Shown here: in pieces, positions 1 to 64,000 of the stretch
Position numbering within the stretch: position 1 is the stretch's first letter
Layout of the letters: the number at the start of each line of letters is the position of its first letter
Virus record (IMG/VR): IMGVR_UViG_3300022602_000026
Reading direction: 5' to 3' (one strand)
DNA: 64,000 nt
DNA from: a virus
Lineage: Duplodnaviria > Caudoviricetes
Notes under the pieces: generated by a model
Database searches by the model: none
What the model saw: only the letters and a program-made list of their open reading frames with translations
What the model was told of the DNA's origin: nothing
Translations under genes and position numbers: made by a program

Positions 1-969
1 CTAAACCGTGCAATTGATAATGCAACCATTGTATATAATAACAACAAGTTTATTAAAAAAGAAATTGAAAAACACAAAGAAAAGGCTGCTGATAAACAGG
101 TCAAAAACGAAGGTGTGGCGGAAGGCAAGGAAGAATTACACGCACAACTTCAATCAATCAATCAAAAGTTAAAATTAATGAGAGGTGGTCCAGTTGGAGA
201 ACCTAATAGTATGGCTTTTGTTGAAAAACGCAAAGAATTACTAAAACAAAAAGAACAAATACTATCACAGTTGAAGCAAGGTGTGGCGGAAGGTGATGTG
301 GTGGCATTTAAACGTCCGGTTAGTCAACCCAAGACAAACCAGCAACCACAAAACTATCATGCAGCACTAGAATTAGCCGGTGATTGGTTTTGGTTAGAGC
401 AAGGCCCAATGGCACACGAAATGGGAACTGCCAAGGAACGCAAAATGCAACGATTGGCTGCCCAAAAGTTGGTTGCACTCAAAAAATTGGGATACTCAGT
501 AGATTGGCCTTTGGACGACGATGATTTTTACGGCGTTGATTTAACATACATACCCACTAAACAGACCTGGCGTATTGATGCAGATAATTTAGGTGAAAGT
601 ATGCAAGGTGTAGTGGAAGCAGAGTTTGAGCCACACACTGCAAAGTTTGGTAAACAAGTATTGGGCTATGGTAAAGGTCGAGACGAGCCTGAAGGTCACA
701 ACAACATTGAAATACAGATCAATGGTCGTACTTGGAAAATCTTCCCGGGTGCAGGTCCAGAAGGCAGTAAAGCATGGTTTGAACAAAAGCAAAAGATGCG
801 TGAAATGTGCAAACGTAAAAGTGCCGAGACTGGTAAAGAATGGCGTATGTACATTACTGGTAGACCCACAACAGAGAGCGTGGCCAAAGCCAAAGAAGAA
901 GATATTACAGAAGATATATACGAGAGTAGACTTTATAAAATGAAACTAGCAGGATACGAGATCAAATGA
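1..969 (+). CDS. Modular hypothetical phage protein with GVAEG linkers; 5'-truncated by the window edge
   Basis: Frame 1 is open from base 1 (LNRAIDNATIV...KNEGVAEGK), so the track start at 115 is internal. GVAEG occurs twice. Confidence 0.7.
   Translation, partial: LNRAIDNATIVYNNNKFIKKEIEKHKEKAADKQVKNEGVAEGKEELHAQLQSINQKLKLMRGGPVGEPNSMAFVEKRKELLKQKEQILSQLKQGVAEGDVVAFKRPVSQPKTNQQPQNYHAALELAGDWFWLEQGPMAHEMGTAKERKMQRLAAQKLVALKKLGYSVDWPLDDDDFYGVDLTYIPTKQTWRIDADNLGESMQGVVEAEFEPHTAKFGKQVLGYGKGRDEPEGHNNIEIQINGRTWKIFPGAGPEGSKAWFEQKQKMREMCKRKSAETGKEWRMYITGRPTTESVAKAKEEDITEDIYESRLYKMKLAGYEIK
110..293 (+). repeat. 16-nt direct repeat AAGGTGTGGCGGAAGG at 110-125 and 278-293
   Basis: Exact match read from the sequence; both copies encode GVAEG in frame. 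Confidence 0.9.
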
Positions 970-1403
970 ACGAAGAATTACAAAAAGCAGCACGCATAGC
1001 ATTTGCCACAGAGTTTAGCTTTTACTTGAAAAGTCATTACTTTCACTGGAATGTAGAGGGTATTCACTTTCAAGAATATCATGCCTTGTTTGAAACCATC
1101 TACACCGAAGTGTATGGTATACTAGACGAGTTTGCCGAAAAGATTCGTAGCCTGGGTGCGTATGCTCCTGGTAGTCTCAGTAAATTAAGTATGTTGGCAC
1201 AAATAGAAGATCAAGACACGGTGCCCAACACACATGAAATGGTGTTGATGTTGTTGGAAGACAGTGATAAAGTCTGTGCACTATTAAAGATAGTTTATGA
1301 TGTTGCTGAATCTGCAGGCGAACATGGCTTCAGTAACTTTCTGGCAGAGCGTATGGACGCACATCGCAAACACAGTTGGATGCTACGCAGTAGTCTAAAA
1401 TAA
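966..1403 (+). CDS. dps: Dps/ferritin-like DNA-protection protein
   Basis: HYFHWNVEG..F...H..FE and D..AE.IR.LG ferroxidase motifs; C-terminal HRKHSWML; 145 aa. Confidence 0.9.
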   Translation: MNEELQKAARIAFATEFSFYLKSHYFHWNVEGIHFQEYHALFETIYTEVYGILDEFAEKIRSLGAYAPGSLSKLSMLAQIEDQDTVPNTHEMVLMLLEDSDKVCALLKIVYDVAESAGEHGFSNFLAERMDAHRKHSWMLRSSLK

Positions 1404-4400
1404 TGCATTTATTTGACTTGTTTGAATCTGCCACAAACTATGTCACACGTATAGACTCCAAGCCTATACAAGATTTTGCCTCCAATCTAAAAACATATCG
1501 ACACACCGATGACTGGACACAAAGTGGATTAGAAACCGGCGATGATTCATATTGGAAAAAGAAAAATTTAAAGACACAGACTAGTAAAGGATTATATGCC
1601 GGAGATCCGCAGTTTACAGCACTGTATGCCACAGGCAACGCACACGAAACTCGCTATGTGGCCAAATATGGTCCTGGGCATCCCATAGTATGGTTTGACA
1701 AAAAAGATTTACCAAGAATAAGAAATAAGAAAACCTATTTAACAGTATTTGATGCCGACAACTTTGAAAAGAAACCCAGTGGTGAATATTTTAGTAGCAA
1801 TCCCGGCGTGCCAGTTAAGCAAAAAGAAATATCCGATCCGTTCCAATACATAACCGATCAAGGTTGGGTTATACGCATCACCGACAATTTGCCCCAAGTA
1901 TTAAAGAAATTGCAACAGGAAAAAGACTGTCAATACGGCAGCGAAGGTATGAACGAAGACGTAGAAGAGGGTAAAATACTACACCCCGATAGAATCAACC
2001 TCTATCTAAATCTACGCAAGCCCAATGCCCGACCAATTCAAATAGCACACAACATTCCTTATAAGGCAATGGATGCAGTTATACAAAAACTTGTCAGCAA
2101 GTATTCCGACGTTGAAGCTGACATGTTTGAATTTAGGCCCGCTAGGGCTCTAAGAGAAGAACAAGATCCCGCAGTTGTGGAACTGTTAAAGAAAATGAAT
2201 TATCGTATGTGGGACAAAGGTGAAGGCGAATACGGCATGACCTTCAATAACACACGTCTTGAATTTAACAGTGCCGGAGTATTTTATAACGGCCCGCCAG
2301 TGAAAGGGCCCAATGGCGTCAAACCAAATTTTGGAATTAAATGGCGTCATGATCCCGAATGGTATAGCCCAAGGGGAGAAATAAGTTTCGGTCTGGCCTG
2401 GCAAATGGGGCTATTCCCAAAAATTAAGGGGATATATCCATATCTCCAAGCAATGGATAAACAGGGCCATAGCGATCGCAACAACTGTCTTAAAATAGAT
2501 CAGGTGATGGTAAAATCCGCCGTCGACTATGTTCGCAGCCAAAACACACCAGTCAATGAAGACAGTGGTGAGAATGACTTGTATGCTGCATACGATAAAA
2601 TCTTAATTGACCTGTGTGATGGTATTGTCAAGCATCAAAAGCAGGACAGTGATCGTTATGGTTTAGTTGCTGCCGCAGTTGTAGATCCCGATCACAATGT
2701 GGTATATGGTATAAATCACAAACTACCATCAGGTAAACGAGTACATGCCGAACGTGCTGCAATGGCAAATTATATTAACAAGTATGGTGCTATACCCGAG
2801 AATAGTGTTATAATAACCACACTGAGTCCCTGTGTTGATGATATGCCAGACCGTAAAGGACCCAGTTGCACAGAATTACTAAATGATAGTCCAATAACTA
2901 GAGTCTATGCCGGTTACCGAGACCACAGCCAAACACATCTAGCACACGATGAATTTGATGTTGTGTATACCGAAAACAAAAATATCGAAAGTGTTTGTAA
3001 AGAAATCGCAGACTGTTTCTTAGATGAAGAAGCCACTATGATGGATCCTGCTGACTATCGTGGTGAAAGTATAACCGAAGCCAAAAAGCGCCGAGCCAAA
3101 ACCCTAATTGATGGTATGATCAAGACCTTGGAACGTCAAGGCCGTAGCCGAGACGAAGCCATTGCCGATATCAAAAAGCAAGTGGATGCACAGTTTTATG
3201 AAAGCATTGATCATTTAGTAGAAGACGCATTTAATGGTATAGATATCAATATTGAAATACAAAAAGACGATGAATATGTTGATGATGACGATTACGATAA
3301 TCAAGTAATGTATGTTACAGCTACGAGTAACGGCCGTGAGTTGGGTCATGTATTATTTGCCTTTGATGGTGAATATTTACTACCACAAGACCTAGAAGTT
3401 GACGAACGTTATCGTGGACAAGGCATTGCTCAAACCATGTATGACTATGTGAAAAGTAAAGGTTATAAGATACGCCGTAGTGGTCAACAGACTGATGCTG
3501 GCGCTGGCTTTTGGGCCAAACATCGTCCCGGACAAAACGTGTGGGAAGCATTTGATCAACCCTATCAAATCAAATGGGAAAAGGGCGACTTTGGTGATTA
3601 TGATGCGCTGGCACAATTAGAGGATGGTAACTATCTCAGTATCATGTTTAACAAAGACTATAACAAACACAAGCAAGAAGGTTATAGTGTAGAATTTTGG
3701 AGAAACAACAGTCAAGAGGTCACTGGCGAAGGTGATGCACAACGTGTATTTGCCACAGTATTAAAGGCTATAAAACAGTTCATTAAAAAAACAAAACCCG
3801 GATTCATCATGTTCTCTGCCGACAAAGAACCCGAGTCGGGGCAGAGTGCAAGTCGTTCTAAATTATATTCTCGATTGGTACAACGCTATGCCGCTGCCTG
3901 GGGATATAGTGCTCGTGAACAAGATAGTGGACACAAGGTCACTTACGAATTAACTAGACTGGATTCGGATGTGGACGAAAACTTTGCTGATGGTAAAAAT
4001 CCCGGACGCAAGGGACTTGCTAAACGCTCAGGTGTTAACACCAAGGCCAGTGTAAGTAGTCTAAGAAAAACCGCTAAACATAGTACGGGAGAGAAAGCCC
4101 GTATGGCACACTGGTTGGCCAACATGAAGGCCGGCAAAAAGAAACATGCCAAAGAAGCCGTAGATGAAGATGCTATCAATGAAATTGAAAATTTACAATC
4201 ATACCAATATACAGGTGGTAAAGATGTGTTAAAACATCCTATGTTTACTGATCCCCGGGCAGTAAACCAAAAAAATATAAAACCGTTACCGGGCGGCAGT
4301 GGATTAAATTACGCCACTGTTGACAATGGACGTTTTTTAGAAATAAGAATATTAGATCAATCGGGGCAAGAAGCCGTCGGACAATTGAAATTGATGCGGG

Positions 4401-4909
4401 TAGGTTTTCCTATCAATAATGCATACCAAGTGAGTACTGTCACAGTGGATGAAGATTATCGAGGACAGGGTATTGCCAAGGCCTTGTACGGTGTTGCACT
4501 AAGCATATTAAAAATAACCTTGCTTGCCGGATCACAACAAACACCCGGCGGTAAACGTAATTGGATGAGTCTAGCACAAATTCCCGGAGTTGAAGTTCGC
4601 GGCTACGTAGAATTGGAAAACAGTGATCTTAAATATAAAAAGTTACATAAACAAAAAAATGCTAAGGATCTCGCAAGTGCAGAGAGAAGAAACGCAATAG
4701 TTGATAAAAATATCGATATTGTAATGGGACGATTGGGCGGTGACTATCTTGGAGACGACGAGGATGGCAATATGATTTTTGCTTTTGACGTAGTACCTGG
4801 TACCGGATCATTGATGCCAGCAGTAAAAACCGAATTAAACAAACTCTATTATGGTGAATACGATATGTTGTACGTAACTGGATTGTATGCACAGTGGCGT
4901 GGTGCATAA
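1403..4909 (+). CDS. 1168-aa multi-module protein: Zn-dependent nucleotide deaminase domain, two GNAT acetyltransferase domains and several unknown modules
   Basis: HAE (2744-2752) with LSPC...C deaminase motifs; VDERYRGQGIA and VDEDYRGQGIA acetyl-CoA motif A. Confidence 0.8.
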   Translation: MHLFDLFESATNYVTRIDSKPIQDFASNLKTYRHTDDWTQSGLETGDDSYWKKKNLKTQTSKGLYAGDPQFTALYATGNAHETRYVAKYGPGHPIVWFDKKDLPRIRNKKTYLTVFDADNFEKKPSGEYFSSNPGVPVKQKEISDPFQYITDQGWVIRITDNLPQVLKKLQQEKDCQYGSEGMNEDVEEGKILHPDRINLYLNLRKPNARPIQIAHNIPYKAMDAVIQKLVSKYSDVEADMFEFRPARALREEQDPAVVELLKKMNYRMWDKGEGEYGMTFNNTRLEFNSAGVFYNGPPVKGPNGVKPNFGIKWRHDPEWYSPRGEISFGLAWQMGLFPKIKGIYPYLQAMDKQGHSDRNNCLKIDQVMVKSAVDYVRSQNTPVNEDSGENDLYAAYDKILIDLCDGIVKHQKQDSDRYGLVAAAVVDPDHNVVYGINHKLPSGKRVHAERAAMANYINKYGAIPENSVIITTLSPCVDDMPDRKGPSCTELLNDSPITRVYAGYRDHSQTHLAHDEFDVVYTENKNIESVCKEIADCFLDEEATMMDPADYRGESITEAKKRRAKTLIDGMIKTLERQGRSRDEAIADIKKQVDAQFYESIDHLVEDAFNGIDINIEIQKDDEYVDDDDYDNQVMYVTATSNGRELGHVLFAFDGEYLLPQDLEVDERYRGQGIAQTMYDYVKSKGYKIRRSGQQTDAGAGFWAKHRPGQNVWEAFDQPYQIKWEKGDFGDYDALAQLEDGNYLSIMFNKDYNKHKQEGYSVEFWRNNSQEVTGEGDAQRVFATVLKAIKQFIKKTKPGFIMFSADKEPESGQSASRSKLYSRLVQRYAAAWGYSAREQDSGHKVTYELTRLDSDVDENFADGKNPGRKGLAKRSGVNTKASVSSLRKTAKHSTGEKARMAHWLANMKAGKKKHAKEAVDEDAINEIENLQSYQYTGGKDVLKHPMFTDPRAVNQKNIKPLPGGSGLNYATVDNGRFLEIRILDQSGQEAVGQLKLMRVGFPINNAYQVSTVTVDEDYRGQGIAKALYGVALSILKITLLAGSQQTPGGKRNWMSLAQIPGVEVRGYVELENSDLKYKKLHKQKNAKDLASAERRNAIVDKNIDIVMGRLGGDYLGDDEDGNMIFAFDVVPGTGSLMPAVKTELNKLYYGEYDMLYVTGLYAQWRGA

Positions 4910-5021
4910 AGTGTGCCGCAATGGTTAGTGAAGCTCCGCCTGCCAATTCGTTGATGCCTATACATAAAACACGGAAAGTAGTATAGCTCTTCTTCTCCAT
5001 TTGTCCGTGTTGCAACGGCAC

Positions 5022-5031
5022 TAAATATTTA
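5022..5031. promoter_or_regulatory. Palindrome TAAATATTTA giving a T4-late-like TAAATA box on both strands
   Basis: Perfect 10-bp palindrome ending one base before the ACP start codon. Confidence 0.45.
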
Positions 5032-5032
5032 T

Positions 5033-5260
5033 ATGATCACCCAACAACAACTATTCGAAGTTATAGCCAAAGCTGAAGACTTGGATCCAACGTCGTTGAC
5101 TTTGGAAACCAAGTTAAGTGATTTGGGTATAGATAGTCTTGCCAAAATGGAATTGATATTCCACGTTGAAGATCAATATAAAATTATGCTACCAAGTAAC
5201 GAGCTCGATGTTTCGACATTGGGCGAAGTTTTGGATTTGGTCAACAGACACCTACCTTAG
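5033..5260 (+). CDS. Acyl carrier protein
   Basis: 75 aa, acidic, LGIDSL phosphopantetheine attachment motif, followed by ELIFHVEDQYKI helix. Confidence 0.85.
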   Translation: MITQQQLFEVIAKAEDLDPTSLTLETKLSDLGIDSLAKMELIFHVEDQYKIMLPSNELDVSTLGEVLDLVNRHLP

Positions 5261-5261
5261 G

Positions 5262-5335
5262 ACTTTATGTCACGGTGTGCCCGGCTGCTGGGCCGAATAC
5301 TATGGGAGTCGTGCCCCGGAATGGTATTCTAAAGT
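5262..5335 (+). ncRNA. Candidate structured RNA (multi-stem, possible pseudoknot), family unassigned
   Basis: ACTTTA/TAAAGT, GCCCGG/CTGGGC and GAATAC/GTATTC stems; 34 of 50 bases G+C at 5271-5320 in an AT-rich genome. Confidence 0.4.
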
Positions 5336-5348
5336 GAGCAATTTACTC

Positions 5349-5377
5349 TTGCATTTTTACAACAACTCCCGTATAAT
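5349..5377 (+). promoter_or_regulatory. sigma70-type promoter
   Basis: TTGCAT-17 bp-TATAAT upstream of AGGAG RBS and ATG at 5396. Confidence 0.75.
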
Positions 5378-5395
5378 ACAATTTTAGGAGTAAAC

Positions 5396-5662
5396 ATGAG
5401 CGACTACAATCGTACATTTAACGGTGATGCAAAGATCAAACTAACACAACTGATCAACGAAGGTATGCAGGTACTACAAGAAGTTGAGGACCTAAATACC
5501 GGGCTTAATGAAACAATCAAAGCAATTGGTGAAGAATTAGAAATTAAACCTGCGACATTAAAGAAAGCAATTAAAATTGCTCATAAAGCACGACTAGGTG
5601 AAACCAATAGAGATCATGACGAATTGAACACAATTTTGGAAACGGTTGGTAAAACACTTTGA
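5396..5662 (+). CDS. Small dsDNA-binding protein, T4 DsbA/GapR-like
   Basis: 88-aa helical protein with the pattern L..E...L...IK....EELEIKPATLKKAIKIAHK. Confidence 0.55.
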   Translation: MSDYNRTFNGDAKIKLTQLINEGMQVLQEVEDLNTGLNETIKAIGEELEIKPATLKKAIKIAHKARLGETNRDHDELNTILETVGKTL

Positions 5663-6666
5663 AGACTATTGTTCATACCTGTAGTAGCGTATTGGTAAGG
5701 CCCAACGGTATAGTACGTTATATCAATAGTGTAATAGATCTGCAACGCAGTCTAGGGCATCGAGTTATATTTGTGACTGATGCCAAACCCACACAAAAGA
5801 TCAGCGCAGACAAAATACTTTACGTCAATGCCGAATCCGCATACATTCCCAATATGCGTGACGATCATGTGTGGTTACAGGTTTCGTCTCGGGTTGTATC
5901 ACAAATTGAGCAGGCATTTAAACAATTGGATGTAGAACCCAGTTTGGTTATTGCACACGACTTACACAGTTTTCTAGGTTGTGAACGAGAGTTCAAGGAT
6001 GGCGTTTTTGTACAACACGAAAGTGATGTAATGAACAACGACGGACGTTACAGTTTCTTAAGTGACGAATATTTGCAACAACAGATTGATGTTGTGAACC
6101 GTACCGAATGGCGAGTTGGCATGTGTGCTCCTTACAGTCATCAAATTCAGCCCAAACGACCCGTTTACACTCCGCCACCATTTGTGCCACAAGGTACAAC
6201 AGGGGCCAATCAAACACGTGGATTGTTATACATCGGTGACACTACCGATCGTAAAGGTGCCAGAGAATTCATGGCCATGGCACAGGCATTGGCAGTAACT
6301 CCAACTGTGATCACACACGAGCCTGATGCTGAATTATTTGCCGGTGCAGATGTGTATACATTTGGTCTTGATCAACGAGACGAAATGTTCAAACTGATCA
6401 GCGAATGCCGTGTTGCTTTTGTGCCCAGCAAGAACGAATGTTTTAGTTTGGCTATATTGGAGTCGGCTCAATTCATTCCCACAGTGGTTGACAGTCAGTA
6501 TCAATGGACTGAACATGTGGCGGACTTGGGTGTACTACGTGCCACCGGTGCCGAGTTGTATGCCGTAATCGATGCCGAATTACAAAGCACAACCAAATAC
6601 GATCGACGTTTGCTCGACATTTGGGCCCGCAACAGTATTCGTTTTTGGACCAACTTGACCACATGA
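5659..6666 (+). CDS. GT-B fold glycosyltransferase (GT4-like)
   Basis: N-terminal NGIVRY, YIGD...KG, and PSKNECFSLAILE (E-x7-E) motif. Confidence 0.75.
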   Translation: MKTIVHTCSSVLVRPNGIVRYINSVIDLQRSLGHRVIFVTDAKPTQKISADKILYVNAESAYIPNMRDDHVWLQVSSRVVSQIEQAFKQLDVEPSLVIAHDLHSFLGCEREFKDGVFVQHESDVMNNDGRYSFLSDEYLQQQIDVVNRTEWRVGMCAPYSHQIQPKRPVYTPPPFVPQGTTGANQTRGLLYIGDTTDRKGAREFMAMAQALAVTPTVITHEPDAELFAGADVYTFGLDQRDEMFKLISECRVAFVPSKNECFSLAILESAQFIPTVVDSQYQWTEHVADLGVLRATGAELYAVIDAELQSTTKYDRRLLDIWARNSIRFWTNLTT

Positions 6667-6947
6667 TAAAAAATATTGTCGACTACATACGCATAGACTG
6701 GCAAAGTAATCCTAGACGTTTTTGTTTAGAATTATTTTCTTGGGCCTGTGCCACCGGTAGTGCTGTAACTTTTGCCTTGACTGCACCCAATGTGCCATTT
6801 GTTCCATTGTACTTTGTTTACATATCGGGCACAGTATCTGCGGCATGGTGTTGTTATACACGTGGCAGTTTTGGCTTGATGGCCAATGCTGTTTTTATAG
6901 CCACAGTTGATTGTTTTGGTCTTGCAAGATTACTAAATATTATATAG
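6663..6947 (+). CDS. Small membrane protein
   Basis: Three hydrophobic segments; ATG at 6663 overlaps the upstream stop. Confidence 0.6.
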   Translation: MIKNIVDYIRIDWQSNPRRFCLELFSWACATGSAVTFALTAPNVPFVPLYFVYISGTVSAAWCCYTRGSFGLMANAVFIATVDCFGLARLLNII

Positions 6948-6951
6948 AGTC

Positions 6952-7003
6952 GTTGGCTATACCAACATGCAGAGTAAGTGTAAGCTCTAAATTACACAAG
7001 GAG
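6952..7003 (+). promoter_or_regulatory. Structured leader of the DNA polymerase gene (hairpin plus possible pseudoknot next to the RBS)
   Basis: GTTGG/CCAAC hairpin; AGAG/CTCT and GTGTAA/TTACAC interleaved stems; AAGGAG at 6998-7003. Confidence 0.4.
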
Positions 7004-7008
7004 TTAGT

Positions 7009-9672
7009 ATGAGTTACGTAGATGCTCTATTTGATCGAGCAAAAGATAGAATTCACGTTGTTGAACGTGTAGACGGCGAAAGAAAGTATAAAGAATACGC
7101 TGCCGAGTATGTTTTTTATTACGACGACCCCAAGGGCAAACACCGCACTATATTTGATACTCCGGTTTCAAGATTCCATACTAGAAACAGTAAAGAGTAT
7201 CACAAAGAACTAAAAGTAAATTCAGGCAAACGTTTGTGGGAAAGTGATATCAATCCCATATTTCGTTGTCTTGAATCAAACTATCTCGGGGCTACCTCGC
7301 CCCGATTACATACTGCATTTTTTGACATTGAGGTAGATTTTGATCCCGAAAAAGGTTATGCACCCACAAGCGATCCTTTTAATAAAATAACAGCCTTTTC
7401 CATTTACTTGGATTGGTTAGATAGACTTGTAACTTTGGTGGTTCCACCAAAGTCAATAAGTTGGGATACTGCTGAAGAAATCTGTAGCCGATTTGATAAC
7501 TGTTTTCTTTTTGAACGTGAAGAAGAAATGATCGATACATTTCTTGAACTAATACAAGACGCAGATATCTTAAGTGGATGGAACAGTGAGGGATTTGATA
7601 TTCCTTATACTGTGGGCCGCATTGTACGTGCCTTGAGCCGAGATGACCTAAGACGTTTGTGTTTGTGGAATCAAATGCCTAAAGAGCGTACATTTGAACG
7701 TTTTGGTGCAGAAAATATTACATTTGACTTGATTGGTCGTGTGCACATGGACTATATGCAACTGTACCGCAAGTACACATACGAAGAACGACACAGTTAT
7801 AGCTTGGATGCTATTGCCGAATACGAACTAGGCGAAAGTAAAACGCCTTATGAAGGAACTCTAGATCAGTTGTACAACAAAGACTTTCCCAAGTTTATCG
7901 AGTACAACCGACAGGATACAATGCTGATTGCAAAATTTGACAAGAAACTACGCTTTCTTGATCTTGCAAACGAATTGGCACATGATAACACAGTATTACT
8001 GGCCACTACAATGGGTGCAGTGGCAGTAACCGAGCAGGCGATTATTAACGATGCTCATCAACGTGGTATGGTAGTTCCTAACAGAAAGGGTCGTGATGAC
8101 AAAGAACAAACGCAGGCCGCAGGTGCCTATGTTGCTTATCCCAAAAGAGGTATGCACCGAGACATTGGTGCGATCGACATCAACAGTCTCTATCCCTCGG
8201 CTATTCGTGCCCTTAACATGGGACCGGAAACTATCGTCGGGCAACTCCGGCCAATAATGACCGATCTCTACATCTCGAAAAAGATGGAAGAAAACGGCGG
8301 AAACTTTGCCGAAGCATGGGAAGGTTTGTTTGGCAGTTTAGAATATACTGCTGTAATGGCAGGCGAAGTGGGTACCGAGATCACAATAGATTGGGAAGAT
8401 GGTAGAGAAAGTGTACACAGTGCCAAACAGGTATGGGACATTGTTTTTAACAGTAACCAACCTTGGACCCTGAGTGCAAATGGTACTATATTCAAATACG
8501 ACCGTAAGGGCATTATTCCTGCATTGTTGGAACGTTGGTACGCCGAGCGTAAGGAAATGCAAAAGAAACTCAAGGAAGCAGAAACAGATGAAGACAAAGC
8601 CTATTGGGACAAACGACAGTTGGTCAAAAAGATTAATCTTAATAGTTTGTATGGTGCTTTACTCAATCCTGGCTGTAGGTTTTTCGATAAACGTATTGGT
8701 CAATCTACCACACTTACCGGACGAGGAATTGCCCACCACATGGATTCGCACGTTAACGAAGCCATTACCGGGAAATACGACCACGTAGGTGATGCTGTCA
8801 TATATGGCGATACTGACTCGGTTTACTTCTCGGCCTGGCCCATGGTTCGAGAAGATGTTGAAGCCGGACGCATGGAATGGAACAAAGACATCGCTATACA
8901 GTTATATGATACCATTGCTGACAGTGTAAATGAATCGTTTCCGGCATTTATGGAACGTGCATTTCATTGTCCGCGAGAGATGGGTGCTATCATCAAGGGC
9001 GGACGTGAGCTTGTGGCATCAAAAGGTTTGTTTATTAAAAAGAAACGCTATGCAGTGCTCATCATAGACAAAGAAGGCAAACGTCTAGACACACACGGAA
9101 GCCCAGGCAAGGTAAAGGCCATGGGTTTGGACTTGAAGCGTTCAGATACTCCCAAAGTAGTACAAAACTTTTTAAGCGAGATCTTGATGGATGTGCTGAC
9201 CGGAGCCGAACGTGAAGCTATTATCGAAAAGGTAAAAGAATTTAAGATTGCATTTAAAGAGCGACCAGCCTGGGAAAAAGGCACACCTAAACGTGTAAAC
9301 AACTTGACCAAGTACACTGCCGAAGAACAACGATTGGGCCGAGCCAACATGCCCGGACACGTCAGAGCAGCAATGAACTGGAACAATCTAAAACGTATGC
9401 ATGGCGATAACTATTCTAGTGCTATTGTGGATGGTATGAAAACTATTGTATGCAAATTAAAGGATAATCCCCTAGGCTATACCAGTGTTGGTTACCCCAC
9501 TGATGTGCTACACATCCCACAATGGTTCAAAGACTTGCCGTTTGACAATAGTGCTATGGAAGGTGCTATTGTAGATCAAAAGGTAGAAAACTTACTGGGT
9601 GTTCTTGAATGGAAGATAAAAGAAAACACGGACATCGGTAGCACATTTGATAGTTTATTCAGCCAGGGCTAA
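7009..9672 (+). CDS. polB: Family B DNA polymerase (T4 gp43-like)
   Basis: Exonuclease motifs FFDIE, GWNSEGFDIPY and YNRQD; polymerase motifs DINSLYPS, KINLNSLYG and YGDTDS. Confidence 0.97.
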   Translation: MSYVDALFDRAKDRIHVVERVDGERKYKEYAAEYVFYYDDPKGKHRTIFDTPVSRFHTRNSKEYHKELKVNSGKRLWESDINPIFRCLESNYLGATSPRLHTAFFDIEVDFDPEKGYAPTSDPFNKITAFSIYLDWLDRLVTLVVPPKSISWDTAEEICSRFDNCFLFEREEEMIDTFLELIQDADILSGWNSEGFDIPYTVGRIVRALSRDDLRRLCLWNQMPKERTFERFGAENITFDLIGRVHMDYMQLYRKYTYEERHSYSLDAIAEYELGESKTPYEGTLDQLYNKDFPKFIEYNRQDTMLIAKFDKKLRFLDLANELAHDNTVLLATTMGAVAVTEQAIINDAHQRGMVVPNRKGRDDKEQTQAAGAYVAYPKRGMHRDIGAIDINSLYPSAIRALNMGPETIVGQLRPIMTDLYISKKMEENGGNFAEAWEGLFGSLEYTAVMAGEVGTEITIDWEDGRESVHSAKQVWDIVFNSNQPWTLSANGTIFKYDRKGIIPALLERWYAERKEMQKKLKEAETDEDKAYWDKRQLVKKINLNSLYGALLNPGCRFFDKRIGQSTTLTGRGIAHHMDSHVNEAITGKYDHVGDAVIYGDTDSVYFSAWPMVREDVEAGRMEWNKDIAIQLYDTIADSVNESFPAFMERAFHCPREMGAIIKGGRELVASKGLFIKKKRYAVLIIDKEGKRLDTHGSPGKVKAMGLDLKRSDTPKVVQNFLSEILMDVLTGAEREAIIEKVKEFKIAFKERPAWEKGTPKRVNNLTKYTAEEQRLGRANMPGHVRAAMNWNNLKRMHGDNYSSAIVDGMKTIVCKLKDNPLGYTSVGYPTDVLHIPQWFKDLPFDNSAMEGAIVDQKVENLLGVLEWKIKENTDIGSTFDSLFSQG

Positions 9673-9673
9673 C

Positions 9674-10612
9674 ATGAAGTTGTATGACTTAGTGAGTCTC
9701 AAAGAAGCTCTTAAACGAGAATTTGATACCGAGTTATCGATACAGGAGCTGACACGTCTACGCAATCGCATTGCGAATATTAAGTTACAGGTCAATTACT
9801 TGGATGCCGAATACGAGCAATCCGTAGACCAATGGATTGCGTATTACGACAACTTGATCTCTAAGATTAATTCTCCAATGGTTGAAAGCCAAACAAGAAT
9901 CAACGAGATCAACGATAGGATAACCGAACTGAGTCACAAATTGTTTGCCGACAGTTTTGTAATCGAAAGCAGTCAAGTCGACATTGACTTTGTTCGTGCT
10001 AATCGTAAAATTTCTTTGCCCGAAGACATGGAACAAACAGTCAAGCAACGAATACTGTTATACACTAATTGGCGTTATCCGGCATTGGAAATAGGTTGTA
10101 GAGACGGTGAATGGACACAGTATCTAGTTGCTGCTGATCCACTATATATCACCGATACATTTACAGAATTTTTAGACAACGCCAATAGTCAATTTCCCGG
10201 GGCATATCAAAATAGATTAAGAAAGTATCAGTTGAAAAATTATGACTTTTCTGCGTTACCAAAAAATCAATTTGCGTTTGTGTTTAGCTGGGGGCATTTT
10301 AATTTTCTCAGTTTAGATACCACTGGACAAATACTAAAACAACTTAGAGAATTAATGAGACCGGGAGGGGTATTTTTGTTCAGTTACAACGACGGGGATA
10401 CTCCGCAGGGAGCAGGCATGGCCGAAAACATGGCACAGACTTATTTGCCAAAAAGTCTATTAATACCCACTTGCGAGAGTTTGGGGTTTGAAATACTAAA
10501 TGATGCCAACTTGGGTCCAAATGTAACTTGGTTAGAAATTAAAAAGCCCGGTACATTACACACAGTCAAAGCACATCAAGTATTAGGCGAAGTAAAAAGA
10601 ATACAAAATTAA
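9674..10612 (+). CDS. Class I SAM-dependent methyltransferase with N-terminal coiled coil
   Basis: ALEIGCRDG motif I; FAFVFSW..F; LMRPGGVFLF. Confidence 0.75.
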   Translation: MKLYDLVSLKEALKREFDTELSIQELTRLRNRIANIKLQVNYLDAEYEQSVDQWIAYYDNLISKINSPMVESQTRINEINDRITELSHKLFADSFVIESSQVDIDFVRANRKISLPEDMEQTVKQRILLYTNWRYPALEIGCRDGEWTQYLVAADPLYITDTFTEFLDNANSQFPGAYQNRLRKYQLKNYDFSALPKNQFAFVFSWGHFNFLSLDTTGQILKQLRELMRPGGVFLFSYNDGDTPQGAGMAENMAQTYLPKSLLIPTCESLGFEILNDANLGPNVTWLEIKKPGTLHTVKAHQVLGEVKRIQN

Positions 10613-10621
10613 TCAAAAGCA

Positions 10622-10650
10622 TTGACAGGTCTAAATATAACTGTTACAAT
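10622..10650 (+). promoter_or_regulatory. sigma70-type promoter
   Basis: TTGACA-17 bp-TACAAT, then AGGAG RBS. Confidence 0.8.
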
Positions 10651-10670
10651 TACACATCATAGGAGAAACC

Positions 10671-11411
10671 ATGCAAGATTATTTAAAAGATATAGTACAA
10701 CACACAACTGGATTAGGCAACATTGATCTAATCAAGGTCACAGGAACCGACACAGAAACACTTATTAATAGCGTAAGCGAAGACCGTAGTGTTATTTTAG
10801 AAGCCAAGTTTAAATCAGCACACCCCGAGTTTATTGGCACATTTGGTATGCCAAATCTTGCAAAACTAAAAACAATTTTGAACATTGACGAGTATCGTGA
10901 AGATGCCAAGGTTTCTGTTAACACACAAACCAATACTGCCGGCGAAACAGTGCCTAGCGGCATTCACTTTGAAAACAAAGCCGGAGACTTTAAAAACGAT
11001 TATCGTTACATGGAAGCCGGTGTTATCAATGACAAACTTAAAACAGTCAAGTTTAAAGGTGTAAAGTGGGGAATTGATTTTGTGCCAACAGCGGCCAATA
11101 TTCAAAGATTGCGTTTTCAAGCAAGTGCAAACAGTGAAGAAACAACATTTACTGCCAAAACAGATGCACAAGGTAATTTGCATTTTTACTTTGGTGATCC
11201 AAATACCCATGCCGGTAATTTGGTATTTGCCAGTGGACTAAGTGGTAATTTTACAAAGACTTCGTGGCATTGGCCTGTTAACGTGGTGTTGAGTATTCTT
11301 GCATTACCTGGAGACAAGACATTTAAAATGAGTGACGAAGGCGCAAGTAAAATCACTGTTGATTCAGGCTTGATTGAATACGACTATATCATCCCTGCAC
11401 AAACAAAATAA
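10671..11411 (+). CDS. Probable DNA sliding clamp (gp45/PCNA-like)
   Basis: 246 aa, two-domain alternating beta/alpha pattern, FGMPNLAKLKTIL, near the polymerase gene; assignment by pattern only. Confidence 0.5.
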   Translation: MQDYLKDIVQHTTGLGNIDLIKVTGTDTETLINSVSEDRSVILEAKFKSAHPEFIGTFGMPNLAKLKTILNIDEYREDAKVSVNTQTNTAGETVPSGIHFENKAGDFKNDYRYMEAGVINDKLKTVKFKGVKWGIDFVPTAANIQRLRFQASANSEETTFTAKTDAQGNLHFYFGDPNTHAGNLVFASGLSGNFTKTSWHWPVNVVLSILALPGDKTFKMSDEGASKITVDSGLIEYDYIIPAQTK

Positions 11412-12409
11412 TGTCGGGTATAGCAGATGCTACACTGAAATTTTATCCTAGAGGTGCAGATGCAGGTGTTATAACACATACCTGCAATGCTCCGCATAGG
11501 GTAGTTAACATTGATACCACAGGATCATGTTATGTTTGTCATTGCGAAGCATGGTTGCCTATTTCAGTGGGCAATATTTTAGACTTTACAAGTTTAGAAC
11601 AGATATGGGATAGCGAAACTGCCAAAGAATTACAACAAGATGTTGACAGTCAAAAATTTACTTATTGTGCGGTTCGACATTGTGGAGTTGTAAATTACAA
11701 TATTGACTTTGCTCACTATCAAATTGGAGTCAACATTGACGAGAGTTGCAATCTTGCTTGTCCCAGTTGTCGTAAATCAATGACCAATCACACACAAGGC
11801 GAAGTATTTGATCTAAGAAAAAGTTATGTTGATCATTTGGTAACTCTTGTAAACAACTTTGACAAGCCGTTGAAATTGATAATGAGCGGTAACGGTGATC
11901 CACTAGCCAGTTTAATAATGCGTCCCTTGGTGCTGAACTGGCAACCAAAGAGCAACCAAACTATCAAACTGTTTACCAATGGGTTGTTAATGAAGAAGTT
12001 GTTGCCCGACAGTCCGGTGTTACCTTCGATTCGAGAATTTCAAATCAGTGTCGATGCCGGCAGTCATGATGTTTATCACGATGTTAGACGTCCGGGACGA
12101 TTTGATGTACTACAAGAAAACCTGCAATGGTTATCGGAAAATAGAAAAGGGGCCAGAGTAGATTTGCAGTTTTGCCTTCAGGCCAGTAATGCCAACGATG
12201 TTGTAAACTTTGCCGACATGTGTGATCGTTACGGATTCAATGGTAATATTGTCAAATTGGACAATTGGCATACATTTGACGACTTTGATCAGCGCGATGT
12301 AGTTGATAATAAAACACATCCGTTACATACAACAGCAATGCAACAACTAAAATTGGTTAAAGATCGCCGAAGCATCTGCATTAATTCATACCTATTGGAT
12401 TTAATATGA
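11411..12409 (+). CDS. Radical SAM protein with N-terminal Cys-rich (SPASM/twitch-like) domain
   Basis: CNLACPSC; GNGDPL; LFTNG; N-terminal C...CYVCHC...C..C. Confidence 0.85.
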   Translation: MSGIADATLKFYPRGADAGVITHTCNAPHRVVNIDTTGSCYVCHCEAWLPISVGNILDFTSLEQIWDSETAKELQQDVDSQKFTYCAVRHCGVVNYNIDFAHYQIGVNIDESCNLACPSCRKSMTNHTQGEVFDLRKSYVDHLVTLVNNFDKPLKLIMSGNGDPLASLIMRPLVLNWQPKSNQTIKLFTNGLLMKKLLPDSPVLPSIREFQISVDAGSHDVYHDVRRPGRFDVLQENLQWLSENRKGARVDLQFCLQASNANDVVNFADMCDRYGFNGNIVKLDNWHTFDDFDQRDVVDNKTHPLHTTAMQQLKLVKDRRSICINSYLLDLI

Positions 12410-13044
12410 ACTGGTTAGACCATTACCAACACAAAGGACATGTATTTGGCGAATGCATGAGTCATCAAGACAGTGAGTTAATGTATGTATATATTCCCAA
12501 AAATGCCAGCTCGTGGACCAAGCCCAACTTATTAGATTGGAAATGGGAGAATTACAATTATCACAGGGACAATTTGTATCACAAAACTGCTATAATAGTG
12601 TTACGTGATCCTGTAGATCGTTGGGTATCGGGTATTGCTGAATATATGTATCTTTACCATAAACACTTTCGACCAAATGCATCAATGCCAGTTGCCGTAC
12701 TGGATTTAATATTTGATAAAATAAGTTTTGACGATCACACCGAACGACAAATATATTTTATCGAAGGACTTGATCTAAATAAGTGTATATTTTTTAAATT
12801 TGAACATGACTATAGACACAAATTTAGCCATTTTCTTTTTACACAAAATATGCCAAATACTTATGCCAACTACGAGTTTCAACATGTCAGTGAACAAAAT
12901 CTCGAGCGGCGAAGATGGAAACAATTTATTCAGCACCAATTAGAAAATTCTAAATATATGTTTCAATTAAAACAATATTTCAAAGCCGACTACGAATTAA
13001 TTAATCAAGTAAAATTTTATGACCCAGGACAACCTAACACTTAA
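12406..13044 (+). CDS. Sulfotransferase family protein
   Basis: YVYIPKNASSW (5'-PSB-like) and VLRDPVDRWVSG (3'-PB-like) motifs. Confidence 0.75.
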   Translation: MNWLDHYQHKGHVFGECMSHQDSELMYVYIPKNASSWTKPNLLDWKWENYNYHRDNLYHKTAIIVLRDPVDRWVSGIAEYMYLYHKHFRPNASMPVAVLDLIFDKISFDDHTERQIYFIEGLDLNKCIFFKFEHDYRHKFSHFLFTQNMPNTYANYEFQHVSEQNLERRRWKQFIQHQLENSKYMFQLKQYFKADYELINQVKFYDPGQPNT

Positions 13045-14593
13045 ACAACGAGACTACGCAGTATTTTTACCGGCCATCAGCGGGTTTTATGCTACATTTA
13101 TTGGACGACAACGCACAGAACAGTATGTAGATCCTGCACGTTTTCCGCAGGGCTTAACTGATATGGAGCAACTTAATTGGCTTAACAGTCAACAGGCATT
13201 GTTTCCGTATAAATGGAGTTTGCATTCGGGCGGACATGCCAACTTGGATTTGACCAAGTTTGTCAGCAGTGAGGAAATGATACGTACACGTGAAGCGGGT
13301 ACTGTAATGATCGGAGACTCAGGCGGATTCCAAATTGCCAAGGGCTTGTGGGAAGGCGACTGGAAAGCCAATTCAGGATGTGCAGATGCACAAGGCAAAC
13401 GTGAAGCAGTGCTTAAATGGCTCGACGGCATTGCCGACTATGGCATGGGATTGGATATTCCCACTTGGGTAGTGCGTGACAAAAATGCCAGTGCCAAATG
13501 CAAAATTACCAAGCACCAAGAAGCAGTTGATGCCACAAGATTCAATAACGAATACTTTATTGCAAATCGCAAAGGCGTAAAAAATGGTGGTGCCAGGTTC
13601 TTGAATGTGTTACAAGGAGCAACACATAAAGATGCCGAAGAGTGGTATCAGACCATGAAAGACTATTGTGATCCTGCACGGTATCCCGACAAGCATTTTG
13701 ATGGTTGGGGCATGGGTGGACAAAACATGTGTGATGTACATCTTATATTGCATAGATTAATTACCATGAAGTATGATAATTTATTGCAAGAAGGCGTACA
13801 TGATTGGATGCACTTTTTAGGCACAAGCAAATTAGAATGGGCAGTATTGCTTACAGTTATTCAACGTAATGTTCGCAAATATATCAATCCCAAATTTACT
13901 ATCTCTTTTGATTGTGCAAGTCCGTTCCTAGCAACTGCCAATGGACAAGTATACTACGAAAACTCATTTCCATTAAATGGCAAATGGAGTTACCAAATGA
14001 AGAGTTGTGTCGACGACAAGAAGTATGCCACAGACACACGTAAATTCAGTACGGCATTAAAACAAGACTTTCCAAAAGAATTTGGTACGTTTGAAGACAG
14101 TCCAGTTAGTGATATGTTACAGATGAAAGATATCTGCATATACCGGCCCGGAGATCTAAACAAGAACGGCAAAGAAGGTCGAACCAGTTGGGACAGTTTT
14201 AGTTATGCATTGTTAATGGGGCATAATGTTTGGATGCATTTGACAGCAGTACAAGAAGCCAACAGACGTTTTGATGCGGGCGAGTATCCCGAAATGATGC
14301 GTACTAGTGTCACTGGCGAACGTTTTGAAGACATTGTAGAAAGTATATTTGCAGCGCCTACAAAAGAAGCCAGCATGGAAATTATTGAAAAGTACGATAG
14401 ATACTGGACCGAAATCATTGGCGGACGTGGGTTTACTGGCAAGAAACAACGTAATGCAATGACAACAACCAGCAACACCAATGTTTATGAATTAGAAGTA
14501 GATCTTTCTAAACCCAAACTAAGCAAGGCCGAAGCTAAGGCCAAAAAAGCAGCAAAGACACCAAAAATCAACACAGCAATCTTTGAGGAGTAA
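13019..14593 (+). CDS. TGT-fold transglycosylase, DpdA-like (7-deazaguanine insertion into DNA)
   Basis: IGDSGGFQI, MGLDIP, NVLQG, HFLG, SFDCAS and GHN TGT motifs; folE, queD and queE in the same region. Confidence 0.85.
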   Translation: MTQDNLTLKQRDYAVFLPAISGFYATFIGRQRTEQYVDPARFPQGLTDMEQLNWLNSQQALFPYKWSLHSGGHANLDLTKFVSSEEMIRTREAGTVMIGDSGGFQIAKGLWEGDWKANSGCADAQGKREAVLKWLDGIADYGMGLDIPTWVVRDKNASAKCKITKHQEAVDATRFNNEYFIANRKGVKNGGARFLNVLQGATHKDAEEWYQTMKDYCDPARYPDKHFDGWGMGGQNMCDVHLILHRLITMKYDNLLQEGVHDWMHFLGTSKLEWAVLLTVIQRNVRKYINPKFTISFDCASPFLATANGQVYYENSFPLNGKWSYQMKSCVDDKKYATDTRKFSTALKQDFPKEFGTFEDSPVSDMLQMKDICIYRPGDLNKNGKEGRTSWDSFSYALLMGHNVWMHLTAVQEANRRFDAGEYPEMMRTSVTGERFEDIVESIFAAPTKEASMEIIEKYDRYWTEIIGGRGFTGKKQRNAMTTTSNTNVYELEVDLSKPKLSKAEAKAKKAAKTPKINTAIFEE

Positions 14594-14595
14594 GT

Positions 14596-14775
14596 ATGGA
14601 TCGGTTAACCGAATTACAAAAGAGACATGCCACATTGGACAAACGTATAGACGCGATGAAGAAGACCGGACTTTATGGCGATACTGTTTTGGGAGAAATG
14701 AAGAAAGAAAGGTTGCATTTGCGTGATGAAATTGCTATACTAGAACAACAACAAACACATGCGGACAAAGAATGA
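14596..14775 (+). CDS. 59-aa DUF465/YdcH-like coiled-coil protein (not in the ORF track)
   Basis: Translated by hand: MDRLTELQKRHATLDKRIDAM...MKKERLHLRDEI; fills the gap with an overlapping stop/start. Confidence 0.65.
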   Translation: MDRLTELQKRHATLDKRIDAMKKTGLYGDTVLGEMKKERLHLRDEIAILEQQQTHADKE

Positions 14776-15281
14776 ACAGACAAGGGCACGAAACTGCTAG
14801 TTTCTTTTTTGGCAAGGAAGTAGAACATACTCCGGCACTGGGACTGGATACATTATTTGTAGTTGGAGTTCAAAGCACCGACGCAATTGCAAATGCATTG
14901 TCTGGAACTAGTCGACAAATACAACATATTTTCTTTGGTGCGAATCACAGTTTTGATCCGCAAACTCCCGAAGAATGGGACGCCTGGGAAAATATGATCA
15001 CATTCTTTTTGGCTCGAGACTATTGGTGCAGTTTGGATATTCCCATCGGCGCAGTTGAACCGTTCAACGATGGCGGATTAAACGATTACAACAATTTTAT
15101 TCCGCAGATAAGAATCCCAATTCCTTATATTAAATTATGGAATTATAATACCATGCTTAAAATCGATGACAAGGATTTTGCAGCAACCAATCCTGGTGTG
15201 TGGACACATAGTTTACATAACCTAAAAGACCGCAACGTATTCACAGATTGGTCCGAATACAAAAATGATCAAGTATTATGA
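14772..15281 (+). CDS. Hypothetical protein
   Basis: 169-aa ORF coupled to both neighbours. Confidence 0.7.
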   Translation: MNRQGHETASFFFGKEVEHTPALGLDTLFVVGVQSTDAIANALSGTSRQIQHIFFGANHSFDPQTPEEWDAWENMITFFLARDYWCSLDIPIGAVEPFNDGGLNDYNNFIPQIRIPIPYIKLWNYNTMLKIDDKDFAATNPGVWTHSLHNLKDRNVFTDWSEYKNDQVL

Positions 15282-15862
15282 TATTACCAACAGAACGAAT
15301 TATAGTCAGCTTAATTAGAAATTTAATTATTGGACGACAACTGCCCACTAATCAACACGGCGAAGCAGGACGTGCTGCCGAAGACTTGTTAGAAAGCATT
15401 GGAGTTCCTATTAATCGAGGGCCAGGTTGCGACATACAAGAATTTGATTGGGAAGTCAAAACTCGTAACGACAGTGCTACCAGTGCACAAACTATTGCCA
15501 CTATACATCCTAGAGATGTTGCTGCTTACCCGTATAAGCAATCACCTATTTACACAAAGTTTAGAAAACAACTTAGAATCACAACATCCACACAGAATAC
15601 CATTGATAATACTATCATTGCAGTTGATTTAATTGATTTTGATCAACCGCATGTGCAGGATCTAATAGAAGCAGCATACGAACATGGCCGACGACAGATC
15701 ATTGCCAATCCCGATATTGGCTACACACAGTACTTGGGCTATTATGGATACTTTGAACAAACAAAACAAAGTTCCAAGAACTATGATTTTAGACTCAGCG
15801 ACCAAGACATGGATGCATTGATTGCATCTGCAACTTCAACATTTGGAACTTTATTTTCATGA
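15278..15862 (+). CDS. Putative PD-(D/E)XK restriction-endonuclease-like protein (MvaI/BcnI/MutH-like)
   Basis: GEAGRAAEDLL...N.G.GCD....WEVKT...S.QT pattern. Confidence 0.55.
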   Translation: MILPTERIIVSLIRNLIIGRQLPTNQHGEAGRAAEDLLESIGVPINRGPGCDIQEFDWEVKTRNDSATSAQTIATIHPRDVAAYPYKQSPIYTKFRKQLRITTSTQNTIDNTIIAVDLIDFDQPHVQDLIEAAYEHGRRQIIANPDIGYTQYLGYYGYFEQTKQSSKNYDFRLSDQDMDALIASATSTFGTLFS

Positions 15863-16302
15863 ACCAAGAACAAAGAGAAACTGTAGAACGAATTAAAACA
15901 GCCGCGGTGCGTACAATTTTTGTAACGTTTCAAAAGGAAGGCATTCACTGCTATCCTGCGGCCGCAACCGACCCACAACTAGCAACAGGAGATGAATATG
16001 ATGTATCGTTTTTGGGCACTCCTCATCGTCATATATTCCACTTTAGGGTGGCAATTGATGTATTCCACAATGACCGAGATATTGAGTTTATTCAATTCAA
16101 GAGATGGTTGGAAAACCTATATAAAGATGCTATACTAGCATTAGACTACAAGAGTTGCGAGATGATTGCAGATGACTTGTACATACAAATTGCCGCACGT
16201 TATCCTAACCGTAACGTCACAATTGAAGTATCCGAGGACGGCGAAAACGGATGCGTCATCAACTACAACCTCACCCGTCCAAGTCAATCCATAGTAATTT
16301 AA
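15859..16302 (+). CDS. QueD-like T-fold paralog (DpdL-like)
   Basis: LGTPHRHIF (LxxxHRHxF), DIEF, SCEMIA and IEVSED T-fold motifs; distinct from the queD at 23078. Confidence 0.7.
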   Translation: MNQEQRETVERIKTAAVRTIFVTFQKEGIHCYPAAATDPQLATGDEYDVSFLGTPHRHIFHFRVAIDVFHNDRDIEFIQFKRWLENLYKDAILALDYKSCEMIADDLYIQIAARYPNRNVTIEVSEDGENGCVINYNLTRPSQSIVI

Positions 16303-16312
16303 GGAAAAACAA

Positions 16313-16579
16313 ATGGCAGAAGCCTGGTTAAAAAAATATCTTCGTATGAAACCCGAAGTAACAAACTTGCTTGACGATCTCGAAGGATATCTAGAGTTTT
16401 GTAAACGGCAAGGCTACGTATATGATGAAAATCATTTATACAACGAGAAGACTCCATGGGGAGAAATGCAACGTGTCAAAGCCGGCAAGCATCCCAAAGA
16501 TAATTGGAGTCCACATCCCAAAGAACGTAGAGACTTCCGTCCACGTGACACAAACACAAATTGGAAATATCGTGACTAA
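16313..16579 (+). CDS. Hypothetical protein
   Basis: 88-aa ORF with AAGGA RBS. Confidence 0.65.
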   Translation: MAEAWLKKYLRMKPEVTNLLDDLEGYLEFCKRQGYVYDENHLYNEKTPWGEMQRVKAGKHPKDNWSPHPKERRDFRPRDTNTNWKYRD

Positions 16580-16940
16580 TCCCTTTAAAGACCAATCTAA
16601 ATTTATGCGAGCCTGCGACCAAAGCGTGGGCACGTACAATCTAGATCAGTTTACTATGTATGTAAACTTAATCTCAGAAGAAGCCGGTGAACTAGGACAA
16701 GCACTAGCCGATGCCAATGATGTTGAGGTACTGGATGCATTAATAGATATTCTAGTAGTCACTATTGGTGCTGCACACAGTATGGGTGCTGATGTTGAGG
16801 GTGCTTGGAAAGAAGTAATGAGCACTAACTTTGCCAAGATTGGCGAAGATGGCAAAGTACGCAAACGTGAAGACGGTAAAGTACTCAAACCCTTAGGTTG
16901 GAAGGCTCCCGAACTTGAACCATTTTTAAAGGCCAAATAA
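16572..16940 (+). CDS. MazG-like/PRA-PH all-alpha NTP pyrophosphohydrolase
   Basis: LISEEAGEL, EVLDALIDILVV, SxNxAK, DGKVLKP; probable GTG start at 16572. Confidence 0.8.
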   Translation: MTNPFKDQSKFMRACDQSVGTYNLDQFTMYVNLISEEAGELGQALADANDVEVLDALIDILVVTIGAAHSMGADVEGAWKEVMSTNFAKIGEDGKVRKREDGKVLKPLGWKAPELEPFLKAK

Positions 16941-16941
16941 T

Positions 16942-18147
16942 ATGCGTAAGTTATGGTACATGGGCCTAGAGCCCTACAAAGCAAGATACACTCTACAACT
17001 GCAAGACTGGAACGAAGCAGTATTCAAGCGTAGAGGTATCAATTATGAAATAGTCACAGGCGAAACATTAAGCAATGATCAAGCCATTGTTACTGGACAA
17101 GTGTTAGACGCACACGGACGTACTTACTTTGGTATGAGTCAGTTGATGAATTTGATTCGACGATTAAAAGCAGGAGATGTAACAAATGAAGACGTCATTT
17201 ACTTTGAAGACATGTTCCAGCCCGGTATCGAAAGTTTGCCATATATTTTTGACCAAATTGCCCCTGATTTTCGGCCCCGTGTTGCTGTGCGTTGTCTTGC
17301 TCAAAGTATTGATCCTGACGATTTCGTACATGTATGGGGCATGTCTAAGTGGATGGGCTTGTACGAGAAAATGGTGGACTCGTTCGCAGACCTCGTCCTG
17401 GCCTCAAATGAAGAAATGGTAATGCACATGAAGATTGCAGGCTGGGAAGCCCCCTTGTATAATATTAGTGGATTAGCATTTGGCAAGGAGGAAGTACGTG
17501 CACGAGTACCTGGTGAGCTAAAGCCGTTTAAAGAACGTGCACTACGTGTGGGCTTTGCAGCACGTTGGGATCAAGAAAAGCAACCAGACTTTTACATGGA
17601 CTTTATTGAAGAATGGAATCGACGTTATCCACATCTAGGCGTAGAGTTTTGTGTGTTTAGTGGTGCTAAACTAAAAAGCAACAACGACAGTTACATGAAT
17701 CGTACACGTGACATGCAGGCACGTGGATTGTTGACATTGCACGAGGACTTAGAGAAAAATGATTATTATGCTTTACTTAATGATACTAGGGTGCTATTTA
17801 ATTGTGCTCTTCAAGATTGGGTGTCCAACACTGTCAGTGAAGCAGATACTCTCGGATGTAATGTTCTATATCCTGCTTATAGGAGTTTCCCTGAGACCTT
17901 TGCTAACGATCATACAAGATTGTATGTGCCTTGGAGCATAGATGATGCTATCAACAAATTGTATCCATTGTTAAATGATCCAAGTCCTAACACGGGTAAG
18001 ATCTCTGATTGGACTGATGGCACTATTGATCGCATTGTTGATATCTTGGAAGGTACCAGCAACAACAGACACAAAAAATGGGAACACAACAAGTGGTCTC
18101 GTAACAGTGTTGACTATCGTAAATACACGCACGAAAGCAAGTATTGA
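16942..18147 (+). CDS. GT-B fold glycosyltransferase
   Basis: VGFAARWDQEKQP, YYALL, QDWVSNTVSEA, LYPAYRSFPE, resembling a GT-B nucleotide-sugar-binding domain. Confidence 0.7.
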   Translation: MRKLWYMGLEPYKARYTLQLQDWNEAVFKRRGINYEIVTGETLSNDQAIVTGQVLDAHGRTYFGMSQLMNLIRRLKAGDVTNEDVIYFEDMFQPGIESLPYIFDQIAPDFRPRVAVRCLAQSIDPDDFVHVWGMSKWMGLYEKMVDSFADLVLASNEEMVMHMKIAGWEAPLYNISGLAFGKEEVRARVPGELKPFKERALRVGFAARWDQEKQPDFYMDFIEEWNRRYPHLGVEFCVFSGAKLKSNNDSYMNRTRDMQARGLLTLHEDLEKNDYYALLNDTRVLFNCALQDWVSNTVSEADTLGCNVLYPAYRSFPETFANDHTRLYVPWSIDDAINKLYPLLNDPSPNTGKISDWTDGTIDRIVDILEGTSNNRHKKWEHNKWSRNSVDYRKYTHESKY

Positions 18148-18845
18148 TGAAGACTTTGTTGTCGGGATGTTCGTTAAGTGATTACTGTGGATGGAATGAA
18201 ATTGGTAATCACAGTGACGAACGGTGCTGGTACAATATTGTTGCAAACCGTTACAATCTTGATCTTACTAATCTTAGCTATGGCGGACATAGTAATCGCG
18301 AGATCTTGCATAAAATTGCAACCAATATATTGTTAGACGATTACGAACTTGTAATTGTACAACTGACCAGTACCAACCGACATTGGTTTTATCGCTACGA
18401 TAATCCCGAAGAGTTTTGTATTCTAAACGGGGCCAACATAGAAAACGCCAAAAGCCAAAGCGAACAAGATGCCTTTAATGTTTTTAGATTTGAGTTTAAT
18501 AACGTCTATGCCGAATTAGAACGCGATTTAGTTTCGTTATTAATGATACAACACTATCTTGAATCAAGATCTATTCCTTTGGTATTAGTAGACATGATGG
18601 GTGCCGGAGCAACAATGAATTCGTTTCGAATCAATCCAGCAAAACACAGTACTCATTGCAGTCCTGAATATTTGAAAAAATTATCTGCACTGTCTAGTAA
18701 ATTAAACCTAAATAATTCTGTTGGATTTGACGGAGGAATACTGATGTTACAAAATGATTTTGCTGATGATCTTGCACACCCAGGTGCGAAAACAAACATA
18801 AAATTTGCCGAATTAATTGGCGACATTATCAATAAATTAAAATGA
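18144..18845 (+). CDS. SGNH/GDSL-like protein
   Basis: GCS block I, GGHSN block II, DLAHP block V. Confidence 0.55.
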   Translation: MMKTLLSGCSLSDYCGWNEIGNHSDERCWYNIVANRYNLDLTNLSYGGHSNREILHKIATNILLDDYELVIVQLTSTNRHWFYRYDNPEEFCILNGANIENAKSQSEQDAFNVFRFEFNNVYAELERDLVSLLMIQHYLESRSIPLVLVDMMGAGATMNSFRINPAKHSTHCSPEYLKKLSALSSKLNLNNSVGFDGGILMLQNDFADDLAHPGAKTNIKFAELIGDIINKLK

Positions 18846-19825
18846 TTAGAAAAATTATAGTAACCGGAGGTTGTGGTTATATTGGTAGTCATGTGGCTCG
18901 TGCATTCAAACAACGTGGCGATACTGTATACATTATTGATCAAGTACAACGAGATCATACATTACAAAATATGGATGGTTGGGTTATAAATGACTTTGCC
19001 AGCGATGCGGCCTTGAGTTTTATTCGCATGAACGAGCCTGATGTTGTTGTGCATTGTGCTGGCACTAGCTTAGTAGGACCCAGCATGCGAGATCCTGGAG
19101 AATACTACAACAATAACATAGCAAAAACTATTCAATTGCTTAATGTTGTCAAGGATATCGCCAAAAAACCTGCCATTATGTTTTCTAGTAGTGCCAGTGT
19201 ATACGGTGAGCCCGATCGACTGCCTTTAGTAGAAGATGATCCCGTAAAGCCTATTAGCCCATATGGTAATACAAAGGCCATGACTGAAAGTATACTTCGT
19301 GACTATTGGGGTGCGTATGCACTACAGAGCATGTGCTTTAGATACTTCAATGCCGCTGGTGCTGAACCCATCAACTTTGATCTAGGACAAGAACCCGGCG
19401 CTACACATATTGTGGCACGATTGTTAGAAGCCAAACTTGCAGGCACTGCATTCGTTTTAAACGGCATTGATTTTGGCACCGACGATCATACTGCGGTGCG
19501 TGACTATGTACATGTGTGGGATATTGCACGAGCACATGTGCTAGGTGCAAGTTACATGTTGGACGACTATCCGCAAATGGGTGCACACGTTTACAATCTC
19601 AGCACAGGTCGTGGCACAAGCAATTTGGAAATCATTAACCATGTTACTGCCCGTTACGGCCGGATGGAACAAATAGCCTATGGTCCAAGACGACATGGCG
19701 ATCCTGCACAGTTATATGCTGATGCCAGCAAAGCACGAAGACAATTGAGTTGGACTCCATTGTTTAGTGACTTGGAAACAATCGTTGATAGTGCTTATAG
19801 GTGGTATACAAAAGATGGCGTTTGA
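18842..19825 (+). CDS. galE: UDP-glucose 4-epimerase
   Basis: VTGGCGYIGSH, FSSSASVYG, YGNTK, RYFNAAGA, RDYVHV. Confidence 0.92.
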   Translation: MIRKIIVTGGCGYIGSHVARAFKQRGDTVYIIDQVQRDHTLQNMDGWVINDFASDAALSFIRMNEPDVVVHCAGTSLVGPSMRDPGEYYNNNIAKTIQLLNVVKDIAKKPAIMFSSSASVYGEPDRLPLVEDDPVKPISPYGNTKAMTESILRDYWGAYALQSMCFRYFNAAGAEPINFDLGQEPGATHIVARLLEAKLAGTAFVLNGIDFGTDDHTAVRDYVHVWDIARAHVLGASYMLDDYPQMGAHVYNLSTGRGTSNLEIINHVTARYGRMEQIAYGPRRHGDPAQLYADASKARRQLSWTPLFSDLETIVDSAYRWYTKDGV

Positions 19826-20411
19826 TAAATTATTTGAGTTTGAATCTGCATTAGCCAAATACACCGGAGCACCTTATGTGGTGTTAACTGATGGTTGTAC
19901 ACATGCTCTAGAACTGTGCTTTAGACATGACCGTATTACCGCTACTACTTTAACTCCGTATACGTATCTTAGTATCCCCATGATGTTGCGGCAACTCAAG
20001 ATCAATTTTGAGTTTTATCCCGACACATTACCACATAGACAACAATGGGTTGGTGAATACAAGTTTGAGGCCACTCGTATTTGGGATAGTGCTAGATTAC
20101 TCAAACCCAATATGTATCAAGCAGGGCAGGCGCAATGTGTAAGTTTTGGACATGGAAAGCCTTTACAACTAGGTCGAGGTGGTGCTATACTAACAGATGA
20201 TGTTGAATTATATGAATGGGCCAGTCTTGCACGTAGTGATGGTAGAGATCTTAGAATCTCCCCGTGGGAACAACAAGAATATTTTACACAAGGTTATCAC
20301 TACTGTCCAACATTGGAACTATGCGAACAAGGTCTAAATAAATTATCAACCGCAGACACTGAACCTAAATACTATCAATATCCAGACTTAAGGAAAATAA
20401 ATGTACGATAA
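19815..20411 (+). CDS. Short DegT/DnrJ/EryC1/StrS PLP-dependent aminotransferase-like protein
   Basis: FESALAKYTG, CTHALEL, WDSA, SFGHGK...GRGGAILTDD. Confidence 0.75.
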   Translation: MAFDKLFEFESALAKYTGAPYVVLTDGCTHALELCFRHDRITATTLTPYTYLSIPMMLRQLKINFEFYPDTLPHRQQWVGEYKFEATRIWDSARLLKPNMYQAGQAQCVSFGHGKPLQLGRGGAILTDDVELYEWASLARSDGRDLRISPWEQQEYFTQGYHYCPTLELCEQGLNKLSTADTEPKYYQYPDLRKINVR

Positions 20412-21168
20412 AGCACACAAAGATTTTAAAGAACAAGAAACTGCCCTAGATGCAATGGCTGGAGACGGCGGTTATAGCGAAGGCACTATGCACGGTTATT
20501 TAGGTGCCGTAATGAGACGTAACGGCAAACGCTTTTGGGCCGGCGATAATATTAGTGAGTATGTAAAAGAGGAAGATATTCCTCGACTAATCGACGAAGC
20601 AACCGAGGCATTTGAACGAGTGTTGGACTGTTTGCTGATTGATCGAGAAAACGATCCTAATAGCAAAGGTACTGCAAGACGTCTTGCTAAAATGTATTTC
20701 AACGAAATTATGGAGGGCAGATATGTTCCAGGACCCGACGCAACCAGTTTCCCCAACGACAGCGAAGACAGATACGAAGGTATGTTGGTGGTACGAAGTG
20801 AGCTCCGCTCTATGTGCAGTCATCATCATCAGCCCGTTACTGGTGTCGCTTACATTGGCATCATCGCCGCACAAAAACTTATTGGTCTTAGCAAGTACAC
20901 TCGTATTGCTCAGTGGTGCGCTCGTCGCGGCACTCTCCAGGAAGAGTTGTGTAACGATATTGCTCGGGAAATAGAACGTGCTACAGGTGCTGAAAACTTG
21001 GGTGTTTATATCCAAGCAACACATGGATGCTGTGAGAATCGAGGTATTATGGCACATAGTTCATTAACACAAACTACAGTATTAAAAGGCAGTTTCAAGG
21101 ACGATGCTGGGGTAAAGAAAGAATTCTTTGATAATATCAAAATGCAACAAGAGTTCGCTCCCCGCTGA
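20401..21168 (+). CDS. folE: GTP cyclohydrolase I
   Basis: TARRLAKMY, SMCSHHHQP, IGLSKYTRIA, LQEEL, HGCC..RG. Confidence 0.95.
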   Translation: MYDKAHKDFKEQETALDAMAGDGGYSEGTMHGYLGAVMRRNGKRFWAGDNISEYVKEEDIPRLIDEATEAFERVLDCLLIDRENDPNSKGTARRLAKMYFNEIMEGRYVPGPDATSFPNDSEDRYEGMLVVRSELRSMCSHHHQPVTGVAYIGIIAAQKLIGLSKYTRIAQWCARRGTLQEELCNDIAREIERATGAENLGVYIQATHGCCENRGIMAHSSLTQTTVLKGSFKDDAGVKKEFFDNIKMQQEFAPR

Positions 21169-21169
21169 T

Positions 21170-21198
21170 TTGACACCAAATGACTAAAGTAGTATAAT
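21170..21198 (+). promoter_or_regulatory. Consensus sigma70 promoter, AATG-spacer class
   Basis: TTGACA-ccaAATGactaaagtag (17 bp)-TATAAT. Confidence 0.9.
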
Positions 21199-21227
21199 TG
21201 TGGTATTGTAAAACTACAGGAGCTCCT

Positions 21228-22661
21228 GTGAAATATATAGCATCAATTCTGTGTACTTTAGTATTAACCGCTTGCGGGGGTGGGGGCGGAGGAGTTGCTT
21301 CGATTCCGGTACCGCCATCATCGCCCCCTCCAGTGGCTCCGCCAAGCAATACCATGTTGTCGGCAGAGAATAATTCAGTTACTGTTACAGATATAGTAGA
21401 CTACCCCACTGCAGGCAATTATGATTTTTCCAGTGTTAACTATGGATTTGGTCGATTTGGCAGTACCACTGCTACTTGCTTTGTGGCGCAGACATTTGCT
21501 AGATTGAACGGGGTAAGTTCTTCGGCTATTCCCGATGCTCCACTATATGTTGGATGTGTGCAAGGCGACGGATCTGTTAAAGAAGTTAGCCAACAATTAT
21601 TTGGTGCACAATTATACGTCAACGGCAACTATCCCTTGGTTGCAGACTTTAACGGTGACGGCATTGATGACTTGTTTTTATACGATGCTTATGATGGCAA
21701 CAGTCCTGCAGGTTTTGAAGTTGCACTGATCAGCAACGCCAACGGAACCTATACTCAAAATAGATATACCATGACCGACCCTGGTGGTTGGGCCATCGGC
21801 AGTGATCAAAATGCCGCAACCGATATCAATCACGATGGATGTTTAGATGTATTGAATGTGGGTGGTAAGTCAATGTTGCAGGTCAAATCGGGCACAACCT
21901 GTACAGGTGCATTTACCGAACAGTATTATACTGGCTCGATAGCACAATATGGTAGTGCAGTCTGCGCCGGCGACTTTGCCAATCTCGGATATGATCAGTA
22001 TGTGTTTGCCGATGCCAATAATGCAAATTTGGTTGTTCCCAATAATATACTCACCATTGACCCTACAACTTTTGCAATTACTTCGGTAACTGCATTGCCA
22101 ATGCCATATTGGAATGTGCTTAATAATGCAACAACAGCCAATCCAGCGGCACATAACTTTGCCTGTAGGACCGCAGATATAAACAACGATGGACATCCCG
22201 ATATCTTGATTTTTACAAGACCTATGCCGGCATTTGCTACAGGTGGTGGGTGGAGCAGTCAAAGTTATGTTCAAATTTATTTGAATAACGGCACTGGCGG
22301 GTTCACTGACATTAGCGCAACAGCATTGCCGGGATATAATACTAACACAATGGGATCGTATAGTCCCAGGATAATTGACATCAATGGCGATGGCTATTTG
22401 GATATTGTGCTAGAGGGAACTACATTTAGTAATGCTCCAGGCAATCAAGTTTGGATCAACAACAAGAACAATACATTTACATCAGTATTCACTAACGAGT
22501 TGACCAACTTGTATGCGTCAGTTCCCAGTACCGCATCGGGCATGATCCCCAGTATGTTACCGATTCAAGTTAATAATGCATGGAATTATATTATACAAGT
22601 TCAAGATTCTAACAATCACTATCATATTGAAGTTGCCAATACTCAATATGTTTTTAAATAG
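21228..22661 (+). CDS. Lipoprotein with FG-GAP/VCBS beta-propeller repeats
   Basis: Signal peptide and LTAC lipobox; repeats ADFNGDGIDDL, DINHDGCLDV, ADINNDGHPDI, DINGDGYLDI; GTG start after CAGGAG. Confidence 0.85.
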   Translation: MKYIASILCTLVLTACGGGGGGVASIPVPPSSPPPVAPPSNTMLSAENNSVTVTDIVDYPTAGNYDFSSVNYGFGRFGSTTATCFVAQTFARLNGVSSSAIPDAPLYVGCVQGDGSVKEVSQQLFGAQLYVNGNYPLVADFNGDGIDDLFLYDAYDGNSPAGFEVALISNANGTYTQNRYTMTDPGGWAIGSDQNAATDINHDGCLDVLNVGGKSMLQVKSGTTCTGAFTEQYYTGSIAQYGSAVCAGDFANLGYDQYVFADANNANLVVPNNILTIDPTTFAITSVTALPMPYWNVLNNATTANPAAHNFACRTADINNDGHPDILIFTRPMPAFATGGGWSSQSYVQIYLNNGTGGFTDISATALPGYNTNTMGSYSPRIIDINGDGYLDIVLEGTTFSNAPGNQVWINNKNNTFTSVFTNELTNLYASVPSTASGMIPSMLPIQVNNAWNYIIQVQDSNNHYHIEVANTQYVFK

Positions 22662-22669
22662 GAATAAAA

Positions 22670-23002
22670 ATGATACCATTACCACCAGGATGTACTGTGT
22701 CCTATCATATATGGATAGATGTAGATGCTATCACAGATGAAATGTGTGAATGGTTTAGCATGATTGGCGGCACTGTGACCGAAAAGGCTGAAACCTTTAC
22801 TGGTAGATCTTATAGCTTAAAGGTCGTAAAACAAGTGCAATATGGACGATCTAAACCCAGTTACTATAGACAAGACGGCACTGGCTATGTTAAAATAAAC
22901 TTTCACGGTAGCGATGCTTCAACTGCAAGTGTGTTCCTACTTAAATTTATGGACAATGTAGTGGCTCATAATATGAAACAAGAATTTGATTTGAGTAAAT
23001 AA
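22670..23002 (+). CDS. Hypothetical protein
   Basis: 110-aa ORF with AGGA RBS. Confidence 0.65.
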   Translation: MIPLPPGCTVSYHIWIDVDAITDEMCEWFSMIGGTVTEKAETFTGRSYSLKVVKQVQYGRSKPSYYRQDGTGYVKINFHGSDASTASVFLLKFMDNVVAHNMKQEFDLSK

Positions 23003-23004
23003 TC

Positions 23005-23070
23005 TATAGCGGTCTTGGCTTCATCCCGCTTTATAAACTCTGCCAGCCTATGCTACAATTAACATAGGAG
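23005..23070 (+). ncRNA. Candidate structured 5' leader of queD (pseudoknot plus RBS-sequestering hairpin)
   Basis: AGCGG/CCGCT, TTGGC/GCCAG and CCTATG/CATAGG pairings. Confidence 0.45.
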
Positions 23071-23077
23071 AAACAGC

Positions 23078-23611
23078 ATGTCAGACGACTTTAACGCAGT
23101 ATTCAAACGAGAATACAAACCAGTAACTTACCGATACACCAGTACAAAAGAATACCACGATGCATTTCCGTGCGCTTACCGACAATGGCGAGCCGACAGT
23201 CATTGTAATTTGATACATGGTTATAGTTTCAGTATGAAGTTTTACTTTGGTACTGATGACTTGGATGTGCGTAACTGGGCCGCTGACTACGGTGGCTTAA
23301 AAGAGCTTAAACGAACACTAGAAGATCAATTTGATCATACGCTATTGGTGGCCGAAGACGATCCCGAACTGGAAATATACCGATTACTAGAATCAAAGAA
23401 CATGGCCAAACTGACTATCCTACCAAGACTGGGGTGTGAAGGTTTAGCAGACATGCTTTACAAGTATGTTAATGGCGTTTACATTCCTGATATGTGGGGA
23501 CCAGGTGAAGCAGATAGACTTTGGTGCTATCGAGTTGAAGTAAGAGAAACACAAAGCAACATGGCCTATCGAGAAGGACATAGAGAAGACGGCGAGGACT
23601 TGTTTGCTTAA
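23078..23611 (+). CDS. queD: 6-carboxy-5,6,7,8-tetrahydropterin synthase
   Basis: HCNLIHGYS (C-x3-HGH-like), DYGGLK, FDHTLL, EVRET. Confidence 0.88.
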   Translation: MSDDFNAVFKREYKPVTYRYTSTKEYHDAFPCAYRQWRADSHCNLIHGYSFSMKFYFGTDDLDVRNWAADYGGLKELKRTLEDQFDHTLLVAEDDPELEIYRLLESKNMAKLTILPRLGCEGLADMLYKYVNGVYIPDMWGPGEADRLWCYRVEVRETQSNMAYREGHREDGEDLFA

Positions 23612-23814
23612 TGGATATTAACATCATGTATCTAGCCATTGTGTTCTTTTGCCAAGGAACACAATGTGGTGCAATGTCGGTCGAGACACCGTACGCAAAT
23701 CAAGCCGAATGTCGATCAGATGTGGCCCAAGCCGAAGAAAAGTTTCGACAAGATCCCTCGATAACCATTGTCGAGGGAAGATGTGCAAGGTTTAATAACG
23801 GGCTAAAATCATAA
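23611..23814 (+). CDS. Small hypothetical protein with hydrophobic N-terminus
   Basis: 67 aa with four Cys; translationally coupled to queD. Confidence 0.55.
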   Translation: MDINIMYLAIVFFCQGTQCGAMSVETPYANQAECRSDVAQAEEKFRQDPSITIVEGRCARFNNGLKS

Positions 23815-23832
23815 TTTATCAAGAAGATTCAT

Positions 23833-24693
23833 TTGCTTAACACTGATATTCAATGGATACATGTAGAGGCGTCAAGTAAATGTAATGCTTGGTGCCCGGC
23901 TTGCCCAAGGAATAAAAACGGGTTTGGTATCGCTGACAACTTGATCGAGGAAGATTTGTCTATTGCTAGACTTGTATCGGTACTAGATCAATTGCCCAAT
24001 TTGCACGGAATACAATTTTGTGGTAATTTTGGTGATCCTGTGATAGCCAACAACATTTTAGATTTGATATCTGTGGCAATGAAATATGCTAAAAAGATAC
24101 AAATACACACAAATGGTAGTTTGCGATCCACGGCGTGGTGGCGAGAATTAGCAACTGTGTTACAGAATGTTGATCACGATGTTTGGTTTGGTATAGATGG
24201 ATTGGCCGGCGTACACGAGATATATCGACAGGGCACAGATTATGACAAAGTTATTGACAATGCTACCAGTTTTATTGATGCCGGAGGTGTTGCAACTTGG
24301 CAATTTATTCCGTATGCACACAACGAACATCAAATACGCGACTGCTTAAAGACCAGTCAACGATTGGGATTTCGTCAATTCAAATTGGTAAAGTCGTTTA
24401 GAGATATAACCGAAGCAAGACACTACCGCACCGGAGATGGTTTTAAATTACTTGCCCCAAAAGAAATCAAACAAATTATACAAATGCCAACATCAAAAAC
24501 CAAAGTTGATCCGGTAGACTGTATGCATTTGACTCAACCTGGAATTTATCTAGGAGCAAATGGTAAATTAAGTTACTGTTGTTATCATCATAATCTACAA
24601 TCGGCAGAAAAACAATTTGATTCTTTGCAAGAATTGTTGTATAATAACATCAACTTGGATCATAAACAATGTATATTTTCATGTGGGAAATAA
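23833..24693 (+). CDS. Radical SAM protein
   Basis: CNAWCPAC, CGNFGDP, HTNG, FGIDG; C-terminal Cys cluster. Confidence 0.85.
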   Translation: MLNTDIQWIHVEASSKCNAWCPACPRNKNGFGIADNLIEEDLSIARLVSVLDQLPNLHGIQFCGNFGDPVIANNILDLISVAMKYAKKIQIHTNGSLRSTAWWRELATVLQNVDHDVWFGIDGLAGVHEIYRQGTDYDKVIDNATSFIDAGGVATWQFIPYAHNEHQIRDCLKTSQRLGFRQFKLVKSFRDITEARHYRTGDGFKLLAPKEIKQIIQMPTSKTKVDPVDCMHLTQPGIYLGANGKLSYCCYHHNLQSAEKQFDSLQELLYNNINLDHKQCIFSCGK

Positions 24694-24694
24694 T

Positions 24695-24967
24695 ATGAAC
24701 GAAAAAATAGAAGAAGCACTGGGCATATTGCAAGAGGAATGTGCCGAAGTAATACAAGATGTCAGCAAGTGTAGACGTTTTGGCGTGGACAATGTATACT
24801 TAAACGGTGAAGGCACGCAACGAGAAAATCTTGCAAAAGAAGTTGGCGATGTACTGGCCATGATTGATATTCTAATTGAACAAGGCCTATTCACACAGAG
24901 TGAACTAGATGTTGCCAAATCAAACAAAAAAATTAAACTTAAGAAGTGGTCAAAAATATATGAGTAA
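24695..24967 (+). CDS. MazG-like pyrophosphohydrolase
   Basis: LQEECAEVIQ...K and KEVGDVLA motifs. Confidence 0.75.
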   Translation: MNEKIEEALGILQEECAEVIQDVSKCRRFGVDNVYLNGEGTQRENLAKEVGDVLAMIDILIEQGLFTQSELDVAKSNKKIKLKKWSKIYE

Positions 24968-25808
24968 ATTAAAAGTAGCAGAATTATTTTATAGTGTACA
25001 GGGCGAAGGACGTTACATGGGTGTTCCTTCTGTGTTCTTACGTGTGTTTGGATGTAACTTTAAATGTGCCGGCTTTGGCATGCCTCGAGGAGAAACTAGT
25101 AATGAAGTTGAAGATATTGCTCAAGTGGTCCACATGTTTGACGATTATAAACAATTGCCTTTGGTATCTACTGGATGTGACAGTTATGCTAGTTGGGATC
25201 CTAGGTTTAAGCATCTTAGTCCCATGCTTGATACTGACGCAATTGCCAATCAGATTATAGACATACTACCTCACAAGGGGTGGGAAGACGAGCATCTTGT
25301 AATCACAGGCGGTGAACCTTTGCTGGGTTGGCAAAGACAGTATCCCGACTTGTTGGATAATGTCAACATGGCAGGACTAAAAGAAATTACATTTGAAACA
25401 AATGGTACACAAAAGTTAACCGATGACTTCAAGAAGTATTTGTTTAAATGGCGTCAACAAAATAAGAATAGAGAAATAACTTTCAGTGTGAGTGCTAAAC
25501 TGCCCGCAAGTGGCGAGACATGGGCGGAAGCAATACAACCAAAGACTGTATGCGAATATGAATGGTTTGGTACTGCTTATTTGAAGTTTGTTGTTGCAAC
25601 CGAACAAGACATATTAGATGCAGAACGTGCAGTCAAAGAATATCGTGATGCTGGCTTTGTAGGACACGTGTACTTAATGCCCGTAGGTGGTGTTGAAAGT
25701 GTTTATACGTTAAATGCAAAGAACGTAGCACTAGCAGCAATGCAACGTGGTTGGCGTTACAGTGATCGACTACAAGTGCCACTATTTAAAAATGAGTGGG
25801 GTACTTAA
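24960..25808 (+). CDS. queE: 7-carboxy-7-deazaguanine synthase
   Basis: ELFYSVQGEG, VFLR..GCNFKC, CDS, VITGGEP, FETNGT, SAK, RLQ. Confidence 0.9.
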   Translation: MSKLKVAELFYSVQGEGRYMGVPSVFLRVFGCNFKCAGFGMPRGETSNEVEDIAQVVHMFDDYKQLPLVSTGCDSYASWDPRFKHLSPMLDTDAIANQIIDILPHKGWEDEHLVITGGEPLLGWQRQYPDLLDNVNMAGLKEITFETNGTQKLTDDFKKYLFKWRQQNKNREITFSVSAKLPASGETWAEAIQPKTVCEYEWFGTAYLKFVVATEQDILDAERAVKEYRDAGFVGHVYLMPVGGVESVYTLNAKNVALAAMQRGWRYSDRLQVPLFKNEWGT

Positions 25809-26039
25809 TTGCCAATGGATATACTTAGCGATCTAAATCACTTTTACTACCGGGCACAGTGGAGGCAAAAGTTTGCACTGTGGCCTAGGCGTTGTGCACG
25901 ATCGGGTCGCCGTATATTTTTTGAACGAGCCTACCAAGGCACCGCTATGTACACTGGCCCTGGTGAACCTGTGTACGAACATCATTGGCACCGTAGAGAC
26001 GAACATTTATTATGGTTGCTGACACGACCCGTTAAATAA
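25809..26039 (+). CDS. Hypothetical protein
   Basis: 76-aa Trp/Arg-rich ORF in operon. Confidence 0.55.
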   Translation: MPMDILSDLNHFYYRAQWRQKFALWPRRCARSGRRIFFERAYQGTAMYTGPGEPVYEHHWHRRDEHLLWLLTRPVK

Positions 26040-26053
26040 AATAAAGGACCAAC

Positions 26054-26455
26054 ATGGCAACAAGAAAACCCAAAGCAGAAACAGAAGTTAAAAAAGCTCC
26101 GGCTCGAAAGACTGCGAAGAAACCCGCAGTAGAAAAGACTGCAAAAGATATTGCAACAGAAAAAGGCGAGCCCTGGGTCAGTGTTATTAGCGTTGAATTA
26201 GATCCAGAGAACATTGGCAATGGTGCATTTGAATTAGATTGGAATGACAAGTTTATTACCAATTTGGTAAGGCAAGGATACCAAAGCAAGCCGGGCGAAG
26301 AAGAAAGCGTCATAGTCGACCGTTGGTTTCAAACTGTGTGCAAAAATATTGCCATGGAAAGTTACGAGCAATGGGAAGCAAATCAACCAGTAGATGCACG
26401 TCCTAGAATAATTGATCGACGTGACGTTGGCGGTGGACGTACCGAGGCAAGTTAA
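26054..26455 (+). CDS. Hypothetical protein with Lys/Ala-rich N-terminus
   Basis: 133 aa; AAGGA RBS. Confidence 0.7.
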   Translation: MATRKPKAETEVKKAPARKTAKKPAVEKTAKDIATEKGEPWVSVISVELDPENIGNGAFELDWNDKFITNLVRQGYQSKPGEEESVIVDRWFQTVCKNIAMESYEQWEANQPVDARPRIIDRRDVGGGRTEAS

Positions 26456-26695
26456 ATGGAAGGTTTAAAACCACCACGCACACTGAAGTTTTATCAATTG
26501 ACCAAACTGTCAATCAGTGGTGGTCTTTATATAACTCCGGCTGGCATTGGCACCGGCACTATCGGGAGCGGTATATTTCGAACCCTGGATGAAGCCGAAC
26601 AAAATCGCACAATGGAAATACTCAGAGACAAAGACGGCACAGGCACTTATCATGTGTTTGAATTGGAATTCCCTAACCCGGCGTATCAAGAATGA
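26456..26695 (+). CDS. Hypothetical protein
   Basis: 79-aa coupled ORF. Confidence 0.6.
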   Translation: MEGLKPPRTLKFYQLTKLSISGGLYITPAGIGTGTIGSGIFRTLDEAEQNRTMEILRDKDGTGTYHVFELEFPNPAYQE

Positions 26696-27402
26696 TATTA
26701 TATGTAAACGGTGACAGCCATAGTGCTGGTCATGGCACTAAAAATCCTGCAGGCATGGCCTATAATGATTCAAAATATTTTGAACTAGGAGATGCTCCGC
26801 ATCCAGACAATTTGCCCTATAGTTATGGCTACTTGGCAGCGCAGGATCTAGGACTAGATCTAGTTTGCCAAGCCGAAAGCGGCAGCAGCGTTGAGCGTAG
26901 CATACGAATGACTAAAAAGTTTGTATACCAAACAAATCAAAATGTTTTTGTATTAATTGGTTTTCCGTCCATAGAACGAGAAGAATGGAATTATAAAGGT
27001 CAATGGTTTCAAATTAATGCCAGTGGGCATAACATATTACCCGACGGGTTACAAACACGATACAAAGAATGGATTGCTAAATACGATAACAAGGTATGGC
27101 ATCGACGTGCACTTTATTTAAACGATGTGATACGGGATTTTCACACTTGGTTAGACACGCGAAATATTCCGCATTTGTTTTTTAATACCGAACAAAGTTT
27201 ATCGGCAAATACAACACATTACCAGTTTGACAATAGTTATTTGGGTGCATACGATAACACACTTATCTACAGTCATTGGCTTCGAGCACAAGGACATGTA
27301 CCCGACGAATGGAGTCATTTTGGAGTCGACGGGCATCGAGCTTGGGCAGACTTTTTAAAACCATTTATAAATGATAATATACGTAAACGGCGACAGTCAT
27401 AG
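26692..27402 (+). CDS. SGNH/GDSL-like protein (tandem paralog 1)
   Basis: MILYVNGDSHS, ESGSS, REEW, HFGVDGH. Confidence 0.6.
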   Translation: MILYVNGDSHSAGHGTKNPAGMAYNDSKYFELGDAPHPDNLPYSYGYLAAQDLGLDLVCQAESGSSVERSIRMTKKFVYQTNQNVFVLIGFPSIEREEWNYKGQWFQINASGHNILPDGLQTRYKEWIAKYDNKVWHRRALYLNDVIRDFHTWLDTRNIPHLFFNTEQSLSANTTHYQFDNSYLGAYDNTLIYSHWLRAQGHVPDEWSHFGVDGHRAWADFLKPFINDNIRKRRQS

Positions 27403-28081
27403 TGCTGCCGCAGAAGCAGTCAACAACTACGCCTTTGCCGAAGACGATCCCCAGTTCTGGGCATTGGGCCGTAAGCCACATCCCGATAATGAACGTGTGA
27501 GTTATGGATGCCATATAGCAAATAAACTGGGTGCTATACTACACTGTGATGCTGAAAGTGCAAGTAGTAACAGTCGTATATTCCGTACCACACAAGATTA
27601 TCTACGATGCTACAGTAAACCCGATTTACTCGTAATTGGCTGGAGTACTTGGGAACGTGAAGAATGGTGGGACGATGTTACACAGAGATATTGGCAAATT
27701 AATGCCGGGGGCATTGGCGAAGATTGGCCACAAAGCATCAAGGATCGATATAAGAATTGGGCTTTAAAATTAAACTATCAAGCATCAATTAATAAATCAC
27801 ATAGAGCTATATATAATTTTCATCGCAAGTTATTAAACGATGGAGTAATCCATTATTTCTTTACCTGCTACGAACCATTTGCTCATGTAGAAAAACTGGA
27901 TTGGAGCGATTGCTATCTAAATCCGTATGATAAAGACTACACTTACTACAATTGGTGTCAGAATCAGGGATTCAAAACAGTTAATCCCAAGAGTTACCAT
28001 TTTGGGGCAGATGCTCACGAGGCCTGGGCCGAATTTATATATCCCAAAATTGTCCAAAGTTGCTTGACACGTAATGAATAA
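27371..28081 (+). CDS. SGNH/GDSL-like protein (tandem paralog 2)
   Basis: MIIYVNGDSHS, ESASSN, REEW, HFGADAH; same length (236 aa) as its neighbour. Confidence 0.6.
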   Translation: MIIYVNGDSHSAAAEAVNNYAFAEDDPQFWALGRKPHPDNERVSYGCHIANKLGAILHCDAESASSNSRIFRTTQDYLRCYSKPDLLVIGWSTWEREEWWDDVTQRYWQINAGGIGEDWPQSIKDRYKNWALKLNYQASINKSHRAIYNFHRKLLNDGVIHYFFTCYEPFAHVEKLDWSDCYLNPYDKDYTYYNWCQNQGFKTVNPKSYHFGADAHEAWAEFIYPKIVQSCLTRNE

Positions 28082-28092
28082 TATGCTATTAT
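28064..28092 (+). promoter_or_regulatory. sigma70-type promoter, AATG-spacer class
   Basis: TTGACA-cgtAATGaataatatgc-TATTAT with extended -10 TG. Confidence 0.75.
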
Positions 28093-28098
28093 TATGAC

Positions 28099-29094
28099 AT
28101 GAAATACTTAATCGTTGATACTGCTAATACATTCTTCCGTGCACGTCACTCGGCCGCTCGCCAAGCAGACACTTGGGACAGGTTGGGCTTTGCTGCTCAC
28201 GTCACACTCAACTCTATTGCCAAAGCATACCGCGAACAAAAAGCAGATCATGTTGTGATCTGTTTAGAAGGACGTAGCTGGCGCAAGGACTTTTATGCCC
28301 CGTACAAAGCGAACCGTGCAGTTGCAAGAGCCGCGCTCACAGAAAAAGAAGCCGAAGAAGATAGACTATTTTGGGAAACTTTTGACGATCTCAAAACGTT
28401 CTTCTACGAAAAGTCAAATTGTACTGTTCTCCGGCACGAAGCATTGGAAGCAGATGACTTGGTGGCAGGATGGATACAAGCACACCCACAGGATTCACAT
28501 GTAATTGTCAGCAGTGACACAGACTTTTATCAACTACTTGCAGACAATGTTGTACAGTACAATGGTATCAGTGACGAGCTTCATACACTGGCGGGTATAT
28601 TGGATAAGAAAGGCAAATTGGTTATAGATAAAAAGACTAAAGAGCCTAAACGGATTCCCGATCCCAAATGGATCTTGTTTGAAAAATGTATGCGTGGCGA
28701 TGCTACTGACAATGTGTTTAGTGCTTATCCAGGTGTGCGTACCAAAGGCACTAAAAACCGAGTGGGCCTACAAGAAGCATTTGAAGATAGAAACAACAAA
28801 GGATTTGCGTGGAACAATCTCATGCTTCAACGTTGGACTGACCATAACGGCGTCGAGCACAAGGTTCTAGATGACTATCATCGTAATGTGACCATTGTGG
28901 ACTTGACGGCTCAGCCCGATGCAGTTAAAATGAACATAGCAAAAACTATCGCAGAAAATAGCGTGCCAAAAGACATACCACAAATTGGTACTAAGTTTTT
29001 GAAGTTTTGTGGCAAGTATGATTTGAAACGTATCAGTGAAAACATTCAAGGTTACGTGGACTTTTTATCAGCAAGTTATCCGGAGAAGACATGA
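28099..29094 (+). CDS. rnh: T4-type RNase H / 5'-3' flap exonuclease
   Basis: LIVD..N, WRK..Y..YKANR, EADD, SSDTD, GDATDNV...PG. Confidence 0.9.
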   Translation: MKYLIVDTANTFFRARHSAARQADTWDRLGFAAHVTLNSIAKAYREQKADHVVICLEGRSWRKDFYAPYKANRAVARAALTEKEAEEDRLFWETFDDLKTFFYEKSNCTVLRHEALEADDLVAGWIQAHPQDSHVIVSSDTDFYQLLADNVVQYNGISDELHTLAGILDKKGKLVIDKKTKEPKRIPDPKWILFEKCMRGDATDNVFSAYPGVRTKGTKNRVGLQEAFEDRNNKGFAWNNLMLQRWTDHNGVEHKVLDDYHRNVTIVDLTAQPDAVKMNIAKTIAENSVPKDIPQIGTKFLKFCGKYDLKRISENIQGYVDFLSASYPEKT

Positions 29095-29630
29095 TTACAC
29101 TAAAGCAATGGCTAGAGCTGGCCAATTACCGAATCACAGAAGGTGACCGTTATTTGTGGAACTGCTACGGCAAGGACACATTTATGTTGGCCAATTGGAA
29201 TGGCATACATGGACGAGGTGGGTACAGCATTGACATTGTATTTGATACAAAAACGCAAACAGTATACGAAGTTTCAGCACATGACTTTACCAACGAACGT
29301 GCATATCGAATGATCAATCCCCTGTATGCAAAAGCACATGCCGAAGAAGCTGCCACACGTAGTATCGACATGAACACAGCATGGGACGGTGTTGACTACA
29401 CAGATCTAGACGTTGAAGAAGACTTTGTGGAAAAGGCCACTGCTATTGTTAATGGCCGAGAGTACGACACACGAGTTATGATACAATTGGAACTTGACAG
29501 TGATCTAGAGATGGCGATTTATCGTAATGCACATAGGTTAGATATGACTGTGAACGATTACATACAAATGGCACTGGTTGAAATGATTAAGTCTAAAGCT
29601 CCGGAACTATTGGAGACTGTGGATGCTTAG
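29091..29630 (+). CDS. Hypothetical protein
   Basis: 179-aa coupled ORF. Confidence 0.7.
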   Translation: MITLKQWLELANYRITEGDRYLWNCYGKDTFMLANWNGIHGRGGYSIDIVFDTKTQTVYEVSAHDFTNERAYRMINPLYAKAHAEEAATRSIDMNTAWDGVDYTDLDVEEDFVEKATAIVNGREYDTRVMIQLELDSDLEMAIYRNAHRLDMTVNDYIQMALVEMIKSKAPELLETVDA

Positions 29631-29991
29631 TGGGCTAACTGGAAGTCAATACATTAATACCTCGGGCAATGAAGTCGCTGGCGGTCCATATATCAATGCC
29701 GATACTCCGGTGCCTGCCCCAGCTAGGGGTGCTCTGAGATTTAACAACGCCCGCATAGAAACATGGGATGGAAATTATTGGACCCAAATCTATGGACCAT
29801 ATGGATCAGTAAGCCTAACCCCCGACGCCGTTGAAGCAATTAACTGGGTACGTGAAAAAATTACGATGGAACGGCATATTGAACAACTTGCTCAAGACCA
29901 CGTGGCAGTTGCAGATGCACTGGCCACTGCAAAGGAAAGTTTAGACCGTCTACAGGTCGTTGTAGCACTAACAGACAAAGGATTAAAATGA
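29623..29991 (+). CDS. Hypothetical protein
   Basis: 122-aa coupled ORF. Confidence 0.65.
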   Translation: MLSGLTGSQYINTSGNEVAGGPYINADTPVPAPARGALRFNNARIETWDGNYWTQIYGPYGSVSLTPDAVEAINWVREKITMERHIEQLAQDHVAVADALATAKESLDRLQVVVALTDKGLK

Positions 29992-30311
29992 TTAAATGGT
30001 TATGTAACAAAATAGTACAATGGGGTCAAGATTACGACAAATGTGATGAAGCAGTGTATGCCAGTCCCGTTACCACCGGTAAACCCACTAGACGCAAAGG
30101 CCATCGTTTAGGTGCCGACTTTGACAACCCCGACATTCCCAGAACATTTAGATTTGATGTCAGTGTGGGCCGTGGTGGTGTTGTGTTAATTACAAGACGC
30201 TATGATCCCAAAAAGGACGAGACTGTTGAGATCTTAAATGTCATACATGATGACCAAGACATTTCTGCTCAGGTTGGACAAATTGTAGCAATGGAAATGA
30301 TCAAGTCATGA
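29988..30311 (+). CDS. Hypothetical protein (paralog of the next gene)
   Basis: C-terminal FRF.V..G.GG.V...I.DD.D....VGQIV.M pattern. Confidence 0.65.
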   Translation: MIKWLCNKIVQWGQDYDKCDEAVYASPVTTGKPTRRKGHRLGADFDNPDIPRTFRFDVSVGRGGVVLITRRYDPKKDETVEILNVIHDDQDISAQVGQIVAMEMIKS

Positions 30312-30712
30312 AGGAACTTGCGGATCGTAAACATCGGTATGATAAAGCATACAATGTATTATTTCCAAAGCCCCGCAGTTGGAGATTGAGATTTTTTCAT
30401 TGGCTCACTCAAGGTAGAATAATATTAGAGGAAGAAAACAAAGTGGCAACAAACGCATATCAATCAGCATACGGTCAACTGCAAACTGTAACATTGGCAA
30501 ATCCCAGCAGTAGTATGAATCTACCGGGTATTAGTTTTAAAATAACTAGTGCCAATGGTGGTACTATTATCTCAGTAAACGAAAGCGCACCGCAATATAC
30601 TCTTGGAGCCAACGGCAGTTCGGAAGAACTTTATATTATACCCGATGGTGTAGAGGATTTTGATCGCGAACTGGGCAAAATAATTACAATGTATAGGATG
30701 AAACAAAAATAA
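30308..30712 (+). CDS. Hypothetical protein (paralog of the previous gene)
   Basis: C-terminal ISF.I..ANGG.I...IIPD..D....LGKII.M pattern. Confidence 0.65.
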   Translation: MKELADRKHRYDKAYNVLFPKPRSWRLRFFHWLTQGRIILEEENKVATNAYQSAYGQLQTVTLANPSSSMNLPGISFKITSANGGTIISVNESAPQYTLGANGSSEELYIIPDGVEDFDRELGKIITMYRMKQK

Positions 30713-31182
30713 TGGAAGCAATAGCCAAACCCGTAGTCAAAGACAAATTCTGGATTGTGGAGCAGTATGGCAGTAAAATTGCCACTATCCAAGCAGTGGA
30801 CGAAAATGGCGGATTTGTTTATGTGCACGACAACGAACGCGAGCACTTTCCCAGTATCAAACTAATCAGTAAAAAGTACAACATACAATTTGTCAAAGCC
30901 GAAAAGCCCAAGAAAACAATCGAGCACGATATCTATGGATTTCCTGTTAGTGGCACTCCTTGCAATCAAGTACTGGATGTGCAAAGATATTTGCCAATTT
31001 ATACCAAGGGCAATAAAAGCAAAAGTTTCTTCTGCGCCGGTTATTATTTGATCAAGTTTGGTACCAATTGGACACAACAATTTTGTCCCAAATTAATTAC
31101 TTTGAATAGATATGAATATCAAGGGCCATTTAAAACCATAGAATCGGCTCAACAATCAATGAGAGAAATGAATGGAAGATAA
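30712..31182 (+). CDS. Hypothetical protein
   Basis: 156-aa coupled ORF. Confidence 0.7.
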   Translation: MEAIAKPVVKDKFWIVEQYGSKIATIQAVDENGGFVYVHDNEREHFPSIKLISKKYNIQFVKAEKPKKTIEHDIYGFPVSGTPCNQVLDVQRYLPIYTKGNKSKSFFCAGYYLIKFGTNWTQQFCPKLITLNRYEYQGPFKTIESAQQSMREMNGR

Positions 31183-31390
31183 ATTAAGTATTCATGTACG
31201 TGCATTCAACGAAAAAGTTCGTATAATGAACTCGAGTCAACGAAAAGATCTATTGCTGAGTGCACAAGAAGCAAGAAATCTTCATGCTGACATATTTGCA
31301 TTGTTATCACAAATAGCAGAACTGCAGACTCAACCACGAAGTGAACCCGAATCTCGCCAAATTCTAATGGATGGCGGCGGTTTCAAATAA
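31172..31390 (+). CDS. Hypothetical protein
   Basis: 72-aa coupled ORF. Confidence 0.6.
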   Translation: MEDKLSIHVRAFNEKVRIMNSSQRKDLLLSAQEARNLHADIFALLSQIAELQTQPRSEPESRQILMDGGGFK

Positions 31391-31437
31391 TATACATTGT
31401 TATTGGAGATAAATAAAATGTATATCAAGGAAAAAAG

Positions 31438-31728
31438 ATGTCAAGACCAAAGCCAACAGTATTGTTGGATCATGTAAATAAAACAAATTACAAAAGTGAT
31501 CAAGTTTTAGCCAGTGAAGGAATCTGGGCAGTATTCTACGATAATCAACCCATTAATTTAAAAACTCACAATGTATTAATTGCGTATCCCGGGCCGAAAT
31601 ACAAAAAAGTAAGTTTTTCAAATTCGGGACATGCCATTAATTTGTGTAAGAAATTAAATACTTTATTCAAGACAGATAAATTTACAGTAGTCTTGTTAAA
31701 GCAAGGTGACACAATCTACAAACCCTAG
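31438..31728 (+). CDS. Hypothetical protein
   Basis: 96 aa; AAGGA RBS; ATAAATA at 31409-31415 upstream. Confidence 0.7.
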   Translation: MSRPKPTVLLDHVNKTNYKSDQVLASEGIWAVFYDNQPINLKTHNVLIAYPGPKYKKVSFSNSGHAINLCKKLNTLFKTDKFTVVLLKQGDTIYKP

Positions 31729-32083
31729 TCGACAAAAACATTGGCAAAATCTAGCAATAGAAAAGGCAGGGTATAATCCACGACGAGATTTTACTAATAT
31801 CAATACCACCTGGTGGTTTAATGGTATAAACCCAGACAGCCTACGACTCAGCCGAACCGGTGCACAATGGTTTGACGAAAACGCCAAATTTGGATTTTAT
31901 CTTGTTAAGTTGGCCAAACCCATAACTGGTCGACAAATGTTACAATTGGAAAAGTTTTTTGCCTGCCCGTACTATCTAACCACTAAAAGCATATATCTCA
32001 TAGATGAAGCCACATTTATTATGTTGCAATTAAATGCCGGAAATCTTGCACAATATTTAGACAATTTAGAAGACAATCAGTGA
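31706..32083 (+). CDS. Hypothetical protein
   Basis: 125-aa ORF. Confidence 0.6.
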   Translation: MTQSTNPSRQKHWQNLAIEKAGYNPRRDFTNINTTWWFNGINPDSLRLSRTGAQWFDENAKFGFYLVKLAKPITGRQMLQLEKFFACPYYLTTKSIYLIDEATFIMLQLNAGNLAQYLDNLEDNQ

Positions 32084-32084
32084 T

Positions 32085-32113
32085 TTGACCATTAATGGCA
32101 ATTTGTATATAAT
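32085..32113 (+). promoter_or_regulatory. sigma70-type promoter, AATG-spacer class
   Basis: TTGACC-attAATGgcaatttgta-TATAAT. Confidence 0.8.
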
Positions 32114-32146
32114 AGTAATTGCGTATTTAATTTACCAAGGAACACT

Positions 32147-32650
32147 ATGAATCCCGATCGCGACCTCGCAGTAGACAGTGCCAAATTTGAATACATCTGG
32201 CCCAAGGCCTATCCCTATTATTCCAAGATCCCGCTTGTGACAAAGTTTGTACGCAAACTGGTCCAAGACGACATTATTGGACTAGGGCAGATGTTTGAAA
32301 AGGCAATCAGTGTGCAATGCCGAATTGTACGCGAAAGCACGAGAGGGCGCGACTTTAAAAATGGTGATGATGCCAAATTGGTCGTAGTTAGGACTCATAC
32401 TCGCGGTACAGCTTATGCTGCTCCGGTCACCAACATTCATGCCAAGACCGGAAACTTGTTGATAGCGGTGTACGAGCGCAAACAAAAGAAATGGTATCAC
32501 TTCAAGATCCCGTATGCGGCATACAAACATATTCCTGCGTCAAGTAACATTGACATTGTGTTTGAACTGGATGGAACGCCCAAACGAAAAAATCGTCAAA
32601 GCGTCAATTGGTGGAATTACGAAGTCGCGACCTTTAAGGATCTAGCATGA
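32147..32650 (+). CDS. Hypothetical protein, possibly PD-(D/E)XK nuclease-like
   Basis: G..FE.AI ... RDF..G.DAK pattern; weak. Confidence 0.4.
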   Translation: MNPDRDLAVDSAKFEYIWPKAYPYYSKIPLVTKFVRKLVQDDIIGLGQMFEKAISVQCRIVRESTRGRDFKNGDDAKLVVVRTHTRGTAYAAPVTNIHAKTGNLLIAVYERKQKKWYHFKIPYAAYKHIPASSNIDIVFELDGTPKRKNRQSVNWWNYEVATFKDLA

Positions 32651-33696
32651 GTTATTTAGATGTAATACGTACCAAGTACGATATTAAAGACTACAAAGAA
32701 GCAAAAGTAGAAATACCCAAACTTCCCACAGAAGGTATTGTGTTGATTGTGGGCACTAGTGGTAGTGGCAAGAGTACTATACTACGAAGTTTAGGCGAAC
32801 TCAAGCAACCCTACATAGATGATGAAGCCTATGTAATCGATAACTTTAGCTCACCCGAACGCGGTGAAGAACTGTTGTTAAGTTGTGGATTGCGTACTAT
32901 ACCTGCTTGGTTTAGACCGCCTGTTACACTCAGCAATGGTGAACGGCATAGATTTGAAATGGCCATGAGTTTGGATCAAGGTATCAACACCATTGATGAA
33001 TTCACCAGTGTGGTGGATCGTGATACTGCCAAGAGTTTAGCATACAGTGTTCGCAAGTATTATGATCGACAGGCAGACGGTAAGCCGTTATACATTGCCA
33101 GTTGCCACAGGGACATAGTAGAATGGTTAGACCCCGACTACGTATATGACACGGACTTACGTGTCTTAGAAAACCGGAGGTCACTTCATCGATTGGGGCG
33201 ACCCTCCATTACTCTCACCATCCGCAGCGCAAGTAGCACGTATTGGCGACTGTTTGGTAAGTATCACTATCTAGACACTGCACTGGCCAAAGGTGCACAT
33301 TGTTATGTGGGCCTAATAGACAACAAGCCGGTGGTGTTTGGTGCTGTTATTCATAGCACCAGCGGAACACTACACAGTTATTGGCGTGGTCATAGAACTG
33401 TGGTGCTACCCGAGTTTCAAGGCCTGGGTATTGGATCGGCATTCAGTGATGCAGTAGCAGAAATATATCACAGTCGCGGCCTGTTGTATTACAGCAAGAC
33501 TGCACATCCTGCGTTTGGCGAGCATAGGAATCGTAGTCCTCTATGGCAAGCCACTAGCACCAATGGCAAAAGTCGTGCTAACAGTTATTTAAACAAGGAT
33601 GGCACCAAGCGAGCCATGCCCGGCTATGGTGGAACTACTGTGGAACGCGATGCAGCTCGTGTGTGCTATTCACACAAATACATTGGAAAAAGTTAG
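32647..33696 (+). CDS. ABC-ATPase/GNAT acetyltransferase fusion
   Basis: GTSGSGKST Walker A, LSNGE signature, IDEF Walker B, ASCH H-loop, then RTVVLPEFQGLGIG GNAT motif A. Confidence 0.85.
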   Translation: MSYLDVIRTKYDIKDYKEAKVEIPKLPTEGIVLIVGTSGSGKSTILRSLGELKQPYIDDEAYVIDNFSSPERGEELLLSCGLRTIPAWFRPPVTLSNGERHRFEMAMSLDQGINTIDEFTSVVDRDTAKSLAYSVRKYYDRQADGKPLYIASCHRDIVEWLDPDYVYDTDLRVLENRRSLHRLGRPSITLTIRSASSTYWRLFGKYHYLDTALAKGAHCYVGLIDNKPVVFGAVIHSTSGTLHSYWRGHRTVVLPEFQGLGIGSAFSDAVAEIYHSRGLLYYSKTAHPAFGEHRNRSPLWQATSTNGKSRANSYLNKDGTKRAMPGYGGTTVERDAARVCYSHKYIGKS

Positions 33697-34088
33697 GCAC
33701 TAGCAAGTTCTTGTTCACCTTGCGGAGTCAAGAACCAAAATCCATCGCCAGGAGTTACAATCAATCCCGCACTTTCTAGACTGTCATAAACACGTTGTTG
33801 ACTATCTGTAACGCCACGTATGTCTTGTTGAAAGTCTAATTTATGGTTATTAGCAACGTCAATTGCTTTCAACAACAATAGTTTGCCGTATCCTTGCCCT
33901 AGAAAACGGCCGTCAACTTCCACTTCATTATTGACATCATCAGTGTCAGGATCTCGAACAAAATTAAAATGACCTATGCGTTTGCCCTGAGCCGATAAGG
34001 TGATTTGAAAACTACTTGCGAAATTGTCAGGTGTATGTACTGCAAATTGTAGTCCCGATGATTCTGTTAGGATTTCTGTTATTCGCAT
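33693..34088 (-). CDS. GNAT acetyltransferase-like protein with MRITEILTE leader
   Basis: VEVDGRFLGQGYGKLL motif A. Confidence 0.7.
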   Translation of the reverse strand: MRITEILTESSGLQFAVHTPDNFASSFQITLSAQGKRIGHFNFVRDPDTDDVNNEVEVDGRFLGQGYGKLLLLKAIDVANNHKLDFQQDIRGVTDSQQRVYDSLESAGLIVTPGDGFWFLTPQGEQELASA

Positions 34089-34702
34089 TATGTGTACACC
34101 AAACTGTCTATTCTTTTGTAGCGAATGTTAAATGCGTTCATTAGTAATTCTACTTCGCGCAAACATTGATCTCGTGCCCCGCCAACTATATAAGCACCAC
34201 TAAAACGTTTTAATTGTGCAATACTGGTCCAATTAACACTAATAGGATCATCTTCCATTTCCTGCATAGCACCCATGATCAAACTCTGTTGTGGAGTGCG
34301 TCTGTTAGATGCAGGAAATTGTAATTCTCTACTGTCACTTTTCTTTTGTTGATATAGTTCACGTATAGTGGCAATAATTGTTGCAGACTCTATTCCCGAA
34401 TCCATCCAGCTTCTTAAATAACCATAGCCTTTGTCCGCTATTTGAACTCTACGCCAATTCTCAGGAGCAAATCCCGAATCGTCCCAATATTCTTTAATAC
34501 TTTGAATAGTATCTCCACTGAGTCCTTGATCTTCTGCGTTGACAAACATCAATACTGGTCCGGTTTGATGGTTTACAAATTGAATAATTTCTGTGAATAC
34601 GGAGTTTTCATCACCGTCATTCATGCCCGAATATTCAGGTTGTACATCCACCACTATAACAGGGTGTGCTCGGCCTTCTGTGATGATTTCTTGTATACGC
34701 AT
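34088..34702 (-). CDS. Isochorismatase/cysteine-hydrolase-fold protein with MRIQEIITE leader
   Basis: VIVVDVQPEY N-terminal motif; IVGGARDQCL catalytic-Cys region. Confidence 0.55.
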   Translation of the reverse strand: MRIQEIITEGRAHPVIVVDVQPEYSGMNDGDENSVFTEIIQFVNHQTGPVLMFVNAEDQGLSGDTIQSIKEYWDDSGFAPENWRRVQIADKGYGYLRSWMDSGIESATIIATIRELYQQKKSDSRELQFPASNRRTPQQSLIMGAMQEMEDDPISVNWTSIAQLKRFSGAYIVGGARDQCLREVELLMNAFNIRYKRIDSLVYT

Positions 34703-34711
34703 TATATTGGG

Positions 34712-35437
34712 TTATTTCATATCTGCAAGTGGGTCAAACAACACCACGTGACCATCACTGCCCATGGCGTAGTTGTTTATGTTGTCAAAATCAACATACA
34801 CATTTCCGTTGTATAATCGGTATGAATTTTTTCGTGCTATTCCTACTAAATCTAACACTGTTTGAACAAATTGTTGTAATTTTTCTTCACCGCCCAAATA
34901 AGTGATAGCAGTTGCTACCCACAGTTGTTCTTCTCTACTGGCTCGTGGATTTTGAAATTGACTCTCAGAGTCTTTTCTGGGCTCCTTGTCTACAAATCTT
35001 TTTAAGAATTGCTGGTATACGTTTTTGTTTTGAGCGTTATGGTATATCCAATTTGCCATGACATAAACCCCCCTCACTACTCCTTGACGCCCTTTAAACG
35101 GAAACAATCGTTCCATTCTGATCTGCAAATAGGGACGACCTTGATACATAAACTGATTCCACCCCGACATCTGTGGTAGAAATTCATTGTCAGGATGTTG
35201 TTGGCAATAATCAGCAAACAATTTAAAAACTTTTTGTGGCCTAGTAAGTTCACCTGCGACATCATCTGACTTGAATAAGTTTGTGCCCAATATCTTGAGC
35301 ACCATGCCAGTATCAGGTTCTAAAAAGGCCATACTGTCACCGCCTTGACCAAGATATTGATATCCACGACTGATTAAGTCAGCCTTGATGCTGCGACTGT
35401 GTGCTGAGGCTTCTGTAAGGATTTCTGTTATTCGCAT
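34712..35437 (-). CDS. Protein-kinase-like protein with MRITEILTE leader
   Basis: LGQGGDSMAF Gly-loop, VLKI, RMERL, DFDNINN, VLFDP; start placed at 35437 from the shared leader. Confidence 0.6.
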   Translation of the reverse strand: MRITEILTEASAHSRSIKADLISRGYQYLGQGGDSMAFLEPDTGMVLKILGTNLFKSDDVAGELTRPQKVFKLFADYCQQHPDNEFLPQMSGWNQFMYQGRPYLQIRMERLFPFKGRQGVVRGVYVMANWIYHNAQNKNVYQQFLKRFVDKEPRKDSESQFQNPRASREEQLWVATAITYLGGEEKLQQFVQTVLDLVGIARKNSYRLYNGNVYVDFDNINNYAMGSDGHVVLFDPLADMK

Positions 35438-35441
35438 GTTG

Positions 35442-35448
35442 TATTTAT
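35442..35448 (-). promoter_or_regulatory. T4-late-like promoter ATAAATA for the antisense three-gene cassette
   Basis: Minus strand reads cATAAATAcaacATG. Confidence 0.6.
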
Positions 35449-35471
35449 GTTGTTTTCCCGCAACAGTCAAT

Positions 35472-35500
35472 TTGTCCAGAAATGACACTTTTGCTATAAT
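35472..35500 (+). promoter_or_regulatory. sigma70-type promoter, AATG-spacer class
   Basis: TTGTCC-agaAATGacacttttgc-TATAAT. Confidence 0.75.
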
Positions 35501-35531
35501 ATGAACATAGTAAGAAATTAGGAGTTGAACA

Positions 35532-35762
35532 ATGTTACAAGCCGTATTTGAAAATACCGTAAAATCACAAGTTGTTGCATACGACGCAACGGCAAACCCT
35601 AGCTTCGTTAACGGCTCTCTTTTTGTAGAGTTTGTTGCTGATGCTGATTTCACTGCAGAATCAAAAGCACGCCAGGTGCTTAACGAACTCAAGTGCCTTA
35701 ATTACCGAGTTCAACTGGCCGGCCCAATTGGCAACGAATACGCATACGATTTTGTTGCGTAA
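35532..35762 (+). CDS. Hypothetical early protein
   Basis: 76 aa; own promoter and AGGAG RBS. Confidence 0.65.
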   Translation: MLQAVFENTVKSQVVAYDATANPSFVNGSLFVEFVADADFTAESKARQVLNELKCLNYRVQLAGPIGNEYAYDFVA

Positions 35763-35776
35763 TTGCAACACCACGT

Positions 35777-35805
35777 TTGCTCAGAAAAGACGTTTAAGTT
35801 ATAAT
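35777..35805 (+). promoter_or_regulatory. sigma70-type promoter (AAAG spacer variant)
   Basis: TTGCTC-agaAAAGacgtttaagt-TATAAT. Confidence 0.6.
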
Positions 35806-35833
35806 AAGATATAGTGAAAAACAAGGATTTGCA

Positions 35834-36046
35834 ATGATTCAGGACTATGGAATGTTTACCCCAGAAGGCAATGCGGCAGTTCACGGCATTGTTTTATTAA
35901 GTCGTGTACATGAGCAGAGCTGGCTCTGCACTTGGCAAGCCCTGGTTAATCTTGCTCGAGAACCTGGCTTTGAAGAAGCCACAGACACTATGGTTCGTGA
36001 AATTGTTTACGACGCCTGCAAATTTACAACAGATTTTTATGTCTAA
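35834..36046 (+). CDS. Hypothetical early protein
   Basis: 70 aa; own promoter and AAGGA RBS. Confidence 0.65.
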   Translation: MIQDYGMFTPEGNAAVHGIVLLSRVHEQSWLCTWQALVNLAREPGFEEATDTMVREIVYDACKFTTDFYV

Positions 36047-36047
36047 T

Positions 36048-36076
36048 TTGACACGAAATGACAATCGCAATATAAT
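36048..36076 (+). promoter_or_regulatory. Consensus sigma70 promoter, AATG-spacer class
   Basis: TTGACA-cgaAATGacaatcgcaa-TATAAT. Confidence 0.9.
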
Positions 36077-36098
36077 ACATTTTTAACTAGGAGAAACT

Positions 36099-37199
36099 AT
36101 GTCAGTAGCAGAACACCGCACCGTTAGTCCCACAGAAGCACGTAGTCGCGTTTTACGTTGTTTTAAGAATAAACGTCCAGTATTTTTATGGGGCCCTCCC
36201 GGCATCGGTAAGAGTGAACTGGTAGCAGATTTGACCGCAGAACTTGGCGGACACATGATTGACTTGCGTTTGGGTCAAATGGAGCCCACAGACATTCGTG
36301 GTATTCCATTCTTTAACAAGACAAACGAAAAGATGGATTGGGCTCCTCCAATTGACTTGCCTGACGAAGAAATGGCTAGTAAGTATCCAATCGTTGTGCT
36401 ATTTTTAGATGAGATGAATTCAGCGGCACCCAGTGTGCAGGCAGCTGGTTATCAACTTATTCTTAACAGACGTATCGGTAAGTATGTGCTTCCAGACAAT
36501 GTGGTTATTGTTGCGGCCGGTAACAGAGAATCTGATAAAGGTGTTAGTTACAGAATGCCAAGTCCCTTAGCCAATCGCTTTGTTCACTTGGAAGTTAAAT
36601 GTGACTTTGATTCGTGGTTCCAATGGGCCGTTAATCACAACATCCACCAGGACGTAGTAGGTTACATTGGCTTTGCTAAACAGGCTTTGTTTGAGTTTGA
36701 TCCCAAGAGTGCTAGTCGCAGTTTCGCTACTCCACGCTCATGGAGTTTTGTTAGTGACTTCTTGCAAGACGAAGATGCTAGCGATGCAGAGCTTACAGAC
36801 TTGATTTCAGGTACTGTAGGTGAAGGTACTGGTATTAGTTTTATGGCGCATCGTAAGGTGGCAGGTCAAATGCCCAAGCCCGAAGATGTGTTGAGCGGTA
36901 AGGTCAAAGAGCTTAAAGTAAAAGAAGTCAGTGCTATGTACAGTTTGACAATCTCCATGTGCTATGAATTGCAAGATCAGTACAAGAAGTTGGGCAAGGA
37001 AAAACTTGCAGACTGGCATGCACAGGCCGACAACTTCCTGGGCTTTATGATGGCGAACTTTAGCACAGAGTTGGTGGTTATGGGTGCAAGAGTTGCGCTT
37101 ACAACTTACAACTTGCCCATGGTACCTGGCAAGATGAAGAACTTTGACGAGTTCCATAAACGCTTTGGCAAGTACATTATTGCTGCTAGCGGTAAGTAA
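36099..37199 (+). CDS. MoxR-like AAA+ ATPase
   Basis: GPPGIGKS, DLRL, LFLDEMN, AAGNR, LANRF, ATPRSW. Confidence 0.9.
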   Translation: MSVAEHRTVSPTEARSRVLRCFKNKRPVFLWGPPGIGKSELVADLTAELGGHMIDLRLGQMEPTDIRGIPFFNKTNEKMDWAPPIDLPDEEMASKYPIVVLFLDEMNSAAPSVQAAGYQLILNRRIGKYVLPDNVVIVAAGNRESDKGVSYRMPSPLANRFVHLEVKCDFDSWFQWAVNHNIHQDVVGYIGFAKQALFEFDPKSASRSFATPRSWSFVSDFLQDEDASDAELTDLISGTVGEGTGISFMAHRKVAGQMPKPEDVLSGKVKELKVKEVSAMYSLTISMCYELQDQYKKLGKEKLADWHAQADNFLGFMMANFSTELVVMGARVALTTYNLPMVPGKMKNFDEFHKRFGKYIIAASGK

Positions 37200-37201
37200 A
37201 C

Positions 37202-37225
37202 AAAGGGGCTTAGGCCCCTTTTTTT
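37202..37225 (+). terminator. Rho-independent terminator
   Basis: AAAGGGGC-TTAG-GCCCCTTT followed by a T-tract, immediately after the stop codon. Confidence 0.85.
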
Positions 37226-37227
37226 GT

Positions 37228-37938
37228 ATGAATTTTTTACCTGTTCCAAAATTACTTAAATGGGCACCCAGTGTTCCTCAACAGTATACCAGTAAGAAAA
37301 GTATACTATTGACCACGGGGTGCAGTTTCACCGCTAGTACATTACAAACTGATTTTGCTGCTTCGTGGCCGGGATTTGTTTTGGATCGTTGTGGATTTGA
37401 TCATTGTGTTGACTATAGTTATCCCGGAGTAGGAAACGAATACATTGGCGACAGTATTTTGCATCATTTGGCAAGTGTGCCAAATCCAGACGATTACATG
37501 GTGATTGTGATGTGGTCGGGATTGGATCGTATGGCAGTAAAAAGTTTGGGCGCTGAACAACCCAATCTAAATGGCACGGTATACAGTAATGGTGCAAAAG
37601 ATTCTATTAGAGGAACTGCAATTTCAAAGAGTAAAATGTTTGAAGTTAAAAAATACTTGGAATCTCGGCACATTCCCTATGTGTTTACCATGTACGCTAA
37701 TTTATTATTTCCGCCGTATATTCCCAAGCGAGACGGCACCCCTGAATTCAAAGATGACGCATTAAAGCAGATTAATTGGATCCCAAATCAACCAATGGAT
37801 TTTCTATACGAATTTGGATTTAAGAATTCGTTGTTGTCCGATGATTTATTTCATCCTACTAATAAATGCACGGATCTTTGGACCGATAAGGTGCTTTTAC
37901 CCCAAATGTGTGCAGGAAATTTAATTGAAAAACTGTAG
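37228..37938 (+). CDS. SGNH/GDSL-like protein
   Basis: TTGCSFT, PGVGN, DLFHP. Confidence 0.55.
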   Translation: MNFLPVPKLLKWAPSVPQQYTSKKSILLTTGCSFTASTLQTDFAASWPGFVLDRCGFDHCVDYSYPGVGNEYIGDSILHHLASVPNPDDYMVIVMWSGLDRMAVKSLGAEQPNLNGTVYSNGAKDSIRGTAISKSKMFEVKKYLESRHIPYVFTMYANLLFPPYIPKRDGTPEFKDDALKQINWIPNQPMDFLYEFGFKNSLLSDDLFHPTNKCTDLWTDKVLLPQMCAGNLIEKL

Positions 37939-37957
37939 TCTAAAAACAACACTGAAT

Positions 37958-37986
37958 TTGCCCAGAAATGGTGATTTTGTTATAAT
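37958..37986 (+). promoter_or_regulatory. sigma70-type promoter, AATG-spacer class
   Basis: TTGCCC-agaAATGgtgattttgt-TATAAT. Confidence 0.75.
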
Positions 37987-38017
37987 ATATACATAAGTTA
38001 AAGATTTAGGCGCAAAG

Positions 38018-38128
38018 ATGACACCAGAACAAATCCAAAAGCACAATGCGAAACATGCACGTGATGAAAAATTGTGGATTCTGATTATCGTAGGTATTTG
38101 TGTTGCAACATATTTCTTTTCAAAGTAA
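38018..38128 (+). CDS. 36-aa single-TM microprotein (not in the ORF track)
   Basis: MTPEQIQKHNAKHARDEKLWILIIVGICVATYFFSK, directly after a promoter. Confidence 0.5.
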   Translation: MTPEQIQKHNAKHARDEKLWILIIVGICVATYFFSK

Positions 38129-38138
38129 GGAGCATACT

Positions 38139-38327
38139 ATGAACTTCCAATACGAAATGGTCCTAGTAGAATCTTTTCAGCCTAAAGAAGGCAGAGGCTA
38201 CCACTCCGAGCGAGTAGTACAAAGGTTTGAAGACAAGCAGGTAGCAGAAGGATTCGCTAACTCCTATAACAAAGAAGCCCTGCCTAACCAGTTCTATTCA
38301 GTACGTAAAATCAAGGAAGCACAATGA
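38139..38327 (+). CDS. Hypothetical protein
   Basis: AAGGAG RBS; 62 aa. Confidence 0.6.
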   Translation: MNFQYEMVLVESFQPKEGRGYHSERVVQRFEDKQVAEGFANSYNKEALPNQFYSVRKIKEAQ

Positions 38328-38512
38328 AACCGATTATAGATAGATTGCGTATGGTGTTTTTCGGAGTCTTTGTAATTGTCGTTGGTATCTACAGTCCAAA
38401 GACCTGCATGAAAGCAGTTGGCATGGTTGTAGGTGATAGCGAAGAATACAATCCCGTTCTCATCCGTAAGCGTCACCGCAAAGAATTCTTATCAAACTAC
38501 AATAAAGGTTAA
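38324..38512 (+). CDS. Small membrane protein
   Basis: 62 aa with one hydrophobic segment. Confidence 0.55.
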   Translation: MKPIIDRLRMVFFGVFVIVVGIYSPKTCMKAVGMVVGDSEEYNPVLIRKRHRKEFLSNYNKG

Positions 38513-38515
38513 TAA

Positions 38516-38704
38516 ATGGCTACTACAGCAAACGGAAGAAAATACATTATCATAAGCGCCATTCTATATGAGGACCTTGTGGATCTAGTTAACAACGCAC
38601 TGGACGCAGGCTACATTTGCATGGGCGGTGTGGCTACTACTGCTGGACCTAATGGGCAACGAGTGCTCCAAGCAATGGTCAAGAGCACCACTTACGGAGT
38701 CTAA
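38516..38704 (+). CDS. DUF1737-like small protein
   Basis: Y.II.....EDL...VN.AL..GY...GGV...QAMVK pattern. Confidence 0.55.
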   Translation: MATTANGRKYIIISAILYEDLVDLVNNALDAGYICMGGVATTAGPNGQRVLQAMVKSTTYGV

Positions 38705-38705
38705 T

Positions 38706-38734
38706 TTGACTCATAATGACAAAGATGCTATAAT
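38706..38734 (+). promoter_or_regulatory. sigma70-type promoter, AATG-spacer class
   Basis: TTGACT-catAATGacaaagatgc-TATAAT. Confidence 0.85.
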
Positions 38735-38762
38735 TAAGTATAGTAAGAAACAAGGAATACAA

Positions 38763-40031
38763 ATGTCAGAAACAACATTAGCAGAAAAAACTAAAGTTAA
38801 AACAGTTACCGATCCCCGAGTAGATGCAAGTGCACGAGATAAATTGGTTACTGCACGTATTGGATTATTGCTTAAGGCACCTTTCTTTGGTAACCTTGCT
38901 ACACGTTTGACTTTGACTAATGCAGATGACTGGTGTGGTACTGCCGCAACAGATGGCCGTCGCTTTTATTACAATAGTGAGTTCATTAACAAGATGCCAC
39001 TCAAGCAAGTAGAGTTCTTGTTTGGACACGAAGTGTTGCACGTGGTATACGATCACATGGGACGTAACGGCGAACGTGATCGCAAAATTGCCAACATTGC
39101 CGCAGACTTTTGCGTTAACGCAGATTTGCTAGAACAACGTGTTGGTGAAAAGATTCCTGTAGGCTTGTATGACAACAAGTATGCAGGTTGGAGCATGGAA
39201 GAAGTCTACGACGACTTGATGAAAAATGCTGACAAGATGGAAATTGAGCAGTACATTGATAAACTGCTTGACGAACACTTGGATGGCGATGGCGACGGTG
39301 AGAATGACGGTGACGGCCGAGATGGTGAAGGTCGAGATGGTAAAGGTCGTCCTAAGTTAACTGAAGAAGAACGTAAACAAATACGTGACGAGATCAAGGA
39401 TGCAGTACTGCAAGCCGCACAGGCAGCAGGTGCAGGCAACTTGCCCGGTGGTGTTAAACGTCTTATCAAAGATCTCACAGAGCCACAAATTTCATGGAAA
39501 GAATTACTAGAGCAACAAATACAATCTACTATCAAAAGTGACTACACCTTTGCACGTCCCGGACGCAAGTCTTGGCACATGGATGCTATCCTGCCCAGTG
39601 CAAAGCCTGGAGAAACAATTGACGTAGTTATTGGAATTGACACATCTGGTTCAATTGGGCCCGAAGACTTAAAGATCTTCTTCTCAGAAATCAAAGGTAT
39701 TATGGATTCGTACACCGAATACAATATCTTTGTTATGGGTTGGGATACTGCGGTTGGTGGTACCAAATTGTTCACAAGCGAAAACATGGAAGACATTACT
39801 TCATTCGACCCACAAGGTGGTGGTGGTACTGATCCACATTGCGTTTGGAACTACTTGATTGAGAATGGAATGGAGCCTAAGAAACTTATTATGTTCACAG
39901 ACTATTGCTTCTTTGGATGGAACCCAAAAGAAGTTGAAAGTTATGCAGACACAGTTTGGATCATTAAAGGCAATCCCAACGCTGAACCTGAATTTGGGAT
40001 TTGGGCGCATTACGAAGAGGCGAAAAAGTAA
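38763..40031 (+). CDS. Metallopeptidase-vWA protein (DUF2201-like), partner of the MoxR ATPase
   Basis: TAATDG, HEVLH (HExxH), N.AAD..VN, IDTSGSI MIDAS, GGGGTD, MFTD. Confidence 0.85.
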   Translation: MSETTLAEKTKVKTVTDPRVDASARDKLVTARIGLLLKAPFFGNLATRLTLTNADDWCGTAATDGRRFYYNSEFINKMPLKQVEFLFGHEVLHVVYDHMGRNGERDRKIANIAADFCVNADLLEQRVGEKIPVGLYDNKYAGWSMEEVYDDLMKNADKMEIEQYIDKLLDEHLDGDGDGENDGDGRDGEGRDGKGRPKLTEEERKQIRDEIKDAVLQAAQAAGAGNLPGGVKRLIKDLTEPQISWKELLEQQIQSTIKSDYTFARPGRKSWHMDAILPSAKPGETIDVVIGIDTSGSIGPEDLKIFFSEIKGIMDSYTEYNIFVMGWDTAVGGTKLFTSENMEDITSFDPQGGGGTDPHCVWNYLIENGMEPKKLIMFTDYCFFGWNPKEVESYADTVWIIKGNPNAEPEFGIWAHYEEAKK

Positions 40032-40142
40032 TGTATATAACTAACTACACTGGAGAAATCCAGTTGCCGTACGATGCAGACCTGCTGGTATGGCTCCAAC
40101 AAACTTATCCACATTCACGCTACATAGCGAAGGAAAAACAAA

Positions 40143-40337
40143 ATGACCCTAGATAAATTTAAAACCATAATTGGTTACAATAACCCCAAAGTAATTTATT
40201 TTATTATTGGTGTAGTATCAATGAGTGCACTAGACTCGTTGGCACAAGGCAATTATACAACTGCTGCACTTTATGGTGTTCTTGCTTTGATTAATATTCT
40301 TTTAGATAGGACTGACAATGGCCAAAAAGCTCAATAA
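40143..40337 (+). CDS. Small two-TM membrane protein
   Basis: 64 aa, hydrophobic. Confidence 0.55.
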   Translation: MTLDKFKTIIGYNNPKVIYFIIGVVSMSALDSLAQGNYTTAALYGVLALINILLDRTDNGQKAQ

Positions 40338-40671
40338 AGACACTCCTGAAATCAATTCCGTTGATGCCGACTTAAAGGATGTATTGGAAGATGTAACCGG
40401 GGTTAAAAAAGAACCCGCTGTTATATATCATAATGCTCCTGAAGATCTGGACGCAGCACGTGAACGCATTATGGAATTGGAAATGCGTTTGGGCGACTTG
40501 CACCGTGCCTGCGAAATTGCAGTGGTATGCAAAGACTTTGGCTTAATGGAAAGTTTTCTTGCACCTTCAGAAGCGGCACTAGAAAAGAAGATTGTAGTGG
40601 AATATCCGCAAACGGGCCCTATGAAGATTACAATTGTCACCGACAAGAAAGAGGAAAATGCTGAAGCATAA
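40318..40671 (+). CDS. Hypothetical protein
   Basis: 117-aa ORF with AGGA RBS. Confidence 0.65.
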   Translation: MAKKLNKDTPEINSVDADLKDVLEDVTGVKKEPAVIYHNAPEDLDAARERIMELEMRLGDLHRACEIAVVCKDFGLMESFLAPSEAALEKKIVVEYPQTGPMKITIVTDKKEENAEA

Positions 40672-40951
40672 CGAAGTTAATCCGTTATCAGTATTTGGAC
40701 TGCGGAGAGTAGATCACTGTCCTCCGCATTTCACTCAATTTGTTTTTGACGCACAAGTCACGGACAAACTTATAACTGACTGGATCTACGAGAATTTAAC
40801 TGGTAGATTTTGGTACGGGGATAATTACTCGTTAAACTCTACTCGCAAGGATGCACGAGTGGTCATGAACAAGTGTGCCGCTTTTGAGATTCCTGGCGAA
40901 GCCAGTTATTTTGCTCTACAATTAGATACCATCAATAAACACGACTGGTAA
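40658..40951 (+). CDS. Hypothetical protein
   Basis: GAGGA RBS before ATG at 40658. Confidence 0.65.
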   Translation: MLKHNEVNPLSVFGLRRVDHCPPHFTQFVFDAQVTDKLITDWIYENLTGRFWYGDNYSLNSTRKDARVVMNKCAAFEIPGEASYFALQLDTINKHDW

Positions 40952-41011
40952 AAATTTTTCCATTATAACTACAGACATTAAATAAATGTAGTTATTAAAT
41001 GGAGAAATATA

Positions 41012-41278
41012 ATGGCTGATGAAATCACGCAAGATACCACAGTATCACAAGATGTTCCTGCAACAGTTGCCGAAGCATCTCCCCCAAGTTTACAGTTATC
41101 TGACCTAGTTGTAATATTACAAACACTACAGGTAACCGCACAACGTGGAGCAATTCGTGCCGATGAAATGACAACAGTGGGCGGAGTCTACGATCGTTTG
41201 TTTGCATTTTTAGAAGCACAAGGTGTAATTGCACGCCAAGCTCCGACCCCAACTCCCGAGGAAACACCAAATGCTTAA
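41012..41278 (+). CDS. Hypothetical protein
   Basis: 88 aa; GGAG RBS. Confidence 0.65.
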   Translation: MADEITQDTTVSQDVPATVAEASPPSLQLSDLVVILQTLQVTAQRGAIRADEMTTVGGVYDRLFAFLEAQGVIARQAPTPTPEETPNA

Positions 41279-41939
41279 ACACATCGGCCGTCATGGCGAC
41301 AAAAAAATTGTACTAGCGTATCGTCAAATTCCCGGCGATGATCATATGTGCTTGGTAATTTACAGTGATACATTGCCACAGATGTTGCACGATGAAGTTA
41401 TGAAAGTGCTCGAGAGTCCAGTGGGACAAAATTCAAAAGAACTTGCTGATGCATTGTTCCGTCAAACCATGCCCAATGGTGCAAACTGTTTAGAAACTTT
41501 GCACAAGAGCGGCATGTTAAAGAAGGTAAACACCAATCAAGTTGTTATTACTCCCAATGCCAAATCAAGTGTGCGTTTAGATGAACTAAACACTATTTTG
41601 AACGAGATGGACAAGGGCGAAGAAGCTATTAAGAAAATGGCCGACTTGGATAAAAATGCCGGCATGAGCGGTAAGAGACGTGAGCCAAAAGAAGTAGGAG
41701 CTAATCCTGCAAGTCGTACTAATGCAGCGGAAATGAGCACTGCCACTATAGGTGATGTGTTGACTGATGATCAGTTGGCCGCACAACGGGTAGCACAGGC
41801 CGCCAAAATGAAATTAGACGCACAAGCATTATTAGCCGAAGCTGCACGACTAGAAAGCGAAGCAGCAACTTTAACACCTACAAAAACCGATGGCACAACA
41901 AAACCCAAAAAGACCGTCCGCAAAAAACAAACGGCATAA
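41271..41939 (+). CDS. Hypothetical protein with Ala-rich C-terminal coiled coil
   Basis: GAGGA RBS before ATG at 41271. Confidence 0.7.
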   Translation: MLKHIGRHGDKKIVLAYRQIPGDDHMCLVIYSDTLPQMLHDEVMKVLESPVGQNSKELADALFRQTMPNGANCLETLHKSGMLKKVNTNQVVITPNAKSSVRLDELNTILNEMDKGEEAIKKMADLDKNAGMSGKRREPKEVGANPASRTNAAEMSTATIGDVLTDDQLAAQRVAQAAKMKLDAQALLAEAARLESEAATLTPTKTDGTTKPKKTVRKKQTA

Positions 41940-42237
41940 GCTGACTATATCCTCTAAGGATAAATGGAAACAGATACTGAAAGAAGTCGAAAAACTCGAA
42001 GCACCGGTATCTGTTATACAAACTATTTCAGTTAATTTGATAGATGGCACTCAAGTTGAAATTGATGTAGAGGAATTGTTAAAAGAGGGCATGAGCGAAA
42101 CAGATCTAGAAGAAGAGATAAATTCAAAACTGCGTGATTTAGATAGCATCATTTCCAATGTTGATTTTTTTATCAACATTGACCATGTTGCCAAAACAGT
42201 TCAGCCCATCACAGACAGTTTGCTTAAGAATTTATGA
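41890..42237 (+). CDS. Hypothetical protein
   Basis: 115-aa ORF. Confidence 0.6.
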   Translation: MAQQNPKRPSAKNKRHKLTISSKDKWKQILKEVEKLEAPVSVIQTISVNLIDGTQVEIDVEELLKEGMSETDLEEEINSKLRDLDSIISNVDFFINIDHVAKTVQPITDSLLKNL

Positions 42238-43346
42238 TTTCGGGCAACTTTGGACTTTTGTTACCAGTGTCGGGAATGTGTGCCACAGTGCATTTCGATT
42301 TTGACTACGCAAAGTCCAATGTGTTACGACCCAATGATAATTTACAAATCTATCACGATGCCGAACAGTATATCAATGCATCGCATGACTATAAAATAGC
42401 TGTGTTCGACGATTGGATTGACGGCGTTGGTCCGCAAGTGACACAGGCCACTGTTGACTGGCGAGTTCGTGTCAAAAATGCCAGTGACCATGTTATTCAT
42501 CATGCAGGTGAATTTCAAATTGCACATTTAAACTATATACTTGAATCAACAAAACAAGAAAAAAATATAACCTTTAGCTCGAGTGCAGTAATACACGAAC
42601 CACAAGGATTGCCGTTTGTTACATCTGTGATATGGTTTGTTACCACTACCGACTTGTATGTCAAATGCTATAAAGGCAAACTGCAACAACTGACTCCGTT
42701 TGTAACCAAGCCCTACTACTTTGATTACTTGCCGGGCTCGGTCAAATCACATAGGGTAAGAGTTGCTAATTACATCCGTAATAATTTAGCAGACAAAATA
42801 ATTGCAAGTCCTTTTTTCGAGCCCGGACGCACACGCACACCTGAAGAAATAGAAGAATTTTGGGAAGAGGGAATGAAAGATTTTGATTTTAATTCGTCGA
42901 GTACTGCACAGTACAACGGATTTGGTCCGTTGGCCAGTCACATCATTCCCATCAAAATATACAATAAAACTTGCTATAGCATAGTGGCCGAAACTACCAT
43001 TGATGATAAATATTCTTTTTACACTGAAAAAATAGCCAAGCCAATTTTGGCAAGTAGACTTTTTATAGTGTTTGCTGGAAAACATTATTTAAAAGGTCTT
43101 AGACAAATGGGGTTTAAAACGTTTGATGGCATCATTGACGAAAGTTATGATGAAATCGACAACAACGAAGCTCGGTGGGATGCGGCACTCGAGCAGGTAA
43201 ACTACTTGTGTAGTCAACCGCAAAACGAGATACTAGAGAAAATTATTCCGATAGTGACTCACAATTATAGACAGATGTTGAATTACGATTGGCAACGTCC
43301 AATTGAATATTTGATTGAAGATCTATTTATAAAATCAACAATTTAA
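42234..43346 (+). CDS. Glycosyltransferase-like protein (GT10-like C-terminal TEK motif), paralog 1
   Basis: IVAET...YTEKIAKPI...L..MGFKTF...DESYD. Confidence 0.5.
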   Translation: MISGNFGLLLPVSGMCATVHFDFDYAKSNVLRPNDNLQIYHDAEQYINASHDYKIAVFDDWIDGVGPQVTQATVDWRVRVKNASDHVIHHAGEFQIAHLNYILESTKQEKNITFSSSAVIHEPQGLPFVTSVIWFVTTTDLYVKCYKGKLQQLTPFVTKPYYFDYLPGSVKSHRVRVANYIRNNLADKIIASPFFEPGRTRTPEEIEEFWEEGMKDFDFNSSSTAQYNGFGPLASHIIPIKIYNKTCYSIVAETTIDDKYSFYTEKIAKPILASRLFIVFAGKHYLKGLRQMGFKTFDGIIDESYDEIDNNEARWDAALEQVNYLCSQPQNEILEKIIPIVTHNYRQMLNYDWQRPIEYLIEDLFIKSTI

Positions 43347-43352
43347 TAAACT

Positions 43353-43856
43353 ATGATAAATGCAATTTTTGCCGCCGATCAATACGGTGGTATAGGATTC
43401 CAAGGCTCTTTACCTTGGCCAAACATCAGCAATGATTTAAAAAACTTCAAACGGCTCACTGAAGGGCACGTGGTAGTAATGGGTCGTAAAACCTATGACG
43501 ATCCCAAACTGCCCAAGCCACTAGTGGGACGAACAGTGTATGTTGCCAGTAAACGATTGATTGCTGATTCAGTATATCAAATCAGTGGCGACATTGCCAG
43601 CGAAGTACTCAAAATAGAACAAGCACATCCCGATAAAATAATTTGGGTCGTTGGCGGATCTGAAATAATCGAACAATGCCAGGATCTTTACGACAACATT
43701 TACTTGACACATGTCAAGGGTTCGTATAAAATAGATGTTAAAGTGAACCTTAAAGGATTATTGTCCGGGAAGCTAATGCGTTATGCAAGTGCTGCGCCCG
43801 AAGATAATTGTACATTTGTAAGATATGAATCAATCTTTAGACGACCAAAAGCCTAA
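43353..43856 (+). CDS. folA: Dihydrofolate reductase
   Basis: GGIG..GSLPW, DL..FK..T, VVMGRKT, PL.GR, WVVGG. Confidence 0.93.
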   Translation: MINAIFAADQYGGIGFQGSLPWPNISNDLKNFKRLTEGHVVVMGRKTYDDPKLPKPLVGRTVYVASKRLIADSVYQISGDIASEVLKIEQAHPDKIIWVVGGSEIIEQCQDLYDNIYLTHVKGSYKIDVKVNLKGLLSGKLMRYASAAPEDNCTFVRYESIFRRPKA

Positions 43857-44559
43857 AATTTTTATTGGCGGGGATAGTTTTGGATGCGGCGAGTGGGACG
43901 AAAGTAGCACTCGTGTTGTTCATCTTGGATTAGAACAATACTTTAAGGATCGTGGATATCAAGTTATCAATTCATCAAAAGGTGGCAGTTCTAATGCAGC
44001 ATCTATTGCACGACTCATTGACAGTTTAGATAAAAGTTTTGTCAAAAATGACATTGTGTTTTGGATACAGTCCGACTGTTTGCGAGAACTAAGGCCGTTT
44101 ACAAATATCGCATCGTTGATAATCAAGGCCAATGGCTTAGCCGAACTTGTACAACAAATCACAGAAAAAGACTATGCAACTTTAAACTCGGCAGCAGTCA
44201 AATTTGACACCAAGATTCATTTAATTGGCGGGATACAAGATATCATGGTATCCAGTCTAACAAACTTTACCAATCTAAATGCTATAGTGCCCAGCTGGAT
44301 TTATATGCTAGTGGGGCATTTTGAAGAATATCAAGATTTATTCCCGCACCATTTACACACCGAAGAAGCGTCAAAATACATCACACTAAAAGTAATACGA
44401 GATCTCAAACTGTTTTATCGTGTGTTGGATGTGTTGTATAAAATGGAACGAAGTTGGATCTTGTATCGTGAAGATGCGTTCCGTCCCGACAAAATACATC
44501 CCAATCGAGACAGTCATCGAATATTGTTTGACCATCTAGTAAAAGAGTTGTTGTTATGA
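43825..44559 (+). CDS. SGNH/GDSL-like protein
   Basis: IGGDSFG, GGSSN, DKIHP. Confidence 0.6.
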   Translation: MNQSLDDQKPKIFIGGDSFGCGEWDESSTRVVHLGLEQYFKDRGYQVINSSKGGSSNAASIARLIDSLDKSFVKNDIVFWIQSDCLRELRPFTNIASLIIKANGLAELVQQITEKDYATLNSAAVKFDTKIHLIGGIQDIMVSSLTNFTNLNAIVPSWIYMLVGHFEEYQDLFPHHLHTEEASKYITLKVIRDLKLFYRVLDVLYKMERSWILYREDAFRPDKIHPNRDSHRILFDHLVKELLL

Positions 44560-45248
44560 TACATGCTTTTGGTGATAGTTTTGTTGTTGGTGACCAAGAT
44601 GACTATATCGGAGATGCCAATACCAATCCCAACGATCCGCCCACACACGGCATGAACGAACACGAGCGTACTGAGTATCTCAAATACAATGTTAGTTTTG
44701 CAGCCTTGATTGCCAAACAATTAAACACTGGTTTAAAAAATTATGCCGTGCGCGGCACTGGCAATTATCCACAGTTAGATATGCTTTGGAACCAATTGGT
44801 CGATAAAAACATAACTGCCGACGATGTTGTATTATTTGGAGTCACTACCGGAATTAGAGACCGTGCTGGTTCGTTGGATTATAAAGATTTAAGCAAGTCA
44901 TTGAGTGTGTTGCATTTGGCAAATTGGGACGATATTGGTGATATACCAAAAGTAGATCAATTTTATGTACTAAGTACACTAACACAACTAAGTGTTGCGT
45001 TTGGTGTTAGAATCATAAAGTTTAATTTGTTTGATCAAGCTCTAGACTTTGAATTCAATGACTATTTACGTGGCACTTTAGTCGATATCTTAAACGACAC
45101 TTACGGACAAAATATTGCTCATCCCTATCACGATCAATTAAAAATACCTGCCGGATACGAAGCACTATATACTTATAAAAAACATCCCAGTGTACAGGGA
45201 CATCAAAAAATAGCCCGTTGGTTTTTAAAGAACACGTTCAATGAATAA
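44556..45248 (+). CDS. SGNH/GDSL-like protein
   Basis: AFGDSFV, RGTGN, KKHPSVQGH. Confidence 0.6.
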   Translation: MIHAFGDSFVVGDQDDYIGDANTNPNDPPTHGMNEHERTEYLKYNVSFAALIAKQLNTGLKNYAVRGTGNYPQLDMLWNQLVDKNITADDVVLFGVTTGIRDRAGSLDYKDLSKSLSVLHLANWDDIGDIPKVDQFYVLSTLTQLSVAFGVRIIKFNLFDQALDFEFNDYLRGTLVDILNDTYGQNIAHPYHDQLKIPAGYEALYTYKKHPSVQGHQKIARWFLKNTFNE

Positions 45249-46212
45249 ACTAGAATACGATATATCAGACACCGGGTTGGGCACCCTTATATGCTTGGTA
45301 TCTACCTTTTTGCACAGCAACCAACAGATTGTGTTGAACACCAATAAACCAACAAGTGCTTTGTTTGCATTCAAAAGTATTTTCAATATTCCCGATAGTC
45401 AACTGTTGGTGAACTTTGCGCCCACACTAAAAGACGATATCATTTTGTCTTCGAGTCACAAACTCATGGTATCGGACATTGTAAAAACTTTTGCTCCCTA
45501 TCTTGAATTGAGCAAGGTCAATGTACTGGGACAACAACGCTCGTTGCGCGGTGCCGGCAAGCCGTGTGTTGCACTTTTGTGCTACAACAACTATCAGTCG
45601 TTTTTGGATTTTGATCCAACCCGTAGCACCTATCCCGATAACAGATATCACAGCATTGACGAGTATGCCGATTTATTTCGATTGATAAAGAGTGCCGGAT
45701 ACGAAGTAATGACCTTGGACAGCATGGAAATCAATCTCGAGCAAAAAGTTTATATGTTAAACGAATTGTGCGATGCAGTTGTGTGTTACGAAGGCGGACT
45801 TGGTCACCTAGCGCATTTGCTAAAGATACCCACTGTGCTATTGCCGTACCGATATCAACCCGGAGCATTTCGCAGTAGATGGAATCCCTATCTCAATTTG
45901 TTGCACTTGGATAAACGAACTTACTTTGTTGAAAGCATGGACGAAGTCAAATCCTGGACCACAAATTCGTTTCGGGAATTGATATCTAGTTTGTACAACG
46001 AGTCGGGAAACAATTTATTTTTATCAAAAGATTTAGACATAGAATTTTCTGAAGATTTTAAAACTGTTTCCATTTACGATGCCGAATTGGATTTACGCGA
46101 AGTTTCCGAGATACCAATAACAGATTTTGAATACGACTTTTACAACAACTATATCAAAGAATTAAAAATGTTCAATGATATAACACCTAAATTTATTAAG
46201 AGAACAACATGA
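45241..46212 (+). CDS. GT-B glycosyltransferase, GT9/heptosyltransferase-like
   Basis: LEQKVYML..CDAVVCYEGGLGHLAHLLKIPTV, a variant of DSGxxHxAxA...P. Confidence 0.55.
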   Translation: MNKLEYDISDTGLGTLICLVSTFLHSNQQIVLNTNKPTSALFAFKSIFNIPDSQLLVNFAPTLKDDIILSSSHKLMVSDIVKTFAPYLELSKVNVLGQQRSLRGAGKPCVALLCYNNYQSFLDFDPTRSTYPDNRYHSIDEYADLFRLIKSAGYEVMTLDSMEINLEQKVYMLNELCDAVVCYEGGLGHLAHLLKIPTVLLPYRYQPGAFRSRWNPYLNLLHLDKRTYFVESMDEVKSWTTNSFRELISSLYNESGNNLFLSKDLDIEFSEDFKTVSIYDAELDLREVSEIPITDFEYDFYNNYIKELKMFNDITPKFIKRTT

Positions 46213-47108
46213 AACAATACTTAGATGCACTACGCCAAGTACTCGAGTCGGGTACAGAACATCAAGACCGAACCGGTACCGGAACTCGTAGCCTGTTTGG
46301 TTTACAACAACGATACGATTTGCGACAAGGCTTTCCGGCAGTTACTACCAAGAAGCTGGCTTGGCGAGCTGTTGTATCAGAATTGCTTTGGTTCATTGAA
46401 GGTTCGGGGGACGAACGACGCCTGCGTGAAATTTTGCATGGCGACCGGGACTCGGAAAAAGGCACCATCTGGACTGCCAATGCCGAAGCCGATTACTGGC
46501 GACCCCGGGCACAATTTGACGGCGACTTGGGTCGTGTATACGGAGTACAGTGGCGCCATTGGCAACAGACCGAGCGTGAATGGATACAAAAGAACGGTGC
46601 TAACTATATAAAAAATAAAGAAATTGATCAATTAGATCAATTGATAAGAAGTATTAAACAAGATCCTTATAGCCGTAGACATATATTGACTGCGTGGAAC
46701 GTTGCCGACTTGGGTAAGATGGCACTACCTCCTTGTCACGTCTTGGCTCAGTTTAGTGTCAGACATGTACCTGGCGGCAGAGATGAACTCAGTTGCCAGA
46801 TGTACCAACGGAGTTGTGATATGTTTTTAGGGGTTCCATTTAATGTGGCAAGCTATAGCTTGTTAACGCATATGATCGCTCAAGTGTGCGATCTTGCCGT
46901 AGGAGAGTTTGTTCACGTTCTCGGCGACGCTCACATCTACCTTAATCACATTGAGCAGGTAAATGAACAATTGAAACGTGAACCCTTACCTGCGCCACAA
47001 CTATGGCTTAACCCTGATATTAAAGATATAGATGGGTTCACTATGGACGATATTAAGTTATTAAACTATCAATCACTAGATGCTATTCGAGCAGAAATGG
47101 CAGTATGA
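46209..47108 (+). CDS. thyA: Thymidylate synthase
   Basis: DRTGTGT, ELLWFI, YGVQWR, MALPPCH, YQRSCDMFLGVPFN, HIYLNH. Confidence 0.97.
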   Translation: MKQYLDALRQVLESGTEHQDRTGTGTRSLFGLQQRYDLRQGFPAVTTKKLAWRAVVSELLWFIEGSGDERRLREILHGDRDSEKGTIWTANAEADYWRPRAQFDGDLGRVYGVQWRHWQQTEREWIQKNGANYIKNKEIDQLDQLIRSIKQDPYSRRHILTAWNVADLGKMALPPCHVLAQFSVRHVPGGRDELSCQMYQRSCDMFLGVPFNVASYSLLTHMIAQVCDLAVGEFVHVLGDAHIYLNHIEQVNEQLKREPLPAPQLWLNPDIKDIDGFTMDDIKLLNYQSLDAIRAEMAV

Positions 47109-47644
47109 TACTAATCATTGGACGTAGCGATTTATCTGCAGCACTAGCGGCTATACTAGATGATGTAGTCATAGTTGGTCGACCCGATTATGACTTTTCT
47201 TTAAAAAGCGACTGCGATCGTTTGGTAAATACCTATACTCCCAACGTGGTAATTAATACTGTTGGGGTTATCAATCAAGATCTCTGGACCACGCTAACCA
47301 CTAATTATGTAGGAGTTGCGTATTTGACTTTAGAATTTTTTAACAAACTCAACCAAGCACATATTATCAATATATCCAGCGCATCAAGTTTTTGGGTCAG
47401 CTATCCCGACATCGACGATTCAAGACTGTCCTATAACTTGAGCAAAGAAGCATTGTCAACATTTGGGCGACACATGAATAGAAAAATTGTTGACTCCAAT
47501 AAAAATATTGTAACCACAATTGAGCCGGGAAAATTTAACAGTAAGATGAATGGGTACACTGGTGGTATGCCCGTCGAACATGTAGCCAATTGGATCAAAC
47601 GAGTAATTAAAGATCCAGTTGCACAACTTTCAATAATAAAATAA
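47105..47644 (+). CDS. Short-chain dehydrogenase/reductase-like protein
   Basis: VINTVG, INISSAS, YNLSK (YxxxK), IEPG. Confidence 0.7.
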   Translation: MILIIGRSDLSAALAAILDDVVIVGRPDYDFSLKSDCDRLVNTYTPNVVINTVGVINQDLWTTLTTNYVGVAYLTLEFFNKLNQAHIINISSASSFWVSYPDIDDSRLSYNLSKEALSTFGRHMNRKIVDSNKNIVTTIEPGKFNSKMNGYTGGMPVEHVANWIKRVIKDPVAQLSIIK

Positions 47645-48723
47645 TGCTAAAACTTGCCGATGTAAAATCTGTACAATTAGAAATAAGCAGTTACTGTAAT
47701 GCTGCTTGTCCTCAGTGTCCGAGAAATTACTTTGGCGGAGATACTATACCCACATTGCCGTTGCGTAAATGGACCTTGGCCGAATTCAAAAATATATTCA
47801 CAGTTGAATTAATGAATCAACTTGAACAAGTTTATTTTTGTGGTACTTATGGCGATCCACTTACCAATTCACATATAGTGGATATGTGCAAATATCTAAG
47901 AGAACACAGCAAGATTAAAATTGGCATACACACAAATGGCGGTATTGGTAGCGAACATACCTACAAAGAACTAGCCAAGGTTGTAGACTTTATTGCTTTT
48001 GGTATTGATGGATTAGAAGACACAAATCATTTGTATCGTAGAAATGTCAAATGGAATAAAATTTTAAAAAATGCCAGTGCATTTATTGATGCCGGTGGAT
48101 ATGCAATTTGGGATTTTATTGTATTCCAACACAACGAACATCAAACCGAAGTTGCAAAGACTCTAAGCAAAGAACTAAAATTTGCCGAGTTCAATATCAA
48201 AAAGACCGGAAGATTTCTAAATCATGTGCACGAGTACATTGATTCCTTGCCGGTATACGATCGAAAGAAAAATTTAGAGTATACAATATCCATTCCCACT
48301 AAAAAAGAATTTGTTAATAAGAATTACAAAAAATTAGAACTTGTTAGACAACAGCATGGATCATTATCCTCGTATGCACAAACAACAAAAATAAATTGCA
48401 ATGCCCTTAGAATCAAAGAAATATATATTGGATCTGACGGATTTGTGTTTCCCTGCGGATGGTTGCACGATCGACTTTACGGACACAATGTAGAAGGGCA
48501 CAATGATCATTATCAAATAAAACACATGATGCACAGTGCCGGCGGGTGGGACCGGGCCAATATTTTTTATACACCATTGGCCGATATCGTTGATGGTAAA
48601 TGGTTTGAAGAAATTGATGCCAGCTGGCACAATGACAAAAGGCTTGATCGTTGTGGTATCATGTGTGGTAGTGTTGTTAACTTAATAGGTGCACAAAACG
48701 AAGATGTCAAATACAAACCCTGA
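47644..48723 (+). CDS. Radical SAM protein with C-terminal SPASM/twitch domain
   Basis: CNAACPQC, CGTYGDP, HTNG, FGIDG, VFPCGW, C..MC. Confidence 0.88.
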   Translation: MLKLADVKSVQLEISSYCNAACPQCPRNYFGGDTIPTLPLRKWTLAEFKNIFTVELMNQLEQVYFCGTYGDPLTNSHIVDMCKYLREHSKIKIGIHTNGGIGSEHTYKELAKVVDFIAFGIDGLEDTNHLYRRNVKWNKILKNASAFIDAGGYAIWDFIVFQHNEHQTEVAKTLSKELKFAEFNIKKTGRFLNHVHEYIDSLPVYDRKKNLEYTISIPTKKEFVNKNYKKLELVRQQHGSLSSYAQTTKINCNALRIKEIYIGSDGFVFPCGWLHDRLYGHNVEGHNDHYQIKHMMHSAGGWDRANIFYTPLADIVDGKWFEEIDASWHNDKRLDRCGIMCGSVVNLIGAQNEDVKYKP

Positions 48724-49816
48724 AGATTATTTTAAAACTCCCACAATACTCAATGATTTGGTATCATACGTAAATCTCAAAGAGTTATATGTTTGCCAAG
48801 CAGGACAATTCGAAACAAATCAGTATACTAGATTTAAATATTTAAAAAATAAAATAGTTGTTGCGTATTGGCCCGAATACAACGAACATGCATATCTTGA
48901 AGATGTACTAAAATTTAGTAAAGAATATTTTGATCGCACCGGAAAACTAAACAACTATTTTATTTTTTTATCAGTGCACGATTACGAACCCGAACTAAAA
49001 GAAAAATACAGTGACTTTTTTACTTTGATTGTAGATCCCTTGTTGTATGCGTACTTCACTGAAACCAAAGACATTCCCAATATTGCACTAGAGCCCAAGA
49101 TAGATAAAAAATTACATTTTCTAGCTCTAAATAGTCGTGCCAGTATTGCAAGACAATCGTTGTATTATTTCTTTAAAAAATATAACTTGCAAGAAAAGTC
49201 TTATTTTACCTATCACGGAAATTTAAAAAAGGGCGCTGCATTTAAATCCTATGATCAAATAGCCGATATATGCACCGATAATAATCCACCTTGGTATCTT
49301 GCCGATTTAGATTTATACGAACTCAATAAAAAAATTCCTGTCACTATAGCCGGTGACAATTTTGGCGGCAACGACTGGAGTCCGGGCACTGATTTTTATT
49401 ATCCAGATACTTTTTGTTCATTGGTATTTGAAGCCTACGACGATAACACTCAAGCACATCTCACAGAAAAATCATTTAAGGCTATTGCATTTTATCATCC
49501 GTTTATAATATATTCCAATCCCGGTACATTAAAAGTGTTACAAGACCTAGGTTTTAAAACTTTTGGTGATTTTTGGGACGAGAGTTACGATTCTTTAAGT
49601 GCACATCATCGATTGGAAGCTGTTTTTCGTTTGGTATTAGAAATATCTAATTGGTCGCAGGAAAAAATCAATCAAGTGTATAATAAGATGTTGCCGATAC
49701 TAGAACACAATCATAATCATTTTTTTCAATTATCAAATTTGTTCAACGCAACAAAACCCGAATTATACAGTAGAATTAAAACAATAGCAGAATCTAAAAA
49801 GGGCTTATTAGGATGA
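48704..49816 (+). CDS. Glycosyltransferase-like protein (GT10-like TEK motif), paralog 2
   Basis: LVFEA...LTEKSFKAI...PFII...L..LGFKTF...WDESYD. Confidence 0.5.
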   Translation: MSNTNPEDYFKTPTILNDLVSYVNLKELYVCQAGQFETNQYTRFKYLKNKIVVAYWPEYNEHAYLEDVLKFSKEYFDRTGKLNNYFIFLSVHDYEPELKEKYSDFFTLIVDPLLYAYFTETKDIPNIALEPKIDKKLHFLALNSRASIARQSLYYFFKKYNLQEKSYFTYHGNLKKGAAFKSYDQIADICTDNNPPWYLADLDLYELNKKIPVTIAGDNFGGNDWSPGTDFYYPDTFCSLVFEAYDDNTQAHLTEKSFKAIAFYHPFIIYSNPGTLKVLQDLGFKTFGDFWDESYDSLSAHHRLEAVFRLVLEISNWSQEKINQVYNKMLPILEHNHNHFFQLSNLFNATKPELYSRIKTIAESKKGLLG

Positions 49817-50781
49817 GATATCTTGTAACTGGCGGTGCTGGATTTATTGGACATAATGTAGTACGTTGTCTGGAGTCAATGGGACACGAATGCATTATAC
49901 TTGATAGTATCACCGATTATGGATTTGTAGATAAAAAAGAATTAGAGTATTTGAAACGAGAAAGATTACAACGCATACGGGCCAGTATACATCATATAGA
50001 TTTACGAGATCATGCGGCAGTAAAAGACATGATGGGCAGTTTTGCGTTTAATGGAGTTATACACCTGGCTAGTTTTCCTAGACAAAAGGTATTTGCTCGA
50101 AACCCCATATGGGGTGCAGATGTAATGGGCACTGGTTTGATCAATCTATTAGAATGGACTCGAGCATACCGGATACCTAAATTTGTTTATGTAAGTTCGA
50201 GTATGGTGTACGGAGACTTCCGGGACGGAGTTGTAGAAACTGCCGAATGCAATCCTGCAGGTCAGTACGGTATCATGAAATATATGGGAGAACGACTTGT
50301 TAAAGATTATGCTAGTCGTGGCGCTTTTGATTATAGCATTGTACGTCCCTCTGCTGTATATGGCGAATATGACGTGGAAGACCGAGTTGTGTCAAAGTTC
50401 ATGCTGGCAGCAATGCGTGACCAAACAATCACAGTGCGTGGGGCAAACGAGTCATTAGACTTTACTCACGTGGATGATGTAGCACAAGGTATAGCACTTG
50501 CAACAACCAAGCCAGAAGCCAACAGAAACATTTATAACATGACACGTTCGGCAGGCAAAAAGATTACATTACTGGATGCTGCTGCATTGTGTATCAAGAT
50601 AGCAGGTCATGGAAAAATTGACATACAAGATAAAGATCCCAATTTTCCTAGTAGAGGCCGATTAAACATTGATCGTGCTCGACAGGATCTTGGTTACGAT
50701 CCCAAGATAAATGTCAAAGAAGGATTCAAGCGTTATCATCAATGGTTTCGAGAGAGCGAATTTTGGCAACAAAAACTATAA
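49813..50781 (+). CDS. NAD-dependent NDP-sugar epimerase/dehydratase
   Basis: VTGGAGFIG, HLAS, SSSMVYG, YGIMK, DFTHVDD. Confidence 0.9.
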   Translation: MRYLVTGGAGFIGHNVVRCLESMGHECIILDSITDYGFVDKKELEYLKRERLQRIRASIHHIDLRDHAAVKDMMGSFAFNGVIHLASFPRQKVFARNPIWGADVMGTGLINLLEWTRAYRIPKFVYVSSSMVYGDFRDGVVETAECNPAGQYGIMKYMGERLVKDYASRGAFDYSIVRPSAVYGEYDVEDRVVSKFMLAAMRDQTITVRGANESLDFTHVDDVAQGIALATTKPEANRNIYNMTRSAGKKITLLDAAALCIKIAGHGKIDIQDKDPNFPSRGRLNIDRARQDLGYDPKINVKEGFKRYHQWFRESEFWQQKL

Positions 50782-50783
50782 AG

Positions 50784-51881
50784 ATGTACGGCGTTGATCG
50801 CCAATATCAAAATTTGAAACGAGAAGTCTTGGACATAACTGACCAAGTACTCAGTACCGGACAAGTTTTGGATGGAGATTATACTACACGATTTGAGTTG
50901 GCCATGGCACATCGCCTAGGCCGCGACTATGCCGTTGTTGTTAATAGTGCCACTACAGGCTTGCTTTTTGCACTAAATTCAATAGCTCCCAAGAAGAAAC
51001 AGGGTCTTTTGATACCTGCAGTTAGCTATATTGCTACCATGAACTCTGCAATACTGTCTAAGTATGCAGATATACACGTTTGTGATGTAGATGCCGGCGG
51101 ATTAATAGATTTAGGCCGGGCCAATCAAGCCATGGGCGCCGAGATCGAAACTGTCATGTATGCCAACTTGTTTGGCAATACTGTGGACTGGGACAGATTT
51201 CAAATAATGACTCAATTCTTTGGCAGTGATCGGGTCAGAGTTGTTGAAGATGCTGCACAGAGTTTTGGTGCCAGTTTCAATGGTGTACCGTCGGGCAAGA
51301 TGGGCGATGTCAGTGTACTGAGTTTTGACCCCACAAAGAACTTGAACAACTTTGGATCAGGCGGTATGATATTGACCGACGATGGCAACGTTAATGAATT
51401 TGTTAGAAACATACGCGACAATGGCAAGCATACTGGACATGAACTACCGGGCATTAATAGTAAAATGAGTGAAGTAGATTGTGCCATTATGATCATGAAA
51501 CTCAAACACTTTGATAAATGGCAAGCACGTCGTACTGAAATTGCCGATTACTACACACGAGAACTACAGGAATATGTGGAAGTTCCTGTTGCTACTCCAG
51601 GTGCAGTTCACGCTTGGAGCAAGTATGTGATCCGTGTGCCCAATAGAATAATGTTAAAGAAACATTTAGATTACAATGACATCGAATCAAAAATGACCTA
51701 TACTCGCACACTGTACGAGGAGTTTGTGGGCAGGAGTTATGCGCCAGTGTCGCTTGCAGAGCCCGGCGATTGGGAATGTCATAGATTTACTCGGGAATGT
51801 TTATCGTTGCCAATATATCCCGAGTTATACGATAGTGAAGTTGAACGAGTAGTTAAAACTATACGCGAGTATTTTCGTTAA
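50784..51881 (+). CDS. DegT/DnrJ/EryC1/StrS NDP-sugar aminotransferase
   Basis: NSATTGL, EDAAQSFG, SFDPTKNL...GSGG, NSKMSE, LSLPIYP. Confidence 0.92.
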   Translation: MYGVDRQYQNLKREVLDITDQVLSTGQVLDGDYTTRFELAMAHRLGRDYAVVVNSATTGLLFALNSIAPKKKQGLLIPAVSYIATMNSAILSKYADIHVCDVDAGGLIDLGRANQAMGAEIETVMYANLFGNTVDWDRFQIMTQFFGSDRVRVVEDAAQSFGASFNGVPSGKMGDVSVLSFDPTKNLNNFGSGGMILTDDGNVNEFVRNIRDNGKHTGHELPGINSKMSEVDCAIMIMKLKHFDKWQARRTEIADYYTRELQEYVEVPVATPGAVHAWSKYVIRVPNRIMLKKHLDYNDIESKMTYTRTLYEEFVGRSYAPVSLAEPGDWECHRFTRECLSLPIYPELYDSEVERVVKTIREYFR

Positions 51882-54520
51882 ATCCCATAACGAAGTTTAA
51901 CTGCTTCAAATCTTGTTCGTAACCAAGCCCACTCAAATGATAATTTGAGTTTCTCATAATCCCCACCCACTTCATCGTAATAAGCAACTGCATCACGAGC
52001 ACCTGCTAGACAGTAATCACTGTACTTTCCCTTGGCTTGTGTGCACCACACATCAAGTCTATGTGAGTTTTCTAGTGTAGGTGCCGTTGCATCAAAGTGT
52101 TTTAACTTTATTACTTCTCTAAATGCAGTACGCCATGTCATCCAAGGATCCTGATTAAAATGTGCCGTTCCTGACAATATCGGCACCGATTCGTGCGGTT
52201 GTGATAGCGTAAAGTCTATCCCAGGGTCGTTATTTTCCAGCACCAGCCGTTTGTTGTATGCTATTACGCCTTGGTGACCGTACTCTAAACCATTAACAGG
52301 ATTACGTGCATTAAAGATATAGTGCTTGGGTTCTTGCCAATAGTCTGGCATCCAATCTCGCCAGGGAAAATGAACGTCAACTTCTATTTTAGCAAATACT
52401 GCAAAGAACCAAGGTGTATTACTTGCCCTGGCAGCTGCTTGATAAGCGGCAGTTCTACCGTTGACTCCACGTATCCATTTTATTTCACTGCCGGTGCTAT
52501 TAGACACATAACATAGTGTATCGTACCACTTTTCCTCATCGGGTTCACCATTACTGATGTAGACAATATCTATGCCCTGGTGTGATTTATCATTGTAATA
52601 TTCGCTTACATAATAAGCCTTGTTTAAATAGGGATAGTCGTATATTTGTGTTCGTAAATGTTGTTTAATATCTCGGGGCACTATACAAGTTGCTCCAGAT
52701 CGAGTTGCTCGCACTACTGTGCGATCTTTTTCGCTCCACAAGCAATTGTTCAACAACAATTTTAAACCAGGTTGGTTAGTAAATGTCACATAAGGAGTTT
52801 TAAAATCATAGTTTTTAATTTCTGTGACTAAATCATCTCCTGTATAAACATGAACCGGCATTGGGTAACGTTCAACAAAACTATCTTCCACATAGTTGAT
52901 CACATTAAACCAGTCCAACAACTCAAGTTCAACCATTTGTTTTTTAAACGATTCAACATGTATATAAAATGTATCGCCTCTTTTTTCGGCCTCGCTTCTA
53001 AAACAATGTATCATTTCTCGTTGCCAAGGTTCAGGTTCCCAAGTGAAGTCAAAATAATTATACTTGCACAAACTGCTGATGATCCAAACGTATTCGGTTT
53101 CTGCGTTGTTGGCAATGCGTTTTAGTACATCTAAGTATTCGCCCACAAAACGTGTGCGTATTACCTCACCCACTTCTACTTTGAGATAGTTGTAATTATC
53201 ATTGCTTTCAGGATTACCATGATCCACATAGTAAATATCCGCAGTGGCTTCGGGCTTGTGCACCATTTGATTCCTTACAAAGTTTAGATTAGGAAACTGT
53301 TCTAGGCCGGTAGCCCATTTTGCGTGACGTTCAAATTCATACCGGTTGATTAAAAATGTATCACTCCACTTGTTGTGCTGGCTAGGGAATACATGAGTCA
53401 TGAACTGTTGCCAGTGCTCGGGATGCCAATTAAAATCAAAGTCTTCGTAATTGTAATCGCTACTGATAACCCAAAACTTTGTACCTTTAACACGATTTAC
53501 ACATCGTTGTATTGTTTCAAACAGACTGTTTGCATATCGTACTTTTGTAACTGTGTACTTGGCAGACAGTATATCAAATCTAACTGGGCTCTTCTCATTA
53601 CCGCGATCGATAAAAAATATTTCCAATGTTTTAGTTGCAATTGCATCATTGTGTACCAGTGGTATAGGTCCCGCAAACTTGTCAGTGACTGCACCAGGCA
53701 CACGATATATAACGCCGGCGCTTATACTGTACTCATCGGCAAAATGATGCACAAACGGGTCATCATTGGGATGTGGTATCCAACTATAGTCTATGCTTTC
53801 AGAATCTATATGTTCGGTTATTTCCCAATTGGTTCTATTTGCTAACAGTCGAGGCGTCATGTAGTCCACATACTTACGCTCGGTCGCTCCCGGTGTATGA
53901 TACTCTACTGTGGGCATAACTTCGGCAGGATACCATTGATTACCAAATACATATATGAATGGTGGATCTCCGGGATCGGGAACCCAACTGCGATCAAACT
54001 CACAGTCAATTAGTATACTCCAATTGTTGTGCGGAGTTAATCTAGCACAGGGATCACGCATATATTTTTCTTCTCGAGCATTGTCAACTGTGTATACCAC
54101 TGTGGGCATTATTTCACCAGGCCACCACTGATTACCAAACACATATTTGTATGTAGGGTCATGTGGATGTGGCCTCCAACTGTAATCAAATTCGCAGTCG
54201 GATAATACTTGGAAAAGTGTTTGATCGGGCAACGAGTTTACAACAGTGTTGTGGAAGTGCCATTCTCGATTTTGTACTGTGTGTCGATTTGCTAGATAAA
54301 CTCCACCAAATTGATGCCATTGGCTGGGCCATACATGTACATACTGTGACTGCCACGGTACCGGTACAAAATCAAAATCAATTTGACTATGATCGTAGTC
54401 GCTATAAATAAACCAGTAGTACCGAGTTTTTGACTGGCGTGCTGCGTCATCCAAGTCACGTGCTGGCTTTTCAAATGCAAACAAATTGGGCTTACGGCCC
54501 AAATAAAAAACATCAAACAT
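51878..54520 (-). CDS. 880-aa multi-module GT-A-like glycosyltransferase
   Basis: Four similar modules; C-terminal DIVYISNGEP...YGHQG...WRTAFRE; internal DxSWxPxPxDP repeats. Confidence 0.6.
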   Translation of the reverse strand: MFDVFYLGRKPNLFAFEKPARDLDDAARQSKTRYYWFIYSDYDHSQIDFDFVPVPWQSQYVHVWPSQWHQFGGVYLANRHTVQNREWHFHNTVVNSLPDQTLFQVLSDCEFDYSWRPHPHDPTYKYVFGNQWWPGEIMPTVVYTVDNAREEKYMRDPCARLTPHNNWSILIDCEFDRSWVPDPGDPPFIYVFGNQWYPAEVMPTVEYHTPGATERKYVDYMTPRLLANRTNWEITEHIDSESIDYSWIPHPNDDPFVHHFADEYSISAGVIYRVPGAVTDKFAGPIPLVHNDAIATKTLEIFFIDRGNEKSPVRFDILSAKYTVTKVRYANSLFETIQRCVNRVKGTKFWVISSDYNYEDFDFNWHPEHWQQFMTHVFPSQHNKWSDTFLINRYEFERHAKWATGLEQFPNLNFVRNQMVHKPEATADIYYVDHGNPESNDNYNYLKVEVGEVIRTRFVGEYLDVLKRIANNAETEYVWIISSLCKYNYFDFTWEPEPWQREMIHCFRSEAEKRGDTFYIHVESFKKQMVELELLDWFNVINYVEDSFVERYPMPVHVYTGDDLVTEIKNYDFKTPYVTFTNQPGLKLLLNNCLWSEKDRTVVRATRSGATCIVPRDIKQHLRTQIYDYPYLNKAYYVSEYYNDKSHQGIDIVYISNGEPDEEKWYDTLCYVSNSTGSEIKWIRGVNGRTAAYQAAARASNTPWFFAVFAKIEVDVHFPWRDWMPDYWQEPKHYIFNARNPVNGLEYGHQGVIAYNKRLVLENNDPGIDFTLSQPHESVPILSGTAHFNQDPWMTWRTAFREVIKLKHFDATAPTLENSHRLDVWCTQAKGKYSDYCLAGARDAVAYYDEVGGDYEKLKLSFEWAWLRTRFEAVKLRYGI
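53901..54200 (-). repeat. Tandem ~36-aa coding repeat DCEFDxSWxPxPxDP...YVFGNQWxPxExMPTVxY (2 copies; a third, degenerate copy near 53750-53810)
   Basis: Visible in the translation and in the DNA (actgtgggcat...attaccaaa.acata). Confidence 0.8.
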
Positions 54521-55784
54521 GTATAATATTAATAGTCATTACGAAAATATTTTTCATTACTTAAACACTATTGTAACAGATCCAAGGTGTCTTTACCTAA
54601 TGCCTTATGGGTCAACTTCGCCAAAAAATCTAGAATTCTTAATGCAAGACATTGGCTTTTGGCCCGGAGATCGCGGACAACTATTTTTGTTTTACGATCA
54701 AGAACCCATATTGGGAACATTCAATTTTGAGCTATTGGATCATGTCTGTAATAGTTTTTTACACGGAGATAAATTTGTTTTAGTTACCACAGAACGAGAT
54801 AGCCAAACTTTGGATTTAATCAAAGAAAAATACAAATGTCCTGTTGTCTATTACTTTCATCATGTGTTTGCTGCCCACGATTGGTTTAGGGGAGTTAAAT
54901 TTGATTCTAGACTTGTTGATCCAAGCAAAAGAAAATTGACTAAAAAGTACATTACCTTTAATCGAATAACAAGTAATTTACGAGTGTATCGTAGTTTATT
55001 TATTAGCGAATTAATTAAACGCGATATACTTGAACAGGGCTATGTAAGTTATAGCGACGTATGCCCCGAGAACGGATCTAGCTATGAGCAAAATCTATTA
55101 GATGCTGTAGATGAAAAATTAATTACACAAACAGTTGCAACCGAAGCCATCAACAATATCAATCAAGTGTCTTTGCCATTGCGTATCGATTTCAAAGACG
55201 AAAAGCTAATTCCTAACAGTAGTTTTATATTAAGTGCAGTTACCGAAACACAAGAAAGTTTTATTTATGTGGTCACTGAAACTTGCTATTGGGAACGCAA
55301 ATGTCATCTAACTGAAAAAATATTTAAACCCATTGTAAGTCGAATGCCATTTATACTTGTTGGGCCGGCACATAATTTAGCGTATCTACGCAGTTATGGA
55401 TTTCGAACATTTGATAAATGGATCGACGAAAGTTACGATACGATTGAAGATCCTATTGCACGTATGAGCATGATCGGAGCCGTACTGTCGGATTTATGTA
55501 CATTAAGTTTGCACGATTTAGAATGTATGCTTGCCGAAATGCAAGAAGTCTTAGAATATAACTACAATTTATTTTATAGTCAGGAGTTTATTGATCGTTG
55601 CTGGGGCGAACTAACTGATAATCTCAAGTCTGTGACCGATACTTTGCTAGTTCCTCCAAGACTAAAGGAATCCATCGAGATGTATCTTGAGTCAAAATCC
55701 TTATTTGATATTTTTGGGGAGGCTGCCATAGATGGTTGGTGTCCTCATACCTCCCAGTCGTTAGAGTATCCACCCACACCGTAA
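54519..55784 (+). CDS. Glycosyltransferase-like protein (GT10-like TEK motif), paralog 3
   Basis: YVVTET...LTEKIFKPI...PFIL...LRSYGFRTF...DESYD; start codon uncertain. Confidence 0.55.
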   Translation: MYNINSHYENIFHYLNTIVTDPRCLYLMPYGSTSPKNLEFLMQDIGFWPGDRGQLFLFYDQEPILGTFNFELLDHVCNSFLHGDKFVLVTTERDSQTLDLIKEKYKCPVVYYFHHVFAAHDWFRGVKFDSRLVDPSKRKLTKKYITFNRITSNLRVYRSLFISELIKRDILEQGYVSYSDVCPENGSSYEQNLLDAVDEKLITQTVATEAINNINQVSLPLRIDFKDEKLIPNSSFILSAVTETQESFIYVVTETCYWERKCHLTEKIFKPIVSRMPFILVGPAHNLAYLRSYGFRTFDKWIDESYDTIEDPIARMSMIGAVLSDLCTLSLHDLECMLAEMQEVLEYNYNLFYSQEFIDRCWGELTDNLKSVTDTLLVPPRLKESIEMYLESKSLFDIFGEAAIDGWCPHTSQSLEYPPTP

Positions 55785-56055
55785 AGTCTGCGTCATAGAT
55801 ATCGCGCATTTCTTGTAACGGGCAAACAAAGTCGGCAATTACAAAATCAGATTCTATTCTACCGGACATTTCTCGCATTCGTTTAGATTGTCTAATTCTT
55901 CCCTCGTGACTGAAATCCCAATCATCGTATTCTTCACGAACTCGATCGGCATTTAACCAAACGGTTTTAAATCCACGCGAGTCAAGCTCTTGCTTGAGTG
56001 CATCGGCTAAAGTGGTTTTGCCTGCGCCCGGTAGGCCCATTATTAGTATTCTCAT
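55624..56055 (-). CDS. cysC: Adenylylsulfate (APS) kinase-like protein
   Basis: GLPGAGKTT, LNADRVR, DFS.EGR.RQ..R, DFVCP. Confidence 0.8.
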   Translation of the reverse strand: MRILIMGLPGAGKTTLADALKQELDSRGFKTVWLNADRVREEYDDWDFSHEGRIRQSKRMREMSGRIESDFVIADFVCPLQEMRDIYDADFTVWVDTLTTGRYEDTNHLWQPPQKYQIRILTQDTSRWIPLVLEELAKYRSQT

Positions 56056-57545
56056 GAGCAGACTTTAACACCATATAGTCGTTCAAACCTATCTGCATCG
56101 GCTCTATCGTTTACCATAGGTTCGCCACGTATGTTTAAACTTGTATTAAGCAACATGGGGCATCCGGTCATTACAAACCATTTCTCTAACAGTTCTCTTA
56201 TTCCCGATCCGTCTCGTGCAACTGTTTGTACTCGACTTGTTCTATCGTGATGTACAATAGCAGGAAATAAATCGGGATTCCTGCAAGTAGCCACTGATTG
56301 CATGTAAGGGCTAGTAGCGAAGCCCCGAGGCATATCAAAATACTCCTGGGCATATTCTTCAAGAATGACCGGCGCGAAAGGCCTAAATCGTTGTCTGCGT
56401 TTGATTTCATTTACTTTGTCCTTGATTTCACTTCCTCGCGGATCTGCGAGTAAACTTCTATTTCCCAGGGCTCTAGGTCCGAATTCTGCGCGGCCACTAG
56501 CCACACCAACAATTTTATCACCGAGTAAGTGATCAAGTACGTCGTTAACAGGATAGGCACCAGGTATATCATGGCCAAGAAAAGCATCGCGCCAATTAAC
56601 ACGTTTTTTATACGCCAGCGCCGCAGCACCAAGACTGCTCCCGGCATCGCCAGGATTTGGCATAATCCATACATTATCAAAATAAGCTCCTATGTGTCTA
56701 TTGGCACTACAGTTAAGAGCAACACCGCCCATATAAACTAAGTTGTTGCTCCACCCCATCTTTTTAGCACGATGCATAACATTGAGTATTAATATCTCTG
56801 CTGTATTCTGTGCACTATGCGCCATTTCCTCTACACCGGCCTCTTGAAAAAAGCCTTCGGTAAAGCCCACGTGCAAGTTTTGTCGTAGTCTAACTTCATA
56901 TTCATTTTCAATTACTGCGGTTTGTACCAAGTCATCAAACACGTTAGTACCATACGCTGCCATGCCCATTGTGATGTATTCTTCTTCGTTGGGACGTAAG
57001 CCACAACGTTGTGTCATAGCACTATAAAACAATCCAATACTGTGTGGATACCGTTGTCCCCACAGTCGTTTGTAAGTTGCTTCGCCTTGGCTATTGTATT
57101 CGGCACCCCAGATACTGATAGTATCCCATTCGCCTATAGCATCAATGACAACTACTGTGGCACGATCAAATGGACTTGTTTGGAATCCAGCGGCCGCATG
57201 ACTTAAATGATGATTGTAACTCTTGACCGGTACACCAGAAATATCAAAAATCTTTAATTGATCTTGTACGATTCGACGTGTGCTTAATTTTGTCCACTCA
57301 ATGCCCTGACCCGAATACCATTGGCGTGCTTGTTTGTATAACGGACGTTCGTAATAGGCAATGGCGTCAAGACTGAAACAATTCTCAGCGTTGACCAAAT
57401 CCCATACCATTTCCGAATGTAGGTCGGGATCGTTCTTGATTTTACTGTATCTTTCACTGTGTGCGGCAAATAATATATCCCCTTTGGGCGATAACAATGT
57501 TACTGCGGCATCATGAAAGCCAGCCGAAACTCCTAATATGTTCAT
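56052..57545 (-). CDS. O-carbamoyltransferase (NodU/CmcH/TobZ family)
   Basis: HDAA, HHLSHAA, DAIGE, GGVALNC, GDAG, EFGPRALGNRS, FRPFAP, LNTSLN..GEP. Confidence 0.93.
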   Translation of the reverse strand: MNILGVSAGFHDAAVTLLSPKGDILFAAHSERYSKIKNDPDLHSEMVWDLVNAENCFSLDAIAYYERPLYKQARQWYSGQGIEWTKLSTRRIVQDQLKIFDISGVPVKSYNHHLSHAAAGFQTSPFDRATVVVIDAIGEWDTISIWGAEYNSQGEATYKRLWGQRYPHSIGLFYSAMTQRCGLRPNEEEYITMGMAAYGTNVFDDLVQTAVIENEYEVRLRQNLHVGFTEGFFQEAGVEEMAHSAQNTAEILILNVMHRAKKMGWSNNLVYMGGVALNCSANRHIGAYFDNVWIMPNPGDAGSSLGAAALAYKKRVNWRDAFLGHDIPGAYPVNDVLDHLLGDKIVGVASGRAEFGPRALGNRSLLADPRGSEIKDKVNEIKRRQRFRPFAPVILEEYAQEYFDMPRGFATSPYMQSVATCRNPDLFPAIVHHDRTSRVQTVARDGSGIRELLEKWFVMTGCPMLLNTSLNIRGEPMVNDRADADRFERLYGVKVCS

Positions 57546-58173
57546 AAAGTTTGTTTGCTACTTGTTTGTGTCCGTCGTCAAGAAAATGTCCATTTGGTCC
57601 ACGTTTACAACCCTGTGTCCATTCAGCCATCCCTGCATTGGGCCATCCCAGATAATGTTGCCGATCTATCAATTGATCTAAATGGTAGTATTGTAAGTAA
57701 TGACTGTTATGATAGTACTCGTTGCCCACAGTTCTCAGCATCACATAACGTATATTACAGGATTTTAAGAAATTTTGCAACAAAATAACGTCCATTAAAT
57801 GTTGTTGATACATCCAAGTACTGTTATGATGTTCGTTTATGTATTCCAGTAGTTCCATTCTCCAAACTTGCCCACTGCTCTGGAACATATTTCCCGAATA
57901 TCCGGGCCAAATATCATAGGGGCCGGCTGCATCAGCAAACTCCATTCGCCCGGGACTGCTCCAACCAATTATAACAAAGTCAATGGGAATTTTGTTTGCT
58001 ATCTGCTCCATTACTGTACGCACCATGCGTCGATTTCCCGACCCAGGTCGAGCAAGATTGTTTACTTTGCATCCTATTGTTCTTGAAAGAAGATAGGGAT
58101 ATGCGTTCATTATATCCGAAAGTTCTTCTCCGTAGGTGAAACTGTCGCCTACGGCCAATATATTATTAATCAT
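57511..58173 (-). CDS. SGNH/GDSL-like protein
   Basis: AVGDSFT, PGSGN, NGHF...GH. Confidence 0.6.
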   Translation of the reverse strand: MINNILAVGDSFTYGEELSDIMNAYPYLLSRTIGCKVNNLARPGSGNRRMVRTVMEQIANKIPIDFVIIGWSSPGRMEFADAAGPYDIWPGYSGNMFQSSGQVWRMELLEYINEHHNSTWMYQQHLMDVILLQNFLKSCNIRYVMLRTVGNEYYHNSHYLQYYHLDQLIDRQHYLGWPNAGMAEWTQGCKRGPNGHFLDDGHKQVANKLYEHIRSFGWLS

Positions 58174-58271
58174 TTGTATATAAAAGGATCTCGTTTGCGT
58201 AGCTCTCGGAGCTTTTTGCGATAACGTATTTCAAGTACAAGTCGATTGTACATTTTCTTTAACCATTTCAT
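58170..58271 (-). CDS. 33-aa basic microprotein A (not in the ORF track)
   Basis: MKWLKKMYNRLVLEIRYRKKLRELRKRDPFIYK; stop overlaps the next ATG. Confidence 0.75.
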   Translation of the reverse strand: MKWLKKMYNRLVLEIRYRKKLRELRKRDPFIYK

Positions 58272-58272
58272 G

Positions 58273-58953
58273 TTATATTCTTTCTAGTATGTATATCACT
58301 AACCCGCCACTTCGATAATTAAACAACGCAGGTATTAGTATATTATTTAAGATACTTGGACCGGCCGAGGTTATTTTCCATCCCGGAGTCATTGCTTGTA
58401 CTTGCTTTTGTGTAAAACTCAATTCAAATGGATTTTGTTCTTGATCTTGGTATAGTATATCACTGTGATAATTTATTTGTAGGAATCTTTTTGCTATCTT
58501 GCCCACGGGATGATATAATCCCAATATCATTTTTCCATTATCGGCTACACTGTCCAATAACTTTGGTAATACTTGTTGATATTCGGGAATATGATGTAGA
58601 ACTCCTTGACACAAAACAATATCAAATTTGTTGGGTATTGTGTATTTGACTACATCTTCTTTAAGAAAAGTAACATTTGTTATACGGTTTGACCTTGCAA
58701 ATTCTTTTGCATAGTCAATTGAGGTTGCAAAGTCTAGACCAACAATATTTGTATTTTTGTTTCGTAGTGCCAATAAGTTAGATATTAATCCAGTACCACA
58801 ACCAACATCTAAAACAGTACTTGCTCGGGATACCTGCGTATTTATAATGTGTAAATATCTATTCTCAATTGGATCTCCGTAGCTGGATAACTGTTCTAGA
58901 GTGTAATAGCCCGGGAACGGAGTTTTATCATAGAATTCTTTTACCGATGTCAT
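58273..58953 (-). CDS. Class I SAM-dependent methyltransferase
   Basis: VLDVGCGTG, GLD, FDIVLCQGVLHH. Confidence 0.9.
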   Translation of the reverse strand: MTSVKEFYDKTPFPGYYTLEQLSSYGDPIENRYLHIINTQVSRASTVLDVGCGTGLISNLLALRNKNTNIVGLDFATSIDYAKEFARSNRITNVTFLKEDVVKYTIPNKFDIVLCQGVLHHIPEYQQVLPKLLDSVADNGKMILGLYHPVGKIAKRFLQINYHSDILYQDQEQNPFELSFTQKQVQAMTPGWKITSAGPSILNNILIPALFNYRSGGLVIYILERI

Positions 58954-59051
58954 TTGTAAAGATACGGATCTCGTTTACGAATTTGTTTTAATACTCGGCG
59001 ATAATGTATTGCTAACTTTATTTCTTTATAAAGATTTCTTAACCAGTTCAT
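58950..59051 (-). CDS. 33-aa basic microprotein B (not in the ORF track)
   Basis: MNWLRNLYKEIKLAIHYRRVLKQIRKRDPYLYK; stop overlaps the next ATG. Confidence 0.75.
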   Translation of the reverse strand: MNWLRNLYKEIKLAIHYRRVLKQIRKRDPYLYK

Positions 59052-59832
59052 TGAATTTGTCTTTCATTAATTCGGCAGCTGCTTGATGTGCTTGTTCCAA
59101 TGGATGTGTTGTGCCTATAGGATATTTATTTTCCACTGCCCATTGATAAAAGCCTCGCGGTGTTGTTGTGTTCCAAGGTTCATGCGCTGGCTCAAACAAA
59201 AACCATTTATCAAAATTGATTTGTTTGTTAAGGTTTACTACGTTTAAGTCCTGTTGCGATTGATTGTAAAACATATTGGTATCTGCACAAGTAAACATAT
59301 AGGGTATTTGATTACTGTCAAGGTATTGTTGTAAAAATAACATTTCCTTAACCGAAGAATATGTTTCGTATAACTCGTTATCGCCAATATTTTTATAAAA
59401 GATTTTTGCAAATTTGCCCAATTCGGTTTGATTCAACTTGGCAAAATGATCAGTATGGTGTTTTGCTATTACTTGGTCCGACTTCACAATGTGCAATATC
59501 TCGTCCATGGTATCGTGTGAGTCCCAGGGAGTTAAACTATACCAGTTACTGGTTCTAACCTGTTGATTAAAATAAAATTCGTATCTACAACTAAACGTCC
59601 ATGTAACATGCACAAATAATTTTTGTTCCAGGTATTGGTTGCAGGCGTTGATCACTTGTCTTGCAATTGCGCTATTAGAATTTCCAGTTTGTGCTGTACA
59701 GAGATACTCTAAGTTGTAATTGTTGGCCAGTAGAGCTGGGAATGTAGATTTGCTGGGCACATGAGTTCCCGGCAATTGATCTGCCAATTCAGTTCCATAA
59801 ACAAAACTATCACCCCCGGCTACTAAAATCAT
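59026..59832 (-). CDS. SGNH/GDSL-like protein
   Basis: MILVAGGDSFV, TGNSN, TTHPLEQAH. Confidence 0.6.
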   Translation of the reverse strand: MILVAGGDSFVYGTELADQLPGTHVPSKSTFPALLANNYNLEYLCTAQTGNSNSAIARQVINACNQYLEQKLFVHVTWTFSCRYEFYFNQQVRTSNWYSLTPWDSHDTMDEILHIVKSDQVIAKHHTDHFAKLNQTELGKFAKIFYKNIGDNELYETYSSVKEMLFLQQYLDSNQIPYMFTCADTNMFYNQSQQDLNVVNLNKQINFDKWFLFEPAHEPWNTTTPRGFYQWAVENKYPIGTTHPLEQAHQAAAELMKDKFNELVKKSL

Positions 59833-60880
59833 ATCCTGGTCGTAATCTTTCAATTTGTTGTTGATAATAGTCTGCATCGGTCCAAGTATAATCGTATACT
59901 GCACGTACATCACCGGCTTCTATGCTGAGTATATCTAAATATTTTGACAGTACGGGCCAAACTTTTCGAAAGTCTGTGGTGCCAAAGCTCTTGAGCAACT
60001 CAACTTGACCAACAGGGTGGTATCCATAATTGTATTCGGTATTTTGTGCATCAAATCCGTTACGATGCAACCACTCCCTAAATCCAGTCATTTCTCGTGT
60101 GTGCCACGGATGCGGTCCATTAAAGATAACATCTTGTGCCCACTCAATATCAAACTCTCCACTATAATAGCGTAAATGAGTAATAGCATCACAAGTAGCA
60201 CTATCGATATCCACTCCATGCTCATCACGATAGACTTCATAAAGCGTTTTACCAATCTGCGTCCAATGGAGGTAGACTTCCCCGAATCGTCTATCGTATC
60301 TAGTTTCATCAAAAGAGGTTTTATGTTCATGGGGGAAATCTATCCTGGGTGCATTTAAGAAAGTTGTTATTTGACTGGGTCGAATCCATTCGGGTTGTGT
60401 TGCTTGTTTGCGTTGACTCAACATCAAACTCTCTGCTTCGTGACATAAATTGTTTAGTTGTCTAATGGCAAACTTTGTTTCATAGTCTGCACGTCGGTAA
60501 TAATCACTTAACTCCCACACAGTACCTTGTAAATGTTCAAAGTGATTATGTAGCCTATTCATAACATCTTGATTGGGATCTAAACCCTCGCGCATAGTGC
60601 TGGGCAAATATACTTCAGGTATCCAATATTCCTGGCCAAAGAATCGATTGATTTGATTTGTTGCCCAATTAAGTTCTCGACATATAAAATCTAAGTTTCT
60701 AGCACTATCAGGAAAACCCAAAAAGCAAAAATTCTTTTCAAGATAATTGTTGTTACGCAATAAATCTTGCAATGCTAGGTACCATAACTCGCCTATAGGC
60801 GAATCGTTTACTGCAATTGTGTAATCAATTTGATCCCGTTTGTTTAACGGGTTGCGTAGTACTATTTTAACTTGTCTCAA
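59810..60880 (-). CDS. Hypothetical protein
   Basis: 356-aa ORF in operon; NRLHNHFE, LNNLCHE; no family recognised. Confidence 0.7.
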   Translation of the reverse strand: MRQVKIVLRNPLNKRDQIDYTIAVNDSPIGELWYLALQDLLRNNNYLEKNFCFLGFPDSARNLDFICRELNWATNQINRFFGQEYWIPEVYLPSTMREGLDPNQDVMNRLHNHFEHLQGTVWELSDYYRRADYETKFAIRQLNNLCHEAESLMLSQRKQATQPEWIRPSQITTFLNAPRIDFPHEHKTSFDETRYDRRFGEVYLHWTQIGKTLYEVYRDEHGVDIDSATCDAITHLRYYSGEFDIEWAQDVIFNGPHPWHTREMTGFREWLHRNGFDAQNTEYNYGYHPVGQVELLKSFGTTDFRKVWPVLSKYLDILSIEAGDVRAVYDYTWTDADYYQQQIERLRPGYDFSSRG

Positions 60881-62183
60881 TGCTGTCCCACCATGCTAAT
60901 ACTGCTGGACGTTCAGACAGTATGTCTCTCATAGTATACACGTCTTTGCGAATAGACTCAAGAGTTAATATACGTTGTTTGCCCTTTATTAATCCAATTT
61001 GGTAAGTGTCAGGCCACTGTTCCGCAAATGTGGGTCTAGTTTTCAGCTGGACTAAGATATCCTTTAACGGGGTGCTACCACTTGGCAATTGCCGTATCTC
61101 GTCATCTATCCAGGGATCTAATAGTTCCCGGGGTAGGGCTAAAGGTGACATAACTATGTCCGGGCTGAAACTAAAAATTACTTTGGCAAGGATTTCCGCA
61201 CCAAGTTCTTTTCCAAGAGCTTGCACTCGCCCACATTCGAACATGCCTGGCAACGTGAGTGTAAAATCGATTCGCATCTGTCGAGCATTAGTTGCAATCT
61301 CAGTTCCTCTACGGAAGTTCTCAAGCCACCGATCGTACTCAAGGCCTGTTCTAATATATTCGCCAATCGCTCCTGTTCCGTCGAGCGATGCACAGATTTG
61401 CCAATCCCGTAAATGGGGCAAAATATCGGTATAAAGCCCAATGCCACGATAACTAATACGGGACAAATTAGTATTATATCTAGCATAAACATTTTTGCCA
61501 TCTCCTAATTCAACAATCCGTTTCATGTACTTCCAATGTTGCTCGTACATCAACGGCTCCCCGCCCACCCAGTAGACTTCTTCAACTCTATGTTCTTCTA
61601 CTGCGTCGCTAAACTCTTGTTCAATTTGAGTCGCTTGGAATTGTTCAATTTGTTGTTTGATTTCGGGTCGCATCCAATTGTTCTTGGGATTGGTGTAGTC
61701 GATCATGTGGTGTGTGCGTTGTTCGGTCTCCCATGCACTTGACAACATATCGCCACACATGCGGCACTTGAAATTGCAGAGATTACTGAACCGATAGTCC
61801 CAGCTCACCGGCCGCATTGTTGTGCGGCCTGTGTCATCTGTGGAAGCGATTGCTTCATTGTACTTATCGCCAAACAGTTGGTTAAAATAACTGCGGTAAA
61901 CAGAGGTATTCAACAGTTTATCATTACATACTTCGCACTCGGGTAATGTTTCGCCGGACATCATGCGTTTTCGTACGGAGCGCATGTGGTCACCGTTCCA
62001 ATGTTCGTCCAGGGTGATAGGTATATACCGACCAGAACCGGCGCTGGTGTCGATATACTGTTGAAAGTTTTGTGCAGGTTCACGACTGGCACAACACATT
62101 CTGCGTTCAGTTTGCGGACTCAAATAAGTATGACACCAAGCGGCTAAACACAAATTAGGAGGCTTTTCTTTCGGAAATTCCAT
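60867..62183 (-). CDS. Radical SAM protein with N-terminal SPASM/twitch-like domain
   Basis: C.AAW...MCCAS...C..C; CNFKCRMC; GGEP; YNTN; SLDG; start placed at 62183. Confidence 0.88.
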   Translation of the reverse strand: MEFPKEKPPNLCLAAWCHTYLSPQTERRMCCASREPAQNFQQYIDTSAGSGRYIPITLDEHWNGDHMRSVRKRMMSGETLPECEVCNDKLLNTSVYRSYFNQLFGDKYNEAIASTDDTGRTTMRPVSWDYRFSNLCNFKCRMCGDMLSSAWETEQRTHHMIDYTNPKNNWMRPEIKQQIEQFQATQIEQEFSDAVEEHRVEEVYWVGGEPLMYEQHWKYMKRIVELGDGKNVYARYNTNLSRISYRGIGLYTDILPHLRDWQICASLDGTGAIGEYIRTGLEYDRWLENFRRGTEIATNARQMRIDFTLTLPGMFECGRVQALGKELGAEILAKVIFSFSPDIVMSPLALPRELLDPWIDDEIRQLPSGSTPLKDILVQLKTRPTFAEQWPDTYQIGLIKGKQRILTLESIRKDVYTMRDILSERPAVLAWWDSIETS

Positions 62184-62192
62184 TTTTAATTG

Positions 62193-62199
62193 ATAAATA
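62193..62199 (+). promoter_or_regulatory. T4-late-like promoter ATAAATA upstream of the HNH gene
   Basis: ATAAATA 65 bp before the ATG, followed by a GATG/CATC hairpin and an AAAGGA RBS. Confidence 0.5.
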
Positions 62200-62263
62200 A
62201 AAGTGCAGGTCGCGATGCTACCAACATCCACCCGCTCTAACAGTTGTAAAGGAACTATCAGCA

Positions 62264-62842
62264 ATGATATTTATAGATAACAAATATACTCGTTGGTATT
62301 ATAACATAATCACTAACTCACAAGCAAGAACTCTGCCTCTAGATGTTTACACCGAGAAACATCATGTTATTCCTAGAAGTCTAGGCGGAAATAACTCAAA
62401 ATCTAATCTAGTCAGTCTAACTGCAAAAGAACATTTTATATGTCATCTCTTGTTGCCAAAAATGCTAACAGGTGATAACAAGTTAAAAATGGTATATGCA
62501 TTATACTGCATAACCCATGTTCGCAATAAGGGACAAACGACCCGACATGTACCTACATCGAGACTTTTTAATAAGATAAAAGAAGACTGGAAATCGAGTA
62601 TTAAAGGACGAGTTGCACACAATAAAGGCAAGCCAATGTCGGCCGAGCAGAAAGAAAAACTGCGATTAGCTAACATTGGAAAAACCTATACTAGGTCTGC
62701 TGAATATTTACAAAAACAATCATTGGCACAAACTGGTAAATCAAGAGGCAAAGGACGAGCATCTAATAGAAAAGGTATTGCAATGTCAGAGGAACAAAAA
62801 GCAAAGATCCGCAATACCTTACTTAAAAGATATCGTGGTTAA
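62264..62842 (+). mobile_element. Free-standing HNH homing endonuclease with NUMOD3-like DNA-binding repeats
   Basis: EKHHVIPRSLGG.N...NLV.LTAKEHFICH; repeats KGKPMSAEQKEKL and KGIAMSEEQKAKI; antisense to both neighbours. Confidence 0.88.
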
Positions 62843-64000
62843 TAACCCATTGCTCCGGCTATTTCTGGATGTGTGTCTCGAAAGTTTTGTTTGCGATATG
62901 CATCAGTTTGTTGCATTTGTCTTAAAAACTCTCGGCCATCACTGCCCTGACCCAATTCAATAAATTTAATAACACGATCTATTTCTTCTTGATGTTTATT
63001 TGTGGTCCAAAATTTAGTTTTTAGTTTGTTTAATACCAACTCTTGTGCTCGTGGAGTCATATACTGTATGCTCATGTGATTGGGACTGTGTAACATATTA
63101 AAGTAAATGCTACCAAAATCTTTAGTATCAGCCCAAGCCAATAACTCATCCAAGTAATAAACATTTTGTATATTGATAGTAAAGCATAACTGAGTAGTAA
63201 TGTTAGGTGCCCATTCTGTTTTGGCAAAATGTGTTCGGTCAATATTACTGTTAGCTTCTGCCCAATTGGCACCGTAACGTTCGTATTCAAAACGTTCGCC
63301 CACATTATCAATACTGAATGCAATGTCCACTCGACCAAACTTTGCCCACATAGGTACATGCGGTAACGGTGTTTGTGTGGCATTGGTGTTGTAGTGTATG
63401 TCAATGTTTCGACTATATCCTTGATCTACTGCATATTGTAGTAGATCAAAGTGCTCTTGTATTAACCAGGGCTCACCGCCAGTAAACTCAAAATATCGAA
63501 TGTTGGGCAACAATGCTTTTAAGTTTTCCCAGAACCCAGGGCTTTCTTCGGGCCACTTGCCGGCCTTGAGCCAAGTATATGCGATGTGCTTTTTCTTGTC
63601 TGCACCTTGAGGCAAGTAATCCATTTCTTCTGCGGCCCACTTGCTACTACTCCATGATCCGCATATACGACATTTTAAATTGCAAATGTTACCAAGTTTT
63701 AAATCTACAAACCAAAGTTGATTGGGAGTATCATTCGCCCAATCCACTTCGGGATATAATTCTTTAAGTCTAACCTGCGTGTGCATACGTTTACTGGTAC
63801 GGCCTGCATCTTCCTCGTCCCAACATCTCTTACAAGTTGCGGGTTTGGCGCCTACACGAAATTGTCGACGCAGATCCTGCATGTACTGACTTTTGTATAC
63901 AACTTGTAAATTTGTTTTAGTTAGGTCGTATTTGTTACCGGCTTCGTCTACGATCTCGTCATGTGCAAGACAACAGGGCCTAGTGGTACCCATTGGACTA
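62839..64000 (-). CDS. Radical SAM protein with N-terminal SPASM/twitch-like domain; 5'-truncated by the window edge
   Basis: RPCC...C..C; CNLKCRIC; TGGEP; YNTN; FSID; frame open to the window end. Confidence 0.88.
   Translation of the reverse strand, partial: SPMGTTRPCCLAHDEIVDEAGNKYDLTKTNLQVVYKSQYMQDLRRQFRVGAKPATCKRCWDEEDAGRTSKRMHTQVRLKELYPEVDWANDTPNQLWFVDLKLGNICNLKCRICGSWSSSKWAAEEMDYLPQGADKKKHIAYTWLKAGKWPEESPGFWENLKALLPNIRYFEFTGGEPWLIQEHFDLLQYAVDQGYSRNIDIHYNTNATQTPLPHVPMWAKFGRVDIAFSIDNVGERFEYERYGANWAEANSNIDRTHFAKTEWAPNITTQLCFTINIQNVYYLDELLAWADTKDFGSIYFNMLHSPNHMSIQYMTPRAQELVLNKLKTKFWTTNKHQEEIDRVIKFIELGQGSDGREFLRQMQQTDAYRKQNFRDTHPEIAGAMGY

Follow-up and report, generated by a model that had tools for sequence, protein, structure and literature searches.

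A conserved gene block of a freshwater jumbo phage predicted to make and tailor a decorated glycan

What might a phage make with a compact set of sugar-building and sugar-decorating genes, and where would the product be placed? We addressed this for positions 42234-64000 of a 64,000-nucleotide stretch of DNA (the window, meaning the whole stretch analysed) from an uncultured freshwater jumbo phage, for which a sequence-only reading had proposed a phage-encoded glycan-tailoring arsenal with a Nod-factor-like chemistry. The genes for sugar building and decoration are indeed present and form an intact, conserved block; the grouping is far beyond chance and recurs across related phages. Specifically, the carbamoyltransferase of the block was matched in 328 viral contigs, 80 of which were fetched for comparison (locus counts refer to these 80), and the suggested look at gene neighbourhoods revealed the same core order in most of them: radical SAM (rSAM) array, 356-aa protein, small peptide, SGNH protein, carbamoyltransferase, kinase, glycosyltransferases, DegT aminotransferase and epimerase, at carbamoyltransferase identities of 62-92%. 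The core is under purifying selection (dN/dS 0.06-0.18, similar to thymidylate synthase, ThyA; 0.07-0.10 for the carbamoyltransferase), and gene decay, one of the outcomes that were to count against the proposal, was not seen. One could still suppose that unrelated auxiliary genes with no common product have simply piled up side by side in a hypervariable region, as the accessory genes absent from most or all relatives (44556, 45241, 47105, 58273 and 62264) and the interleaving of ThyA, dihydrofolate reductase (DHFR) and HNH genes with the others might indicate. However, the core order is kept though the carbamoyltransferases differ by up to 38%, neighbouring co-directional genes overlap by 1-40 nt, and bacterial loci link these families as well, making a chance assemblage quite improbable.

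The reading that we favour, with a probability of roughly 0.5, is that the cluster makes and tailors a glycan in the cytoplasm of the infected cell, probably on a soluble acceptor and most likely on a virion surface protein. The neighbouring tail fibres would be one example of such an acceptor, and the predicted product would most likely be an unusual decorated sugar coat. We infer all of the proposed chemical steps, the product and the acceptor, the steps from family assignments.

Synthesis would begin with two enzymes that had been recognized correctly from the start: an NDP-sugar epimerase/4,6-dehydratase of the extended SDR type (49813..50781, plus strand; PF01370, E 1e-42; 52 of 80 loci), to which, among solved structures, dTDP-glucose 4,6-dehydratases and UDP-hexose 4-epimerases come closest (E 6e-26), and a DegT/DnrJ/EryC1 sugar aminotransferase (50742..51881, plus strand; PF01041, E 2e-66; 55 of 80 loci), which resembles DesV/QdtB-type sugar 3-aminotransferases most closely, with 7b0d, DesV (2oga) and QdtB as its closest solved structures. 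Together, they may convert a host NDP-hexose to an amino-deoxy sugar donor; no gene of the window was recognized as a sugar nucleotidyltransferase. A short, window-specific SDR-like protein of 179 aa (47105..47644, plus strand) carries an S...YxxxK motif (NISSASS, YNLSK); its PF00106 score (22.6 bits) lies under the cut-off of 26.6.

Sugar transfer would fall to an 880-aa protein, three TEK-motif paralogs and a GT9-like protein. The 880-aa protein (51878..54520, minus strand; 67 of 80 loci) had been called a multi-module GT-A enzyme, a description that stands at the fold level, although no match was found in Pfam, PHROG or NCBIfam: its AF2 model (pLDDT 81) starts with beta-rich repeats, has three GT-A-like domains and ends in a helical C terminus. 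Foldseek matched the model to multi-GT-A enzymes with E values of 2e-5 to 7e-4 (K4CP, 2e-5; Mimivirus R699, 5e-5; LH3; heparosan synthase; PBCV-1 A64R), and to Swiss-Prot glycosyltransferases, the likeness being one of domains only given low global TM-scores to every match. The three proteins described as GT10-like (42234..43346, 370 aa, YTEKIAKP...GFKTFD...DESYD; 48689..49816, 375 aa, HLTEKSFKA...GFKTFG..DESYD; and 54519..55784, 421 aa; all plus strand) are true paralogs with a common C-terminal domain of ~100 aa that contains an xTEK motif (blastp of the first against the second and third, E 2e-12 and 3e-11). Their GT10 label fared less well, as Pfam GT10 matched none of 16 family members and an hhalign comparison with a genuine phage GT10 family lined up the motif but had a probability of 2%; the first paralog was also without a match in Pfam, PHROG and NCBIfam. 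Other phages have TEK-motif family members in fusion with NDP-sugar epimerases. The third paralog, whose last ~36 aa are unconserved and overlap the kinase gene convergently, has over 4300 relatives of viral or metagenomic origin that lack Pfam domains; among its structural neighbours in the Atlas are proteins fused to an NDP-sugar epimerase and others fused to a methyltransferase. For the window-specific GT9-like protein (45241..46212, plus strand; GT-B C-terminal motif YEGGLGHLAHLLKIPTVLL; no homologs in the 80 loci), similarity to PF01075 was found (E 7e-4), but its 19.4 bits fall short of the 22 set as cut-off. GT10 or GT9 membership is thus unproven for four of the five glycosyltransferase-like proteins, and the supposed GT4 enzyme at 5659 yielded no Pfam match.

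Could the sugars instead be destined for DNA? Within the block, a canonical ThyA (46209..47108, plus strand; PF00303, E 1e-108) lies less than 10 kb from the carbamoyltransferase, and a dCMP-deaminase domain occurs elsewhere in the window. This arrangement recalls a phage carbamoyltransferase that turns 5hmC into 5-carbamoyloxymethylcytosine and co-occurs with thymidylate-synthase homologs (PMC8670742), so that carbamoyltransferase and glycosyltransferases might here decorate hydroxymethylated bases of the phage genome. That system pairs with an Asp177 enzyme, as do most modified contigs, whereas unmodified contigs in the same study had carbamoyltransferases flanked by glycosyltransferases, as here (PMC8670742). 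The ThyA of the window passes the thymidylate synthase equivalog cut-off (NF002497, 358.7 bits against 327), and its PPCH and PFNVAS motifs supply the equivalents of Cys146/His147 and Asn177, the same residues being found in 35 of 35 relatives; retention of Asn177 argues against hypermodification. Adjoining ThyA is a DHFR gene (43353..43856, plus strand; PF00186, E 3.5e-25; 34 of 80 related loci), an enzyme known to be required only for reductive methylation. Among the ~40 ORFs, from part of the window, that were scanned against Pfam and/or PHROGs, none matched a hydroxymethylase or a TET/JBP enzyme. DNA, one of the targets first suggested, is therefore disfavoured to the point of being very improbable, and in our reading ThyA and DHFR serve ordinary dTMP synthesis, outside the glycan pathway.

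Decoration of the putative glycan is best represented by a NodU/CmcH/TobZ-type O-carbamoyltransferase (56052..57545, minus strand), an assignment upheld by both of its domains (PF02543, E 1e-38; PF16861, E 4e-48) and by its nearest solved relatives, the sugar or natural-product O-carbamoyltransferases NovN (1e-49), GdmN and TobZ. This enzyme would O-carbamoylate the product, probably in complex with a 33-aa DPFIYK peptide (58170..58271, minus strand; C terminus RKRDPFIYK) whose gene sits in a gap of 99 nt and is ATGA-coupled to the one that follows; a second, diverged copy (58950..59051, minus strand; C terminus RKRDPYLYK) is ATGA-coupled to the methyltransferase gene. The peptide was found in 76 of 81 phage loci (the 80 viral contigs and this window) and in RsoM2USA. 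Modelling supports its binding to the carbamoyltransferase: the predicted complex scored 0.72 against 0.00 for the best control (58 of 80 solved complexes attain the mark applied, as do 2 of 110 mismatched pairs), with partner pLDDT of at least 81, at least 95% of contacts shared between runs, and the last five peptide residues placed against carbamoyltransferase residues adjoining the HxxxH...D motif.

Further groups may come from a class I SAM methyltransferase and a small kinase. The methyltransferase (58273..58953, minus strand; PF13847, E 3e-20; NodS PF05401, E 2e-8) is as first described, and is an accessory gene found in only 1 of 80 relatives; at the family level, both O-carbamoylation and methylation are well founded. 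Sulfation is weaker than claimed. The purported APS kinase (55624..56055, minus strand) does match PF01583 (E 1e-12), but is a truncated P-loop protein of 143 aa that covers profile positions 5-91 of 152, leaving the profile unmatched beyond position 91, and its relatives of 263-279 aa extend further at the C terminus, where a faint cytidylyltransferase-like match is seen; the sulfotransferase at 12406, 43 kb off, has both PAPS-binding motifs and a score exactly at the Pfam cut-off. An acyl carrier protein at 5033-5260 was corroborated (PF00550, E 2e-11). Acyl or carbamoyl groups might be put on or taken off by four SGNH-like proteins, all of which have an N-terminal GDS motif. Two are encoded on the plus strand and had no Pfam match: 43825..44559 (244 aa; GGDSFGCGEW and a DxxH-like DKIH motif; 4 of 80 related loci and G005) and the window-specific 44556..45248 (230 aa; FGDSFVVGDQ; no homolog in the 80 loci). 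Two on the minus strand are DUF6071-like at 24.4 bits for PF19547, below the cut-off of 27: 57511..58173 (VGDSFTYGEE and DDGH; 38 of 80 loci and RsoM2USA) and 59026..59913 (AGGDSFVYGTE; 31 of 80 loci), the latter probably starting at Met28.

The most conserved parts of the cluster, which are also its least understood, are the 33-aa peptide, the N_Twi rSAM array and the 356-aa protein. Two N_Twi rSAM enzymes are encoded on the minus strand (60867..62264, 465 aa, NF033640 at 282 bits against a cut-off of 170, 77 of 80 loci, dN/dS 0.11-0.16; and 62839..63993, 384 aa, 313 bits, 74 of 80 loci), and relatives have a tandem array of five, in which three further paralogs follow the counterpart of 62839, past the point where the window ends. 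A third enzyme, of generic SPASM/twitch type (47644..48723, plus strand; PF04055, E 2e-15; CNAACPQC; 8 of 80 loci), had only sub-threshold NCBIfam matches. The N_Twi enzymes might make radical edits of unspecified type to the glycan, although, as a radical SAM family without known reaction, they may have substrates other than sugars. The 356-aa protein (59810..60880, minus strand; 72 of 80 loci) is modelled as a cyclophilin-like barrel with a helical insert (AF2 pLDDT 85); it had no Foldseek PDB match, a VIA-align Z of ~8 to cyclophilins, AFDB matches to uncharacterised bacterial proteins (3e-20) and 5991 relatives without Pfam domains. Between the two N_Twi genes, on the opposite strand, lies an HNH endonuclease-like ORF (62264..62842, plus strand; PF01844, E 3e-4, 21.1 bits against 21.4) that was not found in the 80 relatives and is probably a mobile insertion outside the pathway. 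The initial enzyme list, partly wrong in its labels, had thus described a real set while missing its core; its omissions were ThyA, DHFR, the HNH gene, three rSAM genes, the 356-aa protein and the two 33-aa peptides.

These same conserved parts could be taken to signal a natural product, either a RiPP, with the 33-aa peptide as precursor or carrier and its DPFIYK tail modified by the rSAM enzymes, carbamoyltransferase and transferases, or an aminoglycoside-like metabolite. Near invariance of the peptide within the cluster and the modelled proximity of its tail to the HxxxH...D motif would fit, as would the weak match of the rSAM profile to solved twitch- or SPASM-type enzymes (SkfB, YydG, anSME, BtrN), some of which are peptide maturases, and the co-occurrence of DegT, twitch rSAM and TobZ-like enzymes in aminoglycoside pathways. 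Yet one would expect greater variation in a RiPP core, the peptide accompanies the carbamoyltransferase even where there is a single rSAM gene (RsoM2USA), the equivalent position in bacteria is held by DUF5989, a membrane-anchored small protein, and the window is without a protease or exporter; we consider such a product unlikely.

As to the acceptor, none of the 22 proteins of the interval has a membrane-spanning segment, and in five related genomes the rSAM array has tail-fibre-like genes no more than 20 kb away. This synteny agrees with the 'host recognition cluster' described for aquatic T4-like phages (PMC7029224) but could be a mere consequence of a hypervariable genome region. The enzymes might alternatively remodel the host envelope, acting during infection on the host's own lipid-linked intermediates of O-antigen, capsule or S-layer glycan and thereby blocking superinfection or keeping progeny from sticking to debris. 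Absence of membrane segments is compatible with such a target, because soluble glycosyltransferases also use membrane-bound lipid-linked intermediates, and those that build O-antigen are soluble or peripheral proteins too. Moreover, bacterial locus L127, with the same enzyme families, also has an ABC-transporter ATPase of a sort that occurs in polysaccharide export loci. Against this, none of the 22 ORFs encodes a membrane protein, be it an initiating phosphoglycosyl transferase, a flippase, a polymerase, a ligase or one of another kind, and the phage looks lytic and T4-like or jumbo, whereas known serotype-converting systems belong to temperate phages with membrane Gtr proteins. Envelope remodelling, although it is the published reading for glycosyltransferases in the pelagimyophage host recognition cluster (PMC7029224), is thus possible but rather doubtful here.

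Among known systems, the virus-encoded enzymes R699 of Mimivirus and A64R of PBCV-1 are among the multi-domain GT-A proteins that the 880-aa model resembles; A64R, per its PDB entry title, attaches glycan to the major capsid protein. The likeness to Nod factors is no more than an analogy, and the frame adds nothing: the carbamoyltransferase scores 140 bits against the NodU equivalog cut-off of 1000, and NodA, NodB and NodC models are unmatched, as the Pfam scan of all 22 interval ORFs gave only the matches listed above. On bacterial MAG contigs, too, tandem N_Twi rSAM genes adjoin those for DegT, epimerase, carbamoyltransferase and GDSL proteins. In bacterial loci and in the sxtI/K/L genes, a carbamoyltransferase, a small PFIY protein and a GDSL protein form a module like the one described here, and this module is the closer parallel.

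All 22 ORFs translated from the interval (42234-63993) were scanned against Pfam, PHROGs and NCBIfam, and their proteins were mapped onto 80 related contigs, fetched from the 328 IMG/VR contigs that matched the carbamoyltransferase (62-92% identity). The neighbourhood comparison across related phages that the sequence-only reading had proposed revealed a fixed core order that recurs on most of these 80 viral contigs: three radical SAM (rSAM) paralogs of the N_Twi family, rSAM384, rSAM465, a gene for a 356-aa protein, a peptide gene and one to three SGNH genes, followed by genes for the carbamoyltransferase, a kinase, a 421-aa TEK-motif protein (on the opposite strand), a triple GT-A protein, a DegT aminotransferase, an epimerase, and thymidylate synthase (ThyA) with DHFR. 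Five genes (at 44556, 45241, 47105, 58273 and 62264) were accessory to the window in this mapping, so the cluster comprises a conserved core and a variable periphery, and we consider it improbable that enzymes held in such an order serve no common product. Core genes compared with their nearest relatives had dN/dS values of 0.06-0.18, the same range as ThyA, indicating that they are not decaying, as the sequence-only reading had allowed they might be (outlying values for DegT against contig L003 and for DUF6071b, one of two DUF6071-like proteins, against L002 and L004 were artefacts of gapped HSPs and were disregarded). One related carbamoyltransferase (L004:10001-11485; 77% identical) carries an internal stop codon, which may point to a pseudogene, a frameshift or faulty assembly. 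A reduced module, comprising rSAM, SGNH proteins, peptide and carbamoyltransferase, is retained in the distantly related Ralstonia jumbo phage RsoM2USA.

The DNA polymerase of the virus (7009-9672) is of T4-type family B (PHROG 262, E = 3e-191), and its nearest cultured relatives are those of jumbo phages, namely Sinorhizobium phage Phosso (51% identity, 469 kb), Agrobacterium phage Atu_ph07 (44%) and the Rak2/GAP32 group. A 20-kb block had no near-identical match among 50,697 phage records, at least half of the sampled words of a 7.7-kb stretch were present in each of six public freshwater metagenome runs, and no RNA run was listed as containing either this stretch or the carbamoyltransferase gene alone. 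Promoter and terminator scans returned site counts no higher than in shuffled sequence.

Family scans secured several members of the glycan-tailoring set that had been named from the sequence alone: an NDP-sugar epimerase/dehydratase (49813-50781), a DegT-type aminotransferase (50742-51881), a carbamoyltransferase (56052-57545; 133.8 and 163.5 bits for its two Pfam domains, with cut-offs of 24 and 27), a methyltransferase (58273-58953; Pfam) and, outside the interval, an acyl carrier protein (5033). Other assignments held only in part. The GT9-like protein (45241-46212) scored 19.4 bits with PF01075 (cut-off 22), the match being limited to residues 164-201, and the SDR (47105-47644) scored 22.6 bits (cut-off 26.6). 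All four SGNH-like proteins (43825, 44556, 57511 and 59026) have an N-terminal GDS, and two have a DxxH-like block V motif (DKIH, DDGH), but two of the four reached only 24.4 bits with DUF6071 (cut-off 27) and the others had no Pfam match; a literature search found no functional study of DUF6071. The proposed GT4 (5659) was without support. The sulfotransferase-like protein (12406-13044) has both PAPS-binding motifs (PKNASS and RDPVDRWVS), but its Pfam score lies exactly at the cut-off; it closes a second small tailoring group beside the DNA polymerase (9647-13044), together with a methyltransferase (9647-10612), a 246-aa ORF and a radical SAM/SPASM protein (11411-12409).

The protein taken for an APS kinase (55624-56055, minus strand) passed PF01583 (48.5 bits, cut-off 21.1), but this 143-aa P-loop protein covers only profile positions 5-91 of 152. 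Besides the P-loop, it has LNADRVR and FVCP motifs, which resemble the LDGD..R and FISP motifs of APS kinases, with the lid segment absent. Its gene and that of the 421-aa TEK-motif protein overlap convergently by 161 nt (55624-55784); the last ~36 residues of the TEK protein are unconserved, and its relatives have 373-404 residues. Because many kinase relatives are longer (263-279 aa, with a C-terminal part faintly resembling cytidylyltransferases) and because of this overlap, the kinase in the window may derive by truncation from a kinase-nucleotidyltransferase fusion.

Three proteins previously described as GT10-like (42234-43346, 48689-49816 and 54519-55784, all on the plus strand; 370, 375 and 421 aa) proved to be genuine paralogs, with ~100 C-terminal residues in common and the signature xTEK...GF(K/R)TF...DESYD, but their membership of GT10 could not be demonstrated by Pfam, hhalign or Atlas. 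The three paralogs had no PF00852 match, nor did any of 16 family members at E ≤ 0.05, with a true GT10 in a related genome detected at 28 bits. An alignment of a 40-sequence TEK profile with 30 phage GT10 proteins placed TEK on TEK over 79 columns (probability 2.1%, P = 0.023), and the 421-aa family gave a probability of 0.2% against a single true GT10. In Atlas, the feature score of the TEK protein to GT10 clusters was 0.79, below the 0.9 mark, and the structural neighbours of the TEK domain included fusions to NDP-sugar epimerase or methyltransferase domains. The 421-aa TEK-motif protein has more than 4300 metagenomic relatives. The GT10 detected at 28 bits (L084:1327-2178, ~80 kb from the cluster in the related genome G001) lies beside two small ORFs and has a family of at least 163 metagenomic relatives.

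The multi-module GT-A assignment, for an 880-aa protein (51878-54520, minus strand), was upheld at the level of fold. Pfam, PHROGs and NCBIfam gave no sequence-family match for this protein, and PDB profile searches with the 880-aa, 356-aa and 421-aa families yielded nothing meaningful; its AF2 model (pLDDT 81), however, matched multi-domain GT-A enzymes by Foldseek, including K4CP chondroitin polymerase (E = 2e-5), Mimivirus R699 (5e-5), LH3 and heparosan synthase 2 (E of 2e-5 to 7e-4 and probabilities of 0.87-0.99 across these four), as well as LARGE1, with single-domain matches to PBCV-1 A64R, ArnC and GtrB. Its secondary structure suggests Rossmann-like modules at residues ~300-420, 427-600 and 650-790, preceded by beta-rich repeats and followed by a helical tail, and its alignment has acidic residues at the expected sites (S354-E355, C485-D and K711-L-E) with no canonical DxD. 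Atlas searches with the 880-aa and 356-aa proteins returned only unnamed viral clusters or no usable match.

The interval also encodes three radical SAM enzymes that the sequence-only reading had overlooked. Two of them, rSAM465 (60867-62264) and rSAM384 (62839-63993), both on the minus strand, belong to NCBIfam NF033640 (N_Twi_rSAM; 282.4 and 313.1 bits, cut-off 170), and the third (47644-48723, plus strand) is generic. Both N_Twi enzymes of the window combine the CX3CX2C motif with extra N-terminal cysteines, and CNLKCRxCG is invariant in 18 aligned members. Four near-complete relatives (338-357 kb) have 8-13 copies per genome above the cut-off, with five arranged in tandem within the cluster, and none was found above it in 14 control genomes. 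To our knowledge, the family has no assigned reaction. Exactly between the two N_Twi genes, on the opposite (plus) strand, lies an HNH endonuclease-like ORF (62264-62842; 1-nt and 4-nt overlaps) that had no homolog in 80 related loci and has the appearance of a recently inserted homing endonuclease. Environmental genomes of T4-like phages with 12 rSAM genes are on record (PMC5332604), and we found no functional study of rSAM together with carbamoyltransferase in jumbo phages.

Adjoining the array, the conserved 356-aa protein (59810-60880, minus strand) has a confidently predicted fold (AF2, pLDDT 85) with no Foldseek PDB match at E ≤ 0.001; in AFDB, its model matched uncharacterised bacterial proteins, and its 5991 metagenomic relatives are without any Pfam domain. 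Comparison with cyclophilin barrels by VIA-align gave a middling Z of ~8, within the chance range for such models.

Two copies of a 33-codon ORF, both on the minus strand, were recovered at 58170-58271 (ending RKRDPFIYK) and 58950-59051 (ending RKRDPYLYK), each filling a short gap between genes and joined to the next gene by an ATGA overlap. Of 81 phage loci (the 80 contigs and the window), 76 encode the peptide (consensus MNWLKNLYNRIxLEIRYRKKLKELRKRDPFIYK), always directly upstream either of the carbamoyltransferase or of its preceding SGNH gene; the peptide was also found in RsoM2USA. Complex prediction with each partner supplied as an alignment gave a score of 0.72 for carbamoyltransferase and peptide and 0.00 for the best of three controls; 58 of 80 solved complexes and 2 of 110 mismatched pairs attain the mark for this score. 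In the predicted complex (partner pLDDT of at least 81, and contact agreement between runs of at least 95%), residues 29-33 of the peptide touch enzyme residues 10-11, 75-80, 136-137, 167-186 and 213-229, in the N-terminal Kae1-like domain and beside the Kae1-type HxxxH...D motif (H112-x3-H116, D135), which aligns with HHLAHA and DGAGE of NovN and which we take to be the metal and acceptor site, as in TobZ. The modelling supports binding of the peptide to the carbamoyltransferase, and we read the peptide as a putative small subunit that may help to form or gate the acceptor site; it could also be a substrate of the enzyme.

A comparable arrangement occurs in the sxt cluster, where sxtI (carbamoyltransferase), sxtJ, sxtK (165 nt, of unknown function) and sxtL (GDSL) follow one another in the gene list, a joint action of SxtI with SxtJ and SxtK has been proposed, and an APS kinase and a sulfotransferase are also present (PMC2679770). 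In two Bacteroidota loci (L127 and L130), likewise, the carbamoyltransferase is followed by a DUF5989 protein ending APFIYSLF (PF19451, E = 1e-22). The likeness consists of a carbamoyltransferase beside a very small PFIY-tailed protein and a GDSL/SGNH gene. However, the phage peptide is encoded upstream rather than downstream of the enzyme, has no hydrophobic stretch that could form a membrane helix, had no PF19451 match at E ≤ 1 and aligned with DUF5989 by hhalign through PFIY alone. The window showed neither an SxtJ homolog nor a gene for a toxin scaffold (amidinotransferase, sxtA-type). A product of another kind for the cluster, namely a peptide or small molecule, appears unlikely to us.

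The sequence-only reading had left the target of the cluster among virion proteins, the host surface and DNA. DNA has become the least plausible of these. In a study of phage 5hmC carbamoyltransferases (Yang et al. 2021, PMC8670742), which belong to the same Pfam families as the enzyme here and likewise have a thymidylate-synthase family gene within 10 kb, modified contigs mostly had Asp177 thymidylate-synthase homologs, whereas carbamoyltransferases on unmodified contigs were flanked by glycosyltransferases. The gene string in our window includes thymidylate synthase (46209-47108) and DHFR (43353-43856), both previously overlooked. The thymidylate synthase passes its equivalog model (358.7, cut-off 327) and keeps the Cys-His (PPCH, His147) and Asn177 (PFNVAS) equivalents of the dUMP type, with Asn and His present in 35 of 35 relatives. 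Because this canonical enzyme adjoins DHFR and the sugar-enzyme flanks resemble those of the unmodified contigs, hypermodification of DNA is very improbable. Both genes are joined by 4-nt overlaps within the same co-directional string (42234-51881) as enzymes whose nearest solved relatives use dTDP-sugars; dTMP synthesis beside putative dTDP-sugar enzymes may be coincidence.

Remodelling of the host envelope is a stronger competitor, since the soluble enzyme set would also be compatible with action on host lipid-linked intermediates. Yet all 22 proteins are without membrane-spanning segments, and no initiating transferase, flippase, polymerase or ligase was found among them, a composition that fits cytoplasmic assembly on a soluble acceptor; we therefore regard envelope remodelling as unlikely, though less so than the alternatives of a peptide or small molecule, of DNA or of no common product.

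The surroundings of the cluster were examined in five related phage genomes (G001-G005). In the closest relative, G005, the region past the position where the window ends encodes an AMP-binding enzyme, a hexapeptide acyltransferase and further TEK-motif and SGNH paralogs, followed by several tail-fibre-like proteins (PHROG tail-fibre matches with E down to 4e-15) that lie 10-17 kb upstream of the rSAM array. Homologs of these fibre proteins are within 20 kb of the array in the other four genomes; the window itself ends before the fibres.

Linkage among these families is not peculiar to phages. In a scan of species-representative genomes, for which a narrowed rSAM alignment was used (a mixed alignment being too diverse), N_Twi rSAM genes were found on long bacterial MAG contigs (Acidimicrobiales, 1.04 Mb; Bacteriovoracia, 1.9 Mb; Microthrixaceae; Bdellovibrionales; Bacteroidota), in tandem arrays and beside DegT, epimerase or carbamoyltransferase genes. 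For example, the Bacteroidota contig L127 encodes, in order, an ABC-transporter ATPase, a methyltransferase-PhyH fusion, four PhyH dioxygenases, an N_Twi rSAM, a carbamoyltransferase, a 49-aa DUF5989 protein, a GDSL protein and an epimerase. Arrays of 5-8 N_Twi genes with no adjacent carbamoyltransferase gene were observed on three Bacteriovoracaceae and Bdellovibrionales MAG contigs (L094, L126 and L096). The highest-ranking matches of the scan, contigs L086-L095, filed under MAGs of Legionellales, Haliscomenobacter, Rickettsiales, Pacearchaeota and others, had complete phage cluster synteny, are probably mis-binned phage contigs and were left out of the count of cellular evidence.

Together, these results suggest, with a probability of roughly 0.5, a soluble pathway of glycan synthesis and tailoring whose product is placed on a soluble acceptor made by the phage, virion or tail-fibre proteins being the likeliest candidates. 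Reading the chemistry from family resemblance throughout, an amino-deoxy sugar donor would be made, the glycan would be assembled by multiple glycosyltransferases and then carbamoylated, acyl and methyl groups would be added, and the product would be edited by radical reactions of unspecified type. More speculatively, the N_Twi array, the 356-aa protein and the carbamoyltransferase-peptide pair may form a new pathway that makes several radical C-H edits to a glycan or glycopeptide on tail fibres or elsewhere on the virion surface; in an alternative form of the proposal, the invariant DPFIYK tail itself would be the carbamoylated, glycosylated or cross-linked product.

Decoration of virions by such a pathway, if true, would add abundant aquatic jumbo phages to the viruses that make their own glycosylation, as giant viruses and mycobacteriophages do, with a bearing on host recognition, on immune or grazer recognition and on particle stability. 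The radical-edit proposal, if true, would add a new class of viral post-translational decoration and assign a reaction for the first time to a very large family of radical SAM enzymes. This family occurs in bacterial tandem arrays as well, and its chemistry could be sought in the cluster, which is compact and soluble. The predicted peptide complex suggests a testable role for widespread carbamoyltransferase-associated small proteins of the SxtK/DUF5989 type. Core proteins of the cluster have thousands of metagenomic relatives. Genomic description of such clusters and virus-encoded virion glycosylation are already known; our literature search turned up no publication that treats the fixed core of five N_Twi rSAMs, 356-aa protein and peptide-carbamoyltransferase pair, or its chemistry.

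Among known systems, the Nod-factor parallel drawn by the sequence-only reading extends, as an analogy, to the tailoring enzymes, namely a carbamoyltransferase of the same superfamily, a class I methyltransferase (NodS profile E = 2e-8), APS-kinase-like and sulfotransferase-like proteins and an acyl carrier protein, but not for the core of the Nod pathway: no Pfam model for N-acyltransferase (NodA), chitooligosaccharide deacetylase (NodB) or chitin-synthase type GT2 (NodC) matched among the 22 ORFs. The carbamoyltransferase reached 140 bits with the NodU equivalog NF041651 (cut-off 1000), over residues 255-490 only. Moreover, the genes here are spread over 50 kb, and the rSAMs, GT-A protein, TEK proteins and peptide have no Nod counterpart.

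Virus-encoded glycosylation machineries such as those of PBCV-1 (A64R), Mimivirus (R699) and mycobacteriophages act in the cytoplasm on virion proteins; the PDB entry title for A64R states that it glycosylates the major capsid protein, and mycobacteriophage virion glycosylation was reportedly described by Freeman and colleagues in 2023. The cluster resembles these machineries in its soluble, virus-encoded GT-A enzymes and in the amino-deoxy sugar enzymes encoded alongside. No sequence-level homology to them was found, and we know of no radical SAM arrays or carbamoyltransferase in the PBCV-1, Mimivirus or mycobacteriophage systems. The arrangement matches the host recognition cluster described for T4-like myophages of aquatic habitats (pelagimyophages and cyanomyophages), a large variable region in which tail fibres occur with glycosyltransferases, LPS-type sugar enzymes and rSAM cassettes (Zaragoza-Solas et al. 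2020, PMC7029224); the evidence given there is genomic throughout, the proposed role is modification of the host O-chain, and freshwater fonsimyophages are without the LPS-related and rSAM genes (PMC7029224). In both cases fibre genes flank glycosyltransferase and rSAM genes, as seen here in five relatives, whereas the present cluster belongs to a freshwater jumbo phage of the Phosso/Atu_ph07 lineage and is distinguished by its fixed core of five N_Twi rSAMs, 356-aa protein, peptide and carbamoyltransferase.

Follow-up and report, generated by a model that had tools for sequence, protein, structure and literature searches.

Among described systems, the small DUF5989 proteins (Pfam PF19451) offer a close comparison for the phage peptides analyzed here. 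They are approximately 49 aa long, carry an N-terminal basic amphipathic stretch and a PFIY motif near the C-terminus, and adjoin a carbamoyltransferase (CT) of the NodU/SxtI type, as the phage peptides do. In 29 of 30 Bacteroidota loci we observed the DUF5989 gene as the immediate downstream neighbor of the CT, with the gene for an SxtJ-like membrane protein after it. The DUF5989 proteins presumably correspond to the SxtK type, known from the sxtI-J-K-L region of the saxitoxin genes. Within the saxitoxin cluster, short ORFs without an assigned function adjoin sxtI, and the GDSL lipase SxtL is encoded in the same cluster (PMC2885083), which mirrors the phage order of GDSL-like gene, peptide, GDSL-like gene and CT.

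The likeness has its limits. The endings differ (APFIYTLF in DUF5989, DPFIYK in the phage peptide), and the gene order is opposite, with DUF5989 downstream and the phage peptide upstream of the CT. DUF5989 proteins have a transmembrane helix with a run of approximately 19 hydrophobic residues, whereas the phage peptide has a charged helix and the two peptides of our locus, pep1 and pep2, lack such a run. Neither DUF5989 nor any other Pfam model matched pep1 (P0001), pep2 (P0002) or 104 family members at E <= 10, and hhalign against the DUF5989 alignment returned a probability of 25% over five columns only (DPFIY/APFIY). Judged from these alignments, the phage peptide and DUF5989 appear to share a resemblance for which homology is unsupported. 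A small DUF2061 membrane protein encoded between peptide and CT in approximately 18 phage loci was considered as an SxtJ counterpart and rejected at the sequence level, as BLASTP gave no alignment.

The only characterized phage enzyme of this CT family is the 5-hydroxymethylcytosine carbamoyltransferase (Yang et al. 2021, eLife, PMC8670742). Its nucleic-acid substrate fits the many peptide-CT pairs that we observed in replication modules. No accessory peptide was described for it and the enzyme was active alone in vitro (PMC8670742), so a peptide is dispensable for catalysis in that CT clade. The gene content of the operon studied here (radical SAM, GDSL, kinase and methyltransferase) is more suggestive of small-molecule or sugar tailoring.

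Two further kinds of short element are relevant. Regulatory leader and arrest peptides (TnaC, SecM, SpeFL and the fungal arginine attenuator peptide) are likewise encoded by a short ORF directly upstream of the gene they regulate, and they too are conserved toward the C-terminus and variable toward the N-terminus. Unlike them, the phage peptide has no conserved stop codon or release-factor dependence and shows a helical amphipathic pattern throughout. Its module is found in addition at the end of a 360-aa enzyme, and its bacterial analogue is located downstream of the enzyme gene. The PeSLs of T4-type phages are reportedly non-coding promoter-stem-loop elements present in many copies per genome. 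Like the twin peptides, they are short conserved elements that flank variable genes and could mediate cassette shuffling, whereas the phage peptide is protein-coding, selected at the amino-acid level and present once per genome.

The operon and its twin peptide genes

The window, a 64,000-nucleotide stretch of a Caudoviricetes virus (IMG/VR record IMGVR_UViG_3300022602_000026), contains a minus-strand operon with the following genes, given in operon order.

62839-63993, minus strand: radical SAM enzyme, N_Twi_rSAM (NF033640, 313 bits), extending to the window edge
60867-62264, minus strand: radical SAM enzyme, N_Twi_rSAM (NF033640, 282 bits)
59810-60880, minus strand: 356-aa protein with no Pfam or NCBIfam match
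59026-59913, minus strand: DUF6071/GDSL(SGNH)-like gene #1 (weak match to Pfam DUF6071, E = 2.7e-5)
58950-59051, minus strand: pep2 (P0002), 33-aa divergent paralogue of pep1, ending in DPYLYK
58273-58953, minus strand: class I SAM-dependent methyltransferase, 226 aa (Pfam Methyltransf_31, E = 3.4e-20)
58170-58271, minus strand: pep1 (P0001), 33-aa micropeptide whose translation has the canonical DPFIYK ending
57511-58173, minus strand: DUF6071/GDSL(SGNH)-like gene #2 (Pfam DUF6071, E = 2.6e-5)
56052-57545, minus strand: NodU/CmcH/SxtI-type CT, 497 aa (Pfam Carbam_trans_N, E = 1e-38; Carbam_trans_C, E = 4e-48)
55624-56055, minus strand: APS-kinase-like P-loop kinase, 143 aa, the final gene (Pfam APS_kinase, E = 1.2e-12; NCBIfam apsK domain)

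The preliminary description had placed the peptides in a radical SAM/carbamoyltransferase operon. This context was recovered, with one amendment: the enzymes it called radical SAM/SPASM both score well above the NF033640 cut-off of 170 bits and are twitch-first N_Twi_rSAM proteins, not classical maturases with a C-terminal SPASM domain. The 356-aa gene belongs to synteny cluster 9, which is kept upstream of GDSL-like gene #1 in architecture-B loci. The GDSF motif of gene #1 aligns with gene #2, and the real start of gene #1 is probably downstream of the listed GTG. A megablast search with the whole operon gave no match.

Both 33-aa ORFs exist and translate as first reported, on the minus strand, which had been left unsaid. 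The two are paralogues, with 16 of 33 residues identical and 25 of 33 positive (BLASTP, E = 3e-12). At the DNA level the two are approximately 62% identical within the ORF and unrelated outside it, and thus do not form a DNA repeat; the longest identical run is 11 bases. The reported coupling to the next gene was also confirmed, as the TGA stop of pep1 overlaps the ATG of GDSL-like gene #2 and that of pep2 the ATG of the methyltransferase (ATGA in each case), an arrangement that is general in this compact genome. Pep2 also shares 26 nt with the 3' end of the DUF6071-like gene that precedes it. The resulting same-strand order is pep2, methyltransferase, pep1, GDSL-like gene and CT. With 13 Lys and Arg residues in pep1 (pI 10.8, net charge +10) and 10 in pep2, both peptides are basic; neither contains Cys, Ser or Thr, while Trp, Tyr, Lys and Arg are present. 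AF2 predicted pep1 as one helix (residues 2-27) followed by a hook (29-32), with a pLDDT of 91.

A phage micropeptide family and its neighbors

Pep1 and pep2 are protein-coding members of a very large family of phage micropeptides, newly defined here as ORFs of approximately 30-60 aa that end in (K/R)(K/R)DPFIYK and have a basic helix, ...K(R/K)LxEL(R/K), ahead of this ending. The conserved module comprises the last ~17 residues, a basic amphipathic helix (Y/F)(R/K)K(R/K)LxEL(R/K)KR and the terminal hook DPFIYK, while the N-terminal part varies in length and sequence. Pep1 matches this definition in full; pep2 is a variant match, its hook being DPYLYK and its helix less typical. The DPYLYK variant is rare and recurrent, observed at 5 viral loci, whereas DPFIYK was seen at more than 240. 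When close relatives of pep2 were sought as a possible donor cassette, only other subfamilies with the same variant turned up.

Conservation in other phages had been named beforehand as a point on which the proposal turned, and the family was found at more than 240 viral loci. Among 1.84 billion proteins it formed 550 clusters at 50% identity (E <= 1e-3), whose members are nearly all 29-89 aa long and have the motif right at the C-terminal end. Two degenerate DNA scans each gave at least 120 matches, nearly all of them small ORFs with the conserved module. Among the carriers are marine phages of the T4-like kind, jumbo phages of 330-365 kb and one jumbo phage of Ralstonia that is in culture, and a single copy was present in each of five complete phage genomes of 329-365 kb. 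Among 185,579 prokaryote species genomes, the exact string KRDPFIYK turned up at no more than 11 loci, every one of them on a MAG contig, so the family appears to be phage-borne. A DNA pattern match revealed a 360-aa class-II-aldolase-like enzyme with the module fused on as its C-terminal end; a comparison of a 40-aa member with longer proteins found no fused form, and such fusions are either rare or were missed by it.

No named relative was found in Pfam, PHROGs, NCBIfam, the ESM Atlas or PDB sequences, and no paper on a DPFIYK micropeptide family was found in the searchable literature. Metagenome gene callers label the members 'hypothetical protein', and the homologue in Ralstonia phage RsoM2USA (MG752970) is not annotated in its GenBank record. 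A blastn search with the DNA of one member gave chance matches only. When the 33-aa peptide was used as a tblastn query on 50,697 records of isolate phages, no match was returned; that search was insensitive, and an HMM later found members in RsoM2USA and in Marine virus AG-345-D19.

Selection at the protein level, first suggested by the differences between the twins, is now strongly supported by codon usage at fixed residues and by an excess of synonymous change. The Arg at position -7 uses all six codons and the Leu at -10 also six, Pro and Ile use three to four, and the residues themselves are fixed. Mean pairwise differences at codon positions 1, 2 and 3 were 0.24, 0.14 and 0.46, and 59% of codon differences were synonymous in frame versus 9% in other frames. 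For 72 of 111 distinct peptides, the start was preceded at a distance of 4-16 nt by a Shine-Dalgarno (SD)-like 4-mer, compared with a background of 7%. Because synonymous sites vary freely, codon positions show periodicity and SD sites are present, the sequence evidence strongly supports translation of the family members and their selection as proteins.

The constant neighbor of the family is the NodU/SxtI-type CT, not the radical SAM enzymes. Among the matches listed, a CT was present at 202 of 243 peptide loci, and the next gene downstream of the peptide was a CT at 137 loci and a GDSL-like gene at 32; in window-type loci the CT directly follows the GDSL-like gene. Restricting the count to loci with at least 3.5 kb of downstream flank gave a CT at 99 of 115, with the other 16 having none nearby. 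Conversely, the peptide was found upstream on the same strand at 70 of the 80 closest CT loci, while 7 of the 80 had no peptide within 4 kb. Relatives of GDSL-like gene #2 (53-60% identity) all had the peptide directly upstream. At many loci the peptide lies between a primase and a CT-helicase pair in a replication module (architecture A), where no radical SAM gene was observed among the recurring neighbors. The association proposed earlier with these enzyme families thus stands for the CT and fails for the radical SAM enzymes, which are missing nearby at many loci. Adjacent genes can differ even within one peptide subfamily, which precedes GDSL-like, CT, SAM synthetase, nucleotidyltransferase and methyltransferase genes. 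The combination seen for DUF5989, a PFIY (PYLY in pep2) near the C-terminus with a CT in the same operon, was also observed in the window, with the CT on the other side.

Origin of the twins and role of the peptide

In three relatives of the window (L004-L006), the peptide is present once and no methyltransferase separates the DUF6071-like genes. The last 21 residues of pep1 are identical to those of the L006 peptide, and the first 8 residues of pep2 are identical to those of the single peptide of L004. A second, independent twin locus (L316) brackets an unrelated 173-aa gene, again with a divergent upstream copy. Homologues of the methyltransferase with 46% identity occur at three other loci (L001-L003), with no peptide there. 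Because L004-L006 have one peptide without a methyltransferase and L316 has twins around a different gene, insertion of the methyltransferase gene at the peptide gene plausibly accounts for the twins, whose paired state would then be secondary. The ancestral operon would have had the order GDSL, peptide, GDSL and CT, and the peptide gene would have been duplicated during the insertion, probably via recombination within it. Pep2, the upstream copy, may have diverged since then while still constrained.

Our preferred reading, to which we give a tentative probability of about 0.45, is that the peptide acts in trans as an accessory partner of the NodU/SxtI-type CT module, with the twins produced by the methyltransferase insertion. 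The hook and helix would dock the peptide onto the CT or a CT complex, and the strongly cationic, aromatic-rich helix could set the CT module on a polyanionic or membrane surface, a role comparable to that of the transmembrane helix in bacterial DUF5989 proteins. The link to the CT, the varied adjacent genes, the single copy per genome, the module as an enzyme tail, the predicted long helix with its hook and the bacterial parallel, with membrane proteins beside the CT in DUF5989 loci and, as DUF2061, in some phage loci, are in line with a partner. The peptide loci without a CT (16 of 115), the 7 closest CT loci without a peptide, the unsupported homology to DUF5989 and its opposite placement, and the phage CT that was active alone in vitro count against one. 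A complex prediction for the window CT and peptide, run without controls, scored 0.22 against a mark of 0.32 and weighs in neither direction. Among the options offered in the preliminary description, a small adaptor for tailoring enzymes pointed in this favored direction; docking of the peptide to each adjacent enzyme does not fit the subfamily that precedes varied genes or the single copy per genome. A likeness to the sliding-clamp docking motifs of T4-type phages was also considered and rejected, as the phage's own polymerase ends in ...STFDSLFSQG and the 15278-15862 product in ...TFGTLFS, unlike RDPFIYK.

A position strictly 5' of a gene and a separate copy for each inserted gene fit a role in cis equally well. 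The level at which the downstream gene is translated would then be set by ribosomes reading the peptide ORF, perhaps with a pause of the nascent chain at its conserved C-terminal residues, and an inserted gene would need its own copy. The peptide was nearly always directly 5' of a same-strand gene, overlapping it as ATGA in 111 of 125 TGA-type matches and separated by a gap of 0-12 nt at most TAA/TAG-type loci. Most conservation falls within the ~17 codons that precede the stop, where in the ATGA type there is no SD for the next gene, and at both twin loci one copy precedes the inserted gene and the other the original gene. We nevertheless regard such a leader as doubtful. The stop codon varies, with TGA, TAA (55) and TAG (34) all common. 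In the TAA/TAG type, the next gene has an SD-like site of its own beyond the stop in 26 of 42 cases, which makes coupling dispensable, and ATGA overlaps are in any case general in the window genome. The N-terminal half retains an amphipathic helical pattern, for which a nascent chain in the ribosome tunnel would have no use. In bacteria, the PFIY-tailed analogue is encoded on the downstream side of its CT, and a phage genome with many tailoring genes has only one copy.

The invariance of the hook and the need for it to end the protein could instead mark a substrate or scaffold, in which the CT, with other tailoring enzymes in some phages, modifies the invariant C-terminal Tyr-Lys. HypF carbamoylates the C-terminus of HypE, and cofactor-type RiPPs such as mycofactocin are built on the C-terminal residues of a peptide. 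The CT, to which the peptides are most tightly linked, belongs to the HypF/TobZ fold family, and window-type operons add radical SAMs, a methyltransferase, GDSL hydrolases and a kinase. Many loci, however, have only peptide and CT in a replication module, the tail is found also on the 360-aa enzyme, and the sole characterized phage CT acts on 5hmC in DNA, RNA and nucleotides. Neither RRE domain, leader protease nor exporter was seen among those neighboring genes that the scans covered. A substrate role is improbable on this balance, and its fuller form, in which the CT carbamoylates the Tyr-Lys and the additional enzymes of larger operons elaborate it further, is slightly less probable still. 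The RiPP precursor first proposed is unlikely as stated: the constant neighbor is the CT, the peptides lack Cys, Ser and Thr, the N_Twi_rSAM enzymes are not known peptide maturases, and co-occurrence with a maturase does not extend across the family. Radical cross-links on Trp, Tyr, Lys or Arg are chemically open to these peptides. Least probable of all is that the peptide gene serves chiefly as a portable homology block for the exchange of enzyme cassettes, its coding being incidental. The same small gene does stand ahead of many different enzyme genes, and twins bracket an inserted gene at two independent loci. Yet synonymous sites vary freely and DNA identity is low while amino acids are held, no run of identical bases in the window twins exceeds 11, complete genomes have one copy, and most members have an SD site. 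A recombination junction, also among the early suggestions, accounts for the duplication and not for the family; it plausibly holds for the window twins, given L004-L006 and L316, while selection on amino acids and the single copy per genome speak against it as a description of the family.

The micropeptide is conserved across hundreds of phage lineages and has been missed by the protein family libraries searched and by the searchable literature. It is almost inseparable from a CT whose only characterized phage relative makes 5-carbamoyloxymethylcytosine, a new DNA base. Should the peptide prove to be a partner, tether or acceptor of the CT, these enzymes have so far been studied in vitro with one component missing. 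Any such role would also give a first experimental handle on DUF5989 and the sxtJ/sxtK-type ORFs beside bacterial O-carbamoyltransferases, including the enzyme of saxitoxin biosynthesis. Were the peptide an acceptor, infection by any of thousands of aquatic phages would yield a modified peptide or a small molecule derived from one. The twin loci show a route by which new tailoring genes join such operons.

Twin peptides and their operon

The preliminary description had placed two 33-aa peptides around a methyltransferase gene, each coupled to the gene that follows it. Both small ORFs, here pep1 (P0001) and pep2 (P0002), were confirmed on the minus strand, and the TGA of each overlaps the following ATG. 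The genes are listed in operon order.

Genes of the operon and the ORF on the opposite strand
62839-63993, minus strand, N_Twi (twitch-first) radical SAM enzyme, running to the window edge
62264-62842, plus strand, weakly HNH-like gene of 192 aa (21.1 bits, just below the cut-off of 21.4), between the two radical SAM genes
60867-62264, minus strand, second N_Twi radical SAM enzyme
59810-60880, minus strand, uncharacterised 356-aa protein, between radical SAM and GDSL-like #1
59026-59913, minus strand, DUF6071/GDSL-like #1, directly 5' of pep2
58950-59051, minus strand, pep2, small ORF of 33 aa
58273-58953, minus strand, class I methyltransferase, between pep2 and pep1
58170-58271, minus strand, pep1, small ORF of 33 aa
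57511-58173, minus strand, DUF6071/GDSL-like #2, directly 3' of pep1
56052-57545, minus strand, NodU/SxtI-type carbamoyltransferase (CT), after GDSL-like #2
55624-56055, minus strand, APS-kinase-like P-loop kinase, after the CT

Pep2 also overlaps the preceding gene, GDSL-like #1, by 26 nt, and the plus-strand ORF at 62264-62842 may be a homing endonuclease insertion. The two peptides are identical at 16 of 33 residues (25/33 positives, E = 3e-12, BLASTP). Their DNA is about 62% identical within the ORFs and unrelated beyond them, with a longest shared run of 11 bases, so the likeness lies at the protein level and not in a DNA repeat.

The window derives from a phage that encodes a T4-type DNA polymerase together with further phage replication genes. 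The polymerase (7009-9672, plus strand) ends in ...STFDSLFSQG and a 194-aa protein (15278-15862, plus strand) in ...TFGTLFS, both resembling T4-type sliding-clamp-binding tails. Two more genes of about 230-245 aa (43825-45248, plus strand) lie in the long plus-strand operon adjoining the cluster, and their C-termini (...HPNRDSH... and ...HPSVQGH...) suggest further SGNH/GDSL-like paralogues.

Relatives of GDSL-like #2 (53-60% identity) in three viral contigs (L004-L006) each have one peptide directly upstream. This single peptide lies between two GDSL-like genes with no methyltransferase, and overlaps the first of them by 26 nt, exactly like pep2. The first eight residues of pep2 are those of the L004 peptide and the last 21 of pep1 are those of the L006 peptide; the methyltransferase thus sits within what relatives have as one peptide gene. 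A second, independent twin locus (L316:3272-3992, plus strand) has the same layout with a different bracketed gene: an uncharacterised 365-aa gene, a divergent peptide (...KKPFIYW), an uncharacterised 173-aa gene, a canonical peptide and a CT. Its two copies are roughly three-quarters identical at the DNA level, and in both twin loci the divergent copy is the upstream one. Such a layout could have arisen by integration of a peptide-plus-gene unit through recombination within a resident peptide gene, or alternatively by simple duplication followed by insertion. Pep2 is probably still functional, since its intact 33-codon ORF keeps the helix pattern and RKRDP..YK.

The DPFIYK micropeptide family

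A degenerate DNA pattern (R-D-P-(F/Y)-(I/L)-Y-K-TGA) scanned across IMG/VR gave at least 120 matches, and the same pattern with TAA/TAG stops again gave at least 120. With a single exception, every TGA match listed closes a small ORF whose preceding codons encode the same conserved helix, a feature that the pattern leaves free. A search of 1.84 billion representative proteins with a profile of 104 distinct members matched 550 clusters (50% identity, E <= 1e-3). Almost all of these proteins are 29-89 aa long and match at their very C-terminal end; where a few seem to extend further, the extra residues start with W or Q, as a gene caller's read-through of the stop codon would produce. In P0003, a 75-aa metagenome protein, two tandem family peptides from different subfamilies were called as a single protein, and the Q between them is probably such a stop. 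The exact C-terminal word was found at only 11 loci in 185,579 prokaryote species genomes, all on MAG contigs. The cultured Ralstonia jumbo phage RsoM2USA (MG752970, locus L127) has an unannotated 36-aa member (5032-5142 of the locus, ending ...RKQDPFIYK), which lies in the gap before RsoM2USA_200 (GDSL-like); RsoM2USA_199, a CT annotated "hypothetical protein", comes next.

All named members are annotated "hypothetical protein". Scans with Pfam, PHROGs and NCBIfam models gave no match to the peptides, the ESM Atlas gave nothing beyond its own unnamed clusters, a PDB sequence search found none similar, and the motif, DUF5989 and DUF6071 were all absent from the literature search. The DPFIYK peptides are a new and very abundant family of micropeptides that has neither name nor publication; the family-wide census, CT-side test, fused form, one-copy result and second twin locus are new in this analysis.

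The conserved module comprises the last ~17 residues, (Y/F)(R/K)K(R/K)(L/I)xEL(R/K)KRDPFIYK, and ends the protein. The N-terminal half differs between members in both length and sequence and is usually an aromatic-rich amphipathic stretch, with rare members acidic or Cys-rich. Cys-rich extensions (CSCGH..HCK.KC..CRCEHCNC) precede the tail at L113:3613-3759 (minus strand), L186:5969-6184 (minus strand), L210 and L215, with no CT within the fetched flank. In the AlphaFold2 model built on the family alignment (mean pLDDT 91), residues 2-27 are predicted as one helix that breaks at Asp28 and leads into a short hook at 29-32. Pep1 has a pI of 10.8 and a net charge of +10, and both window peptides lack Cys, Ser and Thr. 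The module also serves as a protein tail: in three contigs (L277:2958-4037, plus strand; L220; L242) it ends a 360-aa class-II-aldolase-like enzyme (GatZ/KbaZ-like, F_bP_aldolase; ...SLKKRDPFIYK). An NT5C-like nucleotidase gene follows these fusions, with no CT nearby.

Selection at the protein level, suggested earlier from the two window copies, was borne out across 111 distinct member DNA sequences among the matches listed. Fixed residues use all available codons (Arg -7 six, Leu -10 six, Pro and Ile three to four). Conservation of the last seven residues follows from the search pattern, and positions -17 to -8, which were free of it, are 90-94% conserved; where the pattern permitted F/Y or I/L/M, F was found in 110/111 and I in 109/111. 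Within the 33-aa subfamily, mean pairwise differences were 0.24, 0.14 and 0.46 at codon positions 1, 2 and 3, and the synonymous share of codon differences was 59% in frame vs 9% across the two alternative frames. Of the 111 members, 72 have an SD-like 4-mer at 4-16 nt 5' of the start (background 7%). These patterns in the DNA identify the ORFs as translated, selected proteins.

Linkage to the carbamoyltransferase

Peptide and CT are tightly linked in both directions. Among the matches listed, 202 of 243 peptide loci contain a CT; where the sequence runs on for 3.5 kb or more downstream, the count is 99 of 115. Conversely, when the 80 closest CT loci from viruses (53-71% identity) were taken as the starting point, 70 had a peptide upstream on the same strand, and three of the ten peptide-less loci were truncated at the CT. 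At three peptide-less loci (L342, L350, L352; about 3000-4000, plus strand) the gene directly 5' of the CT ends ...GGGHHC(V/A)TLDL and looks like an amidinotransferase of a different tailoring island.

The gene at or just past the peptide stop was a CT in 137 of the loci listed and DUF6071/GDSL-like in 32; in window-type loci the CT directly follows the GDSL-like gene. A small DUF2061 membrane protein was next to the peptide in 18 of the loci listed, in most with the CT directly after; it has two helices and 74-81 aa (e.g. L176:1996-2217, minus strand; L178:6765-7007, plus strand). Methyltransferase, SAM synthetase, nucleotidyltransferase, zeta-toxin-like kinase, UDP-glucose dehydrogenase, radical SAM or uncharacterised genes followed in a few loci each. 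Of the two principal recurring layouts, one consists of primase, peptide, CT and DnaB-type helicase; the other, that of the window, has several N_Twi radical SAMs (NF033640) and an uncharacterised 357-aa gene, then GDSL, peptide, GDSL and CT. The peptide is independent of the adjacent gene's identity, a single 33-34 aa "EIRYRKKLKEL" subfamily being found 5' of many different genes. Exactly one copy was found in each of five phage genomes of 329-365 kb that are essentially complete.

The YrdC-like C-terminal domain of CTs makes carbamoyl-adenylate. Short CT homologues of 312-340 aa (L080:7212-8150, minus strand; L013:4174-5181, minus strand; about 18 more loci) have Carbam_trans_N only, without this domain, and the peptide is still upstream.

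Bacterial counterparts and possible roles

PF19451 (DUF5989) was matched in 114 of 301 Bacteroidota genomes. These proteins of 49-55 aa begin with a basic amphipathic segment, contain a transmembrane helix and end in APFIYTLF. They are encoded a few bases past the end of a CT gene in 29 of 30 loci; an SxtJ-family membrane protein comes after them. The phage order of peptide, DUF2061 and CT echoes this trio, although the DUF2061-like protein has no sequence similarity to SxtJ. Homology with DUF5989 finds no support: the phage peptides gave no HMM match to it, and hhalign aligned only DPFIY with APFIY (25% probability). The window CT shares 33% identity with a bacterial CT linked to DUF5989 and 32% with a cyanophage CT that has no peptide, values too close to discriminate. 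That small proteins with a PFIY tail accompany this enzyme family in both phage and bacteria is unlikely to be chance and points to functional resemblance.

We favour, with a probability of roughly 0.45, a trans-acting accessory partner of the CT module. The peptide would dock through its helix and hook, possibly onto the CT, and the cationic aromatic helix could give surface placement on a membrane or polyanion. A cis-acting leader peptide appears unlikely: stop codons vary, many TAA/TAG members have SD sites after the stop, the helical pattern spans the whole peptide, and the bacterial analogue sits downstream of its CT. HypF-type enzymes carbamoylate a protein C-terminus, which gives precedent for the peptide as substrate or scaffold; supporting genes are lacking, and we consider this role more doubtful still. 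The preliminary option of a recombination junction fails as a sole account, being contradicted by amino-acid selection and by the single copy per genome, and is the least probable reading.

In concept, the family can be seen as a phage-borne version, lacking the TM helix, of the PFIY-tailed small proteins, themselves uncharacterised, that are found beside bacterial CTs.
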